Assembly (NCBI GenBank): GCA_963740275.1
Contig: CAVUDT010000002.1
Coordinates: 227,418-291,417 of the forward strand
Reading direction: 5' to 3'
Length of the DNA stretch: 64,000 bases
Source: an uncultured Acidobacteriota bacterium
GTDB lineage: Bacteria; Acidobacteriota; Vicinamibacteria; Vicinamibacterales; 2-12-FULL-66-21
Shown: piece by piece, positions 1 to 64,000 of the stretch
Position numbering within the stretch: the first letter of the stretch is position 1
How the letters are laid out: every line of letters begins with the position of its first letter
Translations under genes and position numbers: made by a program
Notes under the pieces: generated by a model
Told to the model about the DNA's origin: nothing
Seen by the model: the letters and a program-made list of their open reading frames with translations, nothing else
Databases searched by the model: none

Positions 1-905
1 TCGCATCTACGAAGCGTTGAACTCCTCGAAGTACTCGATTCATGACCTGTCGCGGTGCAAAGGGGAAGGGGACGACAACGTTGCCAGGTTCAACATGCCG
101 CTGGAGTTCGGGATAGCTTTCGGCAAGGGATACCCTCACAAGGGTCGGCGCCTCCATCACTGGCTCGTCCTGCTCCCGAAGGAGCATTTCTACCGGAGAT
201 GCGTCTCGGACCTCGGTGCCTATGACCTGTCGACGCACGACAACACCGTCAAATCGATCGTGCAGCCAGTGATGTCCGGCTCGGCACCCGGCAGAATGCG
301 CGCCGCTGCCGGCCCGACGAGGTGCTCGAGGCGATGAAGCGCTTCCAGGCGGAGGTCGAAAAGTACCGGCAGGAATGGGGTGAGTATTATCCGTGGAAGG
401 ATCTGTTGCAGATCGCTCGCGAGTTCGCGCCGCTGCGGACCTCCGCGATGGCTCGCCTCCGATCAGCCGGACCGGGGCGATCGTCGCCGCCATCCTCGCC
501 GATCGTGCCAGAGGGCTCAGCACGATTCCCGACCAGGAAGTGGTGATCATCGCCGCGCATGGCCCGGTTCGCGACGACGAGAACCAGCGCTGGCTCGACG
601 ACATGCAGGTCCTTGCCAGCCATGTCGATGGCGCGACATCGTTCGCCGCGATCGAGTGGCTCACGGTTCGAGATGACGCGCCGCCACCGATTCGGGATGT
701 CGCGGCCGAGGAGCTTCGCGCGCTGGTTCGCAAGCACACGGCGGCAGGCCGCCGCGTGCTCATCGTGCCGCTGCTGCTCTCGTACGGCGGGATCGAGAAG
801 GGGATCCGGCAACGCCTCGACGGCTTGCCCTACGTGATGGCCACACAAGGGCTGATGCCGGACCCGCGGCTGGTCGACTGGGTACGGCAGGTCGTCGCCC
901 AATAG
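1..905 (+). pseudogene. 5'-truncated ORF ending in a CbiX/SirB-like (class II chelatase-type) domain; the coding frame switches twice (near 312 and near 462)
   Basis: C-terminal segment 393-905 reads ...VVIIAAHGPVRDDENQRW...RRVLIVPLLLSYGGIEKG..., which matches a CbiX half-domain pattern. The upstream sensible peptide continues in two other frames (2-337, then 322-~460). Both junctions lie in G/C runs. The N-terminal part has no recognisable family. Confidence 0.4.
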
Positions 906-962
906 TCGCCGCGGTTCGATCGGAGGATCTCAGGACGAGGCTGTTAGTCAGAATCCATCCGG

Positions 963-3341
963 TCAGTCGGGCTTTCCGGGCTGATCGCGACGCGCTACCG
1001 GCGCACGCCACGACACCACGAACTGTCCATCCACGGGACCGGCGGCGAACTCCCGCCAGCCGAAGAGCCGGGCCATGCCCGACAGCAGCGCCAGCCCGCC
1101 GTATTTGCTGCCCGGCAGCGCCCGATCGTCGCGGCGATCGTTCCCGATCGTGAAGTGGACCTCTTTCGTGACCCGGTCGCAGCGGATGGTGACCCGCGGC
1201 ACCGATCCGGCCGCGCCGTGGCGCATCGCGTTGGCGAGGACTTCGGTCAGGAAGAACCCGAGGCCGCCGCGCACCGGCAAAGTGGTTTCGTATTCCTCCG
1301 TCCAGTCCACCGAGCTCTCGAACGGTGGGCCGCCGGCGCTTCCCGACAACGGACCGTTGGTCCACCCGAGACGCGAACGCAGGTCGCTGTCGCCGCGCAC
1401 CTCCCTGAAGATCCGCTCGAGCGAGCTGAGCGTTTCGTGAACCTGCGCCGCGTCGACGACCGAATCGTGCGGGGGTGGGGGCTCGTTCCAGTGATCCAGC
1501 AGCCAGCCGGTCACATGGATCCGGCGCTGGAGATACTCCGCCAGCCACGGGCTGACCGAACCCGGCGACTCGAGCCGTCCGACGCTGCGCCGCAGGACAT
1601 CGGCCAGCGCGTCCAGGCCGTGCGACAGCAGGCCGGCGAGCCGGCGCCGCTCGTCGGTATGCGCCGCCGCTTCGACGTCTTCGAGCAGCAGCCGCAGGTC
1701 CGACCGCGGATCGACGACGAACAGGATCGCCAGCCGGTGCCGCTCGTCGGCCGCCAGCGCCTCGATCGGCGCGGTCACCGCGACCGAGCGGACGATGGCG
1801 AACTGTTCCGAGACGTCACCGGCAGCGGTTTCGACCCGGATCGGGACGCCGTAGGCGCGCCGGGCTTCGCTCGTCGCCACCTGGGTCCGTTCGTAGTGTT
1901 CGCGGGCACGCGGGTCGGTCGAGATGCGGTCGGCGAATCGCGCGCCGCGCCTGATCCCCATCGATTCGGCGACCTGGTTCGCCGAGACGATCTCGTCGGT
2001 GTTCGGGTCGACCACGATCAGCGGTACCTGCATGGTGTTGAGCAGGTTCTGCTTCTCGCCAAGAGCGCGGGCGGCGCGGTCGGCCTCGCGCTCCGCCCGG
2101 CGGCGATTGACTTCGAAGCCGGTCAGCAGCAGCGCGAGCACGACGCCGAGGAGCGCGACCGGACCGGCCGGAAATGACGGGGCCACGCTCGGGAAGAACG
2201 CCAGCAGCCAGGCGCGTTCGGACACGTGGAAAGCCGCGACCGCACCGGCGTCCTGCACCACCGCGTGGCTGATGGGGGAGAGGGCGCCGCTCGCCGTCCC
2301 TTCCCCGTTCACCACACCGTCCAGGGCCGCGCGCAGGGTAGCGGGAGCTCCGTCAGACAGGGCGCCGCGCAAGGTGGTCCAGGTCGCCGGCCCATCTTCG
2401 CCGACATGGACGATGGTTGCGGCCAGCGGAGCCGCGATCGTGGATGCGAACCGGTCCCAGTCGACGTCATGCGAGAGATCGAGCGCGAGCACGCCCGCCT
2501 GTCCGCCGCCGTCCATCGGCATCGTCAACGTGGAGACGAGCCCGCGACCGCCGAGGTCGACATAGAACCCGGAGTAACGAATGGAGTCCTGCTCGCCGTC
2601 GGGGAAGCGGAAGAAGAACTCCTCGGGGGCGAATGACGGCAGCGTCGGCCGCGACGACAGCTGCAGCGCCTCGCTCCGGGCGGCGCCGTCGGCGGTGTCG
2701 GTGGCGGCCGGCCAGGGAAGCGAGACCAGCGTGCCATCCTCGGCCAGCGCGTAGAGCCGGACCGGACGCGCGATCCGCCGCAGTGCGCCGTCCAGCCGCG
2801 GCCGGGCCGCGGCCATCGGCGCCAGCAGCCGGGCGACGAAGCGGTTCGAGCCGGCGTCCTGCTCGAGCCCGCGGCGGCGGGTCACCACGAACGTCCCGCC
2901 CGGCGCGGTCAGCAGCGCGAGCGACCGCCGCGAGGGACCGGCCTGCGCCAGCGATGTCTGCGCCGGCATCGGGACTTCGTGCGACGGGGCGGCGACGACG
3001 GTGCGCATCGCGTCCGCCGCGGGCACGAGCTCGTGCGGAATCCGATCGGTCTCGTCGGCGAGCCGCTCGAATGTCAGCGCGTCGGAGGGCGGCAGATGGC
3101 GGCGATAGGCGGACATCTGCTCGCGCAGCCAGGCGATCGCGCCGGGGGCCTCGATCGGCCGCGATGGCATCCGCTGCTGGACCAGCGCGAACACCGCCGC
3201 CGTCCGCGCCTGGCCGGCGCGCTCCTGCCAGGCCGTCCAGACGCTGCGCGCGGTCAGCCCCGCCAGCAGCACGAACAGGGCGAGTCCCGCGTAGAGCAGG
3301 CCGACGCGGCGGGCGCGCGCGGGGGGTAGAGTAGTGCGCAT
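963..3341 (-). CDS. sensor histidine kinase (two TM helices bracketing a ~330-aa periplasmic sensor; cytoplasmic PAS-like region; H-box; HATPase_c)
   Basis: N-terminal TM VGLLYAGLALFVLLAGL, second TM VALLGVVLALLLTGF, H-box-like ERRRLAGLLSHGLDA. C-terminal ATPase motifs GFFLTEVLANAMRHG, TIGNDRRD, KYGGLALLSGMARLFGW. Confidence 0.8.
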   Translation of the reverse strand: MRTTLPPARARRVGLLYAGLALFVLLAGLTARSVWTAWQERAGQARTAAVFALVQQRMPSRPIEAPGAIAWLREQMSAYRRHLPPSDALTFERLADETDRIPHELVPAADAMRTVVAAPSHEVPMPAQTSLAQAGPSRRSLALLTAPGGTFVVTRRRGLEQDAGSNRFVARLLAPMAAARPRLDGALRRIARPVRLYALAEDGTLVSLPWPAATDTADGAARSEALQLSSRPTLPSFAPEEFFFRFPDGEQDSIRYSGFYVDLGGRGLVSTLTMPMDGGGQAGVLALDLSHDVDWDRFASTIAAPLAATIVHVGEDGPATWTTLRGALSDGAPATLRAALDGVVNGEGTASGALSPISHAVVQDAGAVAAFHVSERAWLLAFFPSVAPSFPAGPVALLGVVLALLLTGFEVNRRRAEREADRAARALGEKQNLLNTMQVPLIVVDPNTDEIVSANQVAESMGIRRGARFADRISTDPRAREHYERTQVATSEARRAYGVPIRVETAAGDVSEQFAIVRSVAVTAPIEALAADERHRLAILFVVDPRSDLRLLLEDVEAAAHTDERRRLAGLLSHGLDALADVLRRSVGRLESPGSVSPWLAEYLQRRIHVTGWLLDHWNEPPPPHDSVVDAAQVHETLSSLERIFREVRGDSDLRSRLGWTNGPLSGSAGGPPFESSVDWTEEYETTLPVRGGLGFFLTEVLANAMRHGAAGSVPRVTIRCDRVTKEVHFTIGNDRRDDRALPGSKYGGLALLSGMARLFGWREFAAGPVDGQFVVSWRAPVARRDQPGKPD

Positions 3342-4419
3342 GTCGTCGCCACCACCAGGCTTCGAACGGCGCCACGTGGTCTCGGTGGAGGATCACTTGT
3401 ACCACACCGCCGAGCTGCTCGAGACCATCGCCCGCACCGCGCCGGCGATGCTGTGGTCGACGACCGTTTGCGCGATCGACGATCCCGGCGCCGACACCAC
3501 GGCCGCCGTTGCCGGCTGGCTCCAGCGGTTCGAGGGGGTCCAGATCGCGGCGCGCGTCGATCCGCGCGACCTCCCGCCCGAGCACGCGGCGCGGCTGCTC
3601 GCCATCGATGCCGCGCAGCTCGCCGAGGTCTCGGCGTTCGCGAGAATGGTGGCCTCGCTGCTGCTCCCGGGCGGTGTGCTGCTGCAGGACGTGCACCTTT
3701 CCACTCTCCGCTGCATTCCCGCCGACCGCTGGTGGGAATCGATCTACGTGGCCGCGACGGTGCGCGGGATGTTCGCGCGGCGGCAGCCGGCCGTCCGCTT
3801 CGTGTCGAACAAGCGGGGCTACACGGCGACCTTCGGGCGCGACCTGCTCGACGCCGGCTTCGACCCGCGCGAGGTGATGGACAAGGGGGAGCTCGAGCAG
3901 GTGATCGTGCCGTCGATCGCCCGGGACGTCGACGAGCGATTCCCGCTCGAGCTCACCACTGCCGGCCGCGCCATGCCGATGCCGGTTGCCGCCGACGAGG
4001 AATCGAGGCGCGAGATCGAGGACCGGCTCGATCTCGTCGAGTGGGAAGTCAGCGGCCGGGTCGAGCTGGGCGGGCGCCTGCTCGACGCCCCGGTGACGTT
4101 CCGCACCGGCTCGAACGAGGGGCTCACCTGGCAGCAGCTGATCGCCGATCGTATCGGCGGCGGGCCGGGGGTTTCGGTGGCCGAGGTCGGCCAGCGCCTT
4201 GCCGAGGCCGGGGCCGAGCGCGCCGAGATCTCCAACCTGGCGGCGCGGCACGTCCATGCCCTGCGCGCCCGGCTCTCCAATCCCGGGGCGATCGTCACCG
4301 CCAACCGTGCCTACCGGCTGGTCGATGACGTCCTGGTCGGACAGGTCCGCCGGCGCCCCTCCGTGCTCCTCCGCCAGCCTCCGGTTTCCCCGGCGCGCGA
4401 ATCGGATCGACCGGCATAG
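3334..4419 (+). CDS. putative transcription regulator: C-terminal OmpR/PhoB-type winged helix (Trans_reg_C-like) with a non-canonical N-terminal receiver-like domain
   Basis: C-terminus ...LTWQQLIADRIG...ARHVHALRARLSNPGAIVTANRAYRLV matches the Trans_reg_C ending pattern (xVHIxxLRxKL...IxTVRGxGYRL). N-terminus VVSVEDHLYH lacks the canonical DD/D/T/K receiver residues. It is divergent from the HK with overlapping start codons (CATG at 3339-3342). Confidence 0.5.
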   Translation: MRMSSPPPGFERRHVVSVEDHLYHTAELLETIARTAPAMLWSTTVCAIDDPGADTTAAVAGWLQRFEGVQIAARVDPRDLPPEHAARLLAIDAAQLAEVSAFARMVASLLLPGGVLLQDVHLSTLRCIPADRWWESIYVAATVRGMFARRQPAVRFVSNKRGYTATFGRDLLDAGFDPREVMDKGELEQVIVPSIARDVDERFPLELTTAGRAMPMPVAADEESRREIEDRLDLVEWEVSGRVELGGRLLDAPVTFRTGSNEGLTWQQLIADRIGGGPGVSVAEVGQRLAEAGAERAEISNLAARHVHALRARLSNPGAIVTANRAYRLVDDVLVGQVRRRPSVLLRQPPVSPARESDRPA

Positions 4420-4453
4420 CCAGGCGCCGCTCCCGGTCGCTACGCTGCCGGGC

Positions 4454-5935
4454 ATGTCGCTCTTCAGGACGAAGTCCATCGAGTCGCTCGCCGGCGGGGA
4501 ACACGGGGGTGGGCTGAAGCGGGTGCTGGGGCCGGCCAACCTGGTCTCGCTCGGCATCGGCGCGATCATCGGCACCGGCATCTTCGTGCTCACCGGCCAG
4601 GCAGCGGCCGCGCACGCGGGGCCGGCGATCGTCATCTCGATGATCCTCGCCGCCGTGGTCAGCGCGCTCGCCGGGCTGTGCTACGCCGAGTTCGCGTCCA
4701 CGGTTCCGATCGCCGGTTCCGCCTACACCTACTCGTATGCGACGCTCGGCGAGTTCGTCGCGTGGGTGATCGGGTGGGACCTCGTGCTCGAGTACGCGCT
4801 GGGCGCGGCAACGGTGGCGGTCGGGTGGTCCGGCTACTTCGTCAAGGCGCTCGCCGATGTCGGCATCTCGTTCCCCGCCGTCGTGAGCGCCGCCCCCGGC
4901 ACCGTCCTCGTCGGAGCGGATGGGAGCACGGTGACCGCGATCTTCAACCTGCCGGCGGTGCTGATCGCGGTCCTGGTGACCGCGCTGCTCGTCCGCGGTG
5001 TCCAGGAATCCGCCCGGGTCAACGGCGTGATGGTCGTGGTCAAGGTCGTCGTCGTCCTGCTGGTGATCGCCGCCGGCGTCTCGTTCGTGGACGCCGAGCG
5101 CTTCACGCCGCTGGTTCCGCCGAACACCGGCACGTTCGGGGAGTTCGGCTGGTCCGGGGTGATGCGCGGCGCGGCGGTGATCTTCTTCGCCTACATCGGC
5201 TTCGACGCCGTTTCGACCGCGGCCCAGGAAGCCCGGAACCCGCGCCGCGACATGCCGATCGGCATCCTGGGCTCGCTGGTGATCTGCACCGTTCTCTACA
5301 TCGCCGTGGCGGTGGTGATGATCGGCCTGGTGCCTTACGCCGAGCTCGGCGGGCCCGCACCGATCGCGGTCACCATCGACTACGCACGCGAAGCGGCCCG
5401 GGGAACGCCGCTCGAGGGACTGCTCCGGATGATGCCGCTGATCGTCAAGATCGGCATCCTCGCCGGGCTGACCTCGACGATGGTGGTGCAGATGATGGCG
5501 CAGCCGAGGATCTTCATGGCGATGTCGAAGGACGGCCTGCTGCCTCCCTGGATGGGACGGGTTCACCCGCGCTTCGGCACGCCGCATCTCACGACGATCG
5601 CGACCGGCGCGGTCGTCGCGATGGCGGCGGGGCTCACGCCGATCGATGTGCTCGGCCACATGGTGAGCATCGGCACGCTGTTCGCGTTCGTGGTGGTGTC
5701 GGGCGGCGTGCTGGTGCTGCGGCGAACTCACCCCGATCTCCCCCGGCCGTTCAGGGTTCCGTGGTCGCCGATCGTGCCGGCCCTGTCGGCGCTGGTGTCG
5801 CTGCTGCTGATGCTGAGCCTTCCGGGCGAGACCTGGACCAGGCTGGTGGTCTGGATGGGCATCGGCATCGCGATCTACTTCGCCTACGGCTACCGCCGCA
5901 GCCACGTGGGACGCGCCGAGTCAGAGGTGCCATAA
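4454..5935 (+). CDS. APC-superfamily amino acid permease (cationic amino-acid transporter-like), ~12 TM
   Basis: N-terminus MSLFRTKSIESLAGGEHGGGLKRVLGPANLVSLGIGAIIGTGIFVLTG is the typical APC signature region (GxGIF). The rest is hydrophobic. The longer ORF from 4199 is a low-complexity overextension. Confidence 0.85.
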   Translation: MSLFRTKSIESLAGGEHGGGLKRVLGPANLVSLGIGAIIGTGIFVLTGQAAAAHAGPAIVISMILAAVVSALAGLCYAEFASTVPIAGSAYTYSYATLGEFVAWVIGWDLVLEYALGAATVAVGWSGYFVKALADVGISFPAVVSAAPGTVLVGADGSTVTAIFNLPAVLIAVLVTALLVRGVQESARVNGVMVVVKVVVVLLVIAAGVSFVDAERFTPLVPPNTGTFGEFGWSGVMRGAAVIFFAYIGFDAVSTAAQEARNPRRDMPIGILGSLVICTVLYIAVAVVMIGLVPYAELGGPAPIAVTIDYAREAARGTPLEGLLRMMPLIVKIGILAGLTSTMVVQMMAQPRIFMAMSKDGLLPPWMGRVHPRFGTPHLTTIATGAVVAMAAGLTPIDVLGHMVSIGTLFAFVVVSGGVLVLRRTHPDLPRPFRVPWSPIVPALSALVSLLLMLSLPGETWTRLVVWMGIGIAIYFAYGYRRSHVGRAESEVP

Positions 5936-6723
5936 CCCGGCGCCGTCCTCGGCGAGTGGAGGATGCACATGCGTGGAGTGAATCGCGGTGCCGGGCTGGC
6001 TGCGATCGTAGCGCACGAATCTTTAGGTTCGTTTGCACGGCGTCTCTCCGCGCCGGCGACCTGCGGCCTGAATCTGATCACCCATTCGCTTCGGTCTGCG
6101 TGAGGTCCGTCCTCGGCGCGTCCGTTCCTCCGCATGAGACTTTTCTCTGGATTCAGAGTTGGCCGCGGGGAAGCGGATGCCACCTGGATGATCGAGCGCT
6201 AGACCGTCTTTCAGTTGCATCTGGTTGGCCGACGTGCGGCGGGTCCATGCCGCGCCTCCGCCGGTGGGATCGCCTCCGGACCGTTTTTCGAGCTGTCGCC
6301 GCGCGCTGTCCGCATTGCGCCGCGGTCCCGCCATGGACTCGCCGCAGACCGCCGGGGGTCGGGAGCGCGGCGGCGGAGGCACGTCAGGTCCCCGGCGCGA
6401 TGCGTCCAGCCCGCTGCTGCCCCGGGGTCTGTGACGGGGGCAGTCCCGAAAAATGCGCCGCAGGCGTCCCCATCCGGCGCGGGTGATTCGCCGCCGACGC
6501 GGCGGATCCCCCGAGCGCTGACCCTGATCATCGCCCAGCGTCGGGCCAGCCCCAGCCGCGACGGCAGCGTCAGGCACGCGCCGGAGGAGCATTTTTCCGG
6601 GCGTAGGACGAGGCGACGGGGAGCTGATGTGGCTCCGCCGCAGCGCGGTGCGCGGCACCCACGCGTCGGCAACTGCGGCGAGTCGACGGCGCGCATTGGG
6701 CGATCGGGTCGCTACAACGTTAG

Positions 6724-9700
6724 TTATGAAAAACGCTTTTTTAGCGGAGGCGGTCTCAACCGCCAGCCGGCCTGGCCGCTGGTGAGCTCTTTCAGGAAAT
6801 CCAGCGCCGCGCGCGCCGGCTTCGCGGCGGCCGGCGAGACGCGGGCGAAGTAAGGCGCAAGCACGAACTGCAGGTTGTCGTGGACCGAGCGCCACTGCGA
6901 GCCGCCCTGGGATCGCTTGAACACATCCTGAAACGCCCGTTCGATCGTTGGCAAGTCGCGGGCGAGATTCCCCTCTGCCAGTGCTTCGTAGAGTCCGAGC
7001 TCCGGCTCGGCGACCAGGCTCCAGAAGTCGGGATCGGTCCGGTTCTGTTCACGGGCGCTGCTGCGCGCTTCGGTGAGTAGCGCCGGATCGAGTCCTTTCC
7101 AGTTCCGGGTGCCCGCGTTGAGGGTGAGCTCGGCGGCGATCAGGTTCATCGCCGGGTAGAAGAGCGCCTTGTCGCCGCGGTCCCGGGCGATCTTCAGCGC
7201 TCGCCGGTAGTGGCGGGCCATCGCCGCAATTGCCTGCCGCGCCGCTGCCAGTCGGCCGTCGTCAGCTTCGAGCATCGCCAGCCGTTTCATCGCGGCGCCG
7301 CGAAGACTTTCCCGTTCGGGCGTTTCCTGGAACTCCGACAGCCGGGCGAGAACCTTCATCTGCTCCTTGATGATCGTCCGGGCAGACTGGGTTGCGGCGC
7401 GCACCCGCTCCACCGCCTCGCGGCGTTGCCGTGTCGCCCGCCGTCGTGCCGGCGCGCCGCGCTTCGCACCGCGACCGGCTTTGCCGGCCGCCGCCTGTTC
7501 GGCCTCCGCTCGCGCCACCCGGGCCGCCTGCACCGCCTGCCGGACCCGCAGATTGCTGGCCTGCTCCAGCATCCGGAACGAGACTTCACCTTCAGCGGCA
7601 CTCGTGGCGCTGTCGTACCACCGGACCGCGGCGTTCAGGTCGTCCGCCGCGGCGTACGCCCTGGCGAACAGCTCGGCCACCGGACCGGTTACCGGCCATC
7701 CCATCTTTTCCCAGCGTTGCTCGAGGTGGCCGAGACGACCGAGCTGGTAGGCCGGGTCGTACCCCTGGAAGGTGGACTGAACGATCAACGTCTCGAGCGC
7801 CTGCCGCAGCGACTCCTGCGATCCCACATCATCGAACTCTCCCTCGGGACCGGTCGACGACGTCCTGGCCCAGCCCGACTCCCGACGGAGCGTCCAGTCG
7901 GGATCCCCGTAGCACTGGTAGGCCGCCCAGGTATTGCCGCCGAAGCCTTCGAGCGCCTTCGTCCGCGCCTCGGACACGGCATCGATGAAGCGCCGGCCTC
8001 TGAGCAGCGCGTCGTAGAACGTGGTCGCGAAAGCGCTCGCCGCCTGGTCGTCCACCGCCCATCCGGCCGCGACGACGCACCGGACGCCGATGTCGATCAG
8101 CGCCTGGGCGACGCTCGACGCGAACGCCGAGCGATCGTAGGCCCTGGGTTGCGGCGGGCCCTCGCGCAGCACCGAACCGCTCAACGGGGCGGCGAGGTGA
8201 CAGCAGTTGACGAAGACGAGCTCGGGAACGACCCGCATCGCCTTGATTTCGGCGGCGCCGAGAAACGTGTCGTTCGAGAGGACCACGCCGCCGCGGTTCT
8301 CCTTGACGTCGATCGGTTCGCCGTGGCCGGCGACGTGGACCACGCGCCAGCTGCGTTCGAACAGCGCGTCCACGACCTGGCGCGCCTCCGGGCCGCTCTG
8401 CAGCTGGCCGCCGGCAAACAGGTCCTTGATCGAGTCGCGGCTGATGCCGCGCTCGGCCAGCAGGCCGCAGACGTCGGTCGCTTCGCGCAGCGCACCCGGC
8501 AGCGGCGGATATCCCGGCGGACAGGCCGGTTCGCCGATGACCAGGAATGAGCCGTCGGTGTCGGCGTCGCTGACCTGTGCCCGGAACGTTTCCGTCCGGA
8601 ACTTCCGCAGCAGCTTGGAGCGGATCGCCCACGGCGCCCGTAGCGACTGCGTGGTGGCGGTATCGTCGAGCAGCTCCCACGGGATGCCGGCGGTGCCTTC
8701 GTCGACCTCGATCTGCGTCTCCCCCGAGCCGGCGAGGAACGCTTCCAGCTCGATCGGGACCAGCAGGTTGTAAAGGCTGCGGCCGATCTGCGGATCGTCG
8801 TTCAGCTCGCTCGATGCGGTGGCGACCAGGTCGCGCAGCAGCCGGGCCTGGGTCGCCTGCGCGCGGACCTCGGTGCGCGCCCGCCGGGTGTCGAGCGCGT
8901 AGGCGATGAAGCTCTGGCCGTTGACGTCCTGCCGGGTCTCGGCGGTGATGAAGTCGTACTCGGCGCCGCGATAGCCGGATTGCGCCGGTCGCCGCAGCGC
9001 GCCGACCCCCTCCATGATCGGTTCGGCCACGCGGTAGCGCCTCGGGTTCGCCTGGGCCTGCATCTTCAGCGCTTCCCACGCCTCGGTGGCCCGGTTCAGA
9101 TACAGCTCGACGAAACGAAGCTCGCGCACTTCGGGCAGCCGCTGTCCGTTAGCGGACGATCGCCGAATCAGGTCGTTGGCCTCGTGCACGCCCTGGGCGA
9201 TCAGCTGTGCCGCCTGTCCCGGGGTCATGCCGGCGCCGCCGCTGCCGAGCAGCGTCGCGGCGATCGACAGCGTGGCCTGACGGCCGCCGCGCTCCCTGAC
9301 CCGTTCCGACCAGGCGATCGCCGCCTGGCGGACCGAGTGGATGGTGTGCGCCGACTGCAGCTTGCCTTCCTGCCCGAGGCCGGCGACGATCACCGCCTCC
9401 GGCCGCGGCGTCTGCCAGAACTTCCCCTTCTGGACCTTGCGATTGATGAAGATGCGGTGGCTGCCGGGCTCGACCGGGTAGACCCCCAGCGCGAGCGCGC
9501 TCGACATCGCGCGATCGAGCAGGCCATCGATGACCCGTTCCGTGCCGGTGAGCCGGGTCGAGCGATAGTGCCCGACCATCAGCGCGCGGTCCTCGAACGT
9601 CAGGTCGCCGTTGATCACCGCGATCTCGAGAGCGGGCGCGAGGTCGGCCGCTACCGTGGGCGCCGCGTGCGCGATCGCCCGCGCGCGCCGGACGGACTGG

Positions 9701-11249
9701 CCCGGGACGGCGGCGGCGAGGCCGGCGGCGGCCGCTGCCGGTGCGCCGGCACGGATCAGACGACGGTCCGGCAAGGTCTGCGACGGATCGAGCGCGCGCA
9801 ACTGGTGGGGCTGATCGCTGAGCGCGGCGACGAGAAACGCGACCGTCTCCGGCTGGGCAAAGAAATTGACGTGGGTCACGTCATTGCGGTCGATGTTGCC
9901 GCCCGGACCGAAGCATCCGATCCGTGATCCGGGAATGAAGGCGCCGCCCGACGGATCGACCCGCCATCCCCCCGCCGACGGCACGACCAGGTCGTTGGCC
10001 GTGTTGAAGAACTGGTCGACGCCGGTGTCGAGCAGCCGCTGCAGCACGGTGGCATTCGGGCTGTAGTTCGCCGCCAGTGCGAAGTAGCGGTCGGGCGGTG
10101 GTCCCGGCGGGGCCTGGAGCTCACGAATGAGGTCACCGTCGCCGTCCATCGAGTGCAGGCCGGGCAGGTCGCCCGACGCATGGCGGGCGATCCACACCAG
10201 ACCGTTCGCCACGAACTCGGCGCCGGTGGTGAAGGGGTTGTCCGGAAACAGCTCGAGCAGGTTCGCCACCCAGCCGACGGTGTCCTCCCAGCGTTGCGGC
10301 GTCGCCAGCGGCGTCCCTTCGTTGGGGGACGCCACCAGCACGGCGCGGCCCAGGGCGAAACGCGAGGCGAGCGCGTCGAACGCCTGCTGCCGTTCGACGA
10401 GGTTCCTCAACACCAGCCCGCCCCGCGAGTGGGTGATGACATCGAAGGTGAACGTCTTCTTCGGCAGTCCTTCGAGCAGCATCCGCGCGTTCTCTTCCGG
10501 CGTCCGGCTGATCGAGAAATGGTCGAACGCGAAGATGCGATCGCCGTAGAGCGGCGCCACTGCTTCGAAGAAGTTCGACGCGGCCAGGGGACCGAATGCG
10601 CTGGCGGCGTTCGAGAAGGTGCCGTGAATCAGCAGCAGCGACCGCTCGGTTGACGACGGCTTGCCGGGCGGCGAGGATGCCGGCGGCGAGCGTCTCCTTG
10701 TTGACCCTGAGCCAGGCCTCCTGCAGCCCTCGCGACTTCCACACGCTGGTCTCGAACATCCGGGCCAGCTTCGGCAGCACGAAACCGGCGGCGCTGTCGA
10801 CCACGCCGCCGGCGACCTTGACCACGATCGACCTTGACCGCCTTGCTGACGAAGCCGCGGCTGGTCGCGAGATCGGCGCCACCCTCCGCCCGGCGAACCG
10901 GGGCGACGAACCGGACTTCGACCGGACCGCCGCGGGTCCGGCCGACGGCCGTCCGCGGTCCGTGGAAGGTCAGCGCACCCGACGGGTAGCGCAGCACCAG
11001 CACGGCGGCCTCTCCCGGAGGGAGCTCGGCGCTGATGTCGAGAGTGGCTGGGGTGGGGCCCACTCCATGGGTGCGCGTTTCGCGCGTGCCCGCTCCGCGG
11101 ACCGGCGGCTTCGGGATCGCGACGAACTCTTCGGTTCCAATCGCGTGGGTCAGGAATTCGGGTGGCAGCCCGGGCATCGCCGCTTCGCGGCCACGCGTCG
11201 TCGCAGTCCTCTGGAGATCCCATCCCGGCGAGTTCAGTTTGACGGCCAT
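6724..11249 (-). CDS. ~1,500-aa multidomain protein: unknown N-terminal domain, alpha/beta-hydrolase (esterase/lipase-like), middle domain, CHAT caspase-like protease domain, and a C-terminal TPR-like helical domain. The reading frame is disrupted twice near the 5' end.
   Basis: Hydrolase: LLLIHGTFSN...FDVITHSRGGLV (nucleophile-elbow variant). CHAT: RVVHVAGHGEP...ELVFVNCCHLA...VRCVVAAGWAVDD (His/Cys dyad). C-terminal 400 aa is alpha-helical repeat. Start ATG 11249 has a GAGG SD. Frame changes at ~10830 (16-bp tandem duplication gaccttgacc...) and ~10665 (1-nt indel in gccgcccggc). All three frames read as sensible peptide across the junctions. Confidence 0.7.
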
Positions 11250-11266
11250 GTAACCTCTACGGCGGC

Positions 11267-13218
11267 TTGCGGAAGCCTATATCGTTTTGCGCAGCCCGTC
11301 AGCCGTCCACGCCCGGCACAATCCCGGCCGAACCTGACTATGATGAGCGCGTGCCCGCGCTGCTCATCGCCGCCCTGATCGGCCTCATCGTCCAGCAGCA
11401 GCCGACGTTCCGCAGCCGCGTCGAGCTGATTCGCCTCGACGTCGGGGTGGTCGACAAGGACGGCCGGCCCGTCCGCGATCTGCGGGCCGAAGACTTCGTG
11501 GTGCGGGTCGACGGCGCCGAGCGGCGCGTTTCCTTCGCGCACTTCTACGGAGCGGATGACGGGCCCCGCGCCGTGCAGGGCGATGCGCCGGTCGCGGTCG
11601 CCTCGAACGCGAGCGCCGTCCCCGGTCGCGTCGTCGTCCTGGTGGCCGATCTCGAGAGCGTCACCCAGGGTTACGAGAAGCCGATCTTCGATACCGCCGC
11701 AGGTCTCATCGACCGGCTGGCACCGTCGGACGCGGTCGGCCTGCTTGCCCTCAACGGGCGCAGCGTGGAGCTGACGCGGGACCATCGGAAGGTACGGGAA
11801 GCACTCGAGGGTCTGCGCGGATTTGCCTCGTCACCGACGTTTCGCTACCGGATGTCGGTCCGCGAGGCGGAAGCGTTCCGGAGCCGGCGACACCCGGATC
11901 ATCGGGGAAGTGGTCGAGCGAGAGTGCCGGGCCAGCGACACCATGTGCCCGCGGGAGCTGCGGGACCAGGCGATGCCGCTGCTGATCGAGGCCGACCGCC
12001 GGACCCAGGTGCTGGTGACCGCTCTCACTTCGCTGTTCGAGCGCCTCGAACCGATCGACGCGCCGAAGAGCGTCGTGCTGCTGTCAGGCGGCCTGCAGCG
12101 CCGGCAGGGCAGTGCCGGATGGTTCTCGGACCTGGAGCGGCGATCGCGGTCGGCCGGGATCTCGATGTCGATCGTCCAGATCGAGCAGGCCGAGAACGAC
12201 GCGTCCCGCCGCGGGCCCGGCGGAACGCCGCCGCGCGCCGATCTGACCGACGGCCTGTCCGCGATCGCCGGAGCGACAGACGCCGCGATGTATTACGGCA
12301 TCGCGTCGGGCGACGGGCGCGTTCGACCGTATCCGCAGCGAGATCGTCAATTCGTACCAGCTTGGCGTCGAGAGCCTGCCGTCGGACGCCGGCGATCGCA
12401 AGCACCGGTTGACGGTCGAGGTCAGGCGCAACGGCGTGACGGTGCGGGCGCGCAAGGAGATTGTCGTGTCGAGCACGCCGCGGGCCGCGTCCAACCCGGT
12501 CGACCTGCTGGCCCAACCGATCGATTTCACCGAGCTGCCGCTCACCGTCGCCACCTTCACCACGCGCGGCGAGGAGCCGTCCACCTTGAAGGTCATCGTG
12601 CTCGTGGAGGTCAGCGCCGGCGCTGCCGAAGCCGCCGGAGGCAGCTATGCCTTCTCAATCGCCGCGGCGCCTGCGAAGCCGGTGTTCGAGACGGCGGACC
12701 GGCTTGCCGCCGGTTCGCCGGCTTCCGCTGTGGCGGCGCAGATCCCGCCGGGCCGTTACCGGCTGCGCGCGGCCGCCGTTGATACCGCCGGCCGGCAGGG
12801 CTCGCTCGACATGCCGATCGTGGTTGGGCTGCGGCAGGTTGGCGCGCTGCAGTTCAGCGATCTCATTGTCGGACGGCTCGAGGGGGCGTTCACGCCGGCC
12901 ACGCGCGTACCGCCAGGGGTCCCGCTCGTGTCGGTCCTCGAGCTGTACAGCGCGGACCCGTCTCAGCTCGAAGGGCTCGACGTGTCGGTGGAGCTGCGAC
13001 GCGCCGGTGGGACCACGGAGCCGACGCTGGTGCCGGCGGAAGTGCGCAAGACGAGTCTCGACCGACGGCGGATCGCCAACGCGAACATTCCGGCCACGTC
13101 CCTCGCCTCCGGCACATGGCTCATCTCGGCGGTCGTGCGGCGAGGCAGCGAGGTCCTGGGTCAGGTAACCCGCGGCATTTCCGTCAGCCCCCCAGTTGGC
13201 GGGGATCAGCTCAAGTGA
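11267..13218 (+). CDS. VWA-domain protein of the acidobacterial TIGR03436-like family (~650 aa), frame-disrupted at ~11885 and ~12323
   Basis: N-terminus ...LIVQQQPTFRSRVELIRLDVGVVDKDGRPVRDLRAEDFVVRVDG parallels the two downstream paralogs (LRSGVELVSLNVSV...). Three consecutive ORF pieces (11267-, 11823-, 12409-13218) each read sensibly and join by 1-nt shifts. The start is uncertain (TTG 11267 or GTG 11351). Confidence 0.6.
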
Positions 13219-13231
13219 CAATCGACAATCA

Positions 13232-14762
13232 ATGACTGACACCAACAACAACGGTCTGATCGACCGCCGTTCGTTCATCGAGACCCTTGCCGCCCTGGCA
13301 ATCGTGCCGGGCGGGAGCCGCCCGGCAGGCGCAGCGGAGCAGCAGCCCGCGCCGGCGTCACGTCCGGCCGGGACGTTCAACGGCATCCAGATGGGCCCGC
13401 ACACCATCCTGGACGAAGGGATCGAGCGCACACTCGACCTGATCGGCGAGACGGCCGGGATCAACGCCGTGATGCCGTACAGCCATGCCTACAACGCCGG
13501 CCTCGTGAAGCGACTGCGGGACCGCGCCGATCATGGCGTGCCGCTCACCGATAACACCGCGCGCCGCTTCCCGCTGGTGTGGGTTCGCACGCACGATCGG
13601 TACTACAAAGACACCAGTCTCCGGCACCAGGTCGTCGCCCCGGAAGACGAACACTCGAAGCGCGATCTCTTCGCCGAGCTCGTCGAGCCCGCACGCAAGC
13701 GCGGGATGAAGATCTATGCCCGCATCCTCGAGTCATCGGCGATGAGCCGGGTCGTGGCCAACTACGCGCGGGTGGTCACCCGCGACGTCGACGACAAGCC
13801 GACCAACGTCGCCTGCTGGAACCATCCGGAGTACGTCGCGTTCTGGGCGGGGACGATGGAAGACCTGTTCCGCAGCTACGACCTCGACGGCGTCCAGTGG
13901 GGAGCCGAGCGGATGGGGCCGCTCATGAACGTCATCTCCCCATGGAACAACAACCCGCCGACCTGCTTCTGTGAACATTGCCGCGCCCGCGGCCGGGCGG
14001 TCGGGATCGAGGCCGAGCGCGCGCGCCAGGGTTACAAGGAGCTCCACGCATACGTGCAGGGGCAGATGGCCGGCGCCCCGCGTCCGCCCGAAGGCATGTT
14101 CGGCGGGTTCCTGAGGGTACTGATCCGATATCCCGAGATCCTGAGTTGGGAGTAACCAGTACCGTCTCGGCCGCGAAGCGATCTGCGCGGCGATGTACGC
14201 GCGTGCCAAGCAGGTCAAGCCGTCAGCGGAAATCGGCTGGCACGTCGATCATCAGCCCTCGAGCTGGGACCTCGTCTACCGCGCCGAGATGAGTTACGCG
14301 GAGATGGCGCCGCACAGCGACTTCGTCAAGTTCATCGGCTACCACAACGTGTTGTCGCCGCGCATCCGGGATTGGTATCTCCCGCGCTTCCAGAAGTCGA
14401 TCCTGGGAGAGATCTCGCTCGACGCCTCGCTCGAGCTCTACTACGACCTTTTCGGCTACGACAAGAAGGTGGAGCCGTCACTCACCGAGCTGGGGCAGCG
14501 CGGGTTCACGCCTGACTACGTGTTCAGGGAAACGAAGCGCAGCGTCGCGAGCGCGGCGGGCAAGACGAAGATCTACACCGGTGTCGGCTTCGATGTGCCG
14601 GGAAGCCCGGCGGATGATCCCGACCAGATTGCCGAGGCCGTGCGCCGGTCCTTTGCCGCCGGCGCCCACGGCATCGTCGTGTCGCGTGAATACGAGGAAA
14701 TGAAGGTCGAACACCTCCGCGCGGTCGGCCGCGGGTTCAGGGACGTGACCCGAAACGCCTGA
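13232..14762 (+). CDS. hypothetical exported protein with a twin-arginine signal (RRSFIETLAALAI), ~510 aa; a frame shift near 14145 joins two ORF pieces
   Basis: Tat motif after MTDTNNNGLID. There is a CxCxxC-like segment (PTCFCEHC). The second piece (14163-14762) continues in the +1 frame without an upstream start of its own. No family recognised. Confidence 0.45.
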
Positions 14763-14920
14763 AAGCGGCGGTCGAACCCTAAGGATCCGAGCTCAGCAGA
14801 AACAAAGCTACGAATTTGCTGTTGCAAGCCGACTGATCCGGGGGATCATCGCTCGCGATCTTCCGAGAGACCTCAGGCGTGGGAATTACCTGAAACGTGC
14901 TCGGTGAGGAAAGGACTCAC

Positions 14921-15950
14921 ATGCGCTCTGCCCGGATCCTATTACTTTCTGTCGTCGTCGTCGTCGCTGGCCTGCCCGTTTCGGCCCAGCAGCCGAAGCC
15001 GTACGACAGTTTCTATACGTTCGGCGACAGCCTCGCCGACAACGGCAACCTGCTGACCTACACCGCGCTTCTCAGAGCGGACCCGGCCATCCCTCCGTCG
15101 GTGAGCCCGCACCGGACTTACTTCCAGGGACGGTTCTCAAACGGGCCGGTTGCCTTCGAGTACCTGTGGTGGATGATCAAGCAGAAGCCGTTTCAGCTGA
15201 ACGGCGGGCTGCAGCCCTTCTTGAAGGCGCCGGTCCTCGGGAAGACTGGCGCAGTGAACTTCGCATTCGGTGGCGCTACCACTGGCCCGATCACGGAGCT
15301 GCCTGGGGGAATCTTCATCCCCGGCCTCAGCCGGCCAGGTCGCGCTGTTCAAGGCGGCGTTAGTCGGAAAGAAGCCATCGTCGCGCGCGCTCTACGCGAT
15401 CCTTGCCGGCTCCAACGATTACTTCAGTCTGCCGAACATTCCGGACGGCGGGCAGCAGGCGGTTGCCGCCCAGGTCGTCGGTAACATCGCCCAGGCGGTG
15501 GCCGCGCTACACAAGATCGGCGCCCGCAACCTGGTGCTGATCAACCAGCCGGACCTGGGAGCGATTCCGCTGGTCGCCTTCGATCCGGAGCGTGCCGCCA
15601 GCCTGTCCAGGCTCTCGGCCGCCCACAACGTGGCGCTTGCCGCCGCCATCCCGGCGCTCGAGGCGGCGTTGCCGGGCCTCAACATCATTCCGATCGACCT
15701 GGCGAACGTGCTGGGCGGTCTTCCTCCCGGCATCCAGCTCACGCCGGCGATCGACTCCATGCTGCTGCCGCCACCCGGCCTCGGCGGACTGCCGATGTCG
15801 GTCTGCCTCTTCGTCGCCCCGCAGTTCTGCGAAGACGTGCCCACGTTCGACGTCGGCTTCGGCTTCCTGTTCTGGGACGCCGAGCACCCGACGACGGCGA
15901 TTCACCAGGCCCTGGCGCAGTATCTCTACTTCGCGATCCAGAGCAACTGA
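14921..15950 (+). CDS. secreted SGNH/GDSL lipase/esterase; frame shift near 15335
   Basis: Signal peptide MRSARILLLSVVVVVAGLPVSAQQ. GDSL block YTFGDSLADNGN. C-terminal DxxH block LFWDAEHPT. SD gaggaaagg lies 7 nt before ATG 14921. The two ORF pieces join at ccggccagg. Confidence 0.7.
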
Positions 15951-16098
15951 GAGCGAGCGGACCAGACCCGTCGACCGGAACCGGAGCATCCACATGAGCA
16001 GAGTCGTCGTCTTAACCGGACTGACATCGGCCGTGACGCTCAAGGTTCCGGTCATCGGGTGAAGCACGATCGCCGGCCGAAGTGATCTCGACCGCCCG

Positions 16099-16959
16099 GT
16101 GGTGACGCCCCACCACCACTGTCTGAATTGTGGATCCGAGCTGCAGGGTCCGTTCTGCAGCCGGTGTGGGCAGCGGGCGATCGCAGCGTATCCCACCATC
16201 CGGGAGATGTTCGGGGACGCCTGGCACGAGCTGAGCGGCTATGACGGTCGCTTCGTGAGAACCTTCCGGCGGCTGCTCGGCCAGCCCGGTGCTCTCACCG
16301 TCGACGTCCTCGAAGGGCGGCGGGCCCGATACATCTCACCGGTCCGGCTCTACCTGATGGCCAGCGTGATTTATTTCATCTGCGCCGCGAGTGTGCCGAA
16401 TATCGAGCGGCCGCCACCAGCCGCCCTGCCGGGCTCGAAGGTAAAGGTGGCAATCGATGGATCGGGCCGGGCGTCGGACCTGTCGGCCGAGGATCGCGCG
16501 CGTGCATTGGAGGACCTCGAGCGCGCGCCGTGGGTGGTGCAGAAGGTCCTTCGACCGGTAGTGACCGACGCGGACGGGTTCAGGAGCCGGTTCCTTCACA
16601 CGCTGCCGCGCGTGCTGTTCGCGCTGGTGCCGCTGTTCGCCGCGATCGTCGGGCTGTTCCATCGCCGCCGCCGTTTCGCCCAGCACCTGGTCTTTGCCCT
16701 GCACCTTCAGACCACGATCTTCATCGCGCTGACCCTGCGCGAGCTCTCGCAGCTCACCTGGAGCCGAATCGTCCTCGGGATCTTCGAAGTCGGCAGCGCC
16801 GTGTTCATCATCGTCTACGGCGTGCGAGCCCTGCGCCGGGTCTACCGTGAAAGCTGGCCGCGAGTGCTGGCGAAGTCGGTGGGGATCACCGTGCTCTACG
16901 TGGTGGCCGGGGTTACCGCGATCCTGGTGACCGGGGTGTTGACGGCGGTGATCCAGTGA
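16099..16959 (+). CDS. DUF3667-type membrane protein with N-terminal zinc ribbon
   Basis: CLNCGSELQGPFCSRCGQ followed by several TM helices. Confidence 0.65.
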   Translation: MVTPHHHCLNCGSELQGPFCSRCGQRAIAAYPTIREMFGDAWHELSGYDGRFVRTFRRLLGQPGALTVDVLEGRRARYISPVRLYLMASVIYFICAASVPNIERPPPAALPGSKVKVAIDGSGRASDLSAEDRARALEDLERAPWVVQKVLRPVVTDADGFRSRFLHTLPRVLFALVPLFAAIVGLFHRRRRFAQHLVFALHLQTTIFIALTLRELSQLTWSRIVLGIFEVGSAVFIIVYGVRALRRVYRESWPRVLAKSVGITVLYVVAGVTAILVTGVLTAVIQ

Positions 16960-17246
16960 TGCGCCTGATCGGAGCGTGGGCCCTCGGCGTGGCCGGCCTG
17001 CTCTGGGCCAGCGTGCTGAACTTCGCCGGGTCGATGCGCAGCGCGCCCTCGATGACGCTGGTGGAGGCGCTGCTCACTACGCCGTTGCCGGCAGCCGCGC
17101 TGTTCCTGGCGTACGGGACCGTCACCCGGGCGCGACGGGGAGAGATACCACGCTCCCGCCTGTGGTGGGCTTCGCCGGTCTTCGTGATCGGCGCGCTCGC
17201 GCTGCTGGTGGGATGGAGCCTGTATTTCAGGCTCGGGCTGACCTAG
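16956..17246 (+). CDS. small hydrophobic membrane protein (96 aa), start overlaps the previous stop (ATGA)
   Basis: Three predicted TM segments. Translationally coupled to the DUF3667 gene. Confidence 0.4.
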   Translation: MMRLIGAWALGVAGLLWASVLNFAGSMRSAPSMTLVEALLTTPLPAAALFLAYGTVTRARRGEIPRSRLWWASPVFVIGALALLVGWSLYFRLGLT

Positions 17247-17271
17247 AGAGCGGCCTCGCCCTCGCGTGCCG

Positions 17272-18260
<989 letters not shown>

Positions 18261-18277
<17 letters not shown>

Positions 18278-19806
18278 GACCCGGCGGCAGATCCCTGAAG
18301 TGATCGACCAGCGCATCGACGAGATCCGGGATGGTATAGCGCTGCGGCTGCACCGTGGTGACGATCCCGAGCTGTTGCGCGGCTTCGGCGGTGACCGGCC
18401 CGATCGACGCGACCACGGTGCTGCGCAGCAGGTCGGCGGCCTGTTCCTGCCCGTGGATCTGGGCGAAATTGCGGACCGTGGAGGCGCTGGTGAACGTCAC
18501 GGCGTCGATGCGCCCGTCGAGCAGCATCCGGTAGATGTCGACGCCCCCGCCTGGATCCGCCGGGGCCAGCGTCGTGCGGTAGGCCACGACGTCGGTGACC
18601 TCGGTGCCGGCGGTGCGGAGTTCGTCGAGCAGCGTGTCACGGGCGATGTCGGCGCGCGGGAGGAGGACGCGCTTCCCCCGCAGCGGGCCGGCGGTCCGCA
18701 GCGAGTCCATCAGGGCCTCGGCCCGGAACTCCGGCGGCGTCAGGTCGGCGCGGATTCCGTAGCGCAGCAGCCGGGACGCGGTCGACGGTCCAACCGTGCA
18801 GATCTTCACGTCCTTCAGCTGGCGCACGTCGGCCACCGAGGTCAGCCGCGACATGAAGCTGTCGACCGCGTTGCCGCTGGTGAAGATGATCCAGTCGAAC
18901 GAGGAGGCGTCGGCGACCGCCTGGTCGAGCGGTGCGGGGTCCTCGGGTGCAGCGATCCGGATGGTCGGCGCCGGGATCGCTTCCGCTCCCCGTTCCTCGA
19001 GCATCTCGATCAGCTCCCCGGCCTGTTCGCGCGAGCGGGTCACCACGATGCGCCGCCCGAAGAGCGGCCGGTCGTCGAACCAGCGGAGATGTTCGCGCAA
19101 TGCGGCCACCCGTCCGATGACGAACACCGCCGGCAGATCGACCCGCGCATCCGCCGCAATGGTCGCGAGCGTGCCGGTCACGGTCTGCTGTCTTGCGGTC
19201 GTGACGTTGTAGACGAGGGCGGCGGGCTCCTCCGGCGGACGGCCGTGAGCCACCAGCGCCGACGCGATCGCGCCGATCTGGCGGGCGCCGGCGTAACAGA
19301 CGATGGTGCCGCCGAGGCTGCCGAGGCCGCTCCAGTTGACGTCCGGCGCCTCTTCCGATTCCCCCTCGTGCCCCCGCACGAAGGTCAGCACGTCGTCGGC
19401 CCCCGGGTAGGTGAGCGGGATGCCGGCGTAGGCGGCGCCGCCGATCGCCGCTGGAATGCCGGGCACGATCTCGAACGCGGATGCCCTGCTCCCGGAGCAG
19501 CAGCGCTTCCTTCCCGCCGCTGTCGAACACGAACGGGTCTCCCCACTTCAACCGAACGACCGATTTGCCCTCGCGCACCTTTTCCGCGAGCAGGATGCTG
19601 ATCGCCTCCTGGTCCATCGATCGCGGCGCCGCCGGGCCGACGTCGATCCGTTCCGCCCCCGGACGGGCGGCCCGCAGGAGCGCCGCCGGCACCTGGTGGT
19701 CGTAGACGACGACGTCGGTGGTCTCGAGCAAAGCCCGTCCACGGACGCTGATCAGCGACGGGTCGCCCGGGCCGGTTCCGACGATGTAGACGCAGAGTGG
19801 TGTCAT
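18261..19806 (-). CDS. cobA-hemD: uroporphyrinogen-III C-methyltransferase fused to uroporphyrinogen-III synthase; frame shift near 19474
   Basis: N-terminus VYIVGTGPGDPSLISVRGRALLETTDVVVYD (SUMT). ...FEIVPGIPAAIGGAAYAGIPLTY. The C-terminal half RRIVVTRSREQAGELIEMLEERGAEAI...FDWIIFTSGNAV is the HemD fold. Confidence 0.75.
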
Positions 19807-20745
19807 GAATTCAGCAGTTCCCGGGCGCCGCGTGACGCCAGCTCCCGACCGAGCCGCGTCCCGGCCCCGGCCGGGTCGCCCGGCTCTCCCGTGATCGCCG
19901 CTTCGATGATTTCCGTGCCGTCCGGCGACGCGGCGATCGCCCGGACGAGCAGCTCGCCGGACTGTATTTCAGCGAAGGCGCCGAGCGGCAGCTGACAGCC
20001 GCCACCGAGCTCCTCGACGACCGCCTGCTCGGCGGCCAGCGCCGCGCGTGCCGGAGCGTCGTTCACCCGTGCCAGCAGTTCGAGGATCTCGCCGTCCGCC
20101 GCGCGCGCCTCGATTGCGATGATGCCCTGTCCGGGGGCGGGCACGCAGTCGGTCACCGCCACCGCGGCGGTGATGCGATCGGCGAGGCCGAGGCGCCGCA
20201 GACCCGCACAGGCGAGGATCAGGGCGTCCACGGTCCCGCCATCGAGCTTGCGAAGGCGCGTGTCAACGTTACCGCGGATCGGCTCGAAGCGGGCGTCGGG
20301 AAACATCCGCCGGAATTGTGCGACCCGCCGGGGGCTGCCGGACCCTATCAGGGACAGAGGGTGCGGGGGGTGCGCACACGGGGTGCGGGGGGTGCGACGT
20401 GGACAACCCGTCGTGCGGGGGGTGCGGAAGGACCAGGGCGTCGCGTGGGTCTTCCCGCGGCAGCACGGCGCCGATGGTCAGGCCGGCGGGGGAGACGGCG
20501 GGCATGTCCTTGGCGCTGTGGACGGCGAGGTCGATCGTTCGGGCGAGCAGCGCTTCGTGGATCTCCTTGACGAACACGCCCTTGCCGCCGATCGCGGCGA
20601 GGGGGGCGTCCTGCTGGCGGTCGCCGCCGGTGGTGATCGTGACCAGCTCGGTCTCGACCCCGGCCTCGCTCAGCGCCGCCGCGACGGCCCGCGCCTGCCA
20701 GAGCGCCAGCGGGCTGCCCCGGGTGCCGATGCGCAGCGCCCTCAC
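19803..20745 (-). CDS. hemC: hydroxymethylbilane synthase (porphobilinogen deaminase), interrupted by a 52-nt repeat insertion that shifts the frame
   Basis: N-terminus [18 protein letters not shown]...[15 protein letters not shown]...[11 protein letters not shown]...[10 protein letters not shown]-terminus [40 protein letters not shown] start overlaps the hemA stop (GTGA). Confidence 0.8.
20362..20413. repeat. 52-nt insertion made of extra copies of a G-rich 14-mer (GTGCGGGGGGTGCG on the + strand) inside hemC
   Basis: Three copies of cgcaccccccgcac on the coding strand. Removing 20362-20413 restores [21 protein letters not shown] in one frame. Confidence 0.6.
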
Positions 20746-22061
20746 GGCTCCGTCCGCGGCGGCGGCCCGGGAGCGGTCTCGTCCGCCGGTGCGGGAGAGG
20801 GGAGGCTGAACAGCCGATTGAGCACATCCGAGTAGGTCGCCGCGAGCGAATTGTCGCTCAGCGCCTTGAGCTGTTCGGTCGGCGTGAGCAGCAGTTTCTC
20901 GACGATCAGCCTGGTGATGTGGTCGACCTGCGCCTGCGCGTCGGGGGGCAGCGCACTGAGCTTGGGCTGAAGCCGCTGCAGTTCCGCGCGCCGGATCGAC
21001 TCGAACCGCTCGCGCAGCGCGACCACCGTCAGGATGATCTCCCTCGACTGGAGCCAGGCGGCGAACTTGGCGGTTTCGACGTCGATGATCGCGTCGGCCT
21101 GGTCCAGCTCGGCGCTGCGGCGGGCGAGGTTCTCGCGGACGATCCCCTGAAGGTCGTCGATGTTGTAGAGAAAGACCTGCTCGATGCGCCCGGCCTCCGG
21201 CTCGACGTCGCGGGGCACCGCGATGTCGATGATGAACAGCGCCCGCTCGCGACGCGACTTCATCGCCGCGTCGATGTCGGCCCGCGAAAGGATGGCCGCC
21301 GGTGCGCCGGTCGCGGTCACCAGGATGTCGGCGCGGCCGATGGCGCCCTCGATCTCGCTCCAGTCCACCACCTCCGCCGACAGTTCGGCGCTGAGCCGCT
21401 CGGCGGCGGCGCGGGTGCGGCTGGCGATCGCGATCTGCCGGACATGCTGCGCCCGCAGGTGGACGGCGGTCAGCTTGGCCATCTCCCCGGCCCCGAGGAT
21501 CAAGACGCTGAGACCCTGCAGGTCGCCGAAGATCTTGCGGGCCAGGGCAATCGCCGCGTAGCTGACCGACACTGCCCCTTCGCCCAGGCCGGTTTCCGAG
21601 CGGACGCGCTTGGCGGCGGCGAACGCGAGGTGGAACAGCCGGTTCAACACCGTCCCGGTGCACCGCGCCTCGCTGGCGATGGTGTAGGCGGATTTCACCT
21701 GGCCGAGGATCTGCGGCTCGCCGACGACCAGCGAGTCGAGGCCGGCGGCGACCCGGAACAGGTGGCGGGCGACGTCGGCGCCGTGGTGCACGTACAGGTG
21801 CGGCGAGAGCTGATCGAGCGGCACGTCGTGGTACTCGGCGAAGAACGCGAACAGCTCGTCGATCGCGCGATCGGTGGGCGCCGCCACGTAGACTTCGGCG
21901 CGATTGCAGGTCGAGAGCACCGCCATCTCGCGGGCGATGTTGCGGGCGGCCAGCCCCTCGAGCGCCGCGGCGACCCCGGCGCGCGCGAAATCCACCTGCT
22001 CGCGCAGCTCGATCGGCGCGGTCCGGTGGCTCAACCCGACCGCGTAGAGACGCATCGTCAA
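20742..22061 (-). CDS. hemA: glutamyl-tRNA reductase
   Basis: [21 protein letters not shown]...[10 protein letters not shown]...[10 protein letters not shown]...; intact 439 aa. Confidence 0.9.
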
Positions 22062-22876
22062 AAGTTATGGCTCCTCGTGAGGAAGTAGCCGATCGGCACG
22101 AAGTTGAGGAGCACGATGACGAAACCGATCGCCGACAGCCACGCCGCGCGCCGGCCGCTCCACCCGATCACGCGGCGCGCGTAGAGAGCGAAGGAATACA
22201 GCCCCCAGCAGACGACGGCGACGAGGATCTTGGGGTCGGCGATCGACATCGCCTGGGCGCGCGGGTCCGGCGAGCTCTGGACGTCCATCGCCCAGACCCC
22301 GCCGACGATCACGCCGGTGGTCAGGAAGATCCAGCCGACCGCGATCGCCCGCCCGTTCATCACGTCCAGCACCCGAAGCGGCGGCAGCCGGGCGTAGAAG
22401 AAACCAAGGTGCTTCGCCTTGATCTCGTTGAACATCAGTACGTAGGTGAGGCCGAGCACGCCGCCGAGCGCGAAGCTCGCGTAGGCGAGCAGCATGGCCA
22501 TCACGTGGATCGTGAAGAGCGGGCTCTGCAGCACCGGGGGCCGGCGGCTCACCTCGCCGTCGAGCGCCGGGATGGTGCCGAGCGTCACCAGCAGCACCGC
22601 GACGAAGACCCCCATCGAGCGTTCGTCGGAGGTCAGCTCCACGTACAGGTAGGAAAGCCCGAGCAGCCAGACGAAGGCCGAGATCGCCGCGGTCGTGCCA
22701 ACCAGCGGCGCGTGCCCCGCGTGCACCGTCTGCATGCCGATGAGAAAGGTGTGCGCCAGCAGGCCGGCGCCGAGGAGCGCCGTCGCGAGCCGTCCGACCC
22801 GGATGTCGCGCCAGGCGAAATGGCCGGCGTACCCGGCCGCGGCGGCGGCGTAGAACAGGAGGGGAACGAGCCGCAT
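22058..22876 (-). CDS. cytochrome c assembly (CcsA)-family membrane protein heading the heme operon (HemX-like)
   Basis: 8 TM helices. [16 protein letters not shown] C-terminal region. Position immediately upstream of hemA as in hemAXCDBL-type operons. Confidence 0.7.
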
Positions 22877-22877
22877 C

Positions 22878-23795
22878 TCAGGGAGCCGTCGGCCCGTAGT
22901 AGCCCTGGCGGGTGCGTGCGAGCAAGCCCGGCCGCGCCAGCCGGACGACGATCCGCCGCCACGCCCCGTTCCGGGAAGGATTGCGCGAGGAATACGCGAC
23001 CGAGTACAGCGTCGACAGCTCCTGCGAGATCTGCTCGTAGATCTTCGGCAGCTCGTGGACGCTGGTCGGGAAGAACGAGCGTCCTCCAGTCTCCTGCGCC
23101 AGCTGCTTCAGCACGTATTCCGCTTCCTTGAAGCTGGCGCGGCCGGTCTCGCGCTGCTCGCGCAGACCGATGGTGTAGATCGCCGTTTCGGAGCGCTTCG
23201 CCAGGTCGAGCACTTCCTCGTACGGCAGCAGGCTCGAGGTGTCGTCCCCGTCCGAGAGCACGACGATGGCCTGGCGGCGGATCTCGTCCTCGGTCCGGGC
23301 CTTGATCTTCTTCAACTCCTTGAGCGAGATGTAGATCGCGTTGTAGAGCGCGGTCGAGCCGTCGGCGCGGGTGCTGCGGATCGCTTTTTCCAGCTCCGCG
23401 GCGTTGTTGGTGAATCCCTGGAGGATCCGAACCTGGCTGCTGAAGTCGATCACCTCGGCGACGTCGTCCTGCTGCAGCCGCTTGGCGAAGCCGACCGCCG
23501 CCTCCTGCGCGGTCGCCATCTTGTCTTCCATGCTGTTGCTGGTGTCGAGCAGGACGGCGAGCGCGATCGGCTGCTGCTTGCGCGAGTAGAACGTGATGTT
23601 CTGCCGGGCGCCATCTTCGAATACCTCGAAGTCCGCCTGCTCGAGGTCGGTGATGTACTTGCCGCCGCCATCGGTGACCGAGACGTTCAGCGAAACGAGC
23701 TCGACCCCCGACCGCAGCTTGGGCGGCTGCTGCTGCTGTGCGGCAAGCCCCGCCCCCACGCATGCGGCGGCGACGGCAGCGATGGCGAGGCGCAT
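22878..23795 (-). CDS. VWA-domain protein, acidobacterial TIGR03436-like family
   Basis: Signal peptide, then LRSGVELVSLNVSVTDGGGKYITDLEQADFEVFEDG..., then VWA MIDAS-like LLDTSNSM. Confidence 0.75.
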   Translation of the reverse strand: MRLAIAAVAAACVGAGLAAQQQQPPKLRSGVELVSLNVSVTDGGGKYITDLEQADFEVFEDGARQNITFYSRKQQPIALAVLLDTSNSMEDKMATAQEAAVGFAKRLQQDDVAEVIDFSSQVRILQGFTNNAAELEKAIRSTRADGSTALYNAIYISLKELKKIKARTEDEIRRQAIVVLSDGDDTSSLLPYEEVLDLAKRSETAIYTIGLREQRETGRASFKEAEYVLKQLAQETGGRSFFPTSVHELPKIYEQISQELSTLYSVAYSSRNPSRNGAWRRIVVRLARPGLLARTRQGYYGPTAP

Positions 23796-23799
23796 GGCT

Positions 23800-24690
23800 C
23801 TATTTGCCTTTCAAGCGGGTCCGGGCACGTGCCGTCAGGCCCGGTTTCTTGACCGATACCTGGACCTTCTCAGGGGGAATCAACGCATCAGGACGGCCGT
23901 AGGTCACCACGTACTGGTTCAGCAGTTCACCGGCCAGCCGATTCAGCGTCTCAGGTATCGCCATCTCGGACAGCAGCTGGTCACGCCGGCCGCCGGTCGC
24001 TTCGGTGCCCTCGGCGACGACCATGTTCTTGTTGCGGATCTCGTCGGACCGGTCGGCGTTCGGCGTGCCGATCGACAGCACGTGCAGGGTGGCGCCGCTG
24101 GCGTAGAGGTCCTCGAGCACCCGCTCGTACTGGGAGTTGCTGAACTCGACCGCTTCCATCGAGAGGGCCACGATCACCGGGCGCTTGGCCTCGCGCATCT
24201 TGAACCCGCGGCTCACTTCCACGATCGCTTCGAGCAGGTAGGCACCCGATCCGGGACGCGCGAAGATGCGGGTCGCCGCCTTTTTCAGGGCCGCGACGTC
24301 GGTGGTGCGCTCGGCGATCGAGGTCGGACGCTCGCCGATCGTTACCATCCCGATCGCGGCCTTGCCCTGGAGCTTGTCGATGAACTGGTTCAACCCGTCC
24401 CGCAGGTGAGGGATGGCGCGGGTCGCGGCCTGGCTGTCGTCGATCAGCAGCACGACGTCGAGCGGCTCGGTCGCCGGCTGGGCTCTCAGCACTTCCCGCG
24501 TGACGCCGTCTTCGCGAACGGTGAAATCGGCCGCCGACAGGCCGGTCGCGGCCACGCCCTTCGAGTCGACAACGCTGACGTAGATCTCACGGGTCTTGCC
24601 GTCGGTCGCCTGCGGCGGCTGCGCTCCGAGGGTGGCGCCCGCCGCCGCAAGAATGGCGGTAAGCGCAAGTAAAGACAGGGTCTTCTTCAT
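23800..24690 (-). CDS. VWA-domain protein, acidobacterial TIGR03436-like family
   Basis: MKKTLSLLALTAILAAAGATLGAQ signal; ...REIYVSVVDSKG...; VLLIDDSQA. Start ATG 24690 with GAGG SD. The longer ORF to 24801 is an overextension. Confidence 0.75.
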   Translation of the reverse strand: MKKTLSLLALTAILAAAGATLGAQPPQATDGKTREIYVSVVDSKGVAATGLSAADFTVREDGVTREVLRAQPATEPLDVVLLIDDSQAATRAIPHLRDGLNQFIDKLQGKAAIGMVTIGERPTSIAERTTDVAALKKAATRIFARPGSGAYLLEAIVEVSRGFKMREAKRPVIVALSMEAVEFSNSQYERVLEDLYASGATLHVLSIGTPNADRSDEIRNKNMVVAEGTEATGGRRDQLLSEMAIPETLNRLAGELLNQYVVTYGRPDALIPPEKVQVSVKKPGLTARARTRLKGK

Positions 24691-24958
24691 GTCAGGAGCC
24701 TCTTCGACCGAGTATACTCCGACGGTGGAAGAGGGCCCCCGCAAACAGTCCGGACTGGCCGACACCGTCCGCACTATCGGGGCGCTGAGCACCGTCGGCA
24801 TCTCGTTCGTGCTGGCGATCGTGCTGGGGGCCGGGTCCGGCTACTTCCTGATGAAGCAGTTCGGTCTGGGGAACTGGGTCTTCCTCCTCTTCTTCGTGTT
24901 CGGCGTGGTGGCCGGCATCCTCAACGTCTATCGAACGGCGCAGCGGTTCCTGAAATAA
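24689..24958 (+). CDS. AtpZ/AtpI-like small membrane protein preceding the ATP synthase genes
   Basis: 89 aa with two TM helices (...IGALSTVGISFVLAIVLGAG...WVFLLFFVFGVVAGIL). Its start codon overlaps the divergent VWA gene start (CATG). Confidence 0.55.
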   Translation: MSGASSTEYTPTVEEGPRKQSGLADTVRTIGALSTVGISFVLAIVLGAGSGYFLMKQFGLGNWVFLLFFVFGVVAGILNVYRTAQRFLK

Positions 24959-25345
24959 GTGCCGCAGGACCCCGTCATCGGGCGCATTGCGCGCGGGGCC
25001 GCGGTCATCTGCCTGGGTGCGGCCGTGGCGGCTCTTGTGGTGGCCGGCGTCCGGCCGGCCCTGGGGGTCGTCGGCGGGGGGCTGCTGATCGGCATCAGCT
25101 TCCATACGCTTGGCAGCGGGGTCGCCGCGGTGGTCACGGCGGCCTCGGGGCAGACGGCGGGGCGGCGCCTGATGGCGCGGAGCCTGCTGAAACTGGTGGT
25201 TCGCTACGCTTTACTCGGTTTTCTTGCGTACGTTATGATTGCGCGTTTGCGCCTGCACCCGATCGGGCTGCTGGTGGGCGCTTCATCAGTTCCGGCGGCC
25301 GCGTTCGTCGAAGCGGTTCGCCTTCTCGCGAAGAAAACGTCGTGA
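24959..25345 (+). CDS. atpI: ATP synthase protein I (AtpI)-like membrane protein
   Basis: 128 aa, 4 TM, GTG start overlapping the previous stop. Position upstream of atpB. Confidence 0.55.
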   Translation: MPQDPVIGRIARGAAVICLGAAVAALVVAGVRPALGVVGGGLLIGISFHTLGSGVAAVVTAASGQTAGRRLMARSLLKLVVRYALLGFLAYVMIARLRLHPIGLLVGASSVPAAAFVEAVRLLAKKTS

Positions 25346-25385
25346 CGCCGGTGCCCGGCCAACGCTGGGGACGGCGAGAGTCTGA

Positions 25386-26198
25386 ATGGCAGCATCACTC
25401 GAACATCCGCTCCTGATCGTCGACACGGTAAACGCCGTGCTGGGGCCGGTCGTGCACGCGGCCGGTGAGGCGGTTGGATATCACTTCGCCAAGCCCGAAG
25501 CGCCGATTCCCAATTACATGGTGATGATCGGCCTGATCACCGTTGGCGTCACCGCCGTCGGGTTGATCATCCGGTCGAGGCTCAGCGTCGAGAACCCGGG
25601 GAAGTTCCAGATCCTGCTCGAGGACGGGATCCGGGCGGTCATCGGATTGCTCGAAGAGTGGATCGGCCCGACCGGGGCGCGGTTCCTGCCGCTGATTGCC
25701 ACCCTGGGGCTGTTCATCCTGCTCGGCAACTACATGGGCCTCGTGCCCGGGCTGATGGCGCCGACGAGCAGCATCAACGTCACGCTCGGGTGCGCGCTGA
25801 CGATCTGGGTCTATTACCACTACCAGGGGATCCGGGCCCAGGGGCTCGGCGCCTACCTGCTGCACTTTGCCGCCCCTCCGGGCGCGCCGCTGCTGCTCGC
25901 GCCGATCATGCTGCCGATCGAGCTGATCAGCCACCTCTCGCGCGTGATGTCGCTCTCGCTGCGGCTGTTCGGCAACATCTTCGGCGAAGAGCTGGTGATC
26001 GCGATTCTCTTCAGCATCATTCCGTTCCTGATCCCGTTGCCGATGATGCTGCTCGGACTGGTAACCGGGGGCCTGCAGGCTTTCATCTTCATGCTGCTGT
26101 CGATCATCTACCTGCAGGGAGCCGTCGCGGTGGAGCACCACCAGGACGAGCACGGCCACGACGCGCCGCATGGGCACGAGGCGCCGGCAGCAGCGTGA
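25386..26198 (+). CDS. atpB: F0F1 ATP synthase subunit a
   Basis: ...LSLRLFGNIFGEELV... with the conserved Arg in LRLFGN. His-rich C-terminal tail. Confidence 0.9.
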   Translation: MAASLEHPLLIVDTVNAVLGPVVHAAGEAVGYHFAKPEAPIPNYMVMIGLITVGVTAVGLIIRSRLSVENPGKFQILLEDGIRAVIGLLEEWIGPTGARFLPLIATLGLFILLGNYMGLVPGLMAPTSSINVTLGCALTIWVYYHYQGIRAQGLGAYLLHFAAPPGAPLLLAPIMLPIELISHLSRVMSLSLRLFGNIFGEELVIAILFSIIPFLIPLPMMLLGLVTGGLQAFIFMLLSIIYLQGAVAVEHHQDEHGHDAPHGHEAPAAA

Positions 26199-26259
26199 TC
26201 GCGGATTCACGTCGAATTGTTACTTCGTCATTGGTAGTCGCTAAGAGGAGGCTGGGATC

Positions 26260-26607
26260 GTGAGTAAACGTTCAGTTCTGACAACCGCTCTCGTGGTCGC
26301 CGCGGGCGCGTTCTTCGCACCCGTCTACGCGCAGGAGGCGGCCGTCGGCGTCAACAACGAGATCGCCAAGTGGTCGATCATCACCGCCGGGTTCGCGCTG
26401 GCATTTGCCGCCGGTCTGGCGGCGCTGGCCCAGGGCCGCGCGGTCAGCGCCGCGGCCGAGGCGATCGCCCGCAACCCCGGCGCCGCCGGTGACATCCGCG
26501 GATCGCTGCTGCTCGGCCTCGTGCTGATCGAATCGCTCGCGATCTACGTGCTGCTGATCTCGCTGATCCTGTTCTTCCTGTTCCCGTTCGGCGGCGCGCC
26601 GGCCTAA
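26260..26607 (+). CDS. atpE: F0F1 ATP synthase subunit c with an N-terminal signal-peptide-like extension
   Basis: Core ...GLAALAQGRAVSAAAEAIARNPGAAGDIRGSLLLGLVLIESLAIYVLLISL (ARNP loop, conserved E). It is preceded by MSKRSVLTTALVVAAGAFFAPVYAQE. Confidence 0.85.
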   Translation: MSKRSVLTTALVVAAGAFFAPVYAQEAAVGVNNEIAKWSIITAGFALAFAAGLAALAQGRAVSAAAEAIARNPGAAGDIRGSLLLGLVLIESLAIYVLLISLILFFLFPFGGAPA

Positions 26608-26648
26608 GCCGGTCAGGCCGCACGGCCGATCGCCGCCAGTAAATCCAA

Positions 26649-26690
26649 CGACGGGGAGGCGCCTTGCGGCGCCTTCCCGTCGCGTTATCG
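26649..26690 (+). terminator. candidate intrinsic terminator after atpE
   Basis: gacggggaggcgcc-ttgc-ggcgccttcccgtc hairpin (one mismatch) followed by gcgttatcg. Confidence 0.45.
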
Positions 26691-26697
26691 TCCTCCC

Positions 26698-27642
26698 GTG
26701 TCATCCCGCCGCTTCTCGTTCATCGACCTTCTTCTGCTCCTGATGGCGATCATCTGGGGCACCAACTACTCCATCGTCAAGCGGGCGTTTCTCGAGATCG
26801 ACCCGCAGGTGTTCAACGCCGCGCGGATGGCCATGGCCTCGGTGGTCTTCCTGGTGATCATCGTGGCGGTGCGGGTCCGGGCCGCCCGGCGCGGCGCCGG
26901 TCAGGGGGCGAGCGTCGGTCTCGAGAGCATTTTCCTGACGCCCGAGCCGATCACGCCGCGCGACTGGCTCGCGCTGGCGGGTCTCGGGCTGGTCGGTCAT
27001 GCCGGCTATCAATACTTCTTCATCGGTGGTCTGGCACGGACCAGCGTGGCCAACAGCTCACTGATGCTGGCAGCGACTCCAGTGGTGATCGCGCTGATCA
27101 CCGCGGCGCTGGGGCAGGACCGCATCGGCCGGCTGCACTGGTTCGGCGCCGGCCTGTCGATCGCCGGCATCTACCTGGTCGTCGGGCACGGGGCGCCTGA
27201 AGGGGGCGCCAGCCTGGCGGGGGACGCGATGATGTTCGTGGCGGTCTGCTGCTGGGCGGTCTACACCCTCGGCGCGCGGCAGCTGATGCTGCGGCATTCC
27301 CCGGTCGGGGTCACCGGCCTGTCGATGGCGATCGGCACCGCCGTCTACGTGCCGCTGGTGATCGGCAAGGTCCGCGCAACCGACTGGAGCGGGCTGAGCA
27401 GCGGAACCTGGGTCTCGATCGTCTACTCGGCGTTGTTCGCGCTGTGCGTGGCCTACACCATCTGGTACATGGCGGTCCGGGAGATCGGCAGCGCGCGGAC
27501 GTCGGTCTACTCCAACCTGGTGCCGATCGTTGCGATGCTGACCGCGGTGATCTTCCTCGGCGAGGTCATGACTGTCTGGAGGGTCGCCGGTGCCGCTGCC
27601 GTCCTGCTGGGAGTGGGACTTACGAGGGTCCGGACGACCTGA
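26698..27642 (+). CDS. EamA/DMT-family transporter (10 TM)
   Basis: Two EamA-like halves. GTG start. Confidence 0.8.
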   Translation: MSSRRFSFIDLLLLLMAIIWGTNYSIVKRAFLEIDPQVFNAARMAMASVVFLVIIVAVRVRAARRGAGQGASVGLESIFLTPEPITPRDWLALAGLGLVGHAGYQYFFIGGLARTSVANSSLMLAATPVVIALITAALGQDRIGRLHWFGAGLSIAGIYLVVGHGAPEGGASLAGDAMMFVAVCCWAVYTLGARQLMLRHSPVGVTGLSMAIGTAVYVPLVIGKVRATDWSGLSSGTWVSIVYSALFALCVAYTIWYMAVREIGSARTSVYSNLVPIVAMLTAVIFLGEVMTVWRVAGAAAVLLGVGLTRVRTT

Positions 27643-27644
27643 AA

Positions 27645-27668
27645 GGTTCCAGGTTCCAGGTTCTGGGT
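27645..27668. repeat. heptamer tandem repeat, family 1 (GGTTCCA GGTTCCA GGTTCTG), 20 nt upstream of the desaturase start
   Basis: ggttccaggttccaggttctggg. Same family at 30588, 31183 (reverse) and 50292 (reverse). Confidence 0.55.
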
Positions 27669-27688
27669 GGGGCTGCCTGTTACAATCG

Positions 27689-28693
27689 ATGGAGCCTGTG
27701 AAAGACCACTATTATTCGCGCCACGCGGTCGCGCTGCGGGCCGAGCTGGGCGCGGCGATCACGCGCGAGCAGATGCGGCAGCTGCACCGGAAAAGCGCAG
27801 CCAGGCACCTGGTGATCGCAGCTCGTCAGTTTGCGATCCTGGCAGCCGGGACCTGGGGACTGATCCGGTTCGAGCATCCGCTCATCTGGATCCCGCTGGC
27901 GGTAATCCAGGGCTTCACGATCTTCAACTTCACCGTCCTGCTGCACGAGGTCGTGCACCACACGATCTTCGAGCGGCGCCATCCGGTGGCGGAACGCCTG
28001 CTGGGCTTCCTGTACGCGATCCCGAGCGGCATATCGGCAAGCCAGTTCACGCGGTGGCACCTGGACCATCACGCCGAGCTCGGGTCCGACGAAGACGATC
28101 CCAAGCGCGCCCACCTGTCGCCGAAGAAGAACGCGCGCTGGTACAAGCTGCTGTACTGCACCCCGGCGCTGTTTCCGATCTACTTCCGGGCCGCCCGCCT
28201 CGAAGCGGCGACCTACCCGGACGCGCTCCGCCGGAAGATCGCGTTCGAGCGCCAGCTGTCGATGGTCTTTCACTTCGGGGCGCTGGCGCTGCTCTGGTAT
28301 CTGTTCGGCTTCTACACCGCCGTGCGGGCCAGCATCGTGCCGGTGTTCTTCGTGTTCCCGATCGCCTTCACTCTCAACCGGCTGGGCCAGCACTACGACA
28401 TCGATCCGAGCGACCCGGCGAAGTGGGGCACGCTGATGCGCGGCAGCTGGTTCTGGGACTTCGCGTACCTGAACTCGAATTACCACCTCGAGCATCACTA
28501 TTTCCCGGGCGTGCCGTTCTATCGCCTGCCCGAGCTGCAGGTCGCGTTGCGGCCGTTCTACGAAAAGAAGCAGATGCGCTGGCGGACCTACGGCGAGCTC
28601 GTCTACGGATGGATCGTCGAGAACCACAAGCCCCACACCAACTGGGCCCAGTCAGACGTCGACCAGCACGCCAAAGACGCGGCGCGGGTCTAG
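27689..28693 (+). CDS. membrane fatty-acid desaturase (three His boxes)
   Basis: HEVVHH, HLDHH, HLEHH. Confidence 0.85.
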
Positions 28694-28835
28694 CAGCTTC
28701 CAGCTTCCAGCTGTCAGCTTCAATCTCAACTCCCAACTCCCAACTCCCAATCTCCAATTCGCGATCCCCAATCCGCAGTCCCCAATCCGCAGTCCCCAAT
28801 CCCCATCCCCCATTCCCGACAGCAATCCCCCACCC
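28694..28835. repeat. composite heptamer-periodic repeat, family 2: (CAGCTTC)n then (ACTCCCA / ATCCCCA / ATCCGCA)n, ~20 units, starting right after the desaturase stop
   Basis: cagcttccagcttccagctgtcagcttcaatctcaactcccaactcccaactcccaatctccaattcgcgatccccaatccgcagtccccaatccgcagtccccaatccccatccccc. Confidence 0.65.
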
Positions 28836-28858
28836 AGATTTACAGGTATTCTCAGCAG

Positions 28859-30587
28859 GTGCTCGCGAAAATTCTCGATTCCGGCCAGGACGAGCTGCTC
28901 AAGGAGGAGCGACGGGTCCTCACGCGTCTTCAGCTCGCGCTCGTGAAGTTCGACGCGGCGGCCGAGCACCGGGCGGCGCTCGAGCAATCCATCCACCAGC
29001 TGGATGAGCTCTTTCTGCTCGTGATCGTCGGTGAGTTCAACGCGGGCAAGAGCGCGTTCATCAACGCGCTGGTCGGGAGCCCGGTAGCGCAGGAAGGGGT
29101 GACGCCGACGACCGCCCAGATCAACGTGCTGCAGTACGGCGATCAGCCCGGACGGCAGGTCCGCGAAGACAACCTGCACATCATCACCGCCCCAGCCCCG
29201 ATCCTTCGCGACATCCACATCGTCGATACCCCGGGCACGAATGCGATCATCCGCGAGCACGAGGCGATCACCTCGGAGTTCGTGCCCCGGTCGGATCTCG
29301 TGCTGTTCGTGACCTCCGCCGACCGTCCGTTCACCGAGACCGAGCGGGCCTTTCTCGAGCAGATCCGCGGCTGGGGGAAGAAGGTCGTCATCGTCATCAA
29401 CAAGATCGACATCCTGGGCGGGGCCGGGGAGGTGGCCGAGGTCCGCACCTTCGTCGCCGACAACGCCCGCGCGCTGCTCGGATTCAGTCCGGAGGTCTTT
29501 CCGGTCAGCGCCCGGCTGGCGCTGCGGGCGAAGCAGGGGGACCCGGCATCCTGGGCGGCCAGCGGCTTCGAGGATCTCGAGCGATATATCGCGGCTACGC
29601 TCGACGCTCCGGGGCGGGTCCACCTCAAGCTGCTCAACCCGCTCGGTGTCGGCGCCGCGATCAGCGAGCGGCATGGCACGATCGTCCGCGAGCGCCTCGG
29701 CCTCCTGAAAGAGGACTTCACGACGCTCGAAGGGGTCGACCAGCAGCTGTCGGTCTACCAGGAGGACCTGACGCGGGACTTCGAGTTCCGCATGGCCGAT
29801 ATCGACAAGATCCTGCTCGAGATGGAGCGGCGCGGGCAGGACTATTTCGACGAGACCATCCGCATCGGCCGCGTGATGGACCTGCTGAACCGCAGCCGGA
29901 TCCAGCAGGGCTTCGAGCAGCAGGTCGTCGCCGACACGCCGCAGCAGATCGAGCGGAAGGTCGGGGAGCTGGTCGACTGGCTGGTGGCCGCGGATCTCCG
30001 CCAGTGGCAGGCGGTCACCACGCATCTCGCCGAGCGCCGGCGGCAGTATCAGAACCGGATCGTCGGCGAAGACTCCGGTCAGTTTCACTACGACCGCACC
30101 CGCATGATCGACGCCGTCAGCCGCGAGGCGCAGCGGGTGGTCGAGTCGTACGACAAGAAGCGCGAGGCCCAGCATGCTGGCCGACAACGCCCGGAACGCC
30201 GTCGCCGCGGCCGCGGCCGCCGGCGCGACCGCGCTCGGCCTCGGCGCCGTCATCACGTTCGCCGCCTCCACGGTCACCGCCGACTTCACCGGGATCGCGC
30301 TGGCCTCGCTGGTCGCCGCCCTGGGGTTCTTCATCCTGCCGGCCAAGCGCCAGAAGGCGAAGAACGAGATGCGCGAGAAGATCGCGGACGTGCGGAAGCG
30401 GCTGTCGGAGGCGCTGCGGAAGCAGTTTTCGACCGAGATCCAGCGCAGCGGCGACCGCATTCGAGAGAGCATCGCCCCATACAGCCGGTTCATCCGCGCC
30501 GAGGGGAACAAGCTGAAGGAAGTGGATGCGGAGCTGACCGAGATCAGCGCCGCGCTCGCCAGCCTCCGCGCCCGGATCGACTCTTGA
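28859..30587 (+). CDS. bacterial dynamin-like GTPase (BDLP/DynA-type) with a C-terminal membrane paddle; 1-nt frame shift near 30172
   Basis: G1 [17 protein letters not shown]3 DTPG, G4 INKID. C-terminal hydrophobic [33 protein letters not shown] plus coiled coil. Junction ...KKREAQ|[10 protein letters not shown]. Confidence 0.7.
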
Positions 30588-30610
30588 GGTTCCAGGTTCA
30601 GGTTCTAGGG
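30588..30610. repeat. heptamer tandem repeat, family 1, right after the dynamin stop
   Basis: ggttccaggttcaggttctaggg. Confidence 0.5.
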
Positions 30611-30882
30611 CAGTGCCGGGTGGTGACTTTCTACAAGAGGCCAGGAGTTCAAGAGGCCGTTTTTGAAAGAGTTTTCCTGATCTTCTGAGCTCCTGTTGAA
30701 GGATACCGAAGTCGCTGAACCCGGAACCGAGTGGCCTGTCGCGGCTGATTCAGTAGTGGCAGAAACAGAAGCACCGCTGAGCGCGCTGAGGGCGCAGAGA
30801 AGAACCGCCAGAAGAATCCTCTGCGCCGCTCTGCGGCCTTGCGGTGAGGGCTTTGTCGAGGGACTGATTCATCGAGGACGAG
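30605..30882 (-). pseudogene. decayed paralog of the small secreted protein (start codon out of frame after 3 single-nt indels)
   Basis: The signal-peptide frame ...GRRAAQRILLAVLLCALSALSGASVSA... has no start codon. The ATG-containing frame terminates after 40 aa. Confidence 0.35.
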
Positions 30883-31158
30883 CTACTGGCCCGACCGGAA
30901 CCAGGGACGTCCCGGGTGGTGGAGCGACAGAGGCCAGGAGTTCAAGAGGTCGTTTTTGAAAGAGTTTCCTGACTGCGATCTCCTGTTGAGGGCTGCGAAG
31001 TCTGAACCCGGAACCGAGTGGCCTGTCGCGGCTGATTCAGTAGTGGCAGAAACAGAAGCACCGCTGAGCGCGCCGAGGGCGCAGAGAAGAACCGCCAGAA
31101 GAATCCTCTGCGCCGCTCTGCGGCCTGCGGTGAGGTTTTGTCGAGGGTACTGATTCAT
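30883..31158 (-). CDS. small secreted protein, 91 aa, with a signal peptide
   Basis: MNQYPRQNLTAGRRAAQRILLAVLLCALGALSGASVSA|TTESAATGHS... The antisense + strand ORFs 30696-30959/30956-31153 lack such features. Confidence 0.5.
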   Translation of the reverse strand: MNQYPRQNLTAGRRAAQRILLAVLLCALGALSGASVSATTESAATGHSVPGSDFAALNRRSQSGNSFKNDLLNSWPLSLHHPGRPWFRSGQ

Positions 31159-31182
31159 CGAGGACGAGCCACTGGACCCGAA

Positions 31183-31207
31183 GAACCCGGAACCCGGAAC
31201 CTGGAAG
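31183..31207. repeat. heptamer tandem repeat, family 1 (reverse orientation), between flotillin and the small secreted-protein gene
   Basis: gaacccggaacccggaacctggaag. Confidence 0.5.
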
Positions 31208-31210
31208 CGA

Positions 31211-32791
31211 TCAGGATTGGGGCGGAACGGTGGCGGCTGAAACTGCGGGAGGGGCGCCGGTCGCGACGGCGGCCTGGTTGACCCCGAGCTGCTGCAGGAC
31301 GGTCGGCAGGTTGAGCCCGAGCGCCTCCAGCTGCTGGAGCAGGTTGAACACGAGCGCCGGGCTCGTCTGCGCCAGGCGTCCGAGGCTGGTGCTGCCGTTC
31401 TCGCCATTCCCGTGCCCCTGGTCGATCACGACGAGCTTGTCGATGTTGCCCAGGGGGGCAGCGATCGCGCCGAAGACGCCGGTCGAGGCTTCGATGATCG
31501 CCGGCAGCTTCTCGAGGATGGTCTGCAGCCGGGCGGCGTCGTTGAATTCCTTCCACGCCTCGGCCTTGCGCAGGATCGCGGCCGCTTCCGCGACACCCTG
31601 GGCCTCGATCGCCTTGGCCTGGGCGAGACCGATGGCCTCGATCCGCGACGCTTCCGCGCGCCCTTCCGCTTCGACCGCGGCGGCCCGGCCGGTGCCTTCC
31701 TTCTTCAGCTTTTCCTGTTCCGCTTCCGCCATCGCGATCATCGCCGAGCGCCGGCCCTCGGCCTCGAGGATCGCCGACTGCTTCGCCGCCTCGGCGCGAA
31801 CGACCGCGGCCTGGCGATCCGCTTCCGCCGGCTTGATCACCGTGGCATCGAGTTCCTTCTGCCGGCGGAGGACCTCCTGCTCCTGGACCGAGATCATCTC
31901 CTGCGTGCGGGTCTTCTCGACGCGGACTTCCTCGGCGACGACCCCCTGCCGCGCGGTGGCCTCCGAGAGCGGTCCGGCCTGTTCCGCACGGGCTTTCTGG
32001 GTCTCGATCTCCGCCTGGTACTGGGCCTGCCGGATCATGAAGTCCCTGGACGACTGCGCGATCTCGGCCTCGGCCTGGAACTTCGCCTTCTCGCCTTCCT
32101 GCAGCGCCTGCGAGGATTTGATCTTGGCATCGCGGTGCGCCTCGGCCTCGCCGATCGTCGCGTCCCGCTTGACCTCGGCGGTCCGCCGCTTGCCGAGCGC
32201 GTCGAGGTAGCCCTCTTCGTCACTGATTTCCTGGATCGTCAGCACGTCGACGCCGATCCCCATCTTCTCGAGATCCTGCGCCGCTTCAGTGGTGAGCTTC
32301 TGCGCGAAGCTCTGACGGTCGCTGTTGACCTCCTCGACCGTCAGCGTGCCCAGGATCGACCGCAGGTGTCCCTCGAGCGTCTGGAAGATGACTCTCTGGA
32401 CCTGGTCGTGGGTCATGCCGAGAAACCGCTCGGCCGCGGCCTGCAGCGAGGTGTCGTCGCCGCGGATCTTGACGTTGGCCACCGCCTTCACCGAAACCGG
32501 CACACCCTTCAATGTGTACGCCCGCTTGATCTCGAGCGGGATGGTCATCACGTTGAGGTGGAGGTACTCGACCTTTTCGAGCAGCGGGATCCGCAGCGCG
32601 GCGCCGCCGCGAACCATCCGGTAGCCGACGACCCGGCCGTCGGGCAGCTTCCGCTTCCGTCCGCTCAGCACCGCCACGGCGTTCGGCGAAACCTTGATGT
32701 AGTTCCGGCTGAACACATAACCGGCGGCAAAGAAGGACAGGACGATGGCGAGAACGCCGAGGATGACCCCGATCGTGGTGTTGTCCGGCAT
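31211..32791 (-). CDS. flotillin (SPFH/band-7 family, FloT/YqiK-like)
   Basis: N-terminal TM, SPFH domain, long Ala/Glu-rich coiled-coil (AEAEIAQSSRD...EAEGRAEASRIEAIGLAQAKAIEAQ). Confidence 0.9.
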   Translation of the reverse strand: MPDNTTIGVILGVLAIVLSFFAAGYVFSRNYIKVSPNAVAVLSGRKRKLPDGRVVGYRMVRGGAALRIPLLEKVEYLHLNVMTIPLEIKRAYTLKGVPVSVKAVANVKIRGDDTSLQAAAERFLGMTHDQVQRVIFQTLEGHLRSILGTLTVEEVNSDRQSFAQKLTTEAAQDLEKMGIGVDVLTIQEISDEEGYLDALGKRRTAEVKRDATIGEAEAHRDAKIKSSQALQEGEKAKFQAEAEIAQSSRDFMIRQAQYQAEIETQKARAEQAGPLSEATARQGVVAEEVRVEKTRTQEMISVQEQEVLRRQKELDATVIKPAEADRQAAVVRAEAAKQSAILEAEGRRSAMIAMAEAEQEKLKKEGTGRAAAVEAEGRAEASRIEAIGLAQAKAIEAQGVAEAAAILRKAEAWKEFNDAARLQTILEKLPAIIEASTGVFGAIAAPLGNIDKLVVIDQGHGNGENGSTSLGRLAQTSPALVFNLLQQLEALGLNLPTVLQQLGVNQAAVATGAPPAVSAATVPPQS

Positions 32792-32801
32792 GGTTCGACC
32801 C

Positions 32802-33335
32802 CTATTGCTGCTTGACGATCACGGTTTCGCCGAGAACTTCGTCGATCGTGACCGACGCGTTCTCGCCGATCGGCACGCCGTCACGCGTCCGGGCGATTTT
32901 GTCCATCAGCTCCTCGCCGAGCCGGACCCGGATCTGCCCGACGCCACCGGCCGGGATCGCGATGACGACACGGGCGACGGCGCCGACCAGGTCCCCCGAG
33001 CGCACCTCGGTGCTCGCCTGCTGGTTGAACAGGAAGCGGGCGAAGGCGTAGATCGCGCCGCCGAAGATCATGCCGCTGACCAGCCCGGCGATCGCGGCAG
33101 GCACGGGGGAGAGGCCGTAATAGGTCGCGACCGCGCCGGATCCGCCGAAGGTCGTGACGAACACCGCCATGACGCGGCTGCTGAAGAACCCGGGCCCGCC
33201 GGCATCGAAGTCGTGGTCCGCCTCGAAGAAATCGAACAGCCCGCCGAACACCAGCGCGGTCATCAGGAACAGGAAGCCGATCGCGCAAATGGCGAGGAAG
33301 ACCGAAAATGCCGAGAGTGGTGGCAGAAAATCCAT
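32802..33335 (-). CDS. NfeD-like membrane protein (YqiJ-type) upstream of flotillin
   Basis: N-terminal TM helices plus C-terminal OB-fold-like ...GQIRVRLGEELMDKIART...; canonical nfeD-flotillin pairing. Confidence 0.75.
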   Translation of the reverse strand: MDFLPPLSAFSVFLAICAIGFLFLMTALVFGGLFDFFEADHDFDAGGPGFFSSRVMAVFVTTFGGSGAVATYYGLSPVPAAIAGLVSGMIFGGAIYAFARFLFNQQASTEVRSGDLVGAVARVVIAIPAGGVGQIRVRLGEELMDKIARTRDGVPIGENASVTIDEVLGETVIVKQQ

Positions 33336-33466
33336 GGTGTCAGGGAAGCGGGATCGAGCCCACTCTAGGGGCCGGGGAAAGCAAAGTCAAATTCGGCTGC
33401 TAACATTCACGGCGATGGATCATCGGCTTCCACGCACGGCGGTACGGACCGCGTTTTCCCTCCGGC

Positions 33467-34963
33467 GTGGCCTCAGCAGCTTCTAGCCTCACGCGCGAAC
33501 GATGGCTGGCGATTGCCGCGATCACCGCCATCGTGTGCTATCGCTCGGCCGTCTTCGTGTTCTGGCCGCAGGCGCACTTCGACGCCGACTCCGCCATCAC
33601 CGGGCTGATGGCCACGCACATCAGCCAGGGCCGTGCCTTCCCGGTCTTCTGGTACGGGCAGAGCTACATGCTCGCCGTCGAGTCCTATCTCGCGGCGCCG
33701 CTGTTCTTCGTGTTCGGCCCATCGGTGGCGGCGCTCAAGCTGCCGCTCCTCGGGATCAACCTCGCGATCGCGGTGCTGCTGCTGCGCGTGCTGGAACGCG
33801 ACGCCGGCCTGCGGCCGGCCCGGGCGATTCTTCCGGTGCTGTTCTTCGCCCTGCCGGCGCCCGGCACCGCGGCGCGCATCCTCGAAGCCAATGGCGGCAA
33901 CGTCGAACCCTTCCTCTACGTCGTCCTGATCTGGATGACCCGCAACCGCCCGGCATGGTGCGGGCTGGTGCTCGGCTTCGGCTTCCTGCAGCGGGAATTC
34001 ACGCTCTACGGTCTGTTCGCGCTGATCGCAATCGATCTCATGCGACGGCAGCCGTCACTTCGCGACCGAATGCTGGCGCGGACGGCCAGCGTCGGTGTCG
34101 CCGCCGTCGTCTGGATGCTGGCCCAGTGGGTGAAGCGGTTCACCGCCGCCGCCGGGCCGGGCACGACGCTGGCGGACGTCTACAAGGCGCAGTCGAACGT
34201 GTTCGAGCTGGCCAGCCGCATCTGCCTCGATCCGGCGGCGACCTGGGCCGGATTGCCCAAACTGGCGACAGAGCACTGGCCGGTGTTGTTCGGGACGCAG
34301 CGCGTCGCGCTGCTCGACTTCGGCATCGACAGCACGCTGATACAGGGACTCGACGGGAGCTGGGTGCTGCTGGCGGGGTTGTTCGCGGCTGCGGCGGGCT
34401 GGATCGTGCGGCGGCTCCTGATCTCGCGCGCGTGGCTCACCGACTACGACGTCTGCGCCTACTTCGTGCTCGTGGCGCTGTTCTCGCTGGTTGGATACCT
34501 GGGTGGCCGCTGCGGGGAAGTGGGCTTCTTCTGGATGCGCTACGACCTGCTCGCGCTCCTCGGCGGCGTCGGGTTGTCAGCCTGGTTTCTGCGCGCGGAT
34601 CCGCCGCGCCTTCTCACCTGGGGCTGGGGCGTGACCTTCGGCCTGTGGCTGGCGATCGCCGGGGTCGTTCATGGCCGGCTGTGGCTGGAGTACCTGGTGG
34701 CGGCGCCCCCCGGCGGCAAGCAGCAGATGATCCGGCAGCTCGAGGCGGACGGCATACGCTACGTCCTGTCGGATTACTGGATCGCGTACCCGATCACGTT
34801 CCTCACGAACGAGCGGATCGTCGCCGCCTCGACCGATCTCGTCCGGATACCGGAATACACGCGAATCGTCGGCGAACACCGGGCGGAGGCGGTACGCATC
34901 TCCCGCAATCCATGCCCCGGCGGTCGCGAGGTGATTCGCCGCGTCTGGTTCTGCTCGCAGTAA
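33467..34963 (+). CDS. polytopic membrane protein (~13 TM), possibly a GT-C-type glycosyltransferase
   Basis: 498 aa, almost entirely hydrophobic helices with one acidic periplasmic loop (HFDADSAITG). Family assignment is tentative. Confidence 0.45.
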   Translation: MASAASSLTRERWLAIAAITAIVCYRSAVFVFWPQAHFDADSAITGLMATHISQGRAFPVFWYGQSYMLAVESYLAAPLFFVFGPSVAALKLPLLGINLAIAVLLLRVLERDAGLRPARAILPVLFFALPAPGTAARILEANGGNVEPFLYVVLIWMTRNRPAWCGLVLGFGFLQREFTLYGLFALIAIDLMRRQPSLRDRMLARTASVGVAAVVWMLAQWVKRFTAAAGPGTTLADVYKAQSNVFELASRICLDPAATWAGLPKLATEHWPVLFGTQRVALLDFGIDSTLIQGLDGSWVLLAGLFAAAAGWIVRRLLISRAWLTDYDVCAYFVLVALFSLVGYLGGRCGEVGFFWMRYDLLALLGGVGLSAWFLRADPPRLLTWGWGVTFGLWLAIAGVVHGRLWLEYLVAAPPGGKQQMIRQLEADGIRYVLSDYWIAYPITFLTNERIVAASTDLVRIPEYTRIVGEHRAEAVRISRNPCPGGREVIRRVWFCSQ

Positions 34964-34968
34964 GCCGT

Positions 34969-35235
34969 TCAGGCGAATCGCGCTTGCGAGCGTTCCTGCG
35001 CCTTGCGGGCCTCTTCCTCGCGGTTTCTCGGTGGTGCCGAGGTCTTCAGCGAACGAATGAGCTGACGCGCGACCCGGGTGACCTCGTCGACCGCGGTATT
35101 GAAGGCCTCTTCGTTGAGCTTGGACGGACGGCTTGATCCGCTCAGCTTGCGGACGAACTGCAGCGCCGAGGCGCGGATCTCATCGTCAGTGGCCGGGGGA
35201 GCGAAGTTTGCGAGCGTTTTGATGTTGCGGCACAT
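34969..35235 (-). CDS. DUF2277-family small protein
   Basis: MCRNIKTLANFAPPATDDEIRASALQFVRKLSG... matches the DUF2277 N-terminal signature. Confidence 0.65.
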   Translation of the reverse strand: MCRNIKTLANFAPPATDDEIRASALQFVRKLSGSSRPSKLNEEAFNTAVDEVTRVARQLIRSLKTSAPPRNREEEARKAQERSQARFA

Positions 35236-35265
35236 GGAGAATTCCTGGGTCTATTGTCGCAGATT

Positions 35266-35330
35266 CCCATGCCCCATCCCCCATTCCCCATCCCCGATTC
35301 CCCGACTCCCCATCCCCCCGACCCCGATTG
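35266..35330. repeat. heptamer tandem repeat, family 2 (CCCCATC/CCCCATT/CCCGATT...), in the divergent promoter region
   Basis: cccatgccccatcccccattccccatccccgattccccgactccccatccccccgaccccgattg. Confidence 0.6.
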
Positions 35331-35334
35331 ATAT

Positions 35335-35358
35335 AGAGTCTGTCTTTATATAGACTCT
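35335..35358. promoter_or_regulatory. inverted repeat AGAGTCT-N10-AGACTCT, 7 nt upstream of the PadR start; candidate PadR autoregulatory operator
   Basis: agagtctgtctttatatagactct; AT-rich spacer in an otherwise GC-rich region. Confidence 0.4.
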
Positions 35359-35364
35359 CTGCCC

Positions 35365-35698
35365 ATGGAACCGCTCCACGGACTGCTGGACATGCTGGTG
35401 CTGCAAACGCTGATCCTCGGGCCGTTGCACGGGTACGGCATTGCCAAGTCCATCCACGACAGGTCCGATGAAGCCCTGGCGATCGAGTTCGGTTCACTCT
35501 ATCCGGCGCTGAAGCGCCTCGAGCTCAAGGGCTGGATCGCGTCGAAGTGGGACCTGTCCGAGCACAACCGGCGGGCCAAGTACCTATCGGCTCACGCCGG
35601 CAGGCAGAAAAAAGCTTCGGCAAGAGCAGTCAGACTGGCAGCATTTCGCCTCGGCCATCACCCGGGTCATGAAGATCGTACCGGAGGGCCAGTCATGA
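35365..35698 (+). CDS. PadR-family transcriptional regulator; 1-nt frame shift near 35588
   Basis: LDMLVLQTLILGPLHGYGIAKSI...GSLYPALKRLELKGWI...NRRAKY|YRLTPAGRKKLRQEQSDWQHF... The stop overlaps the permease start (ATGA). Confidence 0.7.
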
Positions 35699-38439
35699 CC
35701 ATCTGGAAAAAGCTCCTGCTCCTGTTGCCCTCCCGCCGTCGCGCCGCAGAGCGCGACATGCAAGAAGAACTTGAATCACTCCGGGACATGGCCGAGCCTC
35801 ACGAGCTCGGTAACCTGACGCTCGTCGCCGAGGACGGGCGCGCGACGTGGAGCTGGAGGTGGCTCGAACACCTGGGGCAGGACCTGCGCTACGCACGGCG
35901 TTCCATGCTCCACGACAAGACCTTCACCGCGCTGGCCGCGCTCTCGCTCGCGCTGGGGATCGGTGCCAACACCGCGATCTACAGCTTCACCGAGTCGATT
36001 CTGCTGCGGTCCTTGCCGGTATCGGAGCCGGAAGCCCTTGTGATCATGACGTGGCGGGCCCGGTCGTCGTACACGTCCGCCGCGTCCAGCGGAATGTCGT
36101 TCTCCACCGGGGGCAGCTACAGCGATCCGACGGAAGGCTACATCGGCAGCCAGTTTTCCTATCCCGCCCTCGAGATCTTCCAGCGCAACACCGATGTGCT
36201 GTCGAGTGCGTTCTGCTACTTCGTCGCAGATCGTCTGCATCTCACGATCGACGACGCAACCGAAGTCGTTCGCGGGCAATACGTGTCGGGCAGCTACTTC
36301 AGCGGAATGGGAGTGCCGCCTGCCGCCGGGCGTCTCATCCTGGCGGGCGACGACGAGGAGGGCGCCGCGAGTGTCGCCATTCTCAGCCATCGCTTCAGCC
36401 AGCTCCGATTCGGAGACGCCCGGCAGGCCGTCGGCCGGACCGTGCGAATCAATGACAAGCCGTTCTCGGTGGTTGGCGTGACCCCGCCGGGTTTTTTTGG
36501 CGCAGAGCCGGGGTCGGTGCCCGACGTCTTCGTTCCGATGCATGCCCAGGCGGTTATCGAGTCCGCCGGGGTGATGACCAGCACACTGAACCGCAATCAC
36601 CTCAATCCGAACTACTACTGGATCGAGATCATGGGTCGGCTCGCGCCAGGCGTGAGCCTCGCGCAGGCACAGGCCGTGCTCGCGCCCCAGTTTCGAAGAT
36701 TCGTCGACGCGACTGCGACAACGGAACGGCAGCGCACGAATCTCCCGGATCTGAGGATCACAGACGGCTCGGCGGGTCTCGATAGCATCCGGCGGCGTTA
36801 TGCGAAGCCGGTATTCGTGTTGATGACGATGGCCGGGCTCATTCTGCTCATTGCCTGCGCCAACCTCGCCAACCTTCTGCTCGCGCGCGCCATGTCACGG
36901 CGGCGCGAGATCGCCGTTCGGCTCAGCATCGGCGCCAGCCGGATGCGCATCGTCCGGCAGATGCTGACCGAGAGCGTACTGCTGTCCTCGATTGGTGGTC
37001 TGCTCGGTGTCCTCTGCGCATGGTGGGGCATCCGCGTGCTTACAGCCCTGCTCGCCAGCGGTCGCGAGAACTTCACGCTGCATGCCGAGTTGAACTGGCA
37101 TGTGCTGGCCGCGACTTTCGCACTGTCGGTGTTGACCGGCTTGTTGTTCGGGTCGGTGCCCGCCCTTCAAGCCACCCGCGTTGATGTGATGCCCGCCTTG
37201 AAGCAGAGCAGGACGGCCACCGTGGCGGCGCCCCCCAGGCCTCGTCGTATCGGGTTGAGCCAAACGCTCGTCGTCGCGCAGATCGCCTTCTCGCTCGTGT
37301 TGCTCGTCGCCGCGGGGCTGTTCGGAGGCACGCTATCGAGGCTGCATGCCATCGAGACCGGGTTCAATCGGGAGGACGTCCTGCTGTTTACAGTCAGAGC
37401 CACGTCGGCCGGTTATGAGGGACCGGCGTTGACCCGTGTCTATGAAGACTTGCGAGGACGATTGCAACCGGTACCGGGGGTTGTCAGTGTCAGCCTCTCC
37501 AGTCGGGCGCTGCCGGCGGGAGGAGGCACGATGTCGCGGGTGACGGTGGTCGGCGCGCCACCGGCGCCTCCACCTGTTGCCGGCGAGCGTCCGCCAGACT
37601 ACGCCGGCTTGTTGAGCGTCGGGCCGGCGTTCTTCGAGACCATGCAGATCCCGCTGACGGCCGGGCGCGAGTTCGATGAGCGCGACGTCGCGGGCGCGAC
37701 TCGCGTGGCGATCGTCAATCAGAAGCTCGCCACGGTGCTGGGCCTCAGAAACCCGGTTGGCACGAGAATCATCACCGGTGGCGGCCGCGCCGCGATCGAG
37801 TATGAGATCGTCGGGGTAGTCGGAGACGCGCTCTTTCTGAAACTCAAAGACGAGCAAAGGCCGATGGTCTACTTTTCGTACGTGCAGGATTCGCCGCCAT
37901 GGTCCATGACCTACGAGGTGCGTTCTGCCGGCCATCCGCTGGCGCTTGCCAACACCGTCCGCCAGATCGTCCGCCAGATCGATCCGCGCCTCGCGGTGTC
38001 AGATGTGAAGACGCAGGCGGTACACATCGACCAGGGGATCAGTCAGGAGATCGCGCTCGCACGGCTGTGCACGGTGTTCGCGGGGCTGGCGCTCGTCATC
38101 GCGTGTGTCGGCCTGTATGGAACGGTCGCGTTCAATGTCAGCCGACGCGTCGTCGAGATCGGGGTTCGCATGGCGCTCGGCGCTCAGCGCGCCGGGATCG
38201 TGTGGCTGATCCTTCGCTCGGTGCTGATCCTCGAGCTGCTCGGACTCGCGATCGGCGTGCCGATCGTTCTGCTCGGATCGCGCTACGTTGAGTCGCTGTT
38301 GTTCGGCATCAAGCCGAACGACCCGTTGGTCGTCTCGGCCGGCGTGGCCGCCCTGCTCAGCGCGGGCCTGGTGGCCAGCTACGTGCCGGCGCGACGCGCC
38401 TCGAGCGTCGATCCGATGGTCGCTTTGCGTAACGAGTAG
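35695..38439 (+). CDS. ADOP-family duplicated FtsX/MacB-type permease (915 aa), intact
   Basis: N-terminus MTIWKKLLLLLPSRRRAAERDMQEELESL...LGQDLRYARRSMLHDKTFT... Two FtsX-like 4-TM bundles (…LIACANLANLLLARA… and …IACVGLYGTVAFNVSRR…). Confidence 0.85.
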   Translation: MTIWKKLLLLLPSRRRAAERDMQEELESLRDMAEPHELGNLTLVAEDGRATWSWRWLEHLGQDLRYARRSMLHDKTFTALAALSLALGIGANTAIYSFTESILLRSLPVSEPEALVIMTWRARSSYTSAASSGMSFSTGGSYSDPTEGYIGSQFSYPALEIFQRNTDVLSSAFCYFVADRLHLTIDDATEVVRGQYVSGSYFSGMGVPPAAGRLILAGDDEEGAASVAILSHRFSQLRFGDARQAVGRTVRINDKPFSVVGVTPPGFFGAEPGSVPDVFVPMHAQAVIESAGVMTSTLNRNHLNPNYYWIEIMGRLAPGVSLAQAQAVLAPQFRRFVDATATTERQRTNLPDLRITDGSAGLDSIRRRYAKPVFVLMTMAGLILLIACANLANLLLARAMSRRREIAVRLSIGASRMRIVRQMLTESVLLSSIGGLLGVLCAWWGIRVLTALLASGRENFTLHAELNWHVLAATFALSVLTGLLFGSVPALQATRVDVMPALKQSRTATVAAPPRPRRIGLSQTLVVAQIAFSLVLLVAAGLFGGTLSRLHAIETGFNREDVLLFTVRATSAGYEGPALTRVYEDLRGRLQPVPGVVSVSLSSRALPAGGGTMSRVTVVGAPPAPPPVAGERPPDYAGLLSVGPAFFETMQIPLTAGREFDERDVAGATRVAIVNQKLATVLGLRNPVGTRIITGGGRAAIEYEIVGVVGDALFLKLKDEQRPMVYFSYVQDSPPWSMTYEVRSAGHPLALANTVRQIVRQIDPRLAVSDVKTQAVHIDQGISQEIALARLCTVFAGLALVIACVGLYGTVAFNVSRRVVEIGVRMALGAQRAGIVWLILRSVLILELLGLAIGVPIVLLGSRYVESLLFGIKPNDPLVVSAGVAALLSAGLVASYVPARRASSVDPMVALRNE

Positions 38440-38449
38440 GGCAGCCGCG

Positions 38450-39916
38450 TCAGGCCGGGCGCCGCGCGAACATCAGGTAGACACCGCCGGCGACCGCGAA
38501 CCCGATGAACCACGCGTAGTCGAACAGCGGCCGCAACGGTTCGTAGACGAGCCCGATCCACGCCACCGCGCAGCCGGCAAGCGTGGCGAGGATCCCGGCC
38601 GGGTTCCACGCCCCATACCGCCCCTCGCTGAGATAGAGATCCTCGAGCGCCAGCTGACGCCGACGGACGATCCAGTAGTCGGCGATCAGCACCCCGGCGA
38701 TGGATCCAAGGCCGCCGGAATAGCCGACCAGCCAGCTGAAGATGTAGCCGGACGGATCCGCCAGCAGCTTCCACGGCATGATGACGATGCCGAGGATGCC
38801 GGTGATGAGTCCACCGGTCTTGAAGTTGATGGCCTTGGGAAACGCATTGGCGAAATCGTTCGCGGGTGAGACGACGTTGGCGGCAATGTTGACCGCCAGC
38901 GTGGCGACCACGGCGGTGAACATCGAGATGGCGATGACCAGCGGTGAGCTGAAACGGCCGACCAGCTTGATTGGATCCCAGATCACCTCGCCATAGATGA
39001 TCGTCGTCGCGCTGGTGATGAGCACGCCCATCGCCGCGAAGAGAAACATCGTCGTCGGCAGCGCGACCGTCTGGCCGATGACCTGCTCGCGCTGGCTGCG
39101 GCCGAAGCGGGTGAAGTCGGGCATGTTCAGCGACAGCGTCGCCCAGTAGCCGACCATCGCCGTCAGCGACGGGATGAAGATCGGCATGAATTCGCCGAGC
39201 GTCTGGAACTTGCCGGGTTGTGAAAGGAGAGGGCCGAGGCCGTCGGCCTCGGACACCGCCCAGGCGAGCAATACGCCGGTCATGATCAGGACGAACGGCG
39301 CGGCCCAGTTCTCCACCGCCCGCAGCAGGTCCATGCCCTTGTAGATGATCCCGATGTTCAGGCCCCAGAACAGCAGGAAGGAGATCCATTCGGTGGTCGT
39401 GTGGCCGTCGAAGCCGGCGCCGAGCAGCGTCGGCCAGCCCGGGATCACGCTGGTGAAGAACGTCTGCAGCGCCTCGCCGCCGATCCAGCCCTGGATGCCG
39501 AACCAGCCGCAGGCCACCAGCGCGCGCATCAGCGCCGGGAGGTTCGAGCCGAGGGTGCCGTACGCAGCTCGCGCGTAGACGGGGAATGGGATGCCGTACT
39601 TCGTGCCGGGGTGAGAGTTGAGCAGGATCGGGATGAGCACGATCGTGTTGCCCAGTCCCACCGTGAACAGGGCCTGTCCCCAGCTCATGCCGGCGGCCAT
39701 CAGTCCGGCCGACAGCATGTAGGTGGGGATGCAGTGCGCCATGCTGATCCAGAGCGCGGCGTAGTTATAGGTCGTCCAGGTGCGGCGCACGATCGGCACC
39801 GGCGCGAGATCCTCGTTGTAGAGCGCGCTCTGTTCGACCCGGGACGTGTCGGTCAACTCGACGCGCCCGTCAGGGTGCTCGACCTGGCTCCTTGCCACTG
39901 GGATCATCGCGCGCAT
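38450..39916 (-). CDS. NCS1-family nucleobase/hydantoin:cation symporter
   Basis: 12 TM. Motifs WISMAHCIPTY, FGxQGWIGG-like (CGWFGIQGWIGGEAL). The longer ORF to 40120 is an overextension. Confidence 0.85.
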   Translation of the reverse strand: MRAMIPVARSQVEHPDGRVELTDTSRVEQSALYNEDLAPVPIVRRTWTTYNYAALWISMAHCIPTYMLSAGLMAAGMSWGQALFTVGLGNTIVLIPILLNSHPGTKYGIPFPVYARAAYGTLGSNLPALMRALVACGWFGIQGWIGGEALQTFFTSVIPGWPTLLGAGFDGHTTTEWISFLLFWGLNIGIIYKGMDLLRAVENWAAPFVLIMTGVLLAWAVSEADGLGPLLSQPGKFQTLGEFMPIFIPSLTAMVGYWATLSLNMPDFTRFGRSQREQVIGQTVALPTTMFLFAAMGVLITSATTIIYGEVIWDPIKLVGRFSSPLVIAISMFTAVVATLAVNIAANVVSPANDFANAFPKAINFKTGGLITGILGIVIMPWKLLADPSGYIFSWLVGYSGGLGSIAGVLIADYWIVRRRQLALEDLYLSEGRYGAWNPAGILATLAGCAVAWIGLVYEPLRPLFDYAWFIGFAVAGGVYLMFARRPA

Positions 39917-39935
39917 TGTATAGGCAGCGCGCGGA

Positions 39936-40576
39936 TCAAGAGCGCTGAACGACTCCGGCGCCACCCCGTGAAGGGATCCGGTACGCCTTTTTGATCTCGA
40001 TCGCTGGAGCGAGGCTCTGGCCCTGGACGGGCTGCCGCTGAATGACGCGCACGACATCCAGGCCGGCGACCACCCGGCCGAACGCCGCCGTGCCCTGGCC
40101 ATCGTCGAATCGCTTGCCACCGTGGTTCAGCGAGGGCTGATCGTTCAGGTGAATCGACGAACCCGGACCGCGCCGAGTCGGCCTGGTCGCCGCGCGGCAT
40201 CGAGACCGTGCCGACGACGTGGGTGAGTCCGGTGACGCTGGTGCGCTCGAGCGGGATTGCCGGAAATCGCTCGGCGCCGCGCGCCGGGTTGATGTCTGCC
40301 TGGATGATCTCCAGGAGAGGACGGTTGGGCAGGTTGGGCGTGTAGTTGTCGGCCCGGGTCGCGCGATGAACGCGGCCGCCGTCGTAGAACCCTCCGTCGA
40401 CGTACTTGAGGAAGTTGCCGGCGGTGATCGGCGCCCGAGCCGATGTCGATGGCGAGATCGACGTTGCCGAACGCGGTTTCGATCCGGACGAGGACCTCGC
40501 CTCGCGCCGGATCGGATTGCTGGGCCGCCGGGGCCGCCAGCAGGACGGCGGCGAGGAGCATGACTCGTGTCCGCAT
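39936..40576 (-). pseudogene. secreted cyclophilin-type peptidyl-prolyl isomerase, frame shifted twice (~40425 and ~40185)
   Basis: Signal MRTRVMLLAAVLLAAPAAQQ. PITAGNFLKYVDGGFYDGGRVHR. ...GTVSM... then ...HLNDQPSLNHGGKRFDDGQGTAAFGRVVAGLDVV in a third frame. Confidence 0.6.
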
Positions 40577-40777
40577 CGGTTCCTCCCTCCGGCAACCTGA
40601 CCAGCCTCCGCCAAGGCTTCGGCGGTCCGCCGTAGCTTTAGCGAAGGCGGAACGGCTGCGCTACAGGCCTTCAGTTGTGTAGATCGTAGCCTGCGCGCGC
40701 GCTTCACGAAACCTCTAACGCTGCCGCGTCGCGCCACCGGTTGACGTTCGACCCGAGCGGATGCATACTCCGGTCGT

Positions 40778-41131
40778 ATGTCTACCCGAAGAGGCGAACG
40801 TGACCCCGTGACTCTCTTGCAGGGCACGCTGGACCTGCTGATCCTTCGAACCCTGATCTTTGGTCGCCAGCACGGGCAGGGGATTGCGCGCGCGATCGAA
40901 CAGCAGGCGGAAGACACACTGCTCGTGGATCACGGCTCGCTCTATCCGGCGCTGCAACGGCTCGAAACCCGCGGATGGATCTCGGCCGAGTGGGGTGCCT
41001 CCGACAACAACCGCAAGGCGCGCTTCTACACGCTGACCCGGACCGGGCGCAAGCAGCTCGTCGCCGAGACCCGGCAGTGGCGGCGCCTGGCCGCCGCGAT
41101 CGGCCGGATCATCGGGCCGGAGGAGGCATAG
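40778..41131 (+). CDS. PadR-family transcriptional regulator (intact)
   Basis: [23 protein letters not shown]...[42 protein letters not shown]. Confidence 0.85.
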
Positions 41132-41135
41132 CGCG

Positions 41136-43830
41136 ATGTTCTGGCGGAAACGGCGCACCGAGGAGGATTTCGCCGACGAGATCCGCGCGCACCTCGAGCA
41201 CGAGGTCGAGCGGCTGGTCGACGCGGGGATGACGCGCGACGATGCGCACATGGCCGCGCATCGCCGGTTCGGCAGTCTCACCCGCACGCGCGAACAATTC
41301 CACGACGCGCGGACGCACCATCTGGCTGGAGCAGTTCGCGCAGGATCTCCGCTACGCCTGGCGCGGACTGTGGCAGAGCCCGACGTTTGTCGCCACCACC
41401 GTGCTGACGCTCGCGGTCGGCATGAGCCTCGTAACGGTGGTGTTCGCCATCTTCAATGCGTACGTGCTCCGCCCCTTCGCCGTCCGCGATCCGTACGATC
41501 TGTATGCGATCGGCTGGCGATCGCAGGAGGCCGGCGGATCCACGTTCCGCTGGCGTGATTACGAAGAGATCCGGACCCGGGACGATCTGTTCGACGGGAT
41601 GGTCGGCGAGGCGACGGCGCGGCAGGATCTCGGCGGAGGGGCAGCAGCTCCTCGTCGGGTTCGTAACCGGCGATTACTTCGAGACGCTTGGCCCCCGCGT
41701 CCTCCTGGGCCGCGCCCTGACGGCTGACGATGCGCGGACTCCAGGTGGCGAGCCCGTCGCGGTGCTCACCGATCAGGCCTGGGCGCGCCTGTTCGACCGT
41801 GATCCGTCGGTCCTCGGCCGCGAGCTCGAGGTGAGCGGCCGGAAGCTGGTAGTCGTGGGGGTGATGGCCGGGTTCGGCGGGCTCGATGATCTGCCGCGGG
41901 ACCTCTGGGTTCCGGTCACCATGTTTGATGCGCTGGCCGGCGGGGACCTGTTCGGATCAAAACAACCGCGCCAGCTGCGGCTGACCGCCCGGTTGCGCGC
42001 CGGCGTGACACCGCAGCAAGTGCAGGGTTCTCTCGCCCTCTCGCCGTTCGAGACGCGCGTGGCCGGACGGATCGGACCCAGTGCGGGCGCATCTCGAATT
42101 GCAGGCCACGCCGAATCAGCTGACGCTTGAGGGAATGGCCCTGCTGTCCCCGGTGGTCGCAGCGTTCGGGCTGGTGCTGGTCGCCGCCTGCGCGAACGCG
42201 TCGAACGTGATGATGGCCCGGGCGAACGCGCGACATCGAGAGATCGGCGTCCGGCTGTCGATCGGAGCCAGCCGCGGCCGCATCGTGCGGCAGCTGACGA
42301 CCGAGGGTCTGCTGCTCGCGCTGCTGGCCGGGGTCACCGGTCTCGCGCTCGCGGGCGCGTTGCTCCGAATCGGCATGGTCCTGTTCGTCGCGATGTTGCC
42401 GCCGGCTCTCGCGCTCCGCGTGAGGTTTGTGCCACTCGATTTCGACCACCGGGTGTTTCTCTTCGCGCTCCTGGTCGCCGGTGCCACCACCACCGTGTTT
42501 GCGCTGCTGCCGGCACTGCAGTCCACGCGGTTGACCTTGACCGAGGCGCTTCGAGGACAGGTCAGCGCCACCATCCGAAGCTCCAGCCTCAGGAGCCTGC
42601 TGGTGACCAGCCAGGTTGCAGTCTCGCTGCTGCTTCTGGTGGTCTCCGCGACGCTGGTGCGGAACGGCGCCGCGATTCGGGCGACCGATCTCGGCATGAA
42701 AACCTCAGGCGTGATCTCGGTCAGACCGGGTGGAAATGATGCTCAGGCGCTGCTGGCTCGCGCGCACACGGCGCTGACGCAGGACCCCCTCGTCGAACAG
42801 ATCGTCGTCACCAGCCGCAACCCGCTGTTCGGAGAATCACCGAAGACGCCGGTGCTGCAGGCGTCCGGCGTGGTGCTGGCGTCCTATCGGTTCGTATCAC
42901 CCGGATACTTCGCCATGTTGGGGATGCCGATCGTTCGGGGCCGTGGGTTCGCCCCGGAGGACGCACGTCAGGAAGCGCCGGTGGCGATCGTCAGCGCTGC
43001 TGGTGCCAGACGGTTATGGCCTGACGACGATCCGATCGGCAAGACGCTGCGGATCAGTATTCCCCCGGCCGGCCAGCGACGGGTCGCGGATACCGTCCAC
43101 GAAATTCGCAAGGTGGGGGACGTCTGGGCGGGCGCGTTGGTCGTGACCGTCATCGGCGTCACGACGGACGTCGTGAGCGGCTTCGTGTACGAGGGCACCG
43201 ATCCGGCGCACCTCTATCTGCCGACCAGCCCGACCGGCTCTCGAGCCGGCGAGCTCATGGTTCGTCTTCGCTCGGATACACGCGGGCCTGCGGCCGGACA
43301 GCTCGATGGAATCCAGTCCGGCATTCCTCTCGACGAGCTCAAGACGGTCCTCACCCGGGCGCATCCCGACCCGCTGGCGTTCGACATCCTCTCGCTGGAT
43401 GAGATCGTCGCCCTCCAGATGTTTCCGCTGCGCGCGGCATCGTGGATCGGATCGCTGTTGAGCGCAGTCGCGGTGGCGCTGAGCGTCTCAGGCCTCTACG
43501 GCGTCCTGACCTACGTGTTCGGGCAGCGCAGACAGGAGATCGGCATCCGGATGGCGCTCGGTGCGAGCGGCTCTGCGGTCATCGGGCTCGTGGTCCGCCA
43601 GTCTGCTCGACTGGCCGGACTCGGCGCCGCCATCGGCGTGGCTCTCGCGTTCACCGTAATGAAGGTCCTGAGCAGCCATCGTTCGGCTGGACAACGTCTC
43701 GGTGATCGACCCCGGCGCCTTTGCCGTCAGCATCGCGCTGATCGCCGCTGCCGTGGCCGTCGCCTCCTATGCCCCGGCGCGCCGCGCGGCCCGAATCGAT
43801 CCGTTGTCGATGCTCCGAACGGACCAGTGA
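41136..43830 (+). pseudogene. ADOP-family duplicated FtsX/MacB-type permease with at least four frame shifts (~41318, ~41640, ~42085, ~43680)
   Basis: N-terminus MFWRKRRTEEDFADEIRAHLEHEVERLVDAGMTRDDAHMAAHRRFGSL. ...LEQFAQDLRYAWRGLWQSPTFVATTV... FtsX halves continue in four successive frames. The true C-terminus ...YAPARRAARIDPLSMLRTDQ is in yet another frame. Confidence 0.65.
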
Positions 43831-44090
43831 GATCGGTGCCCCGCGTGGCCATCGGCGATGTCATGCTGCCGCGTTGACTGAGCGCAAGTGCTTTTCCTAC
43901 ACCTGCCGTCACCGCTATGGCCTCAGGTTTTGCACCCACGGCGATGTCAGTCTCGTCCTTCATGAGTCAGACGGTTGCACTGCGGCTGGTCTCAGATTCT
44001 GCGAAGCCGGCGAGCGCATGTTCACATCGTCGCGCATTGTATAATCCGATTCCCCCCTCGACCCCGGCAGCTCCCGTTTCTGGAGGCGTC

Positions 44091-46949
44091 ATGCGCATTC
44101 GGCAGCAGCTTCTGTTCGCATTCACCGCCGTGGCGCTCGCCTGCAGTGCCGGCGTGGTCGGCGCCCGGCAGCAGGCCGTGCCGGCGGCGCCCGTCACCTC
44201 GACTGCCGCAACCGCGGCGCTCGACCAGCCGGTGCCGCTCGACCCGGCGATCACCGCCGGCCGGTTCGAGAACGGTCTTCGTTACTTCATTCGCAAGACC
44301 CGGCGTCCGGAACAGCGTGCCGAACTGAGGCTGGTCGTCGATGTCGGCTCGATCGTCGAAGAAGACGACCAGCGCGGGCTGGCGCACTTCGTCGAGCACA
44401 TGGCCTTCAACGGCACGAAGAACTTTCCCAAGCAGGAGACGGTGACCTTTCTCGAATCGCTGGGCATGCGGTTCGGCCCGAGCATCAATGCGTCCACCAG
44501 CTTCGACGAGACCGTCTACATGCTGCAGGTGCCGACGGAAAAGCCCGAGGTCCTGGACCGGGCCTTCCTGATCCTGGAGGACTGGGCGCACGGGGTGACG
44601 TTCGACCCGGCCGAGATCGACAAGGAGCGCGGCGTGATCCGGGAAGAGTGGCGCATCCGGCGCGGCGCCGGCGCCCGCATGCAGGACAAGCAGCTGCCGG
44701 TCATGCTGAAGGGCTCCCGCTACGCCGACCGCATCCCCATCGGCACGATGGCGGTGATCGACAACTTCAAGCACGAGCGGCTGACCCAGTTCTACCGGGA
44801 CTGGTACCGGCCGGATCTCATGACCGTCGTGGCGGTCGGGGACTTCGATCCACCCGCGGTCGAGAAGATGATCAAGGCCCACTTCGAGCCGATCCCGGCG
44901 GCAAAGACGCCCAGACCGCGTCCGAGCTATCCGGTGGCCGATCATCCGGGCACGCTCTACGCTATCGCCACCGACGCCGAGGCGCAGTCCGCCACGATCA
45001 ACGTCCAGAGCAAGATGCCGCTGCGCGATCCGCGCTCGGTCGGCGCCCAGCGCGGAGACATCGTCGAACGTCTCTTCAGCAGCATGCTCGGCGCTCGCTT
45101 CGCCGAGCTGGCGCAGAGGCCGGATGCGCCGTTTATCGCCGCCGGCGCCGGGCGCGGCCTTTTCGTCCGGACGAAGTCGTTGTCTACCCTGAGCGCGGTC
45201 GCCAAGGGGAACGCCATCGACAAGACGCTGGAGGTGCTGTTCACGGAAACAGAACGGGTGGCGCGGTTCGGGTTCACGCCGGGTGAGCTGGAACGCACGA
45301 AGTCGAACCTGCTGAACAGCTTCGAACGAGCGGTGAACGAGAGGGAAAATACCCTGGCTGCGTCGCTGGCCAACGAGCTGGTGCGGCACGTCACCGCCCG
45401 CGAACCGGTGCCGGGGATCGTGTATGAGACCGCGCTGTATCGGCGCTTTCTGCCGGAGATCACCCTGACGGAGGTGAACGCGCTCGCCCGCGACTGGGCT
45501 CCCGACCGCAGCCGGGTCATCACCGTCAGCGCCCCTGAGAAACCGGGGATTGCGGTCCCCGACGAGAAGGCGTTGGCGGCGGTGATCGCGTCGATTCCCG
45601 GCCGGGAGATCACCGCCTACGTCGATACCGTCAATTCCACGCCGCTGCTCGAGACGCTTCCCCCACCGGGCGCGGTCGTCAGCACCGACACGAAACCGGC
45701 TTTCGGCATCACCGAATGGAAGCTGGCGAACGGCGTCAAGGTGGTGCTCAAGCCGACCGACTTCAGGGCCGACGAGATCCTGTTCCGCGCGATCAGCTAC
45801 GGCGGTTCCTCGCAGGCCTCCGACGCCGACTTCGTGCCGGCCAGCAGCGCCGCGATGGTCATGGGCGCCGGCGGCATCGGCCAGTTCAGCCTGGTCGACG
45901 TCCGCAAGAAGCTGACGGGCAAGTCGGCCGGGGTCACGGCGTTCATCACCGACTACGAGGAGGGGCTGACCGGTAATTCGTCGAGGAAGGACCTGGAAAC
46001 GATGTTCCAGCTGCTTCACCTGCGCTTCACCCAGCCGCGCGCGGACCCCAATGCGTTCCGGATCATGCAGGTGCAGATGAAATCCCAGCTGCCGCTGCAG
46101 CGCGGCAACCCGGCATTTCTCTTCGCCGAGGCCCTGACCGCGGCCCTGCGCGGGAACCACCTGCGGTCGAGACTCGGCACCATGGAGCAGGTCGAGCAGA
46201 TGAACCTCGAGAAGTCGCTGGCGTTCTACAAGGACCGCTTTGGCGACGCCGGCGACTTCACCTTCGTGTTCGTCGGCAACTTCACCCTCGACGAGCTGAA
46301 GCCGCTGGTCGAGCGATATATCGGGTCGCTGCCGGCTACCGGCCGCAAGGAGACGTGGAAGGACACCGGCCAGCGCTACGCCCGCGGGGTGATCGAGAAG
46401 CGGGTGGAGAAGGGGCTGGAGCCGAAGAGCCAGGCGGCGATCGTCTTCACCGGTGACTTCAAGTACGTCCAGGAACAGCGGGTGGCGATCACCGCGCTCA
46501 ACGAGGTGCTCCAGGCGCGGCTCCACGAGACGCTGCGCGAGGATCTCGGCGGCACCTACGGGGTCACCTCGTCGGTGAACTACCTCCGCATTCCGGTGCC
46601 GGAGTACACGATCACCGTCAGTTTCAGCTGTGCCCCGGAACGCACCGAGGAGCTCGTCAAGGCGGTCTTCCAGCAGGTGGAGCGGTTGAAGGCCGAGGGG
46701 CCGGCGGAGACGCAGGTCACCGACGCCCGGGAAAAGCTGCTGCGCGACTACGAGACCAATCGGAAGCAGAACGGCTACTGGGTGACGCAGCTGGCAGGAC
46801 GATACCAGTCAGGGGAGCCGGTCGATTCGCTGTTCGGGATGTTGGAGCACTACCGGCAGATCACGCCGGCGATGATCCGCGATGCCGCCAGGCTGTACCT
46901 GAACCCCGCCAACCATGTGACGGTGACGCTGTTCCCGGGGATCAAATGA
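44091..46949 (+). CDS. secreted two-domain M16-family zinc metallopeptidase (insulinase/pitrilysin-like)
   Basis: Signal MRIRQQLLFAFTAVALACSAGVVGA. HxxEH box GLAHFVEHMAFNG. Second inactive M16 half. GGAGG SD before ATG 44091. Confidence 0.85.
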   Translation: MRIRQQLLFAFTAVALACSAGVVGARQQAVPAAPVTSTAATAALDQPVPLDPAITAGRFENGLRYFIRKTRRPEQRAELRLVVDVGSIVEEDDQRGLAHFVEHMAFNGTKNFPKQETVTFLESLGMRFGPSINASTSFDETVYMLQVPTEKPEVLDRAFLILEDWAHGVTFDPAEIDKERGVIREEWRIRRGAGARMQDKQLPVMLKGSRYADRIPIGTMAVIDNFKHERLTQFYRDWYRPDLMTVVAVGDFDPPAVEKMIKAHFEPIPAAKTPRPRPSYPVADHPGTLYAIATDAEAQSATINVQSKMPLRDPRSVGAQRGDIVERLFSSMLGARFAELAQRPDAPFIAAGAGRGLFVRTKSLSTLSAVAKGNAIDKTLEVLFTETERVARFGFTPGELERTKSNLLNSFERAVNERENTLAASLANELVRHVTAREPVPGIVYETALYRRFLPEITLTEVNALARDWAPDRSRVITVSAPEKPGIAVPDEKALAAVIASIPGREITAYVDTVNSTPLLETLPPPGAVVSTDTKPAFGITEWKLANGVKVVLKPTDFRADEILFRAISYGGSSQASDADFVPASSAAMVMGAGGIGQFSLVDVRKKLTGKSAGVTAFITDYEEGLTGNSSRKDLETMFQLLHLRFTQPRADPNAFRIMQVQMKSQLPLQRGNPAFLFAEALTAALRGNHLRSRLGTMEQVEQMNLEKSLAFYKDRFGDAGDFTFVFVGNFTLDELKPLVERYIGSLPATGRKETWKDTGQRYARGVIEKRVEKGLEPKSQAAIVFTGDFKYVQEQRVAITALNEVLQARLHETLREDLGGTYGVTSSVNYLRIPVPEYTITVSFSCAPERTEELVKAVFQQVERLKAEGPAETQVTDAREKLLRDYETNRKQNGYWVTQLAGRYQSGEPVDSLFGMLEHYRQITPAMIRDAARLYLNPANHVTVTLFPGIK

Positions 46950-47097
46950 TTGCGGATTGGGGATTGCGGATTGTTGACTGACGGATTGTAGATTGGGGAT
47001 TGTGGATTGATGGTCGAAGCGCTTGCAATCAACACTCGACAATCCCAATCCGCGATCCCTAATCCGTCGATCAGCAATCCGCGATCCCCAATCCGCA
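46949..47097. repeat. ~150-bp imperfect palindrome built from family-2 heptamers (GATTGCG/GATTGGG arm, centre AAGCGCTT, then CCCAATC/CCGCAATC arm) between convergent genes
   Basis: gattgcggattggggattgcggattg...gattggggattgtggattg | tcgaagcgcttgcaatc | caatcccaatccgcgatccctaatccg...caatccgcgatccccaatccgc. Confidence 0.7.
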
Positions 47098-47098
47098 C

Positions 47099-48496
47099 TC
47101 AAAGAGTTGGTGCCTGTGAGGCCCCCCGCGTCAGGAAGCGGCCGGCGCCTTTCTTGCCGACGAAGGTGTCGCCGTCGATCACCACCTGGCCGTTGCAGAT
47201 GACCATCGACGGCGATCCCTGCACGGTCCGGCCCTCGTAGGGGTTGTAGTCCACGTTCATGTGGAGGGTCTTCACCCCCAGCGTGGCGGAGCGGTTCGGA
47301 TCGAAGACCACCAGGTCGGCGTCGCTGCCGACCGCGATCGTTCCCTTGCGCGGGAACAGGCCGAACATCTTGGCCGGCGTGGTCGAACACAGCTCGACGA
47401 ACCGGTTCATCGTGATCCGCCCGGGGCGGACGCCGCCGTCGTGGACCAGCGTCAGCCGGGTCTCGATCCCGGGCGCGCCGTTCGGGATCTTGCTGAAGTC
47501 GTCTTTGCCGAGCGCCTTTTCCGCCATGCAGAACGGGCAATGGTCGGTCGAGATCACCTGCAGATCGTTCTTCGCCAGCCCCTTCCACAGCACGTCCTGG
47601 TGCCACTTCTCCCGCAGCGGTGGCGACATCACGTACTTCGAGCCTTCGAACCCCGGCTCCTCGTAGTTGTCGTACGACAGGAACAGGTACTGCGGGCAGG
47701 TCTCGGCGTAGGCCGGCAGGCCCATGTCGCGCGCCTGCCTGACCTTCTCGAGCGCATGCGCGGCCGAGAGATGGACGATGTAGATGGGGACGCCGGCCAT
47801 TTCCGCCAATGCGATCGCCCGGCCGGTGGCTTCTCCCTCGGCGGTCGGCGGACGGGTCAGGGCGTGATACTTCGGCGCCGTCTCGCCCTTGCGGAGCGCC
47901 TCCCGCACCAGCTCGTCGATCACCCCGCCGTTCTCGGCGTGCATGCAGACCAGCCCGCCGTTCTCGCCGGTGCGCCGCAACGCTCTGAAGATCGTCGCGT
48001 CGTCCACCATGAAGACGCCGGGGTAGGCCATGAACAGCTTGAAGCTGGTGATCCCTTCGTCGCGGACCATGCGGTCCATCTCGCCGAGCCCGGCGTCCTC
48101 CAGCTCGGTGATGATCATGTGGAAGCCGTAGTCGATCACCGCCTTGCCGTCGGCGCGCTGCCGCCAGTCGTCGAGCGCGTGCCTCATCGTCTGGCCGCGA
48201 TACTGGATCGCGAAGTCGACGATCGAGGTGGTGCCGCCGAACGCCGCCGCGATCGTGCCGGTCTCGAAGTCGTCGGCCGACGTGGCGCCGCCGAACGGCA
48301 TGTTCAGGTGGGTATGGACGTCGATGCCACCAGGGATCACGTACTGGCCCGTTGCGTCGATCGTCCGCTCCGCCTGGAAGCGGTGGGCCGGCAGGTCGCG
48401 GCCGATCGCCGCGATCGTGCCGTTTTCGCAGTACACGTCGGCGACATAGTCGTCCGACGCCGTGACGATGCGTCCGTTGGTGATGAGAAGCGACAC
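47099..48496 (-). CDS. dihydropyrimidinase / D-hydantoinase (cyclic amidohydrolase)
   Basis: GGIDVHTHLNMPF...; carboxylated-Lys region ITSFKLFMAY; ...VISTDHCPF... Confidence 0.85.
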   Translation of the reverse strand: MSLLITNGRIVTASDDYVADVYCENGTIAAIGRDLPAHRFQAERTIDATGQYVIPGGIDVHTHLNMPFGGATSADDFETGTIAAAFGGTTSIVDFAIQYRGQTMRHALDDWRQRADGKAVIDYGFHMIITELEDAGLGEMDRMVRDEGITSFKLFMAYPGVFMVDDATIFRALRRTGENGGLVCMHAENGGVIDELVREALRKGETAPKYHALTRPPTAEGEATGRAIALAEMAGVPIYIVHLSAAHALEKVRQARDMGLPAYAETCPQYLFLSYDNYEEPGFEGSKYVMSPPLREKWHQDVLWKGLAKNDLQVISTDHCPFCMAEKALGKDDFSKIPNGAPGIETRLTLVHDGGVRPGRITMNRFVELCSTTPAKMFGLFPRKGTIAVGSDADLVVFDPNRSATLGVKTLHMNVDYNPYEGRTVQGSPSMVICNGQVVIDGDTFVGKKGAGRFLTRGASQAPTL

Positions 48497-48497
48497 C

Positions 48498-48797
48498 TCA
48501 GGTCCTGGCGGCAGCGGGGGAGGCGTGCTCAGCCGAGGTCGGATCGAAGATGTTCTTCACTTCATCTATCCGGTTGGCGGGAAAGCCGCCTCGCGACGCA
48601 TGTTCCCGAATCATCTCTTCGTTGGGAGCGATGTAGATGCAATAGATCTTGTCGCCGGTGACGTAGCTGTGAACCCATTGGATCCGCGGACCGAGCGCGT
48701 TCAACACTTCATTCGACTTCTGAGCGACGCCGCGCAGCTGCTCGGCGGTGAACGCACCCGCTCCCGGAATCTCACGTTCGATCACGTACTTCGGCAT
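48498..48797 (-). CDS. DUF4242-family small protein
   Basis: MPKYVIEREIPGAG...IQWVHSYVTGDKIYCIYIAPNEEMIREHASRGGFPA. Confidence 0.6.
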   Translation of the reverse strand: MPKYVIEREIPGAGAFTAEQLRGVAQKSNEVLNALGPRIQWVHSYVTGDKIYCIYIAPNEEMIREHASRGGFPANRIDEVKNIFDPTSAEHASPAAART

Positions 48798-48806
48798 ACG
48801 GGCCTC

Positions 48807-50285
48807 CTAATAGAGATTTCCTGATCGCTTGCCGCCGGTGTAGTCGACGTAGACGACCTTCAGTTCGGTATAGAAGTCGATCGCCACGCTGCCCATCTCG
48901 CGGAGCCCGACGCCGGTCGCCTTCATGCCGCCGAAGGGGATGTGGGCCTCGCCGCCGACGGTCGGCGAGTTCACGTGGATGATTCCGGCCTCGAGCTCGT
49001 CGACGAAGTGGAACATCGAGGCAACATCGGTGGTGTAGATCGATGCCGACAGACCAAACCTGACCTCGTTGGCGATGCGCAGGGCGGTCTTCGCGTCTGC
49101 GGCACGGATGACCGAAAGGACCGGCCCGAAGATCTCTTCCTGCGCGATCCGCATGCCGGGATCGACGTGGTCGAAGATGGCCGGCGCCACGAAGTAGCCG
49201 CGGTCGCGTCCGCCGTCGCCGAGTCGCTCGCCGCCGCGGACCAGTTGTGCCCCCTCGCTCCTGCCGATGCCGACGTACTCGAGCACCGTTTCCAGCTGCT
49301 TGTCGTCCACCGACGGGCCGACGTTCGTCTTCGGGTCCATGCCGTTGCCGGTGACCAGCGAGGCCGCGCGCGCGTGCAGGCGCTCGACGAATTCGCTGGC
49401 GATCGAATCCGCGACCACCGCCCGGCTGGTGGCGGTGCAGCGCTGGCCGGTCGATCCGAACGCTCCCTGGATCGTGCTCTCGACCGCCAGCTCGAGATCC
49501 GCGTCGGCCAGCACCACGATCGGGTTCTTGCCCCCCATCTCGCACTGGCACTTGATGCCGCGGGCCGCCGCGGCGGAGTAGAGGCCGACGCCGACGTCAT
49601 TCGAGCCGGTGAACGACACCGCCTGGATCGCCGGATGCTTCACGATCGTGTCGCCGACCTCGCGTCCGCCGCCGTAGATCAGGTTCAGCACGCCTGGCGG
49701 CAGGCCGCATTCCTCGAAGATCTCGACGATCAACGTCGCGGTGAGCGGCGTCAGGCTCGCCGGCTTGAACACGATCGTATTGCCCGAGACCAGCGCCGGA
49801 GCGATCTTCCAGATCGGGATCGCGATCGGGAAGTTCCAGGGCGTGATGATCGCCACCGGGCCAACCGGCTGCTTGAGGGTGTAGCAGAAGTTGCTCGGCA
49901 GCTCGGACGGTATCGTCTCGCCGGTGATCCGGCGCGCCTGCCCGGCGAAGAACTCGACGACGTTGATCGCGCGCTGGACCTCGCCGCGGGACTCGCCGAT
50001 CGTCTTGCCCTCTTCGCGGGTCAGGGCTTCCGCCAGCTCCTGCTTGCGGTCCTCCATCCGCCGCTGGACCTTGAACAGGATCTGGCCGCGGACCGGCGCC
50101 GGCGTCCGGCGCCAGCCCTCGAACGCGCGGGCGGCGGCCTCGCACGCCTGCGCCGCCTCGGCCGCGGTCGAAGCCGGGGCCTCGGCTACGACCTCGGAGG
50201 CGTCGGCCGGGTTGTAATCGGGGATCATCTTCCCGCTCTGCGAGTCGGTCCATTGACCGGCGATGAAATTCTTCAGTGTGCGCAT
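48807..50285 (-). CDS. NAD(P)-dependent aldehyde dehydrogenase (semialdehyde dehydrogenase candidate in the pyrimidine/beta-alanine pathway)
   Basis: ...ITPWNFP...FTGS...; catalytic GQRCTA; glutamate box ...EEIFGPV... Confidence 0.85.
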
Positions 50286-50291
50286 CGGGAA

Positions 50292-50354
50292 CCTGAACGA
50301 AACTCAGAACTCAGAACTCAGCATCCAGAACCTGGAACCCAGAACCTAGAACCT
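50292..50354. repeat. heptamer tandem repeat, family 1 (reverse orientation, ~8 units), in the divergent promoter region
   Basis: aactcagaactcagaactcagcatccagaacctggaacccagaacctagaacctga. Confidence 0.6.
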
Positions 50355-50421
50355 GATGAGCCCCCCTGTCAAGGCAGCGAGTGCTAAGATGCCGGCTTCA
50401 ACCCCGCAAGGAGATCATCAA

Positions 50422-51555
50422 ATGGGCGCTGATTTGTCGGTCACATTCACCGGCCTGCGATTCCCGAACCCGTTCCTGTTGTCGTCGGCGCCGCCGACCG
50501 AATCCGACAGCAACATCATGCGTGCCTTCGACGCCGGATGGGGCGGCGTGGTCACCAAGACGATCGGCCTGCACCCGGTGACCAACGTCGCCGGACCCAA
50601 GACCAAGTTCCTGCGGACAGACCCGGCGACGACGCGGATGTCGATGCAGAAGCGACCGGGGAGCGCGCTCCACTCATCGTGGAACTGGGAGCTCATCTCC
50701 GACAAGACGATCGACTGGTGGCTGCCGAAGATCGAGCGCATCAAGGCGGCGCATCCCGACCGGATCCTGGTGGCGTCGATCATGGCCGGATCCGGCAGCG
50801 ACAAGGAGCTGCGGCACTGGCAGGAGCTGGCGGCGGGGTGCCAGGATGCCGGCGCCGACGCCTTCGAGCTCAACCTCTCGTGCCCGCACATGGACCGGCA
50901 AGACATGGGATCCAATGTCGGCAAGGATGCCGGCCTGATCTCCGTCGTCACCAAGGTCGTGAAGGAAGTCGCGCGGGTGCCGGTGTGGTGCAAGCTGACG
51001 CCGTCCACGACCGACATCGCCGCCGAGGCGCGCGCGTCGTTCGCCGCCGGCGCCGACGCGATCGTGTCGTCGAACACGTTCCCGTCGCTGCCGCCGATCG
51101 ACCCGGCGACGCTGGAGTTCGAGGTCAACGTCGACGGCTACGTGTCGAGCGGCGGTCTCGGCGGCCCGGCCATCCTGCCGCTCTCGCTCGCCAAGATGGC
51201 GCAGATGACGCAGGTCTTCCCCGATAAGGCCTTCTCCGGCATCGGCGGCGTCTCGGATTTCTCGCACGCGCTCAGTTTTTTCCTGCTCGGCTGCGGCACC
51301 GTCCAGGTCTGCACCGCCGCGATGCTCGACCATGCGATCGGTCCCGGCGTGATCAAGGGACTGAACGAGGGGCTGGCGGCGTTTCTCGAGGCGAACGCCG
51401 ACCGGGGCTGGAAGTCGGTCGACGACTTCCGCGGCCTCCGCCGCGACCGTGTCGTTCAGCACTCGAAGATCCGGCGGCCGGAGGGGAAGGAATACTTCGG
51501 TGGGCAGGATGCGCCGGAAGGCTACGCCGCGCCGTCAGAGGTAGCGGGCCGCTGA
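50422..51555 (+). CDS. dihydroorotate/dihydropyrimidine dehydrogenase-family flavoprotein (PreA-like catalytic subunit candidate)
   Basis: LRFPNPFLLSSAPPTES...GWGGVVTKTI...ELNLSCPHM...CKLTP...VSSNT...; AAGGAG SD 8 nt before ATG 50422. Confidence 0.75.
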   Translation: MGADLSVTFTGLRFPNPFLLSSAPPTESDSNIMRAFDAGWGGVVTKTIGLHPVTNVAGPKTKFLRTDPATTRMSMQKRPGSALHSSWNWELISDKTIDWWLPKIERIKAAHPDRILVASIMAGSGSDKELRHWQELAAGCQDAGADAFELNLSCPHMDRQDMGSNVGKDAGLISVVTKVVKEVARVPVWCKLTPSTTDIAAEARASFAAGADAIVSSNTFPSLPPIDPATLEFEVNVDGYVSSGGLGGPAILPLSLAKMAQMTQVFPDKAFSGIGGVSDFSHALSFFLLGCGTVQVCTAAMLDHAIGPGVIKGLNEGLAAFLEANADRGWKSVDDFRGLRRDRVVQHSKIRRPEGKEYFGGQDAPEGYAAPSEVAGR

Positions 51556-51567
51556 CGGCATGGCAAA

Positions 51568-51627
51568 GGGAAATGGCAGATGGTAGAAAGCGGCTAACAG
51601 TCGCCCGTCTACCATCTACCATTTCCC
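51568..51627. terminator. 20-bp-stem hairpin between convergent genes (candidate bidirectional terminator, no clear U-tract)
   Basis: gggaaatggcagatggtaga-N20-tctaccatctaccatttccc (one mismatch). Confidence 0.35.
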
Positions 51628-51638
51628 ATCACCATTAC

Positions 51639-52190
51639 TTACTTGATCGTCCAGAGATAGACGTTGCGGCCGTCGACGTCGATCGTCTTTTCCGGCGGCC
51701 ACTGCTCGCCCATGCTGAAACTCTGTGACACCACACGCGTGCCTGGCTTCAGCTCTTTCTGAAGTTTCGGCATCAGCTTGATGTTGAGCGACTGCAGCAG
51801 GTAGAGGGTGACCACCGTGGCGTCCTTGATGTCGGCCTCGAACAGGTCTCCCTGCCGGATCTCGACCTTGTCGGAGACCCCCATCTTCTGGGCGCGCTCG
51901 GTGGCTTCCTTGACGCGCTGCGGGTCGATGTCGATCCCGACGGCGCGCGCGCCGTACTTCTGTGCCGCCGTCGCGACGATGACGCCGTCGCCACAGCCGA
52001 GGTCGTAGACCACATCGGTCGGCTTGACGTCGGCCAGCTTCAGCATGGCGTCGACGACCGCGGGAGGTGTCGGCACCCAGTGAATGTCGGGCCGCCGCAG
52101 CGGCGCCTGGGTCTGCGCCTGCTGCGCCGCAATCGGCAGAACGGAGACCACCGCCGCCAGAAGGATCGCCGCAATCACTCGAAATCTCAT
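51639..52190 (-). CDS. class I SAM-dependent methyltransferase with an N-terminal signal peptide
   Basis: MRFRVIAAILLAAVVSVLPIAAQQ then motif I VVYDLGCGDGVIV. Confidence 0.7.
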   Translation of the reverse strand: MRFRVIAAILLAAVVSVLPIAAQQAQTQAPLRRPDIHWVPTPPAVVDAMLKLADVKPTDVVYDLGCGDGVIVATAAQKYGARAVGIDIDPQRVKEATERAQKMGVSDKVEIRQGDLFEADIKDATVVTLYLLQSLNIKLMPKLQKELKPGTRVVSQSFSMGEQWPPEKTIDVDGRNVYLWTIK

Positions 52191-52192
52191 CA

Positions 52193-52288
52193 GTTCAGCT
52201 CCTAGTCAAGCTGTCAGCTCTCAGCCCTCAGCTATCAGCAAATCCTCAAACACCAATCACCGATCCGCAGTCCCCATCCCCCATCCCC
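52193..52288. repeat. composite heptamer-periodic repeat, family 2 (CAGCTNN units then CACCAAT/CCGCAGT/CCCCATC units)
   Basis: cagttcagctcctagtcaagctgtcagctctcagccctcagctatcagcaaatcctcaaacaccaatcaccgatccgcagtccccatcccccatcccc. Confidence 0.6.
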
Positions 52289-52861
52289 TCAGTAACCCAT
52301 TTCCCGCTGAATCCCTCTGACTATACGTTCGAGCTCTTCGACCAGCTTACCGCCGCCGGCATGCCGGAAGGCGCGCACCAGCCCTTCGTAGTAGGCGATC
52401 ACGTCGTCGGCGGGCGCGTTGAACCGGTCCCAGACCTCCTCGCCGGTGTTCCGCAGGTCCCGCAGGATCGCGTAGGAATTGTGCACCTTGTCGGCCGCCG
52501 CCACTCGCAGGCTGGGGGCAGGAAGCGCACGGGCGTGTTCGATGTAGTCGCGCTTGCGATCGATCCAGGGACGCTTGGGCGTTTCCCACGAGTCGGTGCA
52601 GTCTTCGACGATGCGGGCGACCGGCTCGCCGAAGCGGGCGCGGATCTCCTCGAGCCGCGGGCGCCCGCCATGATCCTCGGCGGCGTCGTGCAGCAGCGCG
52701 CCAATCGCTTCGTCCTCGGTGCCGCCGTCGTCGATCACGATCGACGCGACACCCAACAGGTGACCGACGTACGGGGAGCCGTTGCCTTTTCGCCGCTGCT
52801 GGCGATGCACGTCGTGCGTGTATTTCAGGGCGTCATCGAACCGGGCGGTGAGCTCCGTCAT
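52289..52861 (-). CDS. HD-domain metal-dependent phosphohydrolase
   Basis: ...YVGHLLGVA...LLHDAAEDHGG... Confidence 0.7.
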   Translation of the reverse strand: MTELTARFDDALKYTHDVHRQQRRKGNGSPYVGHLLGVASIVIDDGGTEDEAIGALLHDAAEDHGGRPRLEEIRARFGEPVARIVEDCTDSWETPKRPWIDRKRDYIEHARALPAPSLRVAAADKVHNSYAILRDLRNTGEEVWDRFNAPADDVIAYYEGLVRAFRHAGGGKLVEELERIVRGIQREMGY

Positions 52862-52925
52862 CGCGCCTCACTCTCTCGGCCACTATTCTAGGTCACGCTA
52901 GTATCTGGGCAGCACCGACCGCGGA

Positions 52926-55548
52926 TTGTTTCGACTGGATGGAGCGGACGGACGGGTTTCGCTGCGGGCCGTCGACATCCAGCTCCCTCGCGAATATCCA
53001 GAGCAACGGGTGATCGCCGATGTATTGGAGGATGCCGAGGGCTCGCTGTGGATCGCCGCGCCCAGTGGCTTATATCGCCGAAGGCCGGACGGCCGATCCG
53101 ATCGGTACACGCGAGCCGACGGCCTGCCGAGCGATTTCCTTCAAGACCTGCTCGAGGACCGTGCGGGCCGGCTGTGGGTCGGCACCCGGCTTGGCGGGTT
53201 CTTTCGGTTTCAGGCTCGCCCGGCGGGGGGCCGCCCGCTCATCGACCAGGCTTTCACCTATCTTCCCGAGGATGAATATGGCCTGCAGACGTCCTGGGTG
53301 TTCCAGCTCTTCGAGACATCCGACCGGCGGTTGTTGCTTGCGACCGCCCGTGGGCTGGTGGAGTTCTCTACGGATGCGGCCCGACCGCAGCGCTTCCGCA
53401 ACTACACGGCGCGGAACGGGCTGAGCGATCACAACATCACGGCCATCGCCGAAGATTCCGGCGGCAACGTGTGGCTCGGCACGAGCACCGCGGGCGCGAT
53501 GAAGTTGACGCGAAGCGGCTTCACGTCCTACAACGACCTCGACGGAATCGCGTCCGTGAATGCGATCTTCGAAGATCGCGCCGGGCACGTCTGCTTCCGC
53601 GGTACGTCGTTCGACGTCCGTTCCAGCGTCTTCGCGCATGCCAGAAAGGATCTCAATCGCGCGCCGGATCCTCTGATCAAGCCGCAGCTTGGATGTCTGG
53701 ACGGTCAGCGGGTCAACTGGTTCAAGCCGTCGGCGGTCAACGATCTCGGCTGGGTCATCGAGCGGGTCACGCTCCAGAGCCGCAGTGGCGACTGGTGGGT
53801 CGGCACCGGGGAGGGGCTCTACCGCTTCCCGCCGTCCGCCGATTTCGCACAGCTCGCAACCGCACGACCGGCAGCCGTCTATACGGTGAAGGCCGGCCTG
53901 GCCGGCCCGCAGATCTACCGGCTGTTCGAAGACTCCAGAGGGAACGTCTGGATCTCGACCACATCGCCGACCGCAAGCGGGCTGGCGCGGTGGGAACCAG
54001 GGAGTCAGCGCATCACCAGTCTGGCGGCCCGGCCGGACCTCGCCGCTCTCGCGGACGACCGGCCGGCGCGATCCTTCGCCGAGGACGCGGCCGGGAGCAT
54101 CTGGATCGGTTTTGACAGCGAGCTGGTGCGCTACAAAGAGGGCCGGTTCGACATCTTCGATTCGGACGACGGGCTGCCGCCCGGCGCGATCAGCGACATC
54201 CACCCCGACCGCGCCGGACGGATCTGGTTCGCGTCTTCGCAGAGCGGACTCGTGCTGGTCAGCAACCCGGGTGAAGACCGTCCTGCTTTCATCAGTTACA
54301 CGACCGCCCACGGCCTGTCGAGCAACAACACCGAGGTGATCAGCGAGGATCGCCGGGGCCGGATCTATCTCGGAGGCGGGCGCGGCCTGGACCGGTTCGA
54401 CCCTGCGAGCGGCGTGGTCAAACACTTCACGACCGCCGATGGTCTGCCATCCGGGCTCTTTCGCACCGCCTTTCACGACCGGGCCGGCGTGCTCTGGCTC
54501 GGCATGACCGGTGGCCTTGCGCGGCTCCACCAGGCGTCGGAAGAGGTGCAGCCACCCCCGCTCGTGTTGATCAGCGCTCTGCGCTTGCGAGGCGTACCGC
54601 AAGCGATCTCTCCGCTGGGCGAACGACGCCTGGTGTATCCGGCCTTCGGGGCGGACGAGAATCAAATGCAGATCGACTTCACCGGGCTGAACTCGCCGGG
54701 AGAGGTTCTGCGTTACCAGTACCCGGTTGGGAGGCAGCGACGAGGATTGGAGTGTCCTCTCGGAGCAACGAAGTGTGACCTACGCCAGCCTGTCGCCTGG
54801 GCGGTACACGTTCGCCGTCCGCGCAATGAACTCCGACGGCGTCGTGAGCTCGGCCCCGGCCGAAGTGATCTTCGCGATCATGCCCCCGATCTGGCAGCGC
54901 CCGTATTTCATCGCCTTGCTCGCCCTCGCCTGCGGGGCGCTGGCCTACGCGGCCTACCGTTACCGGGTCGCGAGGCTGCTCGAGATCGCCGACATGCGCA
55001 CGCGCATCGCCACGGATCTCCATGACGACATCGGCGCCAATCTGACCCGGATCGCACTGCTAACCCAGGTCGTGGGCCACGGCCGCCACGACGATGGGCC
55101 GGTGAGCTCGATCGCCCGGATCGCCCGCGAATCAGTTGACTCGATGCGCGACATCGTCTGGGCCATCAACCCCGGGCGTGAGAGCCTGGTGGATCTGACC
55201 CGCCGCATGCGCCAGCACGCCGACGAGATCTTCACCTTGCGCGAGATCGAGCTGCACTTCAGCGCGCCAGGACCGGCCGACAACATCAAGCTCGGGGTCG
55301 ACGTTCGCCGCGATCTCCTGCTGATCTTCAAGGAAGCCGTGAGCAACGTCGCTCGTCACGCCGGCTGCAGGAGTGTCCGCATCGATCTGCAGCATCGCCG
55401 CGGACGCCTGACGCTGACGGTCAGCGACGACGGGACCGGCTTCGACACCTCGATCGAGACCGACGGCCAGGGGCTGACCAGCATACGGCGGCGGGCCGCC
55501 AGGCTGCAGGGTCAGGTCGCGATCACCTCTACTTCTTCGGGGTACTGA
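52926..55548 (+). CDS. sensor histidine kinase with a ~690-aa beta-propeller (Reg_prop repeats) plus Y_Y_Y sensor region, one TM, and HisKA_3/HATPase_c; lacks an N-terminal signal/TM; frame shift near 54722
   Basis: Repeated ...G.LW.GT..GL blades. Y_Y_Y RLGGSDEDWSVL...SPGRYTFAVRA. TM PYFIALLALACGALAYAAY. H-box TDLHDDIGANLTRIAL. ATPase ...TVSDDGTGFD...GQGLTSIRRR. TTG start with a stop immediately upstream. Confidence 0.65.
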
Positions 55549-55570
55549 CGGTCTCGGTGAATCTGCCGAC

Positions 55571-56209
55571 ATGACTTCGATCAAGGTCGTGTTGATCGAG
55601 GACCTGCGTGAAGTGCGTGACGGCCTCGCCGCCCTGATCAACGGTGCAGAGGGTTTCCAGTGTGCCGGCAGCTACCGGACGATGGAGGACGCTCTCAAGG
55701 CGCTGAATGCACAGCCGCCCGACGTGATCCTGACCGACATCGGGTTGCCGGGCATGAACGGGATCGACGGCACCCGTCTTCTCCATGATCGCTTTCCGCA
55801 GGTGCCGATTCTGGCAATCACCGTGTATGACGACGACGAGAGCGTGTTCAAGGCTATCTGCGCCGGCGCGTCAGGTTATCTGTTGAAGAACACGGCGCCG
55901 GATCGCCTGTTGGAGTCTTTGAGAGAAGTGGTCAATGGCGGCGCGCCGATGTCGCCCGACATCGCGCGGCGGGTGATCACCCTGTTCCGCAAGGTTCGTC
56001 CACCGGAGCGCGCCACCTACCGGCTCACGCCTCAGGAAACGGAACTGCTGAAGCTGATGGTGGAGGGGCATCACTACAAGACCGCAGCGGGCGTGATGGG
56101 GATCTCCGTCAATACCGTCTCGTTCCACTTGAAACACATCTACGAAAAGCTGCAGGTGCATTCCAAGACCGAAGCCGTCGCCAAGGCGCTCCGCGAACAC
56201 CTGATCTAG
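55571..56209 (+). CDS. NarL/FixJ-family response regulator (REC + LuxR-type HTH)
   Basis: VVLIEDLREVRDG...DVILTDIGLPGMNG...; C-terminal LTPQETELLKLMVEGHHYKTAAGVMGISVNTVSFHLKHIYEKLQV. Confidence 0.9.
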   Translation: MTSIKVVLIEDLREVRDGLAALINGAEGFQCAGSYRTMEDALKALNAQPPDVILTDIGLPGMNGIDGTRLLHDRFPQVPILAITVYDDDESVFKAICAGASGYLLKNTAPDRLLESLREVVNGGAPMSPDIARRVITLFRKVRPPERATYRLTPQETELLKLMVEGHHYKTAAGVMGISVNTVSFHLKHIYEKLQVHSKTEAVAKALREHLI

Positions 56210-56228
56210 TCCCGCTATCCGACCCACC

Positions 56229-56243
56229 TACGTATCTACGTAG
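56229..56243. promoter_or_regulatory. tandem/palindromic TACGTAT-C-TACGTAG heptamers downstream of the NarL-type regulator gene; candidate LuxR-family binding site
   Basis: tacgtatctacgtag (TACGTA is self-complementary), in an AT-richer patch. Confidence 0.3.
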
Positions 56244-56305
56244 TTATGCCGCGCCATTTCGCGGTGCTACACCTATCTCTTCATCTGGGGTGAGGAGGTA
56301 CGGCA

Positions 56306-56371
56306 GTGGCGAGGCGTGTGGTGATCGGCGCGGTCATGCTGGTGCTGTCGTCGGCACTCTCCGGACGGTGA
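56306..56371 (+). CDS. candidate 21-aa hydrophobic small ORF upstream of the lipoprotein gene
   Basis: GAGGAGG SD 6 nt before GTG; VARRVVIGAVMLVLSSALSGR*. Confidence 0.2.
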   Translation: MARRVVIGAVMLVLSSALSGR

Positions 56372-56393
56372 TCAGGAACAGCCAGGAGATCAA

Positions 56394-57065
56394 ATGCGAC
56401 TCACGCACTTCAACCGGATTGTCATGACGGTTGTCGGCCTGGGGCTGGCGGCGTGCTCGGGCGACCCGGCGACCTCACCGGGCCCAGCCCCGCCTCTGCC
56501 CGTCCTGACGCACATTCTGCCGCTGAGTGGACCGACCACCGGCGGGACAGCCGCAACGATAAGCGGCAGCGGATTCCTGGCGGGCGCCACGGTCAGGTTC
56601 GCCGACACCGCGGCCCAGGTCACATCGATCAGCAGCAACGCAATCGTGATCGTCACTCCGCCGCACCCTTTCGGGTTCGCAGACGTCGTGGTGATAAACC
56701 CGGATGGCCATCGGGGGATGCTGTCACGTGGGTTCTCGTTTGTCCTGGAAGATCCCAGCCTGCCCGGAGATGGGGCCCTCTACAAGCTCACCGCCAGCCC
56801 GGAGATCGTGGCGCCAGGGCGTGAACTGACCCTCACCTGGAACGGACCACGCCCTACCCATACCGATTGGGTAGGTCTGTTCAAGGTTGGGGACCCGAAT
56901 ACGGCCCAGGTCTGGGCCAACTGGGCCAACAACTCGAACAAGTTCACGATTCCGGCACCTGCGTCGAGCGGCGAATACGAGTTTCGCTATCTGCCGAACG
57001 AGGGGATCGTCGATATCGCGAGGAGCAATCCCGTCAAGGTGGTTGTTCCGTCCGCGAACCGCTGA
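56394..57065 (+). CDS. lipoprotein with an IPT/TIG domain
   Basis: Lipobox LGLAAC|SG. VLTHILPLSGPTTGGTAATISGSGFLAGATVRF...IVIVTPP... AGGAG SD. Confidence 0.7.
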   Translation: MRLTHFNRIVMTVVGLGLAACSGDPATSPGPAPPLPVLTHILPLSGPTTGGTAATISGSGFLAGATVRFADTAAQVTSISSNAIVIVTPPHPFGFADVVVINPDGHRGMLSRGFSFVLEDPSLPGDGALYKLTASPEIVAPGRELTLTWNGPRPTHTDWVGLFKVGDPNTAQVWANWANNSNKFTIPAPASSGEYEFRYLPNEGIVDIARSNPVKVVVPSANR

Positions 57066-57154
57066 TTCGTCAGTGCGGCATGCACGGACGTGAGCCGTAC
57101 AATCAGCAGCGGTGGACGAGCTGAGCGACTCCGGTATTCGAGTCACTCCAGACG

Positions 57155-57610
57155 ATGGGCATTGATCACGATGCCTACGAGCATCCGCCTGTCTTCACCA
57201 CCGAGGACGTCGAGAAATACTGGCGCGGCATACCGGCGACCCCGGTCAAGAACCTGTTCCTGCGTAACAAGAAGGGGAACCGGCATTACTTGGTGATCGT
57301 CGGCGTCGACAAGCGGGTGGACCTGCACCAGCTCGTCAAGGTCATCGGTGACGACAGGCTCAGCTTCGGTTCGGCCGAGCGGCTGATGGAGAAACTCGGC
57401 CTGACCCCAGGGTCGGTCTCCCCGTTCGGCCTGCTGCACGAGGGGAGCGCCGATGTGCGGGTGATCATCGACGAGGATCTTCGCCAGGCCGAGCGGCTGA
57501 TCTTTCATCCGAACATCAACACCGCCAGCGTGACGATCTCGTTCGCGGACTTCGAGAGGTTCCTCGCGTCCAGAGGCAACGCCGTACGTTTCCTGACGAT
57601 GGGATCGTGA
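57155..57610 (+). CDS. YbaK/ProX-type aminoacyl-tRNA deacylase
   Basis: ...VKNLFLRNKKGNRHYLVIV...SFGSAERLMEKLGLTPGSVSPFGLL... Confidence 0.75.
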   Translation: MGIDHDAYEHPPVFTTEDVEKYWRGIPATPVKNLFLRNKKGNRHYLVIVGVDKRVDLHQLVKVIGDDRLSFGSAERLMEKLGLTPGSVSPFGLLHEGSADVRVIIDEDLRQAERLIFHPNINTASVTISFADFERFLASRGNAVRFLTMGS

Positions 57611-57623
57611 GGTGAACGGCAGA

Positions 57624-57765
57624 CATTGCGGATCAGGGGATTGCGGATTGCCGATCGACGGATCTTTGATCGTGGATTGGAGCGCCGAATCAGCATCCCA
57701 ATCAAGAATCCAAAATCCCCAATCCGTCAATCAGCAGTCCGCAATCCACAATCCGCAATCCGCAA
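57624..57765. repeat. ~140-bp imperfect palindrome of family-2 heptamers between convergent ProX and typA genes
   Basis: cattgcggatcaggggattgcggattgcc...gtggattgg | agcgccgaatcagc | atcccaatcaagaatccaaaatccccaatccgtcaatc...caatccacaatccgcaatccgcaac. Confidence 0.7.
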
Positions 57766-59607
<1,842 letters not shown>

Positions 59608-59664
59608 CTCTACAGTGTACCTGCAATGCTGACCCCTCGACAGGCTCGGGGCTGCGGGTTTATT

Positions 59665-59732
59665 GATGAATGCTGAAGTAAAGGGGAAATGCTGAAGTAT
59701 CTGAGTCCTTGCCCCTTATTTCAGCATTCAAC
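59665..59732 (-). terminator. ~18-bp-stem imperfect hairpin between the OMP gene and typA (candidate terminator or typA 5'-UTR structure)
   Basis: gaatgctgaagtaaagggg...ccccttatttcagcattc. Confidence 0.3.
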
Positions 59733-59757
59733 ATTCAGCCCTCAGCCTTGCGGAGGG

Positions 59758-60318
59758 TCATCTCTTGATCCAGAACGTAAGGCCCCCGTAGAACCGCCAG
59801 TGGTCCGGGGCCAGGTCGTTGACCTGGAACCGCCGCAGGTCCGCGCGGGCGAGCAGCCGGTCGCCGAGCGGGACCTTGACGCCGCCGCCGAGGTGCCACC
59901 CGACCTCCGTGCTCGACTGCTGTTCCACGGGGAGGAGTACCTCGGCGTCAGCGTCCAGGTTGGATCGTTCCCACCCAATCCCGGCGACCGCGTAAGGCGT
60001 GACTTGCGGAACATCGAAGTGGAAGATGGCGCTGGCGCTCATGTTGGTCAGCGACCAGTCGAGATCCACGGTGTCACCCGCGACGTCGAACACCTGTCCG
60101 ACCTCGAATTCGAAGCCGATGTTCTTGGTCCAGTCGTAACCGACGGCCCCGCCGATGCCCAGGCTGCTGCCGAGGTCGTCCGACGTGCCGAATGAGCCAC
60201 TCAGGAACGGTGTAACGGTGATAGTCCTGGGCTCGGCGACCGATTGCGCCTGCGCTGCCGCCGGAACGAGCGTGACTGCCGCCAGTGCGGCGCCGGAAAT
60301 AAGTGAACGAATCAACAA
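59758..60318 (-). CDS. small outer-membrane beta-barrel protein (OmpW/OmpA-like porin family), TTG start
   Basis: GGAGGA SD then TTG. Signal LLIRSLISGAALAAVTLVPAAAQAQS. Alternating hydrophobic beta strands. C-terminal F/W (TFWIKR). Confidence 0.6.
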   Translation of the reverse strand: MLIRSLISGAALAAVTLVPAAAQAQSVAEPRTITVTPFLSGSFGTSDDLGSSLGIGGAVGYDWTKNIGFEFEVGQVFDVAGDTVDLDWSLTNMSASAIFHFDVPQVTPYAVAGIGWERSNLDADAEVLLPVEQQSSTEVGWHLGGGVKVPLGDRLLARADLRRFQVNDLAPDHWRFYGGLTFWIKR

Positions 60319-60556
60319 TGCGAATCCTCCTGATGTGATAGGTGTCGTAGCCCTAAGGCCAAGCCTCACGGGACTTTAGACGTAGCTGGCGTGCAAATCG
60401 GCTGCCTCCGGCGATTTCCGCCTCGCACTCAACCTTCCCGGAGCCACCTGCGTCATATTGCTGACACGGATGACTGCGACCCGAGAGGAGTGGGCGTCAT
60501 GGCCCGCGGCAACAGCCAAAGCCAGGCGGGCCCCTCCAGACGCTGCGGAACGAGCG

Positions 60557-61132
60557 ATGACGCCTGATTCCGAATTGATCTCCCGGGCCGCCGCCGGGGA
60601 CCATTCGGCGTTTCATGCGCTCGTGGAGCGGCATCGTTCGATGGTGTACCGCGTCGCGTACCAGTTCGCCGGGAATCACCACGACGCGGAAGATATTGCG
60701 CAGGAAGTGTTTATCAAGGTCTACCGGTCGCTGGGCCGGTTCAGGCAGGACGCCCAGCTGACCTCGTGGATGTATCGGATCGCCATGAACGCCTGTATCG
60801 ACCATCGCCGCCGGCACACGCCGGCCGGCGCCGCCCCGTTCGGAGAAGAAGCCGAACACCGCATGCTGAACACGCCAGAAGAAGCGCCGGGTCCGGAAGA
60901 GCGGGCCTACGCCGGGGAGCTCGGCCAGGTCCTCGAAGCCGAGATTCTTCGGCTGCCCCCGGGGCAGCGCGTCGTCTTCGTCATGAGGCATCACCAGGGA
61001 TTGAAGCTCGGCGAGATCGCGACGGCTCTCGGCCTGGCCGAGGGGACGGTGAAACGCCAGCTGCACGCGGCGGTGCACCGGCTCCGCCAGGCGCTGACGC
61101 TCGCCAATGTCACCGCGAGAGAGGGGGCATGA
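60557..61132 (+). CDS. ECF-type sigma-70 factor
   Basis: Region 2 ...VYRVAYQFAGNHHDAEDIAQEVFIKVYRSL... Region 4 LPPGQRVVFVMRHHQGLKLGEIATALGLAEGTVKRQLHAA. Confidence 0.85.
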   Translation: MTPDSELISRAAAGDHSAFHALVERHRSMVYRVAYQFAGNHHDAEDIAQEVFIKVYRSLGRFRQDAQLTSWMYRIAMNACIDHRRRHTPAGAAPFGEEAEHRMLNTPEEAPGPEERAYAGELGQVLEAEILRLPPGQRVVFVMRHHQGLKLGEIATALGLAEGTVKRQLHAAVHRLRQALTLANVTAREGA

Positions 61133-61963
61133 CGATGTGCCCGATTCAGGAAAAGGGAGCGATCGAGCTCTATTTCTACGGCGAGCTCCACGGACGCGGA
61201 GCGCACCGGTGTCGAAACCCACCTTGCTCAATGCCGGGAGTGCACCGCGGCGCTCGACGAGTTGCGGGTGATCCAGGCAGCGCTCGCCGCCCGCCCGGTG
61301 GTGTCGGCTCCTCCATCCGGCGACTGGTCCGGCTTCAGCGAACGTCTCGACGCTGCCCTGCGGACCGAAGCGGGACCGGCAGTGCCGCTGCCATTTGTCT
61401 CGAGACCGGCGGCGGCCCGCCGTCCGTTCGTCGGGCTGCTCGCCACCGCCGCGCTGCTCGCGGTTGTCTCGGCGAGCGTGTTCATGGCCTCGCAGGCCGG
61501 TCAGCGCATGCTGCGCAACGAGGGCGGTACCGGCAATGCTGGCCCTGGTGGTAGTGACGATCTCTATGCCCGGGCAGCGATCGCGCAGGCTGCGGCGGAC
61601 GCTGCGTCGCCGATCCAGGCAGGGCTGACGGCGGTCGGCGCCCGGCATCTCGAGCGCTCGAAACTGGTGGTGCTGGGGCTGTCGGCAAAGGCGCCGGGCG
61701 CCATGCGGGCGACCGACTGGGCCTACGAGCGCGAGCTCGCAACCGCGCTGTTGACCGACACCCAGCTTTACCGGATGGCGGCCGAGGAGCGCGGGCTGAC
61801 TTCGCTTGCGGGAGTGATGCGCGATCTCGAGATCGTGCTGCTCCAGACCTCGATGGCGCAGGCGACCGATGACACCGCGCTGCCGCAGATCCAGCGGTTG
61901 ATCCGCAAGCGCGGTCTCGTCGAGAAGATGGACGGCGTGGGAACCACAGGATTGATGCCATGA
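61129..61963 (+). CDS. anti-sigma factor (zf-HC2 N-terminus, one TM, periplasmic domain); frame shift near 61192
   Basis: MTMCPIQEKGAIELYFYGELHG | DAERTGVETHLAQCRECTAALDEL...; TM FVGLLATAALLAVVSASVFMA. ATGA overlaps at both ends. Confidence 0.6.
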
Positions 61964-63289
61964 AGTACCACCTCCCCCTCTCTCCGTGCCTGGATCTTCG
62001 CCGCCCTCGCCGCGATAGCGGCGGCCACGCCGGCCGGCGCCGCCGTCGAGCCGCTGCAGTCGCCGCGGATGGAACGGGCCAAGGACCTCATCGCCGACGA
62101 ACAATGGGAACGCGCGATCGAGCAGCTGAAGGCGGCGGTCGCGGATGCCAAGGAACGCCACAAGGACGAAGCGCTGTTCTGGCTGGCCCACAGCCAGCAC
62201 CAGGCGCGGGATCTCGCCGCCGCGGTGCAGACGATCTCGCTGCTGGAGCAGCAGCACCGGGCCAGCCCGTGGGTGAAGCCGGCCCGTTCGCTGCGGGTCG
62301 AGATCGCGCAGAAGCTGCGGCGCAACGATGTGCTCTGGTGGACGGCGGATCCGCCGCCGCCCCCGGCTGCGCCGCCGGCCCCCACGCCCGCCGCGCCGCC
62401 CGCCGCCCCGCTCCCGACACGTACTGGTCGTCCGCCGGCGGCTCCGGCGAACGCACCAGTGCCACTCCCGGCCAGCGTTCCTCCGCCGCCTGCGTCCCCC
62501 GCGCCAGCGGCGCCGGCCGCTCCGGCGGCAAGCCCGACACCGCCGCCGCCGCCACCGTCGCCGCCCAGGTCCGCCGGGATGCGCGCCTTCACCCGCACCG
62601 GCGAAGGCACCCCGATGCCCTCCAGCCTATGGATTCCTGCGGACTGGGCTCCCGACATGAATCTGCGCATCCAGGCGCTCGGCAGCCTGATCCAGACGGA
62701 CGCGGTGCGGGTCATTCCGATCCTCCGCGAGATTGCGCTCGAAAGCCCCGACGCGCACGAGGCCAGCCGCGCAGTCTTCGTGCTGGCCCAGTCGGGCCGG
62801 GCCGACGCGAGATCCACCGTGGTCGAAGTTGCCAAGAGCGGCAGTGAGCTGGTTCAGATCGCCGCCGTCCGCGAGCTCGGGCGATTCGGCGGACCCAAAG
62901 CCGCGGAGGAACTGCTGCAGGTCTACACCAGCGTCAACCTGCGGGTGAAGTACCAGGTCGTTAATTCCCTTGGCGAGCGCTCCGCCACCAGCGCCCTGCT
63001 GCGCATTGCCGAAACCGAGCCCGACCTGAAGCTCCAGGAGAGCGCTATCGTGCGTCTCGGCCAGGCGGGTGCGCGCGATCAGCTGGTGCGGTTCTACAGC
63101 CGCGCGTCCCCCGACCTCAAACGCCCGATCATCATCGGGCTGTTCATCGCGCGGGCCGAAGACGAGCTGATTCGCATCGCCGACCACGAGCGCGACGAGC
63201 CGATCCGCCTGGAAGTACTCACCCGACTCCGCCTTCTCGGCACGGAGAAGGCGCGGAGCTACCTCGAAAAGCAGAACAAGAACAGGTAA
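61960..63289 (+). CDS. exported repeat protein: TPR-like N-domain, ~90-aa Pro/Ala-rich linker, C-terminal HEAT/PBS-lyase-type repeats; frame shift ~25 nt after the start
   Basis: MKYHLPLS | RAWIFAALAAIAAATPAGAAVEPLQ signal peptide, readable only after a 1-nt shift. PPPPAAPPAPTPAAPPAAPLP... Repeats ...VRELGRFGGPKAAEELL... Confidence 0.55.
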
Positions 63290-63333
63290 CATCCGAAAAC
63301 ACTTACGAATCCCGGAAGGGGCCGGGCCTCGGC

Positions 63334-63372
63334 GCGGCGGCCAGATCCTCCACTGGCCGCCGTTTCGCTGTA
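63334..63372 (+). terminator. candidate intrinsic terminator after the TPR/HEAT gene
   Basis: gcggcggccag-atcctcca-ctggccgccg followed by tttcgctgtat. Confidence 0.5.
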
Positions 63373-63411
63373 TAGGCGCGCTGGCCCCGGGTTCGCAGAA
63401 GGATTTTCGCG

Positions 63412-63870
63412 ATGCATCGCCGCCGTGCTCTCGTTCTGTTCGTCAACTCCGTCGTCGCGCTGATCGGCGGCGGTCTCTCCGCCGTGCTCGGCGCCTTCGC
63501 CTGGCGCCCGACCAGGGCGGCCGAGGGTCGCTGGCTCAGTGCCGGCGCGCTCACCGACCTGACCCCCAACGTCCCCGTGCCGCGGGTGCTCGCGGTGTCG
63601 CGGCAGGACGGCTGGTACCGCGAGCGCGCCCGTGAGACGGTGTTTCTCGTCTGGGACGGCGACAAGAGCGTCCACGCGCTGTCGGCGACCTGCACCCACC
63701 TCGGTTGCCGGGTCCGCTGGGACGACGCGACCACGCACTTTCGCTGTCCGTGTCACGGCGGCGTCTTCGACGCGCAGGGGAACGTCGTCGAAGGGCCGCC
63801 GCCGCGGGCGCTGAATAAGGTCGATGCGCGGATCGACGCCACGGGGGGCACCGTCCTGGTGCGGCTGTGA
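63412..63870 (+). CDS. Rieske [2Fe-2S] subunit of a cytochrome bc-type complex
   Basis: N-terminal TM. CTHLGC...CPCHGG boxes. Confidence 0.85.
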   Translation: MHRRRALVLFVNSVVALIGGGLSAVLGAFAWRPTRAAEGRWLSAGALTDLTPNVPVPRVLAVSRQDGWYRERARETVFLVWDGDKSVHALSATCTHLGCRVRWDDATTHFRCPCHGGVFDAQGNVVEGPPPRALNKVDARIDATGGTVLVRL

Positions 63871-64000
63871 AGCGGCTCTTCGACTGGCTGCAGTCACGGA
63901 CCGGGTTCCGCGGGGCGCAGCACGCGCTGCTCGACGAACCGCTGCCCCCCGGCACCGGCTGGTTCTTCACGCTCGGCAGCATCCTGCTGGCGCTGCTCGG
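63867..64000 (+). CDS. cytochrome b (bc/b6 complex), 5' part only (window ends)
   Basis: GTG start overlapping the Rieske stop (GTGA). ...TGWFFTLGSILLALL typical cytochrome b N-terminus. Confidence 0.65.
   Translation, partial: MKRLFDWLQSRTGFRGAQHALLDEPLPPGTGWFFTLGSILLALL

Follow-up and report, generated by a model that had tools for sequence, protein, structure and literature searches.

The window, the whole stretch of 64,000 nucleotides analysed here, comes from a soil acidobacterium and carries a P0129-like gene abutting a cbiX fragment, CHAT/DUF7379, VWA-like, Tat-signal and GDSL lipase genes, heme-biosynthesis genes, a dynamin-like GTPase gene, PadR, cyclophilin and ADOP permease genes, and genes for a propeller histidine kinase, an anti-sigma factor and a TPR/HEAT protein. 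Candidate frame disruptions were found by codon-usage Viterbi segmentation combined with a stop/start audit, and each was judged by whether a single homologue or a single profile HMM reads over the junction. According to this analysis, 21 small frame-disrupting lesions lie in the 64 kb, approximately one per 3 kb, and a homologue or profile HMM reads straight over the junction in 20 of them (Table 1). The pervasive frame disruption claimed in the initial annotation was borne out, nearly every junction listed there being recovered by the segmentation and the audit.

Table 1. Small lesions and the truncated cbiX of the window, with the extra or missing base in square brackets
Gene	Position	Strand	Lesion	Evidence
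P0129-like (bases 1 to ~440)	274..282	+	1-nt deletion, T missing, TCC[T]GGC	four homologues
cbiX (sirohydrochlorin chelatase), 3′ half	434..905	+	5′ half missing	homologue matches
CHAT/DUF7379, downstream junction	10660..10675 (~10668)	-	net +1	stitched N-terminus alignment
CHAT/DUF7379, upstream junction	10828..10833 (~10830)	-	net +1, context AAGGTCGATCG	stitched N-terminus alignment
VWA-like, first junction	11870..11890 (~11880)	+	net +1	single-frame HSP
VWA-like, second junction	12300..12325 (~12312)	+	net +1	single-frame HSP
Tat-signal / GHL6-like	14154..14155	+	extra A inside GTAC, GAGTA[A]CCAG	homologues read ILSWEYQYRLGREA
GDSL lipase	15315..15340	+	net +1 (~15327)	Lipase_GDSL HMM 2-207/208 unbroken
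hemB	17662..17663	-	extra base, gene strand AAGTAC[C]TG	1-nt gap against both L001 and L002
cobA-hemD	19479..19480	-	extra base, gene strand GGCATC[C]GCG	1-nt gap against L001 and L002
hemC	20349..20424	-	76-nt variable loop, net +1	Porphobil_deam HMM 1-206/207 covers loop
Dynamin-like GTPase	30175..30175	+	extra T, CAGCA[T]GCTG	1-nt gap, same column, L001/L002/L047
PadR	35583..35584	+	extra C, AAGTAC[C]TAT	next-frame reading and HMM score
Cyclophilin, downstream junction	40140..40165	-	net +1 (~40151)	Pro_isomerase HMM
Cyclophilin, upstream junction	40415..40445	-	net +1 (~40427)	Pro_isomerase HMM
ADOP permease (41136-43830), 1/4	41300..41320	+	net +1	intact-paralogue alignment
ADOP permease, 2/4	41615..41635	+	net +1	paralogue alignment; MacB_PCD HMM 2-203/207 covers junction
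ADOP permease, 3/4	42060..42080	+	net +1	intact-paralogue alignment
ADOP permease, 4/4	43660..43680	+	net +1	paralogue alignment; FtsX HMM 2-120/120 covers junction
Propeller histidine kinase	54722..54724	+	extra C, CAGTAC[C]CGG	Y_Y_Y HMM 5-64/65 covers junction
Anti-sigma factor	61188..61189	+	extra C, GAGCTC[C]ACG	zf-HC2 over junction
TPR/HEAT	61968..61969	+	probable extra C just past start codon, ATGAAGTAC[C]ACC	sequence inference

The heme genes and the dynamin-like gene gave the sharpest alignments. Removal of one base leaves 347 codons for hemB, 514 for cobA-hemD and 575 for the dynamin-like gene (345, 513 and 575 in the L001 orthologues), and the ALAD (2-316/317) and TP_methylase (2-211/212) HMMs are continuous over the hemB junction at ~17663 and the cobA-hemD junction, respectively. 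Beside the damaged hemB, hemC and hemD, both hemA and ccsA are intact. The lesion of hemC is placed to the loop as a whole, not to an exact base; the loop contains CGCACCCCCCGCAC three times, and L002 has an in-frame repeat insertion of its own at the same place. A 52-nt insertion had been proposed for hemC, which cannot be shown, since 52 nt is what separates copies one and three of CGCACCCCCCGCAC. More generally, the two lesions of 16 bp and 52 nt described as multi-nucleotide were not confirmed as such, the net change in hemC being +1, and exactly one extra base is seen in four nucleotide or protein-guided alignments.

At the start of the window, the initial annotation placed a CbiX-like gene at 1-905 with junctions at ~312 and ~462. 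The frame break in the 5′ part stood and maps to 278, where an inserted T scores best (694 versus 642 for the runner-up position) and four homologues (P0129, P0135, P0160 and P0169) read VMSWL over the deletion, the sole net -1 lesion of the 21. The cbiX identity of bases 1 to ~440 was rejected, as a P0129-like protein is encoded there, and the frameshift at ~462 did not hold either. The cbiX homologues, 300-325 aa in length, match the fragment over their C-terminal ~150 aa only, and the homology begins near nt 455. Position ~462 is a structural breakpoint at which an unrelated P0129-like gene abuts a 5′-truncated cbiX; in L058, the P0129-like gene is placed in a different operon context. The truncation is a structural change, which basecalling error cannot produce, and as such is a counterpoint to an artefact.

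Between 10 and 16 kb, the stitched CHAT N-terminus (1-431) forms one continuous alignment to P0246, P0249 and more than 100 other proteins, and residues 33-646 of the stitched VWA-like protein form one HSP in one frame in the metagenome contigs L049, L050 and L051 (E = 1e-167 to 1e-177). For the Tat-signal gene, one A removed scored 1198 versus 1156 at the runner-up position, and homologues of ~510 aa show 80-85% identity at 98-100% coverage of the stitched protein. The homologues of the Tat, CHAT and VWA-like genes are all uninterrupted.

In the 35-62 kb region, the extra C in PadR fuses the PadR N-terminus onto the ADOP permease ORF starting at 35365, while the next frame continues as YRLTPAGRKKL... 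to a stop overlapping the permease ATG, and correction raised the PadR score from 51.3 to 75.7 bits. The Pro_isomerase HMM (2-157/159) is unbroken over both cyclophilin junctions. Residues 4-893 of the stitched second ADOP permease form a single HSP with residues 14-914 of its intact paralogue, and the restored ORF has 894 codons without a stop. The corrected histidine kinase reads LRYQYRLGGSDEDW, and the corrected anti-sigma N-terminus matches zf-HC2 over the junction with 29.8 bits (cut-off 22.2). In the TPR/HEAT gene, the signal-peptide frame is without a start codon and the ATG at 61960 is one frame off, which makes an extra C the probable lesion. Four genes are hit repeatedly, the ADOP permease four times and the CHAT, VWA-like and cyclophilin genes twice each. 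The ADOP permease, CHAT and VWA-like genes are accessory genes in which real decay would be tolerable, a further counterpoint to an artefact.

The lesions are strongly biased in direction: in 20 the net change is +1, an extra base, and in the remaining one it is -1 (binomial p = 2e-5). The stitched or corrected ORFs contained no nonsense codons, against 21 frameshifts, and neither IS elements nor dispersed repeats were found in the window. The spacing of the lesions fits a uniform rate, and their clustering was not significant (dispersion p = 0.078). With lesions this frequent (one per 3 kb), a gene of 2-3 kb stays lesion-free with a chance of 0.4-0.5, so that long intact genes are expected, and the intact long neighbours once cited as evidence against sequencing error lose their force.

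Long homopolymers are the classic signature of long-read error. Most junctions had been assigned to runs of at least 3 G or C, but this is no better than chance, as 24% of random positions lie within 3 nt of such a run and half within 10 nt. The base-resolved lesions lie in runs of 1-2, with one of the ten in a run of at least 3 G or C, and the comparison of indel positions with homopolymer length, proposed earlier as a check, did not support long-homopolymer error. The base-resolved lesions do not concentrate in homopolymer runs, and the absence of long homopolymers at them is another counterpoint to an artefact. GTAC was found at 5 of the 21 lesions (p = 1.4e-6); four of these read AGTAC[C], in four unrelated genes and with the extra C right behind a Tyr UAC codon. 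The contexts of the other 16 lesions are heterogeneous, and AGTACC is read in frame at 14 other sites. A recurrent GTAC context is expected of a systematic error, and the association may reflect a context-specific, possibly methylation-related, bias of basecalling or polishing.

We compared the affected genes with seven relatives (L001, L002, L004, L005, L006, L047 and L057), wherever the stored stretch includes the gene. The stitched hemB, cobA-hemD and hemC aligned in one frame over the full length in L001, L002, L004, L005 and L006, and the stitched dynamin-like protein did so in L001, L002, L047 and L057, indicating that affected genes are intact in independently assembled related genomes. 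The dN/dS analysis of affected genes, another check suggested earlier, gave values against L001 of 0.057, 0.137 and 0.121 downstream of the lesions, in line with the 0.10-0.17 of four intact neighbours. This result supports the conclusion that selection is not relaxed on either side of the lesions, although the measure is blind to very recent inactivation, with dS to the nearest relative near 0.8.

When the same switch detector was applied to 13 control loci, 12 of them (about 255 kb together) showed 0-2 weak switches each. The thirteenth, L045, showed 18 switches in 21 kb, of which 16 were net +1, and these included hemA, cobA-hemD (three switches) and hemB. In the window, the detector reported 21 switches, corresponding to 17 true lesions and four gene boundaries or the cbiX breakpoint, and the lesions in the Tat, PadR, hemC, anti-sigma and TPR genes escape it. 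L045 belongs to the Microflora Danica MAGs, for which Flye assembly of Nanopore reads alone was followed by a single round of Medaka (PMC12313526), and its error profile is that of the window. The source contig of the window (505,986 bp) is without annotation in NCBI and ENA, in line with a long-read MAG.

From these observations we infer, with high confidence, that the frame disruptions are uncorrected consensus errors of a long-read metagenome assembly and not decay. That sequencing error is the more economical explanation had been proposed from the start, and it gained support from the 20 of 21 net +1 lesions, the unrelaxed selection, the intact relatives and the L045 syndrome; moreover, the lesions are single-base indels, and a one-base correction restores a full-length ORF. 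The window contig would itself be a low-coverage long-read assembly, a Vicinamibacterales MAG contig whose consensus retains single-base errors at a rate of about one per 3 kb. Nearly all of these errors would be spurious extra bases, each shifting the reading frame, so that gene callers would see genes split, truncated or falsely fused, as for hemB, hemC and cobA-hemD and for the PadR N-terminus, which is joined to the permease. The affected genes, including hemB, hemC and hemD, would almost certainly be intact in the organism itself.

Genuine recent pseudogenisation, in an early-decay or hypermutator lineage with about a third of its genes inactivated, heme biosynthesis included, would take at face value lesions that are truly present in the deposited sequence, and it would accommodate the repeated hits in the ADOP permease, CHAT, VWA-like and cyclophilin genes, the structurally truncated cbiX and, at the dS given above, the lack of a dN/dS trace. 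We consider it very improbable. Bacterial mutation and real pseudogenes are biased towards deletion, which the 20:1 excess of insertions opposes, and the mixed lesion spectrum of decay was absent from the window, as were nonsense codons, IS elements and dispersed repeats. Further points against it are the joint damage to hemB, hemC and hemD next to an undamaged hemA and ccsA, the recurrence of the syndrome, with its direction, in the unrelated Nanopore MAG, the recurrence of AGTAC[C] in four unrelated genes, and the unrelaxed selection downstream of lesions (dN/dS 0.057-0.137, very recent events being undetectable). Decay of the Mycobacterium leprae type involves nonsense mutations, deletions, IS activity, relaxed selection and deletion bias; the window shares with it the large fraction of interrupted genes, biosynthetic genes included, but differs in its single-base lesions (20 insertions and one deletion), unrelaxed dN/dS and restorable full-length ORFs. 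A mixture, mostly of consensus errors with a minority of real changes (candidates being the truncated cbiX, the loop in hemC and perhaps the ADOP permease with its four hits), is possible though doubtful. The 5′ half of cbiX is replaced by an unrelated gene that has a different operon context in L058, but misassembly would explain the junction equally well; the loop in hemC is variable and bears repeats, with the separate insertion in L002. Given the observed rate, any one gene would take at least four hits in 2.7 kb with a probability of ~0.013, but a four-hit gene is unremarkable once approximately eight long genes are allowed for, and the four ADOP lesions are all net +1 like the others, in a restored ORF that is stop-free.

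Recoding, in which real extra bases are bypassed by programmed +1 frameshifting, quadruplet decoding (e.g. UAC-C as Tyr) or transcriptional slippage, would suit the 20 of 21 +1 lesions and the four AGTAC[C] sites with their extra C directly behind the Tyr codon. We judge it extremely improbable. The orthologues of hemB, cobA-hemD, hemC and the dynamin-like gene are without the extra base, and therefore no shift site is conserved; the 16 lesions in other contexts and the 14 AGTACC sites read in frame also argue against it. No shifty motif combined with a stimulator is common to the junctions (GTAC being at 5 of 21), and neither a stop-codon nor a Shine-Dalgarno-type stimulator pattern was seen at them. 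Slippage would call for A or T runs of about 7 or more; in the window such runs reach 6-7 nt at most and are very few, and none of the junctions lies in one. Euplotes-type and bacterial prfB +1 frameshifting use a defined shifty codon in a stop-codon context conserved in orthologues; as in Euplotes, many genes of the window need a +1 shift, but their contexts are heterogeneous and their orthologues unshifted. The wider proposition that the extra bases are real, at ~1 per 3 kb and favouring AGTAC, with either the genes recoded (+1 or quadruplet) or heme synthesis and a third of the genes very recently lost through an insertion-biased mutational process, is hardly credible.

The consensus-error reading agrees with published Nanopore-only MAGs, in which, as in the window, ORFs are interrupted by single-base indels spaced roughly a kilobase apart and the effect is confined to particular MAGs (PMC12313526); L045, from the same catalogue, shares the +1 bias in the same heme genes. 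In examining the catalogue, the authors looked for Nanopore-associated errors among MAGs of low coverage, and they tied a lower coding density to low GC and to long homopolymers (PMC12313526). Unlike this pattern, the window, putatively of long-read origin, has a GC of 67% and lesions in runs of 1-2 bases. Methylation-induced Nanopore errors are strain-specific, motif-bound and systematic (PMC11610573), which resembles the GTAC association at 5 of 21 lesions. However, the published errors are substitutions of purine by purine or pyrimidine by pyrimidine at ambiguous positions (PMC11610573), whereas those of the window are insertions, and a methylation link is thus a guess.

Taken as assembly error, the frame disruptions are not a real biological feature, and their biological interest is low and their practical interest modest. 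If the extra bases were real, they would point to a free-living Vicinamibacterales lineage with +1 recoding or an insertion-biased mutational process. As consensus errors, they provide a profile (insertion-biased, not homopolymer-bound and GTAC-enriched) useful for polishing or filtering long-read MAGs, and similar MAGs, L045 among them, are affected likewise. For the organism itself, annotation, pathway reconstruction and pseudogene counts drawn from this contig would be wrong for about a third of the genes, and the annotation would contain spurious fusions, among them that of PadR and the ADOP permease.

Because long spurious ORFs occur everywhere in DNA as GC-rich as this (63-70% over the 64-kb window), the frames were segmented by a Viterbi model whose codon usage was learned from the window's own long genes, and every segment was audited for starts and stops close by. 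Almost all of the frame junctions listed in the initial annotation were recovered independently in this way, and the small lesions number 21, about one per 3.0 kb. The automated detector gave 21 switches in the window versus 0-2 weak ones in each of 12 control loci, indicating that the pervasive frame disruption is a real observation, far above background. Of these 21 switches, 17 are true lesions and the remaining 4 mark gene boundaries or the breakpoint at cbiX; the detector did not catch the lesions in the Tat, PadR, hemC, anti-sigma and TPR genes, which were identified by other means. Frame switches at 4376, 13184, 16954, 20799, 39972 and 41124 correspond to normal gene boundaries, and a Viterbi switch at 61123 is the ordinary sigma/anti-sigma boundary.

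The pieces of each interrupted gene were then stitched, and the joins were tested for continuous coverage by one homologue or one profile. Two short-read MAGs (L001 and L002; hemA identity 77-83%) are syntenic with 17.3-32.2 kb of the window and allowed lesions to be placed by nucleotide alignment. Minus one base, hemB, cobA-hemD and the dynamin-like gene each have the length of the L001 orthologue. The Pfam models ALAD, TP_methylase and Porphobil_deam run end to end over the joins, and hemB, cobA-hemD, hemC and the dynamin-like gene are in a single frame in all of seven relatives' loci reaching each gene.

Lesions placed in the window (bracketed base, extra or missing)
Gene	Position	Sequence	Nature and evidence
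P0129-like gene	278	TCC[T]GG	1-nt deletion, the sole one in the window
Tat-signal protein	14154/5	GAGTA[A]CCAG	homologues have ILSWEYQYRLG there
hemB	17662/3	AAGTAC[C]TG	exactly one extra base; nucleotide alignment to L001, L002
cobA-hemD	19479/80	GGCATC[C]GCG	exactly one extra base; nucleotide alignment to L001, L002
hemC	20349-20424	three copies of CGCACCCCCCGCAC	76-nt variable loop, net +1
Dynamin-like gene	30175	CAGCA[T]GCTG	extra base; nucleotide alignment to L001, L002, also L047
TPR/HEAT	61968/9	ATGAAGTAC[C]ACC	probable lesion; signal-peptide frame without start codon; ATG one frame away

Elsewhere, more than 100 proteins align continuously with residues 1-431 of the stitched CHAT N-terminus, the stitched VWA-like protein matches three metagenome contigs, each as a single HSP in one frame, and the Tat-signal protein has homologues of ~510 aa with 80-85% identity over 98-100% of the length. 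Pfam models span the joins in the GDSL lipase, cyclophilin (two joins), propeller kinase (Y_Y_Y), PadR and anti-sigma (zf-HC2) genes; the anti-sigma lesion is resolved to 61188/9. For the ADOP permease, its intact paralogue covers the four stitched pieces from end to end. Gene order is not conserved around the homologues of the Tat protein and NCS1, so these loci yielded no orthologues for the GDSL, cyclophilin and ADOP genes, whose lesions were placed to within about 15 nt by Pfam or paralogue evidence. The frames at the 5′ end of the TPR/HEAT gene suggest an extra C near its start.

Through its frameshift the PadR gene loses its stop, and the N-terminus therefore reads into an ADOP permease. 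The resulting 1024-aa ORF (35365-38439) is a false fusion of the two; the real permease start is an ATG near 35695, overlapping the true PadR stop. Two PadR-ADOP pairs, cyclophilin and the M16 peptidase (32.8-38.4 and 40-47 kb) are absent at the corresponding position in the related loci L047 and L057, where NCS1 is directly adjoined by an amidohydrolase and by a glycosyltransferase with the dynamin-like gene. These two stretches of the window are accessory regions.

At two places the sequence departs from its relatives in a manner that single-base miscalls do not explain. The reported 52-nt insertion in hemC proved to be the spacing (30 + 22 nt) of the CGCACCCCCCGCAC copies. The loop has 23 codons in L001 and 40 in L002, including L002's own in-frame repeat, and its form in the window is possibly real, possibly a misassembly. 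Lying between DALVLP and IGSGSPRR (20349-20426), it is a hotspot of repeat insertions; in L002 (~11650-11780) a hairpin-forming unit, GGGCCCGGCTTTATGCCGGGCC, is present there twice in frame. The second place is the beginning of the window, where bases 1 to ~440, initially read as cbiX-like, encode a homologue of P0129, P0135, P0160 and P0169, a family of 165-220 aa with no Pfam match. The supposed frameshift at ~462 is the point where this gene meets a cbiX without its 5′ half (about 150 aa), and a further 5 codons (LDRHP) are absent as well. Another locus, L058, carries the P0129 homologue in a different operon, between 1449-aa and 511-aa genes, with no cbiX close by. The truncation of cbiX may reflect a misjoin, or else a genuine deletion or rearrangement.

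Repeats were also seen between genes. Two tandem ~300-nt copies, 88% identical, lie 3′ of the dynamin-like gene (30607-31200); the unit is absent from L001 and L002 and has no Rfam match. Short arrays of 7-nt or 14-nt units (CCCAATC, AATCCGC and complements) occur at gene ends (28727-28817, 35266-35303, 46948-47096 and 57688-57765). The ~790 nt at 5936-6723 are without convincing coding signal, and 6464-6646 is 79% identical to an L001 intergenic segment (2912-3096) in a non-syntenic position; the stretch may be a dispersed non-coding element.

The small lesions are strongly directional, 20 being net +1 and 1 net -1 (p = 2e-5), and wherever the base can be named, a single nucleotide is in excess within a run of just 1-2. 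The homopolymer signature claimed in the initial annotation is not there: 1 of 10 base-resolved lesions falls in a G/C run of at least 3, compared with a quarter of random positions that are no more than 3 nt from such a run. A homopolymer origin was rejected on this test. Five lesions are at GTAC, for which the window has 102 sites (p = 1.4e-6); four read AGTAC[C] (hemB, 17662; PadR, 35583; propeller kinase, 54722; TPR start, 61968) and one GTA[A]C (Tat protein, 14154). At two of the GTAC sites the ScaI-type palindrome AGTACT would be restored. GATC, with a frequency of about one per 84 nt, was not significantly in excess in the window or in the Nanopore-only locus L045. The GTAC insertions may mark a methylated motif of the organism, and a causal role of its methylation in the AGTAC[C] insertions is a guess, because methylation-induced Nanopore errors as published are substitutions (PMC11610573).

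The hemA relatives place the window in Vicinamibacterales, Acidobacteriota, and its best non-self protein identities are 93% (NCS1), 85% (Tat protein) and 83% (hemA). Exact-protein look-ups with typA, hemA, P0001, P0004 and P0126 found no same-species sequence (closest non-self 85-93% identical) for a direct test of the extra bases, and Rfam and tRNA scans gave nothing usable as an independent indel check. An unplanned control, which we consider decisive, was L045 (CAVQZZ010000002.1, MFD00031.bin.2.164), a GTDB species-representative MAG of the Microflora Danica long-read catalogue. The only reads used for that catalogue were Nanopore reads, assembled with Flye and put through a single Medaka round, and its authors looked for Nanopore-associated errors in low-coverage MAGs (PMC12313526). 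In L045, 21 kb contain ~18 frame switches, of which 16 are net +1, in genes at 8.7-18.5 kb: cobA-hemD occupies four frames (three switches), and hemA, hemB and a neighbour two each. The same essential genes are disrupted as in the window, at different positions. Score differences were too small for reliable siting of the L045 lesions at the base level. Five other MAGs named as Microflora Danica and five short-read MAGs had none or 1-2 borderline switches.

Two unrelated assemblies share an insertion-biased, MAG-specific, context-dependent pattern of the kind that characterizes technical error, and consensus insertion errors very probably account for the syndrome overall; within it, a minority of sites may be real, though this is less likely than not. 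Early decay of the genome had been weighed against an indel-prone assembly, and the intactness of equally long neighbours was held to count against sequencing error. This argument has little weight, because at this lesion rate a gene of 2-3 kb has a probability of 0.4-0.5 of escaping, and lesion spacing is not significantly over-dispersed (p = 0.078). Real bacterial pseudogenes show a deletion bias, whereas the window shows the opposite. No stop codons occur in the stitched ORFs, and dN/dS downstream of the lesions (0.06-0.14) is indistinguishable from that of intact hemA, ccsA, the gene at 22878-23795 and atpB (0.10-0.17). True wholesale pseudogenisation is given very little credence, and recoding even less. 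We infer that the lesions of this contig are very probably artefacts, and the main line of the initial annotation was right in both observation and interpretation. The annotation of L045 will be badly fragmented, and the frame disruptions themselves are of low biological interest.

Follow-up and report, generated by a model that had tools for sequence, protein, structure and literature searches.

A lipase–macro–CHAT protein from an uncultured Acidobacteriota bacterium as a candidate effector of TIR-signalling immunity

A minus-strand gene in a 64,000-nucleotide stretch of DNA from an uncultured Acidobacteriota bacterium (the window, taken at its full length) is genuine and codes for a cytoplasmic, multidomain protein of about 1,500 residues. 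It is built of five modules: a beta-sandwich at the N-terminus, a PlaB-like phospholipase/lipase domain of the Ser-Asp-His type, a divergent macro fold, a CHAT Cys-His protease and a helical domain of the TPR-S type. Because its relatives often adjoin TIR and caspase genes, the protein most likely acts as the effector of a Thoeris-like pathway of immunity or abortive infection that signals through TIR, a reading to which a probability of roughly 0.55 is assigned.

The initial annotation had described one long minus-strand gene with its own GAGG ribosome-binding site, convergent with a permease, divergent from a VWA gene and adjoining the largest non-coding gap, and these surroundings are confirmed. 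The convergent neighbour is an amino-acid permease gene, the divergent one an acidobact_VWFA gene (TIGR03436), and the longest non-coding segment of the window in the codon-model segmentation is 5919-6763. The longest open reading frame as assembled (6724..11223, 1499 aa, minus strand) does not correspond to the true product: tblastn of homolog N-termini against the window gave three contiguous HSPs in three frames, the initial ~190 aa of that frame are out of frame, and the true N-terminal domain, conserved among homologs, lies in two other frames. Translation starts at the ATG at 11249 and ends at the stop codon 6758-6756, with the C-terminus ...ELTTARPAGG. The features of the gene, all on the minus strand, are as follows.

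11249 to 6756, minus: whole gene, corrected coding sequence, 1,496 aa once three single-nucleotide insertions are removed
11257 to 11254, minus: ribosome-binding site GAGG, 4 nt 5' of the ATG, by sequence inspection
11249 to 10667, minus: N-terminal domain, ~110 aa of beta-sandwich and then a connector of strand and helix, conserved in every full-length homolog
10832 to 10829, minus: frame break 1, one surplus nucleotide in 'gtcg', from homolog alignment and the HSP junction 10833/10828
10668 to 10666, minus: frame break 2, surplus C in a CCC run, from the HSP junction 10667/10665 (homologs read L.A-GKPSS)
10656 to 9814, minus: alpha/beta-hydrolase domain DUF7379, PlaB/lipase-like (Pfam, 1.9e-42)
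9813 to 9640, minus: predicted disordered linker rich in Ala, Pro and Arg (pLDDT <50, model 2 residues 480-525)
9639 to 9037, minus: divergent macro-fold domain, from fold matches of the structure model, with conserved motifs NG(D/N), GHY, GLGxEG and SGG
9036 to 8788, minus: beta-rich and helical bridge from macro to CHAT (model 1 secondary structure, residues 256-338)
8787 to 7903, minus: CHAT caspase-like protease domain (Pfam PF12770, 2.9e-27)
7824 to 6759, minus: C-terminal all-helical TPR-S-type domain, ~360 aa, helices only, pLDDT >90
6779, minus: frame break 3, surplus G, from blastn against a 98%-identical contig (L001) and the C-terminus of homolog P0001

The three single-nucleotide insertions lie at about 10831, 10666 and 6779. 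Earlier, a 16-bp tandem duplication and a 1-nt indel had been described and considered compatible with a toxic gene being inactivated. The indel stands (the CCC at 10668-10666) and a third insertion at 6779 is added, while the duplication is rejected as a lesion. The direct repeat GGTCAAGGTCG at 10838-10828 and 10822-10812 is a genuine, naturally coding repeat of 16-bp period that encodes a VK.V motif repeat common to all homologs (SK.VKAV.VKVAG at the site), and deletion of 16 bp would give a protein five residues shorter than every homolog. Frame break 1 sits within this repeat; removal of one nucleotide from the 'gtcg' yields SKAVKAIVVKVAG, the same as in homolog P0003. The insertion at 6779 exchanges the true C-terminus for ...ELTSGQAGWRLRPPPLKKRFS and shifts the stop to 6726-6724.

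A scan for comparable breaks found ~15-17 stop-less frame switches in the 64 kb, and breaks like those of the lipase–macro–CHAT gene occur window-wide at about one per 4 kb; gene-level readings of this contig must allow for an indel every 1.5-4 kb or so. In hemB the break falls at positions 192/196 of the ALAD profile, and hemC has one at 102/131; the neighbouring VWFA and GDSL-lipase genes are also split, and a hemD/cobA-like gene is likewise broken. Because similar breaks recur across the window, assembly or sequencing indel errors, not a targeted inactivation, are the most likely source of the three breaks, and the gene is therefore probably intact in the organism. A globally decaying genome is a possible alternative cause of the breaks. 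That the window copy is a true pseudogene, a toxic effector frameshift-inactivated in this lineage, would fit a reading frame disrupted by three +1 insertions of which just one lies in a homopolymer, as well as partner genes that were lost or never present. This is highly improbable, however, given that housekeeping and neighbouring genes show the same kind of break, that the corrected translation is otherwise free of internal stop codons and keeps all family-invariant catalytic-motif residues, and that the insertion at 6779 is missing from the 98%-identical contig of a separate assembly, which is unbroken across its 1,075 aa.

Four segments had been recognised in the initial annotation, and their order is borne out by Pfam matches to DUF7379 and CHAT, the beta-sandwich and the all-helical C-terminus; as a complete inventory it missed a fifth, the macro fold in the previously unassigned region ~520-800. 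The structure models reach pLDDT 84.6 (model 1) and 78.0 (model 2), and the pTM of 0.45 of model 2 makes the geometry between domains uncertain. The N-terminal domain, split over two frames owing to frame break 1, has no Pfam match and belongs to no known family; the AF2 model of homolog P0028 places seven strands at residues 10-107, with block pLDDT mostly 58-89.

In the hydrolase, both LLLIHGTFSN (10638-10609) and ITHSRGG (10437-10417) lie inside the DUF7379 match, and both the profile match and the alpha/beta-hydrolase fold place the domain in the DUF7379/PlaB-like class. Its motifs are HGTFS, the nucleophile elbow THSRGG (Ser codon 10428-10426), NDLVVP with the Asp (9996-9979) and VTHVNF with the His (9879-9862), and the residues of THSRGG, NDLVVP and THV are invariant or almost so in family alignments. 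The Asp and His are putatively catalytic, judged from order and conservation and not from superposition. The model matches the fold of Legionella pneumophila PlaB, in which the nucleophile motif is THSTG, and a phospholipase- or lipase-like activity is predicted. Identity of the hydrolase to PlaB is 13%. PlaB, a virulence factor exposed at the cell surface, carries another kind of beta-sandwich at its C-terminus and lacks protease, macro and TPR modules. The disordered linker that follows contains the motif LPDRRLIR (9774-9751), whose L, P, R, L and R are invariant in 16 sequences, making it a candidate cleavage or pseudo-substrate site.

The macro fold is seen in the predicted structure, whereas the sequence falls outside the Pfam Macro family: the region has no Pfam match, and a family profile run against PDB sequences found nothing. 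Its glycine-rich GLGxEG and SGG motifs are conserved, and the Asp of NGD is replaced by Asn in proteobacterial members. As modelled, this domain is a candidate sensor for a ligand that is a nucleotide or derives from ADP-ribose, and it points to a signal derived from NAD+ or ADP-ribose rather than to direct sensing of a protein. The CHAT match (96.3 bits, cut-off 24; ORF residues 813-1107) contains HVAGHG (8337-8320, His codon 8325-8323) and FVNCCH (8214-8197, Cys-Cys 8205-8200); its model has a caspase/separase-like fold, with matches to separase, Csx29 and SAVED-CHAT. Lack of catalytic residues in alignments had been named as a possible refutation of the initial annotation, and these residues are intact: the His of AGHG and the Cys of NCCH are invariant in 115 sequences, and every catalytic-motif residue is invariant in both the 16- and the 115-sequence alignments. 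An NCBIfam search with the window protein returned nothing. For the C-terminal domain, the Pfam TPR-S profile (PF20308), with a cut-off of 27.6 bits, gives a sub-threshold 24.6 for the window protein, while the relatives L051, L030 and L015 reach 35.7, 29.9 and 29.5; PF20308 is in the precomputed Pfam list of many homologs, as a weak entry where the list carries a mark, and Foldseek gives TPR matches to LGN.

The protein belongs to a large uncharacterised family of more than 800 matches, with full-length relatives 50-71% identical over 97-100% of the repaired protein and at least 481 matching loci in species-representative genomes, one MAG carrying two copies. Patchy distribution versus core synteny had been proposed as a check, and the spread is patchy and crosses phyla (Acidobacteriota, Burkholderiales, Bradyrhizobium, Gemmatimonadota) without fixed synteny. 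Some copies are on plasmids and some lie beside integrases or IS elements, and distant plasmid-borne relatives adjoin recombinase, methyltransferase, Fic and IS elements; the family has spread horizontally. This pattern, together with recurrent TIR, Peptidase_C14, TPR-S, patatin and LSDAT neighbours, fits the conflict or defence role suggested earlier. Alternatively, the protein could be a non-immune regulated protease/lipase of soil bacteria that acts, for instance, in stress, development or remodelling of the envelope, with the macro domain reading NAD+/ADP-ribose status and the TIR and caspase neighbours forming a programmed-cell-death or kin-conflict circuit instead of phage defence. Some homologs do sit amid ordinary metabolic genes, the family is common in large-genome Acidobacteriota and Burkholderiales, PlaB is NAD(H)-regulated and not anti-phage, and DdvA, another protein with a CHAT domain, serves as an anti-sigma factor. 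The family shows neither conserved synteny nor a core-gene pattern, however, and its paralogs, its occurrence on plasmids and beside IS elements or integrases, and the islands dense in TIR, patatin and LSDAT genes, with no sigma-factor partner or transmembrane segment noted, make such a role distinctly unlikely.

Among the neighbours at 75 loci, called with crude ORF and GC3 filters, a Peptidase_C14 gene occurs at 30, a TIR cluster at 16, a TPR-S cluster at 11 and any of these at 40, counts in which many related Burkholderiales loci are not independent events. About 35 of the 75 loci have no such gene inside 7 kb. Some partner genes show a 4-nt overlap with the end of the family gene or sit just upstream of it in the same orientation, and TIR genes overlap this end operon-style at three loci (L028, L035 and L082; d=-3). 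Gene order and orientation vary, while the same partner families turn up with members of three size classes and of several phyla, in otherwise unrelated neighbourhoods. Conflict partners are found at 6 of 8 window-class homologs with Pfam-annotated contexts. These six contexts hold C14, C14 with two TIR genes, or TPR-S, in one case TIR, PLD, a MoxR-like AAA, an integrase and IS91, and in another C14, two TIR, TPR-S, patatin and LSDAT. The TPR-S neighbour at one locus (L022) carries an N-terminal TIR-like region, so that at least one TPR-S neighbour is a TIR-TPR-S fusion. Of 25 recurrent neighbour clusters, ten were annotated (0-8 and 12); these include SDR, C14, TIR, TPR-S and PhoX, five of the ten lack a Pfam match and none is Cas-like. 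The window copy itself is solitary, with no TIR, C14 or TPR-S relative throughout the 64 kb.

With adjacent TIR, C14 or TPR-S genes at about half of the homolog loci, some of them overlapping, the family therefore looks like one component of multi-gene TIR-type systems, which speaks against the self-contained single-polypeptide device first proposed. In such an autonomous device, the TPR-S and/or macro domain would sense a phage- or stress-derived cue directly, CHAT and lipase would act in cis without partners, and the TIR and caspase neighbours would be co-resident defence-island genes. The solitary window copy and the many loci without partners would agree with this, as would the variable neighbour order and a single chain that holds every module needed for sensing and killing. 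Yet island co-residence hardly explains why the same three families recur across size classes and phyla with overlapping or directly upstream genes, and the presence of a macro fold hints at a small molecule as the signal, such as TIR enzymes make. Autonomy is unlikely.

Several known systems resemble the protein in part. Membership of Csx29 (TPR-CHAT of the type III-E CRISPR Craspase) is rejected: Csx29 has N-terminal helical repeats whereas those of the window protein are C-terminal, a Cas7-11/gRAMP partner is absent, the annotated neighbour clusters are free of Cas-like genes, and the hydrolase and macro domains are additional. SAVED-CHAT, the activator of PCaspase in signalling by type III-B CRISPR systems, is also rejected as a class (CBASS or type III CRISPR effector), as a weak PADLOC match to SAVED_CHAT covers the CHAT part only (residues 927-1091, E 5e-6). 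A SAVED domain is absent from the window protein, as are partners of the CRISPR or CD-NTase kind. The domain before CHAT is instead a macro fold, which with TPR-S forms the candidate sensor, the N-terminal part adds a beta-sandwich and a phospholipase-like domain, and the signal-generating partner would be a TIR protein. The earlier analogy with Avs/STAND sensors fails for lack of an NTPase domain: Pfam, NCBIfam and PADLOC give no NTPase match, and the residues modelled with confidence in the two models are all accounted for by the five domains named above or by disordered linkers. TIR/TPR-S conflict systems have reportedly been predicted by Burroughs and Aravind (J Bacteriol 2020), and the family resembles these in its C-terminal TPR-S-type domain and its TPR-S neighbours, including the fusion with TIR.

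The likeness to Thoeris lies in the TIR neighbour, at the family level, and in an effector that combines a caspase-family protease with a macro fold and a TPR-type domain, features that each have a precedent in one Thoeris type. No described type unites these features, however, and the protease is CHAT here and the caspase ThsE in type IV. The macro domain is without detectable similarity to Pfam macro families or PDB structures, and an adjoining TIR gene, by which Thoeris membership is judged, is missing from the window and present at part of the family's loci. CHAT, PF12770, PF20308 and PF24096 were not found in the text and supplements of a survey of 29 Thoeris types.

In the proposed pathway, infection would lead a TIR protein to turn NAD+ into an ADP-ribose-derived signal, which could be bound by the macro-like domain, the TPR-S domain or both. 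There is precedent in type II Thoeris, where a Macro domain senses His-ADPR, in type IV, where TIR-made N7-cADPR activates a caspase-like protease, and in type VIII, where the TPR-containing effector ThsI is proposed to sense cADPR via its TPR domain (10.64898/2025.12.03.692087). Binding would activate the CHAT protease, and a neighbouring caspase zymogen is a candidate target, by analogy with the processing of PCaspase by SAVED-CHAT (10.1101/2024.10.24.620036). Possibly, the protease also cuts its own conserved LPDRRLxR linker, freeing the phospholipase onto the membrane so that the cell is killed or arrested. As there are no partner genes within 64 kb, the window copy would rely on partners encoded elsewhere or act alone. 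The full sequence of events as a new Thoeris-like pathway, in which a TIR messenger acts on the divergent macro–CHAT unit to trigger a C14 cascade and the release or activation of its own PlaB-like phospholipase through the LPDRRLxR cut, is put forward tentatively as one possibility.

Cultured carriers such as Hydrogenophaga taeniospiralis NBRC 102512, Paraburkholderia spp., Ralstonia pickettii and Bradyrhizobium tropiciagri offer entry points to the family. If the proposed role is correct, the family would represent a new effector class for TIR (Thoeris-like) immunity, in which macro-fold sensing of a nucleotide signal is tied to a CHAT/caspase protease cascade and a membrane-attacking lipase. 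Three death mechanisms so far known only from separate systems would thereby be joined in one effector, in parallel both to the TIR-caspase wiring of cell death in eukaryotes and to the SAVED-CHAT/PCaspase cascade of CRISPR systems.

The long minus-strand gene of the initial annotation, with its GAGG ribosome-binding site, could be read directly in the sequence. The longest assembled ORF (6724..11223, minus strand, 1499 aa) begins with about 190 residues of low-complexity translation in the wrong frame, and translation truly begins at the ATG at 11249, which follows the GAGG at 11257-11254. When the N-terminal parts of five homologs were run as tblastn queries against the window, three contiguous HSPs in three frames resulted; because the junctions cost no query residue, both N-terminal breaks represent one surplus nucleotide each, the second being the 1-nt indel noticed earlier. 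A third break was exposed by L001/P0001, a contig of an independent assembly that is 98% identical to the window and whose alignment stops short of the two N-terminal breaks and thus covers the third only. Here an extra G swaps the true C-terminus, ...ELTTARPAGG* (stop 6758-6756), for a longer out-of-frame tail. The CDS with all three insertions removed encodes 1,496 aa.

Segments and frame breaks of the window gene
11249-10833, minus: HSP 1 (tblastn), homolog residues 1-129
10834/10828-10667, minus: HSP 2 (tblastn), homolog residues 129/130-184
10665-10228, minus: HSP 3 (tblastn), homolog residues 185-330
10832-10829, minus: frame break 1, one extra nucleotide within 'gtcg' (HSP junction)
10668-10666, minus: frame break 2, extra C in a CCC run (HSP junction)
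6779, minus: frame break 3, extra G (comparison with L001/P0001)

A 16-bp tandem duplication had also been proposed as damage to this gene. The direct repeat GGTCAAGGTCG is genuine, with copies at 10838-10828 and 10822-10812, but it is not the lesion, as the motif it encodes, SK.VKAV.VKVAG, is common to all 15 aligned homologs with its VK.V repeat; TRF did not call the 16-bp repeat as a tandem repeat. Removal of 16 bp would leave a protein five residues shorter than every relative, whereas a one-base deletion yields SKAVKAIVVKVAG, identical to the homolog P0003, and brings back the full-length match.

Comparable breaks occur throughout the window. Viterbi segmentation on codon usage recovered both N-terminal breaks of the gene, and found about 15-17 same-strand frame switches without a nearby stop codon across the whole window, or roughly one per 4 kb.

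Frame switches and broken genes in the window
~272, 433, 11880, 12309, 15327, 17653, 19477, 30171: same-strand frame switches (Viterbi), first part
~40150, 40426, 41314, 41626, 43672, 54720, 61187: same-strand frame switches (Viterbi), second part
11267-13218, plus: acidobact_VWFA gene (TIGR03436), divergent neighbour, running through three frames
20800-22058, minus: hemA-like gene of the haem-biosynthesis cluster (17273-22058)
19811-20313 and 20429-20799, minus: hemC, split (Porphobil_deam positions 102/131)
18280-19810, minus: hemD/cobA-like gene with a frame switch at 19477
17653/17654, minus: split in hemB (frame changes between ALAD profile positions 2-192 and 196-316)

Several of the switches were borne out by independent profile matches. 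In the acidobact_VWFA neighbour, a gene that points to an Acidobacteriota origin, the TIGR03436 match is restricted to profile positions 1-141 of 324, after which the frame changes, and a GDSL lipase gene is likewise split. For breaks in haem-synthesis genes of a free-living high-GC bacterium, indel errors of the assembly are a far more probable cause than decay, and the window-wide pattern suggests an indel-rich, possibly long-read, assembly. Since essential haem genes are broken too, the earlier idea of a toxic gene being inactivated loses any specific support, and that the window copy is a true pseudogene, as its three frame breaks taken by themselves could imply, is very improbable. Any ORF-based reading of this window requires frameshift-aware translation.

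The longest non-coding stretch of the window does adjoin the gene, as had been claimed, lying between it and the convergent permease (5919-6763, ~0.8 kb). An RNA or terminator at 5.9-6.76 kb was considered and rejected, as Rfam gave no family match anywhere in the window and the gap holds neither a promoter-like nor a terminator-like site; relative to the 98%-identical L001 it carries several indels (6729, 6591, 6585, 6481, 6420). Just past the permease lies a 781-aa gene (1009-3355, minus) whose C-terminus looks sensor-kinase-like by eye, and divergent from it a 339-aa gene (3356-4376, plus) with no Pfam match. The window holds three VWA-like genes, as two tandem minus-strand genes (22885-23803 and 23804-24668) resemble by eye the one at 11267-13218 (plus).

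The repaired protein is genuinely both a CHAT protease and a DUF7379 hydrolase, with a TPR-S-type C-terminus. Pfam assigned DUF7379 (1.9e-42) and CHAT (2.9e-27), with TPR-S below threshold in the window protein and above it in relatives (35.7, 29.9 and 29.5 bits). Assignment to a known defence family failed: NCBIfam had no match to the window protein, and the only PADLOC match, to SAVED_CHAT, was weak and confined to CHAT. Used as a query, the repaired protein gave 805 matches, the best full-length relatives being 1,460-1,530 aa long and 50-71% identical; as these cover 97-100% of the query, the N-terminal domain is real and conserved. AlphaFold was run on 115-sequence alignments for two models, of which one spans the window protein from residue ~479 to its end (pLDDT 84.6, pTM 0.73) and the other residues 1-1200 of P0028, a 69% identical homolog (pLDDT 78, pTM 0.45); together they predict five modules.

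Modules predicted by AlphaFold, N- to C-terminal
Module 1: seven-stranded beta-sandwich of ~110 aa, then a short connector
Module 2: alpha/beta-hydrolase, then a disordered linker (pLDDT <50)
Module 3: mixed alpha/beta domain (macro fold), then a beta-rich bridge
Module 4: CHAT domain
Module 5: C-terminal all-helical domain of ~360 aa

By its predicted fold module 3 is a macro domain, and by sequence it lies outside the known macro families: neither Pfam nor a profile of this region against solved structures detected the relationship, and a whole-protein profile against solved structures gave a marginal metacaspase match only (E 0.86). The glycine-rich motifs GLGxEG, SGG and GHY of this domain are nevertheless invariant across the family, and HGTFS, THSRGG, NDLVVP, THV, AGHG and NCCH show no variation or almost none, so that catalytic residues are conserved for two hydrolytic activities. 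The disordered lipase-macro linker contains a conserved motif LPDRRLxR (LPDRRL(I/L)R in the alignment of the window protein with homologs; window 9774-9751, minus), which is missing from ~960-aa relatives that have no lipase and could serve for cleavage or autoinhibition.

These shorter proteins form one of three size classes: ~1,500 aa and window-like, ~1,900 aa with an insert within the hydrolase, whose hydrolase region also matches LCAT and PGAP1, and ~960 aa with nothing but macro, CHAT and TPR-S, which thus make up the conserved core (macro-CHAT-TPR-S). At least 481 loci were confirmed when species-representative genomes were scanned, the matches listed including Acidobacteriota, Gemmatimonadota, Bradyrhizobium and many Burkholderiales (Hydrogenophaga, Rubrivivax, Piscinibacter, Paraburkholderia, Ralstonia, Variovorax), as well as two copies in one MAG. 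The macro-like domain alone retrieved 1,168 50%-identity cluster representatives at E ≤ 1e-3, 183 of them at E ≤ 1e-30. Distant macro+CHAT relatives occur on plasmids, one among recombinase, DNA methyltransferase, Fic protein and IS elements. The distribution is mobile and patchy. Among the matches listed, the relative nearest in the genome collection, at 70% identity, is L011 (CAVVYL010000060.1), from an MFD MAG labelled 'uncultured Acidimicrobiia', and all other close relatives are Acidobacteriota; the label may reflect a binning or labelling problem, or recent transfer.

Neighbourhoods, for which the initial annotation had set patchy defence islands against core synteny, share no synteny with each other or with the window in eight Pfam-annotated contexts of window-class homologs, nor across 75 loci, and a housekeeping or core-gene reading was rejected on this basis. 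Conflict-type genes were found in six of the eight.

Annotated contexts and their genes
Two contexts: Peptidase_C14 (C14)
One context: C14 and two TIR genes
One context: TPR-S protein and cyclase-AAA_16 protein
One context: TIR, PLD, MoxR-like AAA, integrase and IS91
One context: C14, two TIR genes, TPR-S, patatin and LSDAT

L090, the contig of P0021, a homolog sharing 67% identity with the window protein, is a dense conflict island around that homolog, with LSDAT_prok, CAP12-PCTIR_TIR, Peptidase_C14, TPR-S, Patatin and TIR_2 in 10 kb. When flank ORFs of the 75 loci were clustered, in a census with crude ORF calling, many phylogenetically related loci and several truncated flanks, Peptidase_C14 adjoined 30, a TIR_2 family 16 (three overlapping the stop of the family gene) and TPR-S proteins 11, with at least one of these at 40. 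Stand-alone TPR-S proteins adjoin family members at L022 4789-6666, L004 7835-9823 and L090 13236-14492; the L022 protein carries a TIR-like region at its N-terminus (PADLOC PDLC00733, 2e-8) and is thus a TIR-TPR-S fusion. In BLASTP the window C-terminal domain did not match the neighbouring TIR-TPR-S proteins, so the two are akin only at Pfam-profile level. A non-immune regulated protease/lipase is distinctly unlikely. Autonomous action, as in the self-contained device proposed initially, would suit the window, where tblastn queries with every TIR, C14 and TPR-S protein taken from the neighbourhoods found no partner genes in 64 kb, and seems unlikely given the partners at 40 loci.

A Thoeris-like TIR-signalling effector is instead the favoured reading, at a probability of about 0.55. 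A TIR enzyme would produce an NAD+-derived signal, which the macro-like and/or TPR-S domain could bind, and binding would activate the CHAT protease. Likely outputs would be cleavage of the adjacent caspase by CHAT, comparable to SAVED-CHAT on PCaspase, and a switch by which the PlaB-like phospholipase is activated or released, perhaps at the conserved linker motif. In type II Thoeris His-ADPR is sensed by a Macro domain, in type IV a caspase-like protease is activated by N7-cADPR, and in type VIII the TPR-containing ThsI is proposed to sense cADPR via its TPR domain, whose role in TIR signalling was reportedly predicted by Burroughs & Aravind (10.64898/2025.12.03.692087). PCaspase is processed by SAVED-CHAT (10.1101/2024.10.24.620036), and every step of the proposed pathway has published precedent.

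The window protein nevertheless matches none of the effector types named in the survey text, and text and supplements of this 29-type survey contain no CHAT, PF12770, PF20308 or PF24096 (10.64898/2025.12.03.692087). PlaB carries its nucleophile in an unusual THSTG motif (10.1101/2020.09.01.246603), compared with THSRGG in this family. Unlike SAVED-CHAT, the window protein has no SAVED domain; unlike Csx29, it has no Cas7-11 partner and its helical repeats are C-terminal; and the Avs/STAND-like logic suggested initially does not apply, the NTPase domain being absent. No literature was found on DUF7379, or on TPR-S with CHAT, and the domain order still appears unlike any described system, no paper on the architecture having been found in a comparison that left Burroughs & Aravind 2020 aside. 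That work may already list TIR/TPR-S/caspase assemblies. While interest is tempered by the window copy being solitary and in error-rich sequence, the family is a testable candidate for an effector joining a TIR-to-protease cascade with a lipase.

Follow-up and report, generated by a model that had tools for sequence, protein, structure and literature searches.

The four GGTTCYR arrays in the stretch of Acidobacteriota DNA analysed here (64,000 nucleotides, hereafter the window) are probably heptanucleotide simple-sequence repeats, part of a population of intergenic period-7 arrays that extends throughout the Vicinamibacterales. Arrays of this population occur across the lineage, are specific to the 7-nt period, lie between genes, turn over in unit sequence, show no strand bias and change length by whole units. 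They have the general features of heptanucleotide simple-sequence repeats and not those of contingency loci, operators, structured leaders or G-quadruplexes. The repeats are of a known kind, in a lineage for which our literature search (heptamer repeats in Acidobacteria/Acidobacteriota or Vicinamibacterales) found no report, and their remaining interest lies in the abutment of arrays on stop codons, in unit families that are specific to a genome, and in hairpins with one unit in both arms that is replaced by another from species to species. What had been a candidate regulatory or phase-variation system is replaced by a documented genome-wide feature of abundant, poorly studied soil bacteria. 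If arrays that start at stop codons and genome-specific unit families are also found in complete genomes, these two regularities would provide a handle on why repeats of seven bases in particular build up in many bacteria, and would show how hairpin terminators evolve quickly in GC-rich genomes.

Heptamer arrays of the window and their neighbours

Tandem Repeats Finder reports all four sites (Table 1), and their positions and sequences agree with those given in a preliminary description of this DNA. Sites 1 and 4 are direct arrays. The minus strand of site 4 reads GGTTCTA GGTTCTG GGTTCCA GGTTCTG GATGCTG AGTTCTG AGTTCTG AGTTTCG TTCAGGTTCCCG. Tracts are short, three of the four sites having just 3-4 units, and beyond the arrays the flanks of the four sites have only about 5 nt in common. 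The preliminary description had also regarded the arrays as non-random and the family as recurring within the genome, which is borne out by the two-unit pattern GGTTCNNGGTTC: it matches the window 10 times, against 0.09 ± 0.32 matches expected from dinucleotide-preserving shuffles. Two of these 10 matches, the copies inside the insert between sites 2 and 3, are additions to that description. When periods 4-12 were scored by one rule across the window, the GC content of which is 61-73%, eight arrays of period 7 and one of period 12 were found, and none of any other period. Head-to-tail 7-nt copies are thus present above chance.

Table 1. Heptamer arrays of the window, their flanking genes and associated elements
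Feature	Positions	Strand	Remarks
Site 1	27645-27667	+	GGTTCCA GGTTCCA GGTTCTG GG; 3.3 units, direct array
Site 2 (left arm)	30588-30610	+	GGTTCCA GGTTCA GGTTCTA GGG
Site 3 (right arm)	31183-31207	-	plus strand GAACCCG GAACCCG GAACCTG GAAG; minus strand of GGTTC type
Site 4	50292-50355	-	direct array, about 9 units
Insert	30611-31182	.	tandem duplication of a segment of about 287 nt (copies roughly 90% identical); 572 nt in total
Two-unit copy GGTTCCGGGTTC	30717-30728	-	inside insert copy 1
Two-unit copy GGTTCCGGGTTC	31004-31015	-	inside insert copy 2
EamA transporter	26698-27642	+	Pfam
EamA stop codon	27640-27642	+	TGA; 2 nt before the site 1 array
-10-like box TACAAT	27681-27686	+	preceded by TGT (extended -10 form); 11 nt before GTG 27698
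Fatty-acid desaturase	27689-28693		Pfam
Dynamin-like GTPase	from 28859		Pfam; stop TGA 30585-30587 once the frameshift is allowed for
Flotillin	31211-32791	-	Pfam; stop 31211-31213
Aldehyde dehydrogenase (ALDH)	48807-50285	-	Pfam; ATG 50285
-10-like box TAAGAT	50385-50390	+	putative, for the DHO-dehydrogenase-like gene
DHO-dehydrogenase-like gene	start probably ATG 50422	+	GGAG Shine-Dalgarno sequence

Three of the four sites abut stop codons, and site 4 alone sits between two starts. Site 1 follows the EamA stop at a distance of 2 nt and ends 21 nt short of ATG 27689, in a spacer of 46 nt that is mostly array, and is without a nearby inverted partner. Site 2 is flush with the dynamin stop, and site 3, 24 nt upstream of a minus-strand ATG at 31158, is separated from the flotillin stop by 3 nt. 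Site 4 takes up roughly half of the divergent spacer (136 nt) between ALDH and the DHO-dehydrogenase-like gene and runs up to the ALDH ATG. No tRNAs were detected in the window.

The placement of site 2 depends on how the dynamin-like gene is read. Relative to the intact 608-aa orthologue of the closest relative (locus L001), this gene carries a 1-nt insertion near 30175 (CAGCATGCTGG compared with CAGCA-GCTTG). As a result of the frameshift, the N-terminal ORF continues as an out-of-frame Arg-rich sequence to 30688, and a separate C-terminal ORF runs from ATG 30174 to TGA 30587. The frameshift could be a sequencing error or the mark of a pseudogene, or the gene could be truly split. Given the frameshift, TGA 30585-30587 is the true stop, and the earlier statement that site 2 directly follows the dynamin gene holds.

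The nearest relatives of the desaturase, with 71-87% amino-acid identity, all come from metagenome-assembled genomes of Vicinamibacterales or Acidobacteriota, and the tail of the EamA gene is recognisable upstream of the desaturase in many of the relatives listed. The longest inverted match within 27000-32000 pairs 27638-27668 with 31185-31215 (31 nt, 84% complementary), that is, sites 1 and 3. It spans the desaturase-dynamin block and runs 5 nt past the arrays into CCTGA/TCAGG, including both stops. We considered this match as a cassette boundary and rejected it; we take it as similarity of the arrays plus a CCTGA common to the two stop codons.

Period-7 arrays as a lineage-wide class

The survey covered 20-kb neighbourhoods of Vicinamibacterales relatives, as distinct from whole genomes, amounting to 1.4-1.8 Mb (loci L001-L160). 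Genes were called with a crude GC3-based predictor, which makes distances to start codons noisy and leaves stop positions unaffected. Among primitive tandem arrays in 81 of these sequences (1.41 Mb), 112 had period 7 and 43 had period 14; the other periods from 5 to 15 contributed 1-29 arrays each, so that period 7 is over-represented relative to its neighbours. The arrays are mainly intergenic: 181 of 215 (about 84%) lie outside predicted genes and another 18 at gene edges, in DNA of which at least 78% is coding. The GC content of the arrays is 57.5%, as compared to a background of 65%. Arrays per kb are about equally frequent in convergent and co-directional spacers and less frequent in divergent ones, and about a third of all arrays (79/215) have an inverted partner within 300 nt. 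Between co-directional neighbours, the sense strand has more C than G in 50 arrays and more G than C in 52, and this lack of strand bias argues against a strand-specific role in RNA. For annotation, the arrays matter because they extend or truncate predicted gene ends.

The units are extremely diverse across loci, and many unrelated heptamer families coexist at equivalent positions of one genome. One unit may recur at separate spacers of a genome: 16.6% of within-locus pairs have units at most 1 base apart, as opposed to 4.3% of pairs between loci, and identical units make up 7% and 0.7% of these pairs, respectively. Locus L025 is another case in which neighbouring spacers of one genome have a common unit; here one unit occurs in opposite orientations (TCGCGGT at 9797-9822, CGAACCG at 11018-11050) on either side of the desaturase.

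The window itself contains C-rich heptamer arrays at 28694-28817, 35266-35325 and 52272-52288 (CAACTCC, CCCAATC and CCCATCC). On their complement, these arrays have a run of at least 3 G every 7 nt, a G-quadruplex-capable pattern similar to that of the Xanthomonas and Nostoc repeats described below. The array at 28694-28817 follows the desaturase stop without a gap, and the units found there in relatives are different ones.

The spacer between EamA and the desaturase shows how units turn over. At the threshold used, 23 of 150 relatives carry a period-7 array in this spacer, and more have 14-nt variants. The unit varies by species and includes GCTGAAC, CCGGACC, CCCAAAG, GAGCCCT, GGTGCCN and, in either orientation, GAACCYN. 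Length change was followed by comparing loci whose desaturase genes are 94-100% identical. Most arrays compared in this way are identical between strains, and the differences found are of whole units: +7 nt for L137 against L138, where the desaturase gene is 100% identical, likewise +7 nt for L042 against L143, a net 14 nt between L003 and L081, and 21 nt more in L108 than in L014 and L104. Exact multiples of seven between near-identical strains are the behaviour of slippage-prone simple-sequence repeats. Unit-number polymorphism, which the preliminary description had proposed to look for, thus exists in related lineages. Scans of genomes and metagenomes for contigs of the same species as the window returned none, the best matches being 87% and 85% identical in amino acids, respectively, and look-ups of the exact desaturase and ALDH proteins gave no hits.

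The position of arrays was assessed by comparing the real place of each with random placement inside its own spacer (1000 permutations, 1.8 Mb). Fifty of 142 arrays lie within 5 nt of a stop codon, against 17.7 ± 3.0 expected and a permutation maximum of 29. Within 5 nt of a predicted start there are 13, against 10.4 ± 2.9 expected, which is no enrichment. The 5'-UTR or promoter placement previously attributed to the arrays is therefore not the rule, and over 1.8 Mb the arrays are not enriched next to predicted starts. Abutment on stops is also found when the desaturase locus is left out (35/100 arrays, 13.4 ± 2.6 expected), and both kinds of array take part in it, 34 of the stop-abutting arrays being direct only and 16 inverted pairs.

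Taken as simple-sequence repeats, the arrays would be created and resized by replication slippage and would persist in the least constrained DNA, typically from the stop codon on. Purely local slippage does not explain two of the above observations, however: the recurrence of a unit at separate spacers of one genome (the within- and between-locus frequencies given above), and the abutment on stops, which is about threefold over random within-spacer placement. An active process of copying or homogenising that spreads one unit family, whether by ectopic gene conversion, by template switching between arms or by an enzyme-mediated insertion that prefers sites after stops, would fit a unit sharing that is 4-10 times as frequent inside a genome as from one genome to another, the abutment on stops with or without hairpin formation, and hairpins in which both arms carry one unit that differs between species (see below). 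We nevertheless consider such a process unlikely, as neither homology in the flanks nor a target-site duplication nor a gene for an associated enzyme was seen, and as the sample on which unit sharing was measured consists of 20-kb neighbourhoods rather than whole genomes. There is a similarly small chance that the arrays stem from a directed process or functional system that seeds them after stops, with template switching keeping the unit family uniform and building fast-evolving terminator or insulator hairpins. Such a process would explain stop abutment, within-genome unit sharing and arms of the same unit that differ between species, where simple slippage does not. One might speculate that seeding takes place through R-loops or single-stranded DNA exposed where ribosomes leave the mRNA.

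The reading as heptanucleotide simple-sequence repeats has precedent. In many prokaryotes, no other class of long simple-sequence repeat is as abundant as the heptanucleotide repeats, and polymerase slippage has been proposed as their origin (Mrázek, Guo and Shah 2007, as related in PMC4679880 and PMC4692102). As far as these two papers relate that study, the taxa highlighted in it were Burkholderia, Xanthomonas, cyanobacteria and actinobacteria. The arrays described here resemble the repeats so related in being tandem 7-nt copies, in the over-representation of period 7, in their intergenic location and, as seen in related lineages, in whole-unit length change; they differ from what is related there in belonging to Acidobacteriota, and the abutment on stops and the within-genome unit families are quantified here. 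The GGGAATC arrays of Xanthomonas and the GGGGAYT arrays of Nostoc are likewise intergenic, and some form inverted pairs able to make stem-loops (Rehm et al. 2015, PMC4692102). They are kept between the same genes, but their length and sequence differ from one close species to the next, and they lie nearer one flanking ORF than the other (PMC4692102). All of these traits recur here: an intergenic location, some inverted pairs, retained spacers with variable length and sequence, and proximity to one ORF. Unlike those G-rich, G-quadruplex-capable units, GGTTCYR has GG runs only and falls short of a run of 3 G per unit, which the CCCAATC and CCCATCC arrays of the window would provide. A further difference from Xanthomonas and Nostoc is the coexistence of many unrelated units in a single genome.

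TAACTGA direct repeats occur upstream of starts in marine Beggiatoaceae (MacGregor 2015, PMC4679880). Together with the short tandemly repeated repetitive (STRR) heptamers of cyanobacteria they share with the present arrays their abundance and intergenic location; both come in 2-6 or more copies, frequently close to gene starts, and have no known function. In Beggiatoaceae, however, a single unit dominates, in one orientation and directly upstream of starts, whereas the arrays here are diverse, unbiased and associated with stops.

Promoters near sites 1 and 4 and possible roles in expression

A TACAAT box lies between the site 1 array and the desaturase. Boxes of the form TANNWT (TACAAT, TAAAAT, TAGAAT or TAAGAT) are found 9-14 nt before the conserved desaturase GTG in 123 of 150 relatives, and we infer from this conservation that TACAAT is a -10 element followed by a very short leader. 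No -35-like hexamer is recognisable at site 1, and a scan for the sigma-70 consensus made no promoter call at any of the four sites. The arrangement implies a putative desaturase promoter that would rely on the -10 box alone, and an mRNA whose leader is minimal or absent and which lacks a Shine-Dalgarno sequence. The true desaturase start may be GTG 27698 and not ATG 27689. The site 1 array stands upstream of the conserved box, over the -35 zone, and thus the putative promoter would not transcribe it.

At site 4, the array ends 29 nt upstream of the putative TAAGAT box of the DHO-dehydrogenase-like gene. The minus strand has a perfect TTGACA at 50372-50367, followed by an 18-nt spacer and by TAGGTT inside the array; if TTGACA/TAGGTT is a promoter, most of the array may be in the ALDH leader. 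Among the relatives, L109 has at least 135 nt of ACAAGGG/AAAAGGC units about 135 nt upstream of the -10 box of its desaturase.

A phase-variable contingency switch, in which adjacent genes would be switched on and off as units are gained or lost, would draw on the differences of ±7, 14 or 21 nt between near-identical strains in arrays of this class, and on the overlap of the site 1 array with the -35 zone of the putative promoter. Functional 7-bp promoter repeats are known from hmw1A and hmw2A of Haemophilus influenzae (PMC8262952), and TTTTGAT promoter repeats from ctxAB of Vibrio cholerae (bioRxiv 10.1101/2021.05.14.444153). As in those systems, where copy number can tune expression, tandem 7-bp units occur here in a promoter region. 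The hmw and ctxAB repeats, however, are found at single loci, as long or regulator-bound tracts next to virulence genes, in contrast to the window arrays, which are short tracts next to housekeeping genes and have neither a conserved unit nor a known regulator. The neighbours are of the housekeeping type (desaturase, ALDH, dynamin, flotillin), and the combination of surface or contingency genes with long tracts that characterises contingency loci does not occur. Convergent spacers are as dense in arrays as other spacers, starts are not enriched, most arrays compared between strains are identical, and the promoter shows no clear -35 element at which a change of spacing could act. A switch at these genes is decidedly unlikely. 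Rather, a slippage-prone population throughout the lineage, and the position of sites 2 and 3 as arms of a hairpin between convergent genes, argue against a dedicated regulatory switch.

The proposal that the heptads are operators, bound by a protein that jointly controls the desaturase, the dynamin-flotillin cluster and ALDH, takes as its basis the occurrence of one unit type at no fewer than four sites within 23 kb, which is far above chance, and the greater sharing of units within than between genomes. In addition, GAACC-type arrays occur at the desaturase spacer of four relatives (L021, L034, L073 and L153). Most relatives, however, have another unit or no array at the orthologous spacer; the arrays are found in both orientations with respect to the neighbouring gene, two of the sites are at convergent 3' ends, many unrelated heptamer families occupy equivalent positions of the genome, and no regulator gene was identified. 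Heptads bound by regulators of the ToxR or SARP type would be expected to be conserved in unit, orientation and position at orthologous promoters, and the present arrays are not. These differences between species, together with the use of both orientations and the absence of strand bias, make the repeat-binding regulator suggested in the preliminary description highly unlikely. If simple-sequence repeats at these sites affect expression, they would do so through changes of spacing or length and not through a dedicated repeat-binding factor.

Inverted arrays between convergent genes and predicted RNA structure

Sites 2 and 3 are complementary arms between the convergent stop codons of the dynamin and flotillin genes. 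When 30580-31215 was folded, 30588-30610 paired with 31183-31207 as the closing stem in both the minimum-energy and the centroid structure. Dynamin and flotillin genes are convergent in nine relatives, and in most of these the spacer is a hairpin with inverted tandem-repeat arms. The unit is common to both arms and differs between species, as illustrated by CAAACTG and CAGTTTG in the arms of L002 and L082. The spacer of L001, 147 nt long, forms a contiguous GGTTCC...GGAACC hairpin, with a folding energy of -88.4 kcal/mol (z = -7.0) on one strand and -90.7 kcal/mol (z = -7.7) on the other. In L005, nearly all of a 201-nt spacer (12867-13069) is a hairpin of GTGCGAC/GTCGCAC arrays, at -142 kcal/mol. 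Adjacent arms forming a local stem-loop are thus seen in L001 and not in the window, where the arms are 572 nt apart. We conclude that sites 2 and 3 probably once formed one contiguous terminator-like or 3'-stabilising hairpin, as in L001; the duplicated 572-nt insert now separates the arms. No U-tract follows the hairpin arms.

More generally, the inverted subset of the arrays would form long hairpins at gene 3' ends and, judging from this position, probably end or stabilise transcripts. Long hairpins at gene 3' ends are also formed by extragenic palindromes of the REP/BIME type and by the U-tract-less hairpin terminators of high-GC bacteria. Sites 2 and 3 and the other inverted arrays resemble both in forming long hairpins between convergent genes. 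They differ from REP/BIME elements in having arms of tandem heptamers and no conserved palindromic unit, and in the window also in the 572 nt between the arms.

Each copy of the insert contains a 2-unit GAACCCGGAACC and a small minus-strand ORF. No further copies of the insert were found in the 1.8 Mb. The small ORF, previously described as a gene for a small secreted protein, has a plausible signal-peptide-like start (MNQYPRQNLTAGRRAAQRILLAVLLCALGALSGASVSA...). Its GC3, however, is 0.65, as opposed to at least 0.78 among the genes predicted in the window; the other 160 loci contain no homologue, and the frame of the ORF is disrupted in insert copy 1. It is doubtful that this ORF is a gene.

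It is very improbable indeed that 30588-31207 is a MITE-like element which inserted between dynamin and flotillin and has its terminal inverted repeats in sites 2 and 3. Inverted arms of about 23 nt do bound a 620-nt segment that relatives lack, but in the closest relative, L001, the GGTTCC/GGAACC arms are contiguous and without an insert, no second copy of the insert occurs in the 1.8 Mb, and the interior is a simple tandem duplication.

A structured leader, also raised in the preliminary description, receives no support from RNA folding. The fold z-scores of the four regions range from -0.23 to +1.34, none better than shuffled sequence (site 1, -0.23; site 4, +0.28 and +1.16). Rfam gave no match over the whole window at the gathering threshold, nor over 30500-31300 at E <= 1. 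The units of the arrays are marginally biased towards unstructured RNA (mean rank 0.53, p = 0.018). Selection for unstructured RNA was rejected as an explanation, this marginal bias being all that speaks for it; CsrA-type GGA motifs were rejected as well, since GGA is antisense at sites 1 and 3 and other families are without GGA. That the arrays form a structured or protein-bound 5' UTR leader (through structure, a ribosome standby site, or Csp- or CsrA-type binding) is barely credible, in spite of that slight bias and of a site 4 array that reaches the ALDH ATG and would probably be in its leader, given the absence of both structure and Rfam matches, the lack of sense-strand bias, and a desaturase array that lies upstream of the conserved -10 box and so outside the transcript of that promoter.

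Two further pairs of inverted heptamer arrays, both of GATTGCG/CGCAATC type, occur in the window at 46945-47094 (-88.4 kcal/mol, z = -10.4) and at 57620-57768 (-65.2 kcal/mol, z = -7.0). Each is flush with both stops of a convergent gene pair and folds into a hairpin of great length, and they are probably bidirectional terminator-like structures built of tandem repeats.

Follow-up and report, generated by a model that had tools for sequence, protein, structure and literature searches.

The question raised by this locus is what a run of about twenty consecutive 7-mers represents, lying between two genes on the same strand in a member of the Vicinamibacterales. The stretch (28694-28835, 142 bases) fills the spacer between a fatty-acid desaturase gene and a Dynamin-family GTPase gene in the window, by which we mean the whole 64-kb stretch of DNA that was analysed. 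Our results suggest that it is a heptanucleotide microsatellite, or long simple-sequence repeat, that was made by slippage and filtered by position, a reading to which we assign a probability of roughly 0.7. The parts of the locus are given below, with gene boundaries from a simple purpose-made gene caller and hence with approximate start codons.

27689..28693, plus strand: fatty-acid desaturase gene (gene call and Pfam PF00487, E=2.2e-33; stop TAG at 28691-28693)
28694..28721, plus strand: block 1, CAGCTTC x4 with one variant, CAGCTGT
28722..28757, plus strand: block 2, AATCTCA, ACTCCCA x3 and ATCTCCA (TRF unit CAACTCC), transitional between blocks 1 and 3
28758..28817, plus strand: block 3, CCCCAAT / CCGCAGT / CCCCAT units
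28818..28835, plus strand: degenerate tail of the array, CCGACAG CAATCCC CCAC
28836..28858, plus strand: leader without repeats, AGATTTACAGGTATTCTCAGCAG
28859..30587, plus strand: Dynamin-family GTPase gene (GTG start; Pfam Dynamin_N, E=6.4e-25; true stop TGA at 30585-30587)

The first base of the array lies directly 3′ of the desaturase TAG, and the list of 7-mers that the initial annotation had drawn up from that base onward was reproduced exactly, coordinates included. The units pass from CAGCTTC through CAACTCC to CCCCAAT/CCGCAGT, and TRF reports CAGCTTC x4.0 (28694-28721), CAACTCC x4.0 (28727-28755) and CCCAATC x9.4 (28746-28810), together with a period-14 row at 28727-28817. On the minus strand, block 3 (28758-28817) reads as GGGGATT, GGGGACT, GCGGATT and GCGGACT units. 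The lag-7 self-match of 0.689 lies well above 5000 dinucleotide-preserving shuffles (0.333 +/- 0.039, maximum 0.489) and is the maximum of the window, the top value elsewhere in the 64 kb being 0.578. The array is C-rich and G-poor (70 C, 32 A and 13 G among its 142 bases). The description of its strand as pyrimidine-only is nevertheless contradicted by the 32 A, and the longest G-free run, previously put at more than 60 nt, is 43 nt (28718-28760, within the block 2 region).

The desaturase ORF could start at 27590, but the coding score and the orthologs, which match from residue ~35-37, favour a start near 27689. The GTPase ortholog starts with ATGCTGACGAAG, and the GTPase reading frame shifts between 30175 and 30249, as seen in a tblastn search with the L001 ortholog that gave matches in two frames. 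The focal array lies 24-41 nt upstream of the GTPase start, beside a conserved promoter-proximal motif. The leader at 28836..28858 is kept in the closest relatives as TTTTTGCAGGTATTCTCAGC, and farther relatives carry a sigma-54-like TGGY-N7-8-TGCW motif at its place. Within the spacer (28694-28858) there is neither an intrinsic-terminator-like site, that is a GC-rich hairpin followed by a T-run, nor a sigma-70-like site. Searches with Rfam 15 gave no match at the gathering threshold in the whole window and none at E<=1 in 28600-28950, and the window contains no tRNAs.

The focal array is one of 11 in the window. The others are as follows.

27644..27664, plus strand: AGGTTCC x3 array, 1 nt past the stop of an EamA transporter gene
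30587..30609, plus strand: AGGTTCC-type array x3.4, directly 3′ of the GTPase stop
31183..31206, minus strand: GGTTCCG/GGTTCCA array, 4 nt past the stop of a flotillin-like gene in the minus-strand reading
35266..35330, plus strand: CCCCATC-type single-arm array, ~35-100 nt upstream of a PadR-MacB fusion gene
46948..47096, unstranded: inverted pair of GCGGATT/GGGGATT units between a convergent M16 peptidase gene (plus) and amidohydrolase gene (minus)
50301..50355, plus strand: AACTCAG x3 then AGAACCT x4 as a single arm between divergent genes
51564..51635, unstranded: weaker inverted pair of GGTAGAT / ATCTACC type between convergent genes
52193..52288, plus strand: composite array, CAGCTNN block then CCCCATC block, forming the whole spacer between two minus-strand genes
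57625..57765, unstranded: inverted pair of GCGGATT type between convergent YbaK-like (plus) and BipA (minus) genes
59720..59746, plus strand: short array of TTCAGCA type with one arm, flanked on both sides by minus-strand genes

The recurrences named in the initial annotation are real, with the two-part composition at 52193-52288 and the CCCCATC block alone at 35266-35330, and so are the palindromic pairs of convergent spacers, which lie at 46948-47096, 57625-57765 and 51564-51635. The composite array at 52193-52288 adjoins the stop codon of an HD-domain gene (52289-52291), and the AGGAG Shine-Dalgarno-like sequence of a methyltransferase gene lies inside one of its repeat units. Two of the inverted pairs have strong predicted hairpins (dG -98.9 kcal/mol and z = -13 for 46948-47096; dG -68.3 kcal/mol and z = -7.2 for 57625-57765), and a G4 motif is found on the minus strand at 35266-35325.

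Arrays of this kind are common across the clade. In a census sample of 1.4 Mb from 80 related Vicinamibacterales genomes we counted 175 arrays, or ~124 per Mb, in ~15% of the spacers; together with the 11 arrays of the window, this bears out the claim of a recurrent, non-random family. Period-7 TRF rows are intergenic in 141 cases and coding in 20, with non-coding DNA making up 12% of the bases (p~1e-106). Tandem repeats in the spacers are dominated by this period, the next intergenic periods being much rarer (14, with 58 rows; 8, with 36; 9, with 29; 10, with 24). The modal array has ~4-5 units. The sequences of the units are very diverse, with more than 100 different canonical units in this one order, such as CAGCTTC, AGGTTCC, GAACCCT and GACGTGC beside the G-tract types. 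Units containing CTGA are the most over-represented class (49/186, 14 expected); A and T also cluster inside units (AAT/ATT 54 against 21 expected, GAA/TTC 69 against 29), and 59 units contain GGA where 38.5 were expected. G/C skew is altogether absent from many of the units. Since arrays capable of a canonical G4 make up only 13% of the total and the units are so varied, the common denominator is the 7-nt period and not the sequence. Units are shared between spacers of the same genome in 14% of comparisons as against 4.6% for different genomes (p=7e-8).

The proposal of an element with a one-directional action at RNA 3′ ends, or with orientation-dependent insertion, does not agree with the census. 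In co-directional spacers the sense strand of the array is G-rich in 59 cases and C-rich in 58, and none of the unit motifs considered (CTGA, CAGC, AATC, GGAT, GAAC, GGA and stop triplets) shows a significant strand preference with respect to transcription. Orientation is thus random relative to transcription, which argues against both forms of the proposal. Arrays occur in 14.8% of co-directional, 18.9% of convergent and 11.7% of divergent spacers, a difference that is not significant. The rule that both orientations appear as a palindrome where the flanking genes converge holds within the window, where pairs are present in 3 of 4 convergent spacers and every co-directional or divergent spacer has a single arm; it fails clade-wide, where inverted pairs occur in 35 of the 140 array-bearing spacers (co-directional 24/97, convergent 8/24, divergent 3/19; Fisher p=0.44).

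Placement, in contrast to orientation with respect to transcription, is not random. Among 131 skewed arrays from all spacer classes, the nearer ORF is the one 5′ of the G-rich strand in 92 and the opposite one in 39 (p=4e-6), and the coupling of position with orientation is also seen as 33/6 versus 16/24 (p=6e-5). One third of the array edges are within 3 nt of a stop codon, as against 8% for start codons. At the focal locus it is the G-tract block, read on the non-coding strand, that comes closest to the GTPase start, at 41 nt from the TRF array end, and the array taken as one is also in contact with the desaturase stop at its 3′ side. We also considered whether the arrays serve to provide stop codons in all frames, since heptamers with TGA, TAG or TAA close every frame within three units. 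Their frequency of stop triplets is roughly double that of array-free spacers, but the two strands do not differ in it (0.037 versus 0.033, p=0.45), and the sense strand of the focal array has none, so that we reject this as a general explanation.

Comparison of relatives indicates how such arrays come about. The copy-number comparison concerns other loci in related genomes with similar flanks. In genome pairs with 90-97% identical flanks, arrays differ by indels of ~14, 28 or 42 nt, or an array in one genome faces a single seed unit in the other. Growth and shrinkage in place, by ~7 nt at a time and starting from local seeds, rather than insertion is what these close relatives display, a further reason to set aside orientation-dependent insertion. 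The orthologous desaturase-GTPase spacer is array-free in most genomes, and those with an array have unrelated units (CAGGGAT, GGAACCC, CGAACCG, CGCCAAC, CAGCCAG, GCACCCC). In JGI metagenomes no exact match was obtained with a 27-mer of the conserved leader, and the best GTPase relatives there are at most 88% identical. No conserved termini or flanks outside the repeats were found when arrays were compared. A conserved 347-nt "spacer" in L046, considered as an RNA gene, proved to be a frameshifted BipA gene overlooked by the gene caller.

These sequence comparisons, together with the lack of strand bias relative to transcription and the diversity of the units, point to an origin by replication slippage and not by transposition. 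As the comparisons show, an array is born when a local 7-mer is amplified in place, and afterwards expands, contracts and diversifies through slippage; variant units are then re-amplified to give composite arrays such as the succession CAGCTTC, CAACTCC, CCCCAAT. Arrays accumulate in the unconstrained part of the spacer, which typically reaches from immediately behind the stop codon to the promoter or ribosome-binding region of the next gene. The coupling of position and orientation suggests in addition a selective filter, by which G-rich RNA would be avoided just upstream of start codons. Such avoidance would cause arrays that are G-rich in the sense strand to hug stop codons, and those that are C-rich, like the focal one, to lie near the downstream start.

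Certain observations sit uneasily with a purely passive slippage model. It leaves the preference for 7 nt over 5, 6 or 8 unexplained, and unit sharing within genomes is three times that between genomes. A G-rich block followed by a GAAGCTG block is seen in three composite arrays, always in this order and polarity, namely the focal one, 52193-52288 and L001:12893-12981, and the first two have ~30 nt in common, ATCCGCAGTCCCCA(A)TCCCCCATCCCC. The closest relatives carry C-rich heptamers of other units on the same strand and at the same spot of the focal spacer, which could mean constraint and not drift. In principle, the Vicinamibacterales could have a sequence-agnostic "7-nt register" system, with an active generator or reader in place of passive microsatellites, although we regard this as decidedly doubtful. 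The generator or reader may be an enzyme of replication or repair, such as a polymerase, that advances by 7 nt, or else a heptad-register protein, and arrays may be created and kept at ORF ends with fixed polarity (G-strand away from the gene, G-rich before a GAAGCTG-type block). If true, such a system, with its genome-specific unit dialects, would amount to a general direction-specific boundary of transcription units in a lineage without canonical intrinsic terminators at the array sites.

The physical properties of the focal array bear on what it might do. Its minus strand has 11 runs of at least three G and a canonical G4 motif at 28794-28817, and the predicted minimum free energy structure takes in a G4 (-49.3 against -38.0 kcal/mol, using RNA parameters). 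The suspected non-B potential of the G-rich complement is thus supported at the level of prediction. The most C/G-skewed 78-nt stretch of the window lies here (41 C, 6 G), the sense RNA is unstructured (folding z=-0.84) and the spacer has no inverted repeat (best score 6). A rut site, at which Rho loads, consists of at least about 70-80 nt of untranslated, unstructured RNA in which C greatly exceeds G. The composition at the focal array is strongly of this type, and the clade-wide orientation is 59:58. Desaturase transcripts would include ~140 nt of C-rich, G-poor RNA, unstructured and untranslated, that resembles such a Rho-loading site, and the template strand with its G-runs could fold into a G-quadruplex. 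For this reason, if the focal array has any role, we infer that it would most plausibly be that of a spacer or insulator separating the transcription unit of the desaturase from that of the GTPase. The very stable hairpins predicted for the inverted arms elsewhere could likewise serve as bidirectional terminators or 3′-end protectors. Any function of the arrays in termination or insulation would be a consequence that we draw from these predicted properties.

That the arrays in general are selected as direction-specific insulators or terminators seems to us unlikely. According to this explanation, a polymerase leaving the nearest gene would transcribe the G-rich strand and be halted by a G4, an R-loop or a two-arm hairpin, and in the opposite direction the C-rich, unstructured and untranslated RNA would load Rho; at the focal array Rho would end desaturase transcripts, and antisense transcripts from the GTPase gene would be blocked. 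The explanation accounts for the running of the G-strand 5′ to 3′ away from the nearest ORF in 92/131 skewed arrays of all spacer classes, for the excess of edges at stop codons and for the folding of the paired arrays (z=-13 and z=-7). It also fits the focal spacer, with no canonical intrinsic terminator, the most C-rich and G-poor stretch of the window, an unstructured RNA and a G4 predicted on the template strand. In Xanthomonas, moreover, most repeats of this type are transcribed (PMC4692102). The small share of arrays that can form a canonical G4 and the many units without G/C skew are difficult to reconcile with it, however, as are the 59:58 orientation with respect to transcription and the absence of the array from most orthologous spacers. 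Rehm et al. identified no regulatory role for their repeats (PMC4692102), and the polarity is more simply explained by the avoidance of G-rich RNA in 5′ leaders. A multivalent platform to which a protein binds by recognizing DNA or RNA every 7 nt, such as an RNA-binding protein of CsrA, S1 or cold-shock type or a nucleoid-associated DNA-binding protein, would explain a strict period with variable sequence, the A/T clustering in units, the frequent GGA and the units common within a genome; genome-specific dialects would follow the specificity of the protein. S1, Csp and CsrA were proposed for TAACTGA repeats by MacGregor 2015 (PMC4679880). We nonetheless consider such a platform very unlikely, because more than 100 canonical units in one order are hard to fit to one specificity, the lack of any motif strand preference speaks against a reader at the RNA level, gain and loss at orthologous sites are rapid, and no candidate protein was identified.

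Dispersal of a small mobile element of MITE, REP or BIME type into spacers could be suspected from the same unit families at 3-5 loci of the 64-kb window and within genomes generally, from the resemblance of the inverted pairs to REP/BIME palindromes, and from the ~30-nt stretch common to the focal array and 52193-52288. This is extremely improbable given that close relatives show growth from a local 7-mer and indels of ~7n nt in place of the insertion of a defined element, that nothing conserved extends beyond the repeats as termini or flanks, and that unit diversity is far above expectation for a transposed family; the focal spacer, without an inverted repeat and with an unstructured RNA, offers no palindrome of its own. 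We give hardly any credence to a contingency locus either, in which changes of promoter spacing or leader length in 7-bp steps would switch GTPase expression by phase variation. The position of the array 24-41 nt upstream of the GTPase start, beside the conserved motif, and the fast change of copy number between relatives would suit this explanation, and Xanthomonas heptamer repeats of similar type are said to figure in MLVA strain-typing papers. Yet arrays are found beside all kinds of housekeeping genes at ~124 per Mb, most often abut stop codons and not promoters, and at the focal locus lie upstream of the conserved motif and not between promoter elements; phase variation was rejected by Rehm et al. 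on the same grounds (PMC4692102).

The reading as a microsatellite made by slippage and filtered by position is also in line with what is known of comparable repeats, and the focal array belongs to the heptanucleotide class of simple-sequence repeats described by Mrázek 2007. As summarized in later papers (PMC4679880, PMC4692102), these long simple-sequence repeats (LSSR; Mrázek et al. 2007) are head-to-tail repeats of 5-11 nt units that are longer than chance would allow for the composition of the genome, the heptanucleotides being the most abundant long-unit class and enriched in large, high-GC genomes of non-pathogens, with polymerase slippage favouring 7-nt units as the proposed origin. 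The class takes in the cyanobacterial STRR and the GGGNATC/GGGGAYT G4 repeats of Rehm 2015. The array described here has ~20 units, above shuffles, with a non-coding excess of period 7 and copy-number change between relatives, and as in the LSSR, units whose length is not divisible by 3 are kept out of coding sequence. Two differences should be noted: Acidobacteria are not among the repeat-rich taxa listed in those summaries (PMC4679880, PMC4692102), and the slippage model, as they present it, leaves unexplained the coupling of position with orientation and the within-genome sharing of units. In the literature on Acidobacteria and Vicinamibacteria we found no paper on heptamer repeats.

The closest counterparts are the G-rich heptamers GGGAATC of Xanthomonas and GGGGA(C/T)T of Nostoc PCC 7120, which lie near an ORF 5′ of the G-strand, form inverted pairs and vary in length between relatives (Rehm et al. 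2015, PLoS One; PMC4692102). G4 and i-motif formation was demonstrated in vitro for GGGNATC/GGGGAYT-type units (PMC4692102); here G4 formation is a prediction for a similar G-strand with a C-rich complement. The G-strand of focal block 3 (GGGGATT/GCGGACT) has the Nostoc GGGGA(C/T)T unit in at least two tandem copies, whereas blocks 1 and 2 (CAGCTTC, CAACTCC) do not have such units. The likeness extends to the strongly intergenic location, the nearest ORF 5′ of the G-strand (92:39), the frequent convergent inverted pairs, the variation in length and sequence and the ~4-5 units of the modal array. The host, in contrast, is an Acidobacteriota with about 66% GC, several unit families are combined into composite arrays in one spacer, and G-tract units are a minority among more than 100 other heptamers that behave alike. 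Because these others behave alike and G4-capable arrays amount to just 13%, the property common to all cannot be G4 formation. The placement rule of Xanthomonas and Nostoc is followed here by units most of which are incapable of a G4, which likewise argues against G4 as the unifying explanation and points to a mutational process specific to the period, acting together with a positional filter.

The STRR heptamers of heterocystous cyanobacteria, for example STRR1 CCCCAGT, were reportedly described by Mazel et al. in 1990. They are defined in low-GC filamentous cyanobacteria and are used as lineage-specific fingerprinting targets. Like the arrays studied here, they are tandem heptanucleotides scattered in non-coding DNA, each genome having several families of units, and CCGCAGT/CCCCAGT-like units occur in the focal array. 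The resemblance is one of kind and not of lineage, however, since the host belongs to the Vicinamibacterales, and there is no sign of common descent, the units here arising locally. REP and BIME are extragenic palindromes of enterobacteria. The pairs at 46948-47096 and 57625-57765 resemble them in lying between convergent genes with very stable predicted hairpins, but their arms are tandem 7-mers of variable unit and length, and the focal array is single-armed and lacks a hairpin. Having no conserved ends and having grown in place, the arrays do not belong with REP, BIME or MITE. An STRR report for Calothrix PCC 7601 is cited in the introduction of Rehm 2015 (PMC4692102).

Short tandem heptamer arrays in spacers are also represented by the TAACTGA intergenic heptamers of marine Beggiatoaceae, cyanobacteria and Bacteroidetes (MacGregor 2015; PMC4679880) and by the MTYCTGA / GGACCGG elements of Geobacter metallireducens (PMC2700814), and CTGA units are prominent in the present clade as well. 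In those systems one unit dominates each genome, whereas many units are present here, and the Beggiatoaceae repeats lie mainly just upstream of starts, whereas the present arrays lie mainly just past stops. For annotation, such arrays mark the ends of coding regions and can seed assembly or frameshift problems. Heptamer repeats were reported in 1990 (STRR), in 2007 (LSSR) and in 2015 (G4 repeats and TAACTGA repeats), and with ~124 arrays per Mb an abundant uncultured soil lineage, the Vicinamibacterales, joins these repeat-rich groups.

Directly downstream of the TAG stop codon (28691-28693) of the desaturase gene (PF00487 fatty-acid desaturase domain, E=2.2e-33), the window, with a G+C content of ~66%, carries a 142-nt heptamer array (28694-28835). 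From 28694 it reads CAGCTTC CAGCTTC CAGCTGT CAGCTTC AATCTCA ACTCCCA ACTCCCA ACTCCCA ATCTCCA and continues ATTCGCG ATCCCCA ATCCGCA GTCCCCA ATCCGCA GTCCCCA ATCCCCA TCCCCCA TTCCCGA ..., which reproduces exactly the 7-mers listed in the initial annotation. Tandem Repeats Finder reports 3 overlapping period-7 arrays and 1 period-14 array here. The lag-7 self-match is 0.689, compared with 0.333 ± 0.039 (maximum 0.489) in 5000 dinucleotide-preserving shuffles and at most 0.578 for any other 142-nt stretch of the window, and no 78-nt stretch elsewhere in the window is as C/G-skewed as the one in the array. The strand had been described as pyrimidine-only and G-free for more than 60 nt; it is instead rich in C and poor in G (70 C, 13 G), contains 32 A, and goes without G for at most 43 nt (28718-28760). 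Stop triplets are absent from every sense frame of the array and the spacer (28694-28858) measures 165 nt (55 codons), which leaves the desaturase frame open from its TAG into the GTPase frame, so that read-through would yield a desaturase-GTPase fusion protein. Units that lack stop triplets probably account for this open frame, the frame match having a 1-in-3 probability by chance.

Seven is the only enriched tandem-repeat period in the window, which holds 10 heptamer arrays besides the focal one. The recurring unit families are:

GGATTGN / CCCCAAT unit family: 5 loci in the window
AGGTTCC unit family: 4 loci in the window
CAGCTNN unit family: 3 loci in the window

Array edges lie 0-4 nt past a stop codon at 27644, 30587, 31183, 46948, 47096, 52288 and 57765. 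The focal two-block layout does recur, as claimed, at 52193-52288, where the array occupies the entire spacer separating two minus-strand genes. The HD-domain/methyltransferase gene spacer (52188-52210 region) consists of heptamer units throughout, and one GGAGCTG unit contains a Shine-Dalgarno-like AGGAG, 9 nt 5′ of the methyltransferase ATG. Directly downstream of the CCCCATC array, an inverted repeat AGAGTCT...AGACTCT (35335-35358, within ATATAGAGTCTGTCTTTATATAGACTCT) just 5′ of a PadR-MacB/FtsX fusion gene (35365-38439) looks like a candidate PadR autoregulatory operator.

The desaturase query retrieved 80 loci (66-87% amino-acid identity), all from metagenome-assembled genomes of Vicinamibacterales / Acidobacteriota subgroup 6. 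Gene calling relied on a codon-usage score learned from long ORFs (88% coding) and TRF was run across all 1.41 Mb. At a score of at least 40, 141 period-7 rows fell in spacers, which make up 12% of bases, and 20 in genes; other periods were far rarer in spacers. The 175 intergenic arrays (~124 per Mb, in ~15% of spacers of at least 20 nt) have a median size of 36 nt and a mode of 4-5 units, and the focal array ranks sixth in length. More than 100 canonical heptamers serve as units, with A/T bases clustered inside them and CTGA, CAGC, AATC, GGAT and GAAC over-represented; a canonical G4 motif is present in just 13% of arrays. Arrays of one genome share unit families three times as often as arrays of different genomes do. 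The three composite arrays observed all have a G-rich block ahead of a GAAGCTG-type block on the G-rich strand. In several related loci the array overlaps the upstream gene's 3′ end by 9-43 nt (L015:505-551, L024:5897-5960, L048:1847-1981, L017:13783-13866 and others); there the C-terminal residues are encoded by repeats, as is the stop codon, which is part of a unit such as CCAGTAG or TCCTTAA. A 347-nt conserved "non-coding" gap in the gene calls of another related locus proved to belong to an apparently frameshifted BipA/TypA gene (L046:14219-16075).

The initial annotation proposed that orientation follows the flanking genes. Between co-directional genes the sense strand was G-rich in 59 arrays and C-rich in 58, and unit motifs showed no strand preference relative to transcription in the census; arrays are thus not oriented in any fixed way with respect to the direction of transcription. 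The proposal that convergent genes enclose palindromes holds in the window, where 3 convergent spacers contain inverted pairs with very stable predicted hairpins (-98.9 kcal/mol, z=-13; -68.3 kcal/mol, z=-7.2), but not across the clade, where 25% of the array-bearing spacers between co-directional genes, 33% of those between convergent genes and 16% of those between divergent genes contain inverted pairs (p=0.44). What is coupled to orientation is position. G-rich-sense arrays lie close to the upstream stop (33 vs 6; median 5 nt), whereas C-rich-sense arrays lie nearer the downstream start (24 vs 16; p=6e-5), and in all spacer classes the nearer ORF is on the 5′ side of the G-rich strand (92:39, p=4e-6). 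An array edge lies within 3 nt of the stop codon in 58/178 cases and of the start codon in 14/172, a contrast that is less secure because start positions are approximate.

Desaturase-GTPase synteny is kept in more than 30 loci, yet the orthologous spacer mostly lacks an array, or has one built from other units (CAGGGAT, GGAACCC, CGAACCG, CGCCAAC, CAGCCAG). The closest relatives (85-88% GTPase identity) carry short C-rich arrays of GCACCCC / GCATCCC / GGACCCC on the same strand and at the same position. Genomes with 90-97% identical flanks differ within arrays by ~14, 28 or 42 nt; elsewhere an array in one member of a pair corresponds to a single seed 7-mer in the other. Judged from the sequences, this pattern marks slippage in situ, with variant units amplified anew, and also accounts for composite arrays such as the focal one; the compared genome pairs gave no sign of the insertion of a defined element. 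The focal array is a heptanucleotide microsatellite that arose and was reshaped in situ by slippage; it is confined to non-coding DNA, and its placement correlates with G/C skew.

The dynamin-family GTPase gene (Dynamin_N, E=6.4e-25) has a GTG start at 28859, about 24-41 nt beyond the array, where its orthologs begin ATGCTGACGAAG; the intervening segment is AGATTTACAGGTATTCTCAGCAG, in place of which the closest relatives have a conserved TTTTTGCAGGTATTCTCAGC. We found no sigma-70-like promoter, hairpin-plus-T-run terminator or Rfam match in the desaturase-GTPase spacer, whose sense RNA is predicted to be unstructured (z=-0.84). A sigma-54-type motif (TGGY-N7-8-TGCW) lies 11-17 nt 5′ of the GTPase start in 15/45 orthologous loci, including L026, L047, L057, L094-L104, L142 and L148, and further loci have TGGCCC-N5-TTTGCG variants. 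The window copy (28836-28858, CCCAGATTTACAGG) lacks the GG and the GC dinucleotide, so the GTPase promoter may have changed or decayed here. The gene itself (28859-30587) is split across two frames, with the L001 ortholog matching 28859-30175 in the first and 30249-30581 in the second (~86% identity each). The break falls within 30175-30249, inside or close to a GC-rich GCCGCG/18-mer repeat (30198-30233), and reflects an indel in the assembly or else a frameshift of recent origin. The apparent ORF end at 30688 is thus incorrect; translation of the intact frame stops at the TGA at 30585-30587. A ~290-nt tandem duplication (30610-31190; 125 nt at 99% identity, the remainder 79-97% with small indels) separates the GTPase gene from a flotillin-like gene; its second copy encodes, on the minus strand, a ~91-aa small protein with a signal-peptide-like segment (MNQYPRQNLTAGRRAAQRILLAVLLCALGALSGASVSA...); the corresponding frame of the first copy is interrupted.

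The placement of arrays probably reflects purifying selection that keeps G-rich RNA away from start codons, where such RNA might serve as a Shine-Dalgarno decoy or fold into an initiation-blocking G4. The focal array would add to the desaturase mRNA a ~140-nt untranslated, unstructured, C-rich and G-poor tail of almost ideal Rho-loading composition, and its template strand, with 11 runs of at least 3 G, is predicted to be able to fold into G4. If the array has any effect, insulation between the desaturase and GTPase transcription units would be the most plausible. An active 7-nt-register system marking transcription-unit boundaries seems improbable to us. The feature is real and the original observation is confirmed, while its interpretation is partly supported.

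The focal array is a heptanucleotide LSSR of the STRR / GGGNATC type, a known kind. Mrázek et al. 2007, as summarised in PMC4692102 and PMC4679880, found heptanucleotides to be the commonest long-unit SSR and proposed that a 7-nt DNA polymerase contact promotes slippage. Related heptamers include TAACTGA repeats (PMC4679880) and Geobacter heptanucleotide elements (PMC2700814). Our literature search found no paper on heptamer repeats in Acidobacteria, and such LSSRs appear to be previously unreported in Acidobacteriota. The Xanthomonas GGGAATC and Nostoc GGGGA(C/T)T repeats described by Rehm et al. 2015 (PMC4692102) are intergenic, lie nearer the ORF 5′ of the G-rich strand, frequently form convergent inverted pairs, and differ in length from one related genome to another. 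Most of them are transcribed, and they adopt G4 and i-motif structures in vitro; that study identified no regulatory role for them. The third block of the focal array (28758-28817) is the Nostoc unit on the opposite strand. The placement rule is the same here, although most units cannot form G4, which makes G4 formation an unlikely common denominator. What is new is that the Xanthomonas/Nostoc placement rule also holds in a lineage with mostly non-G4 units.
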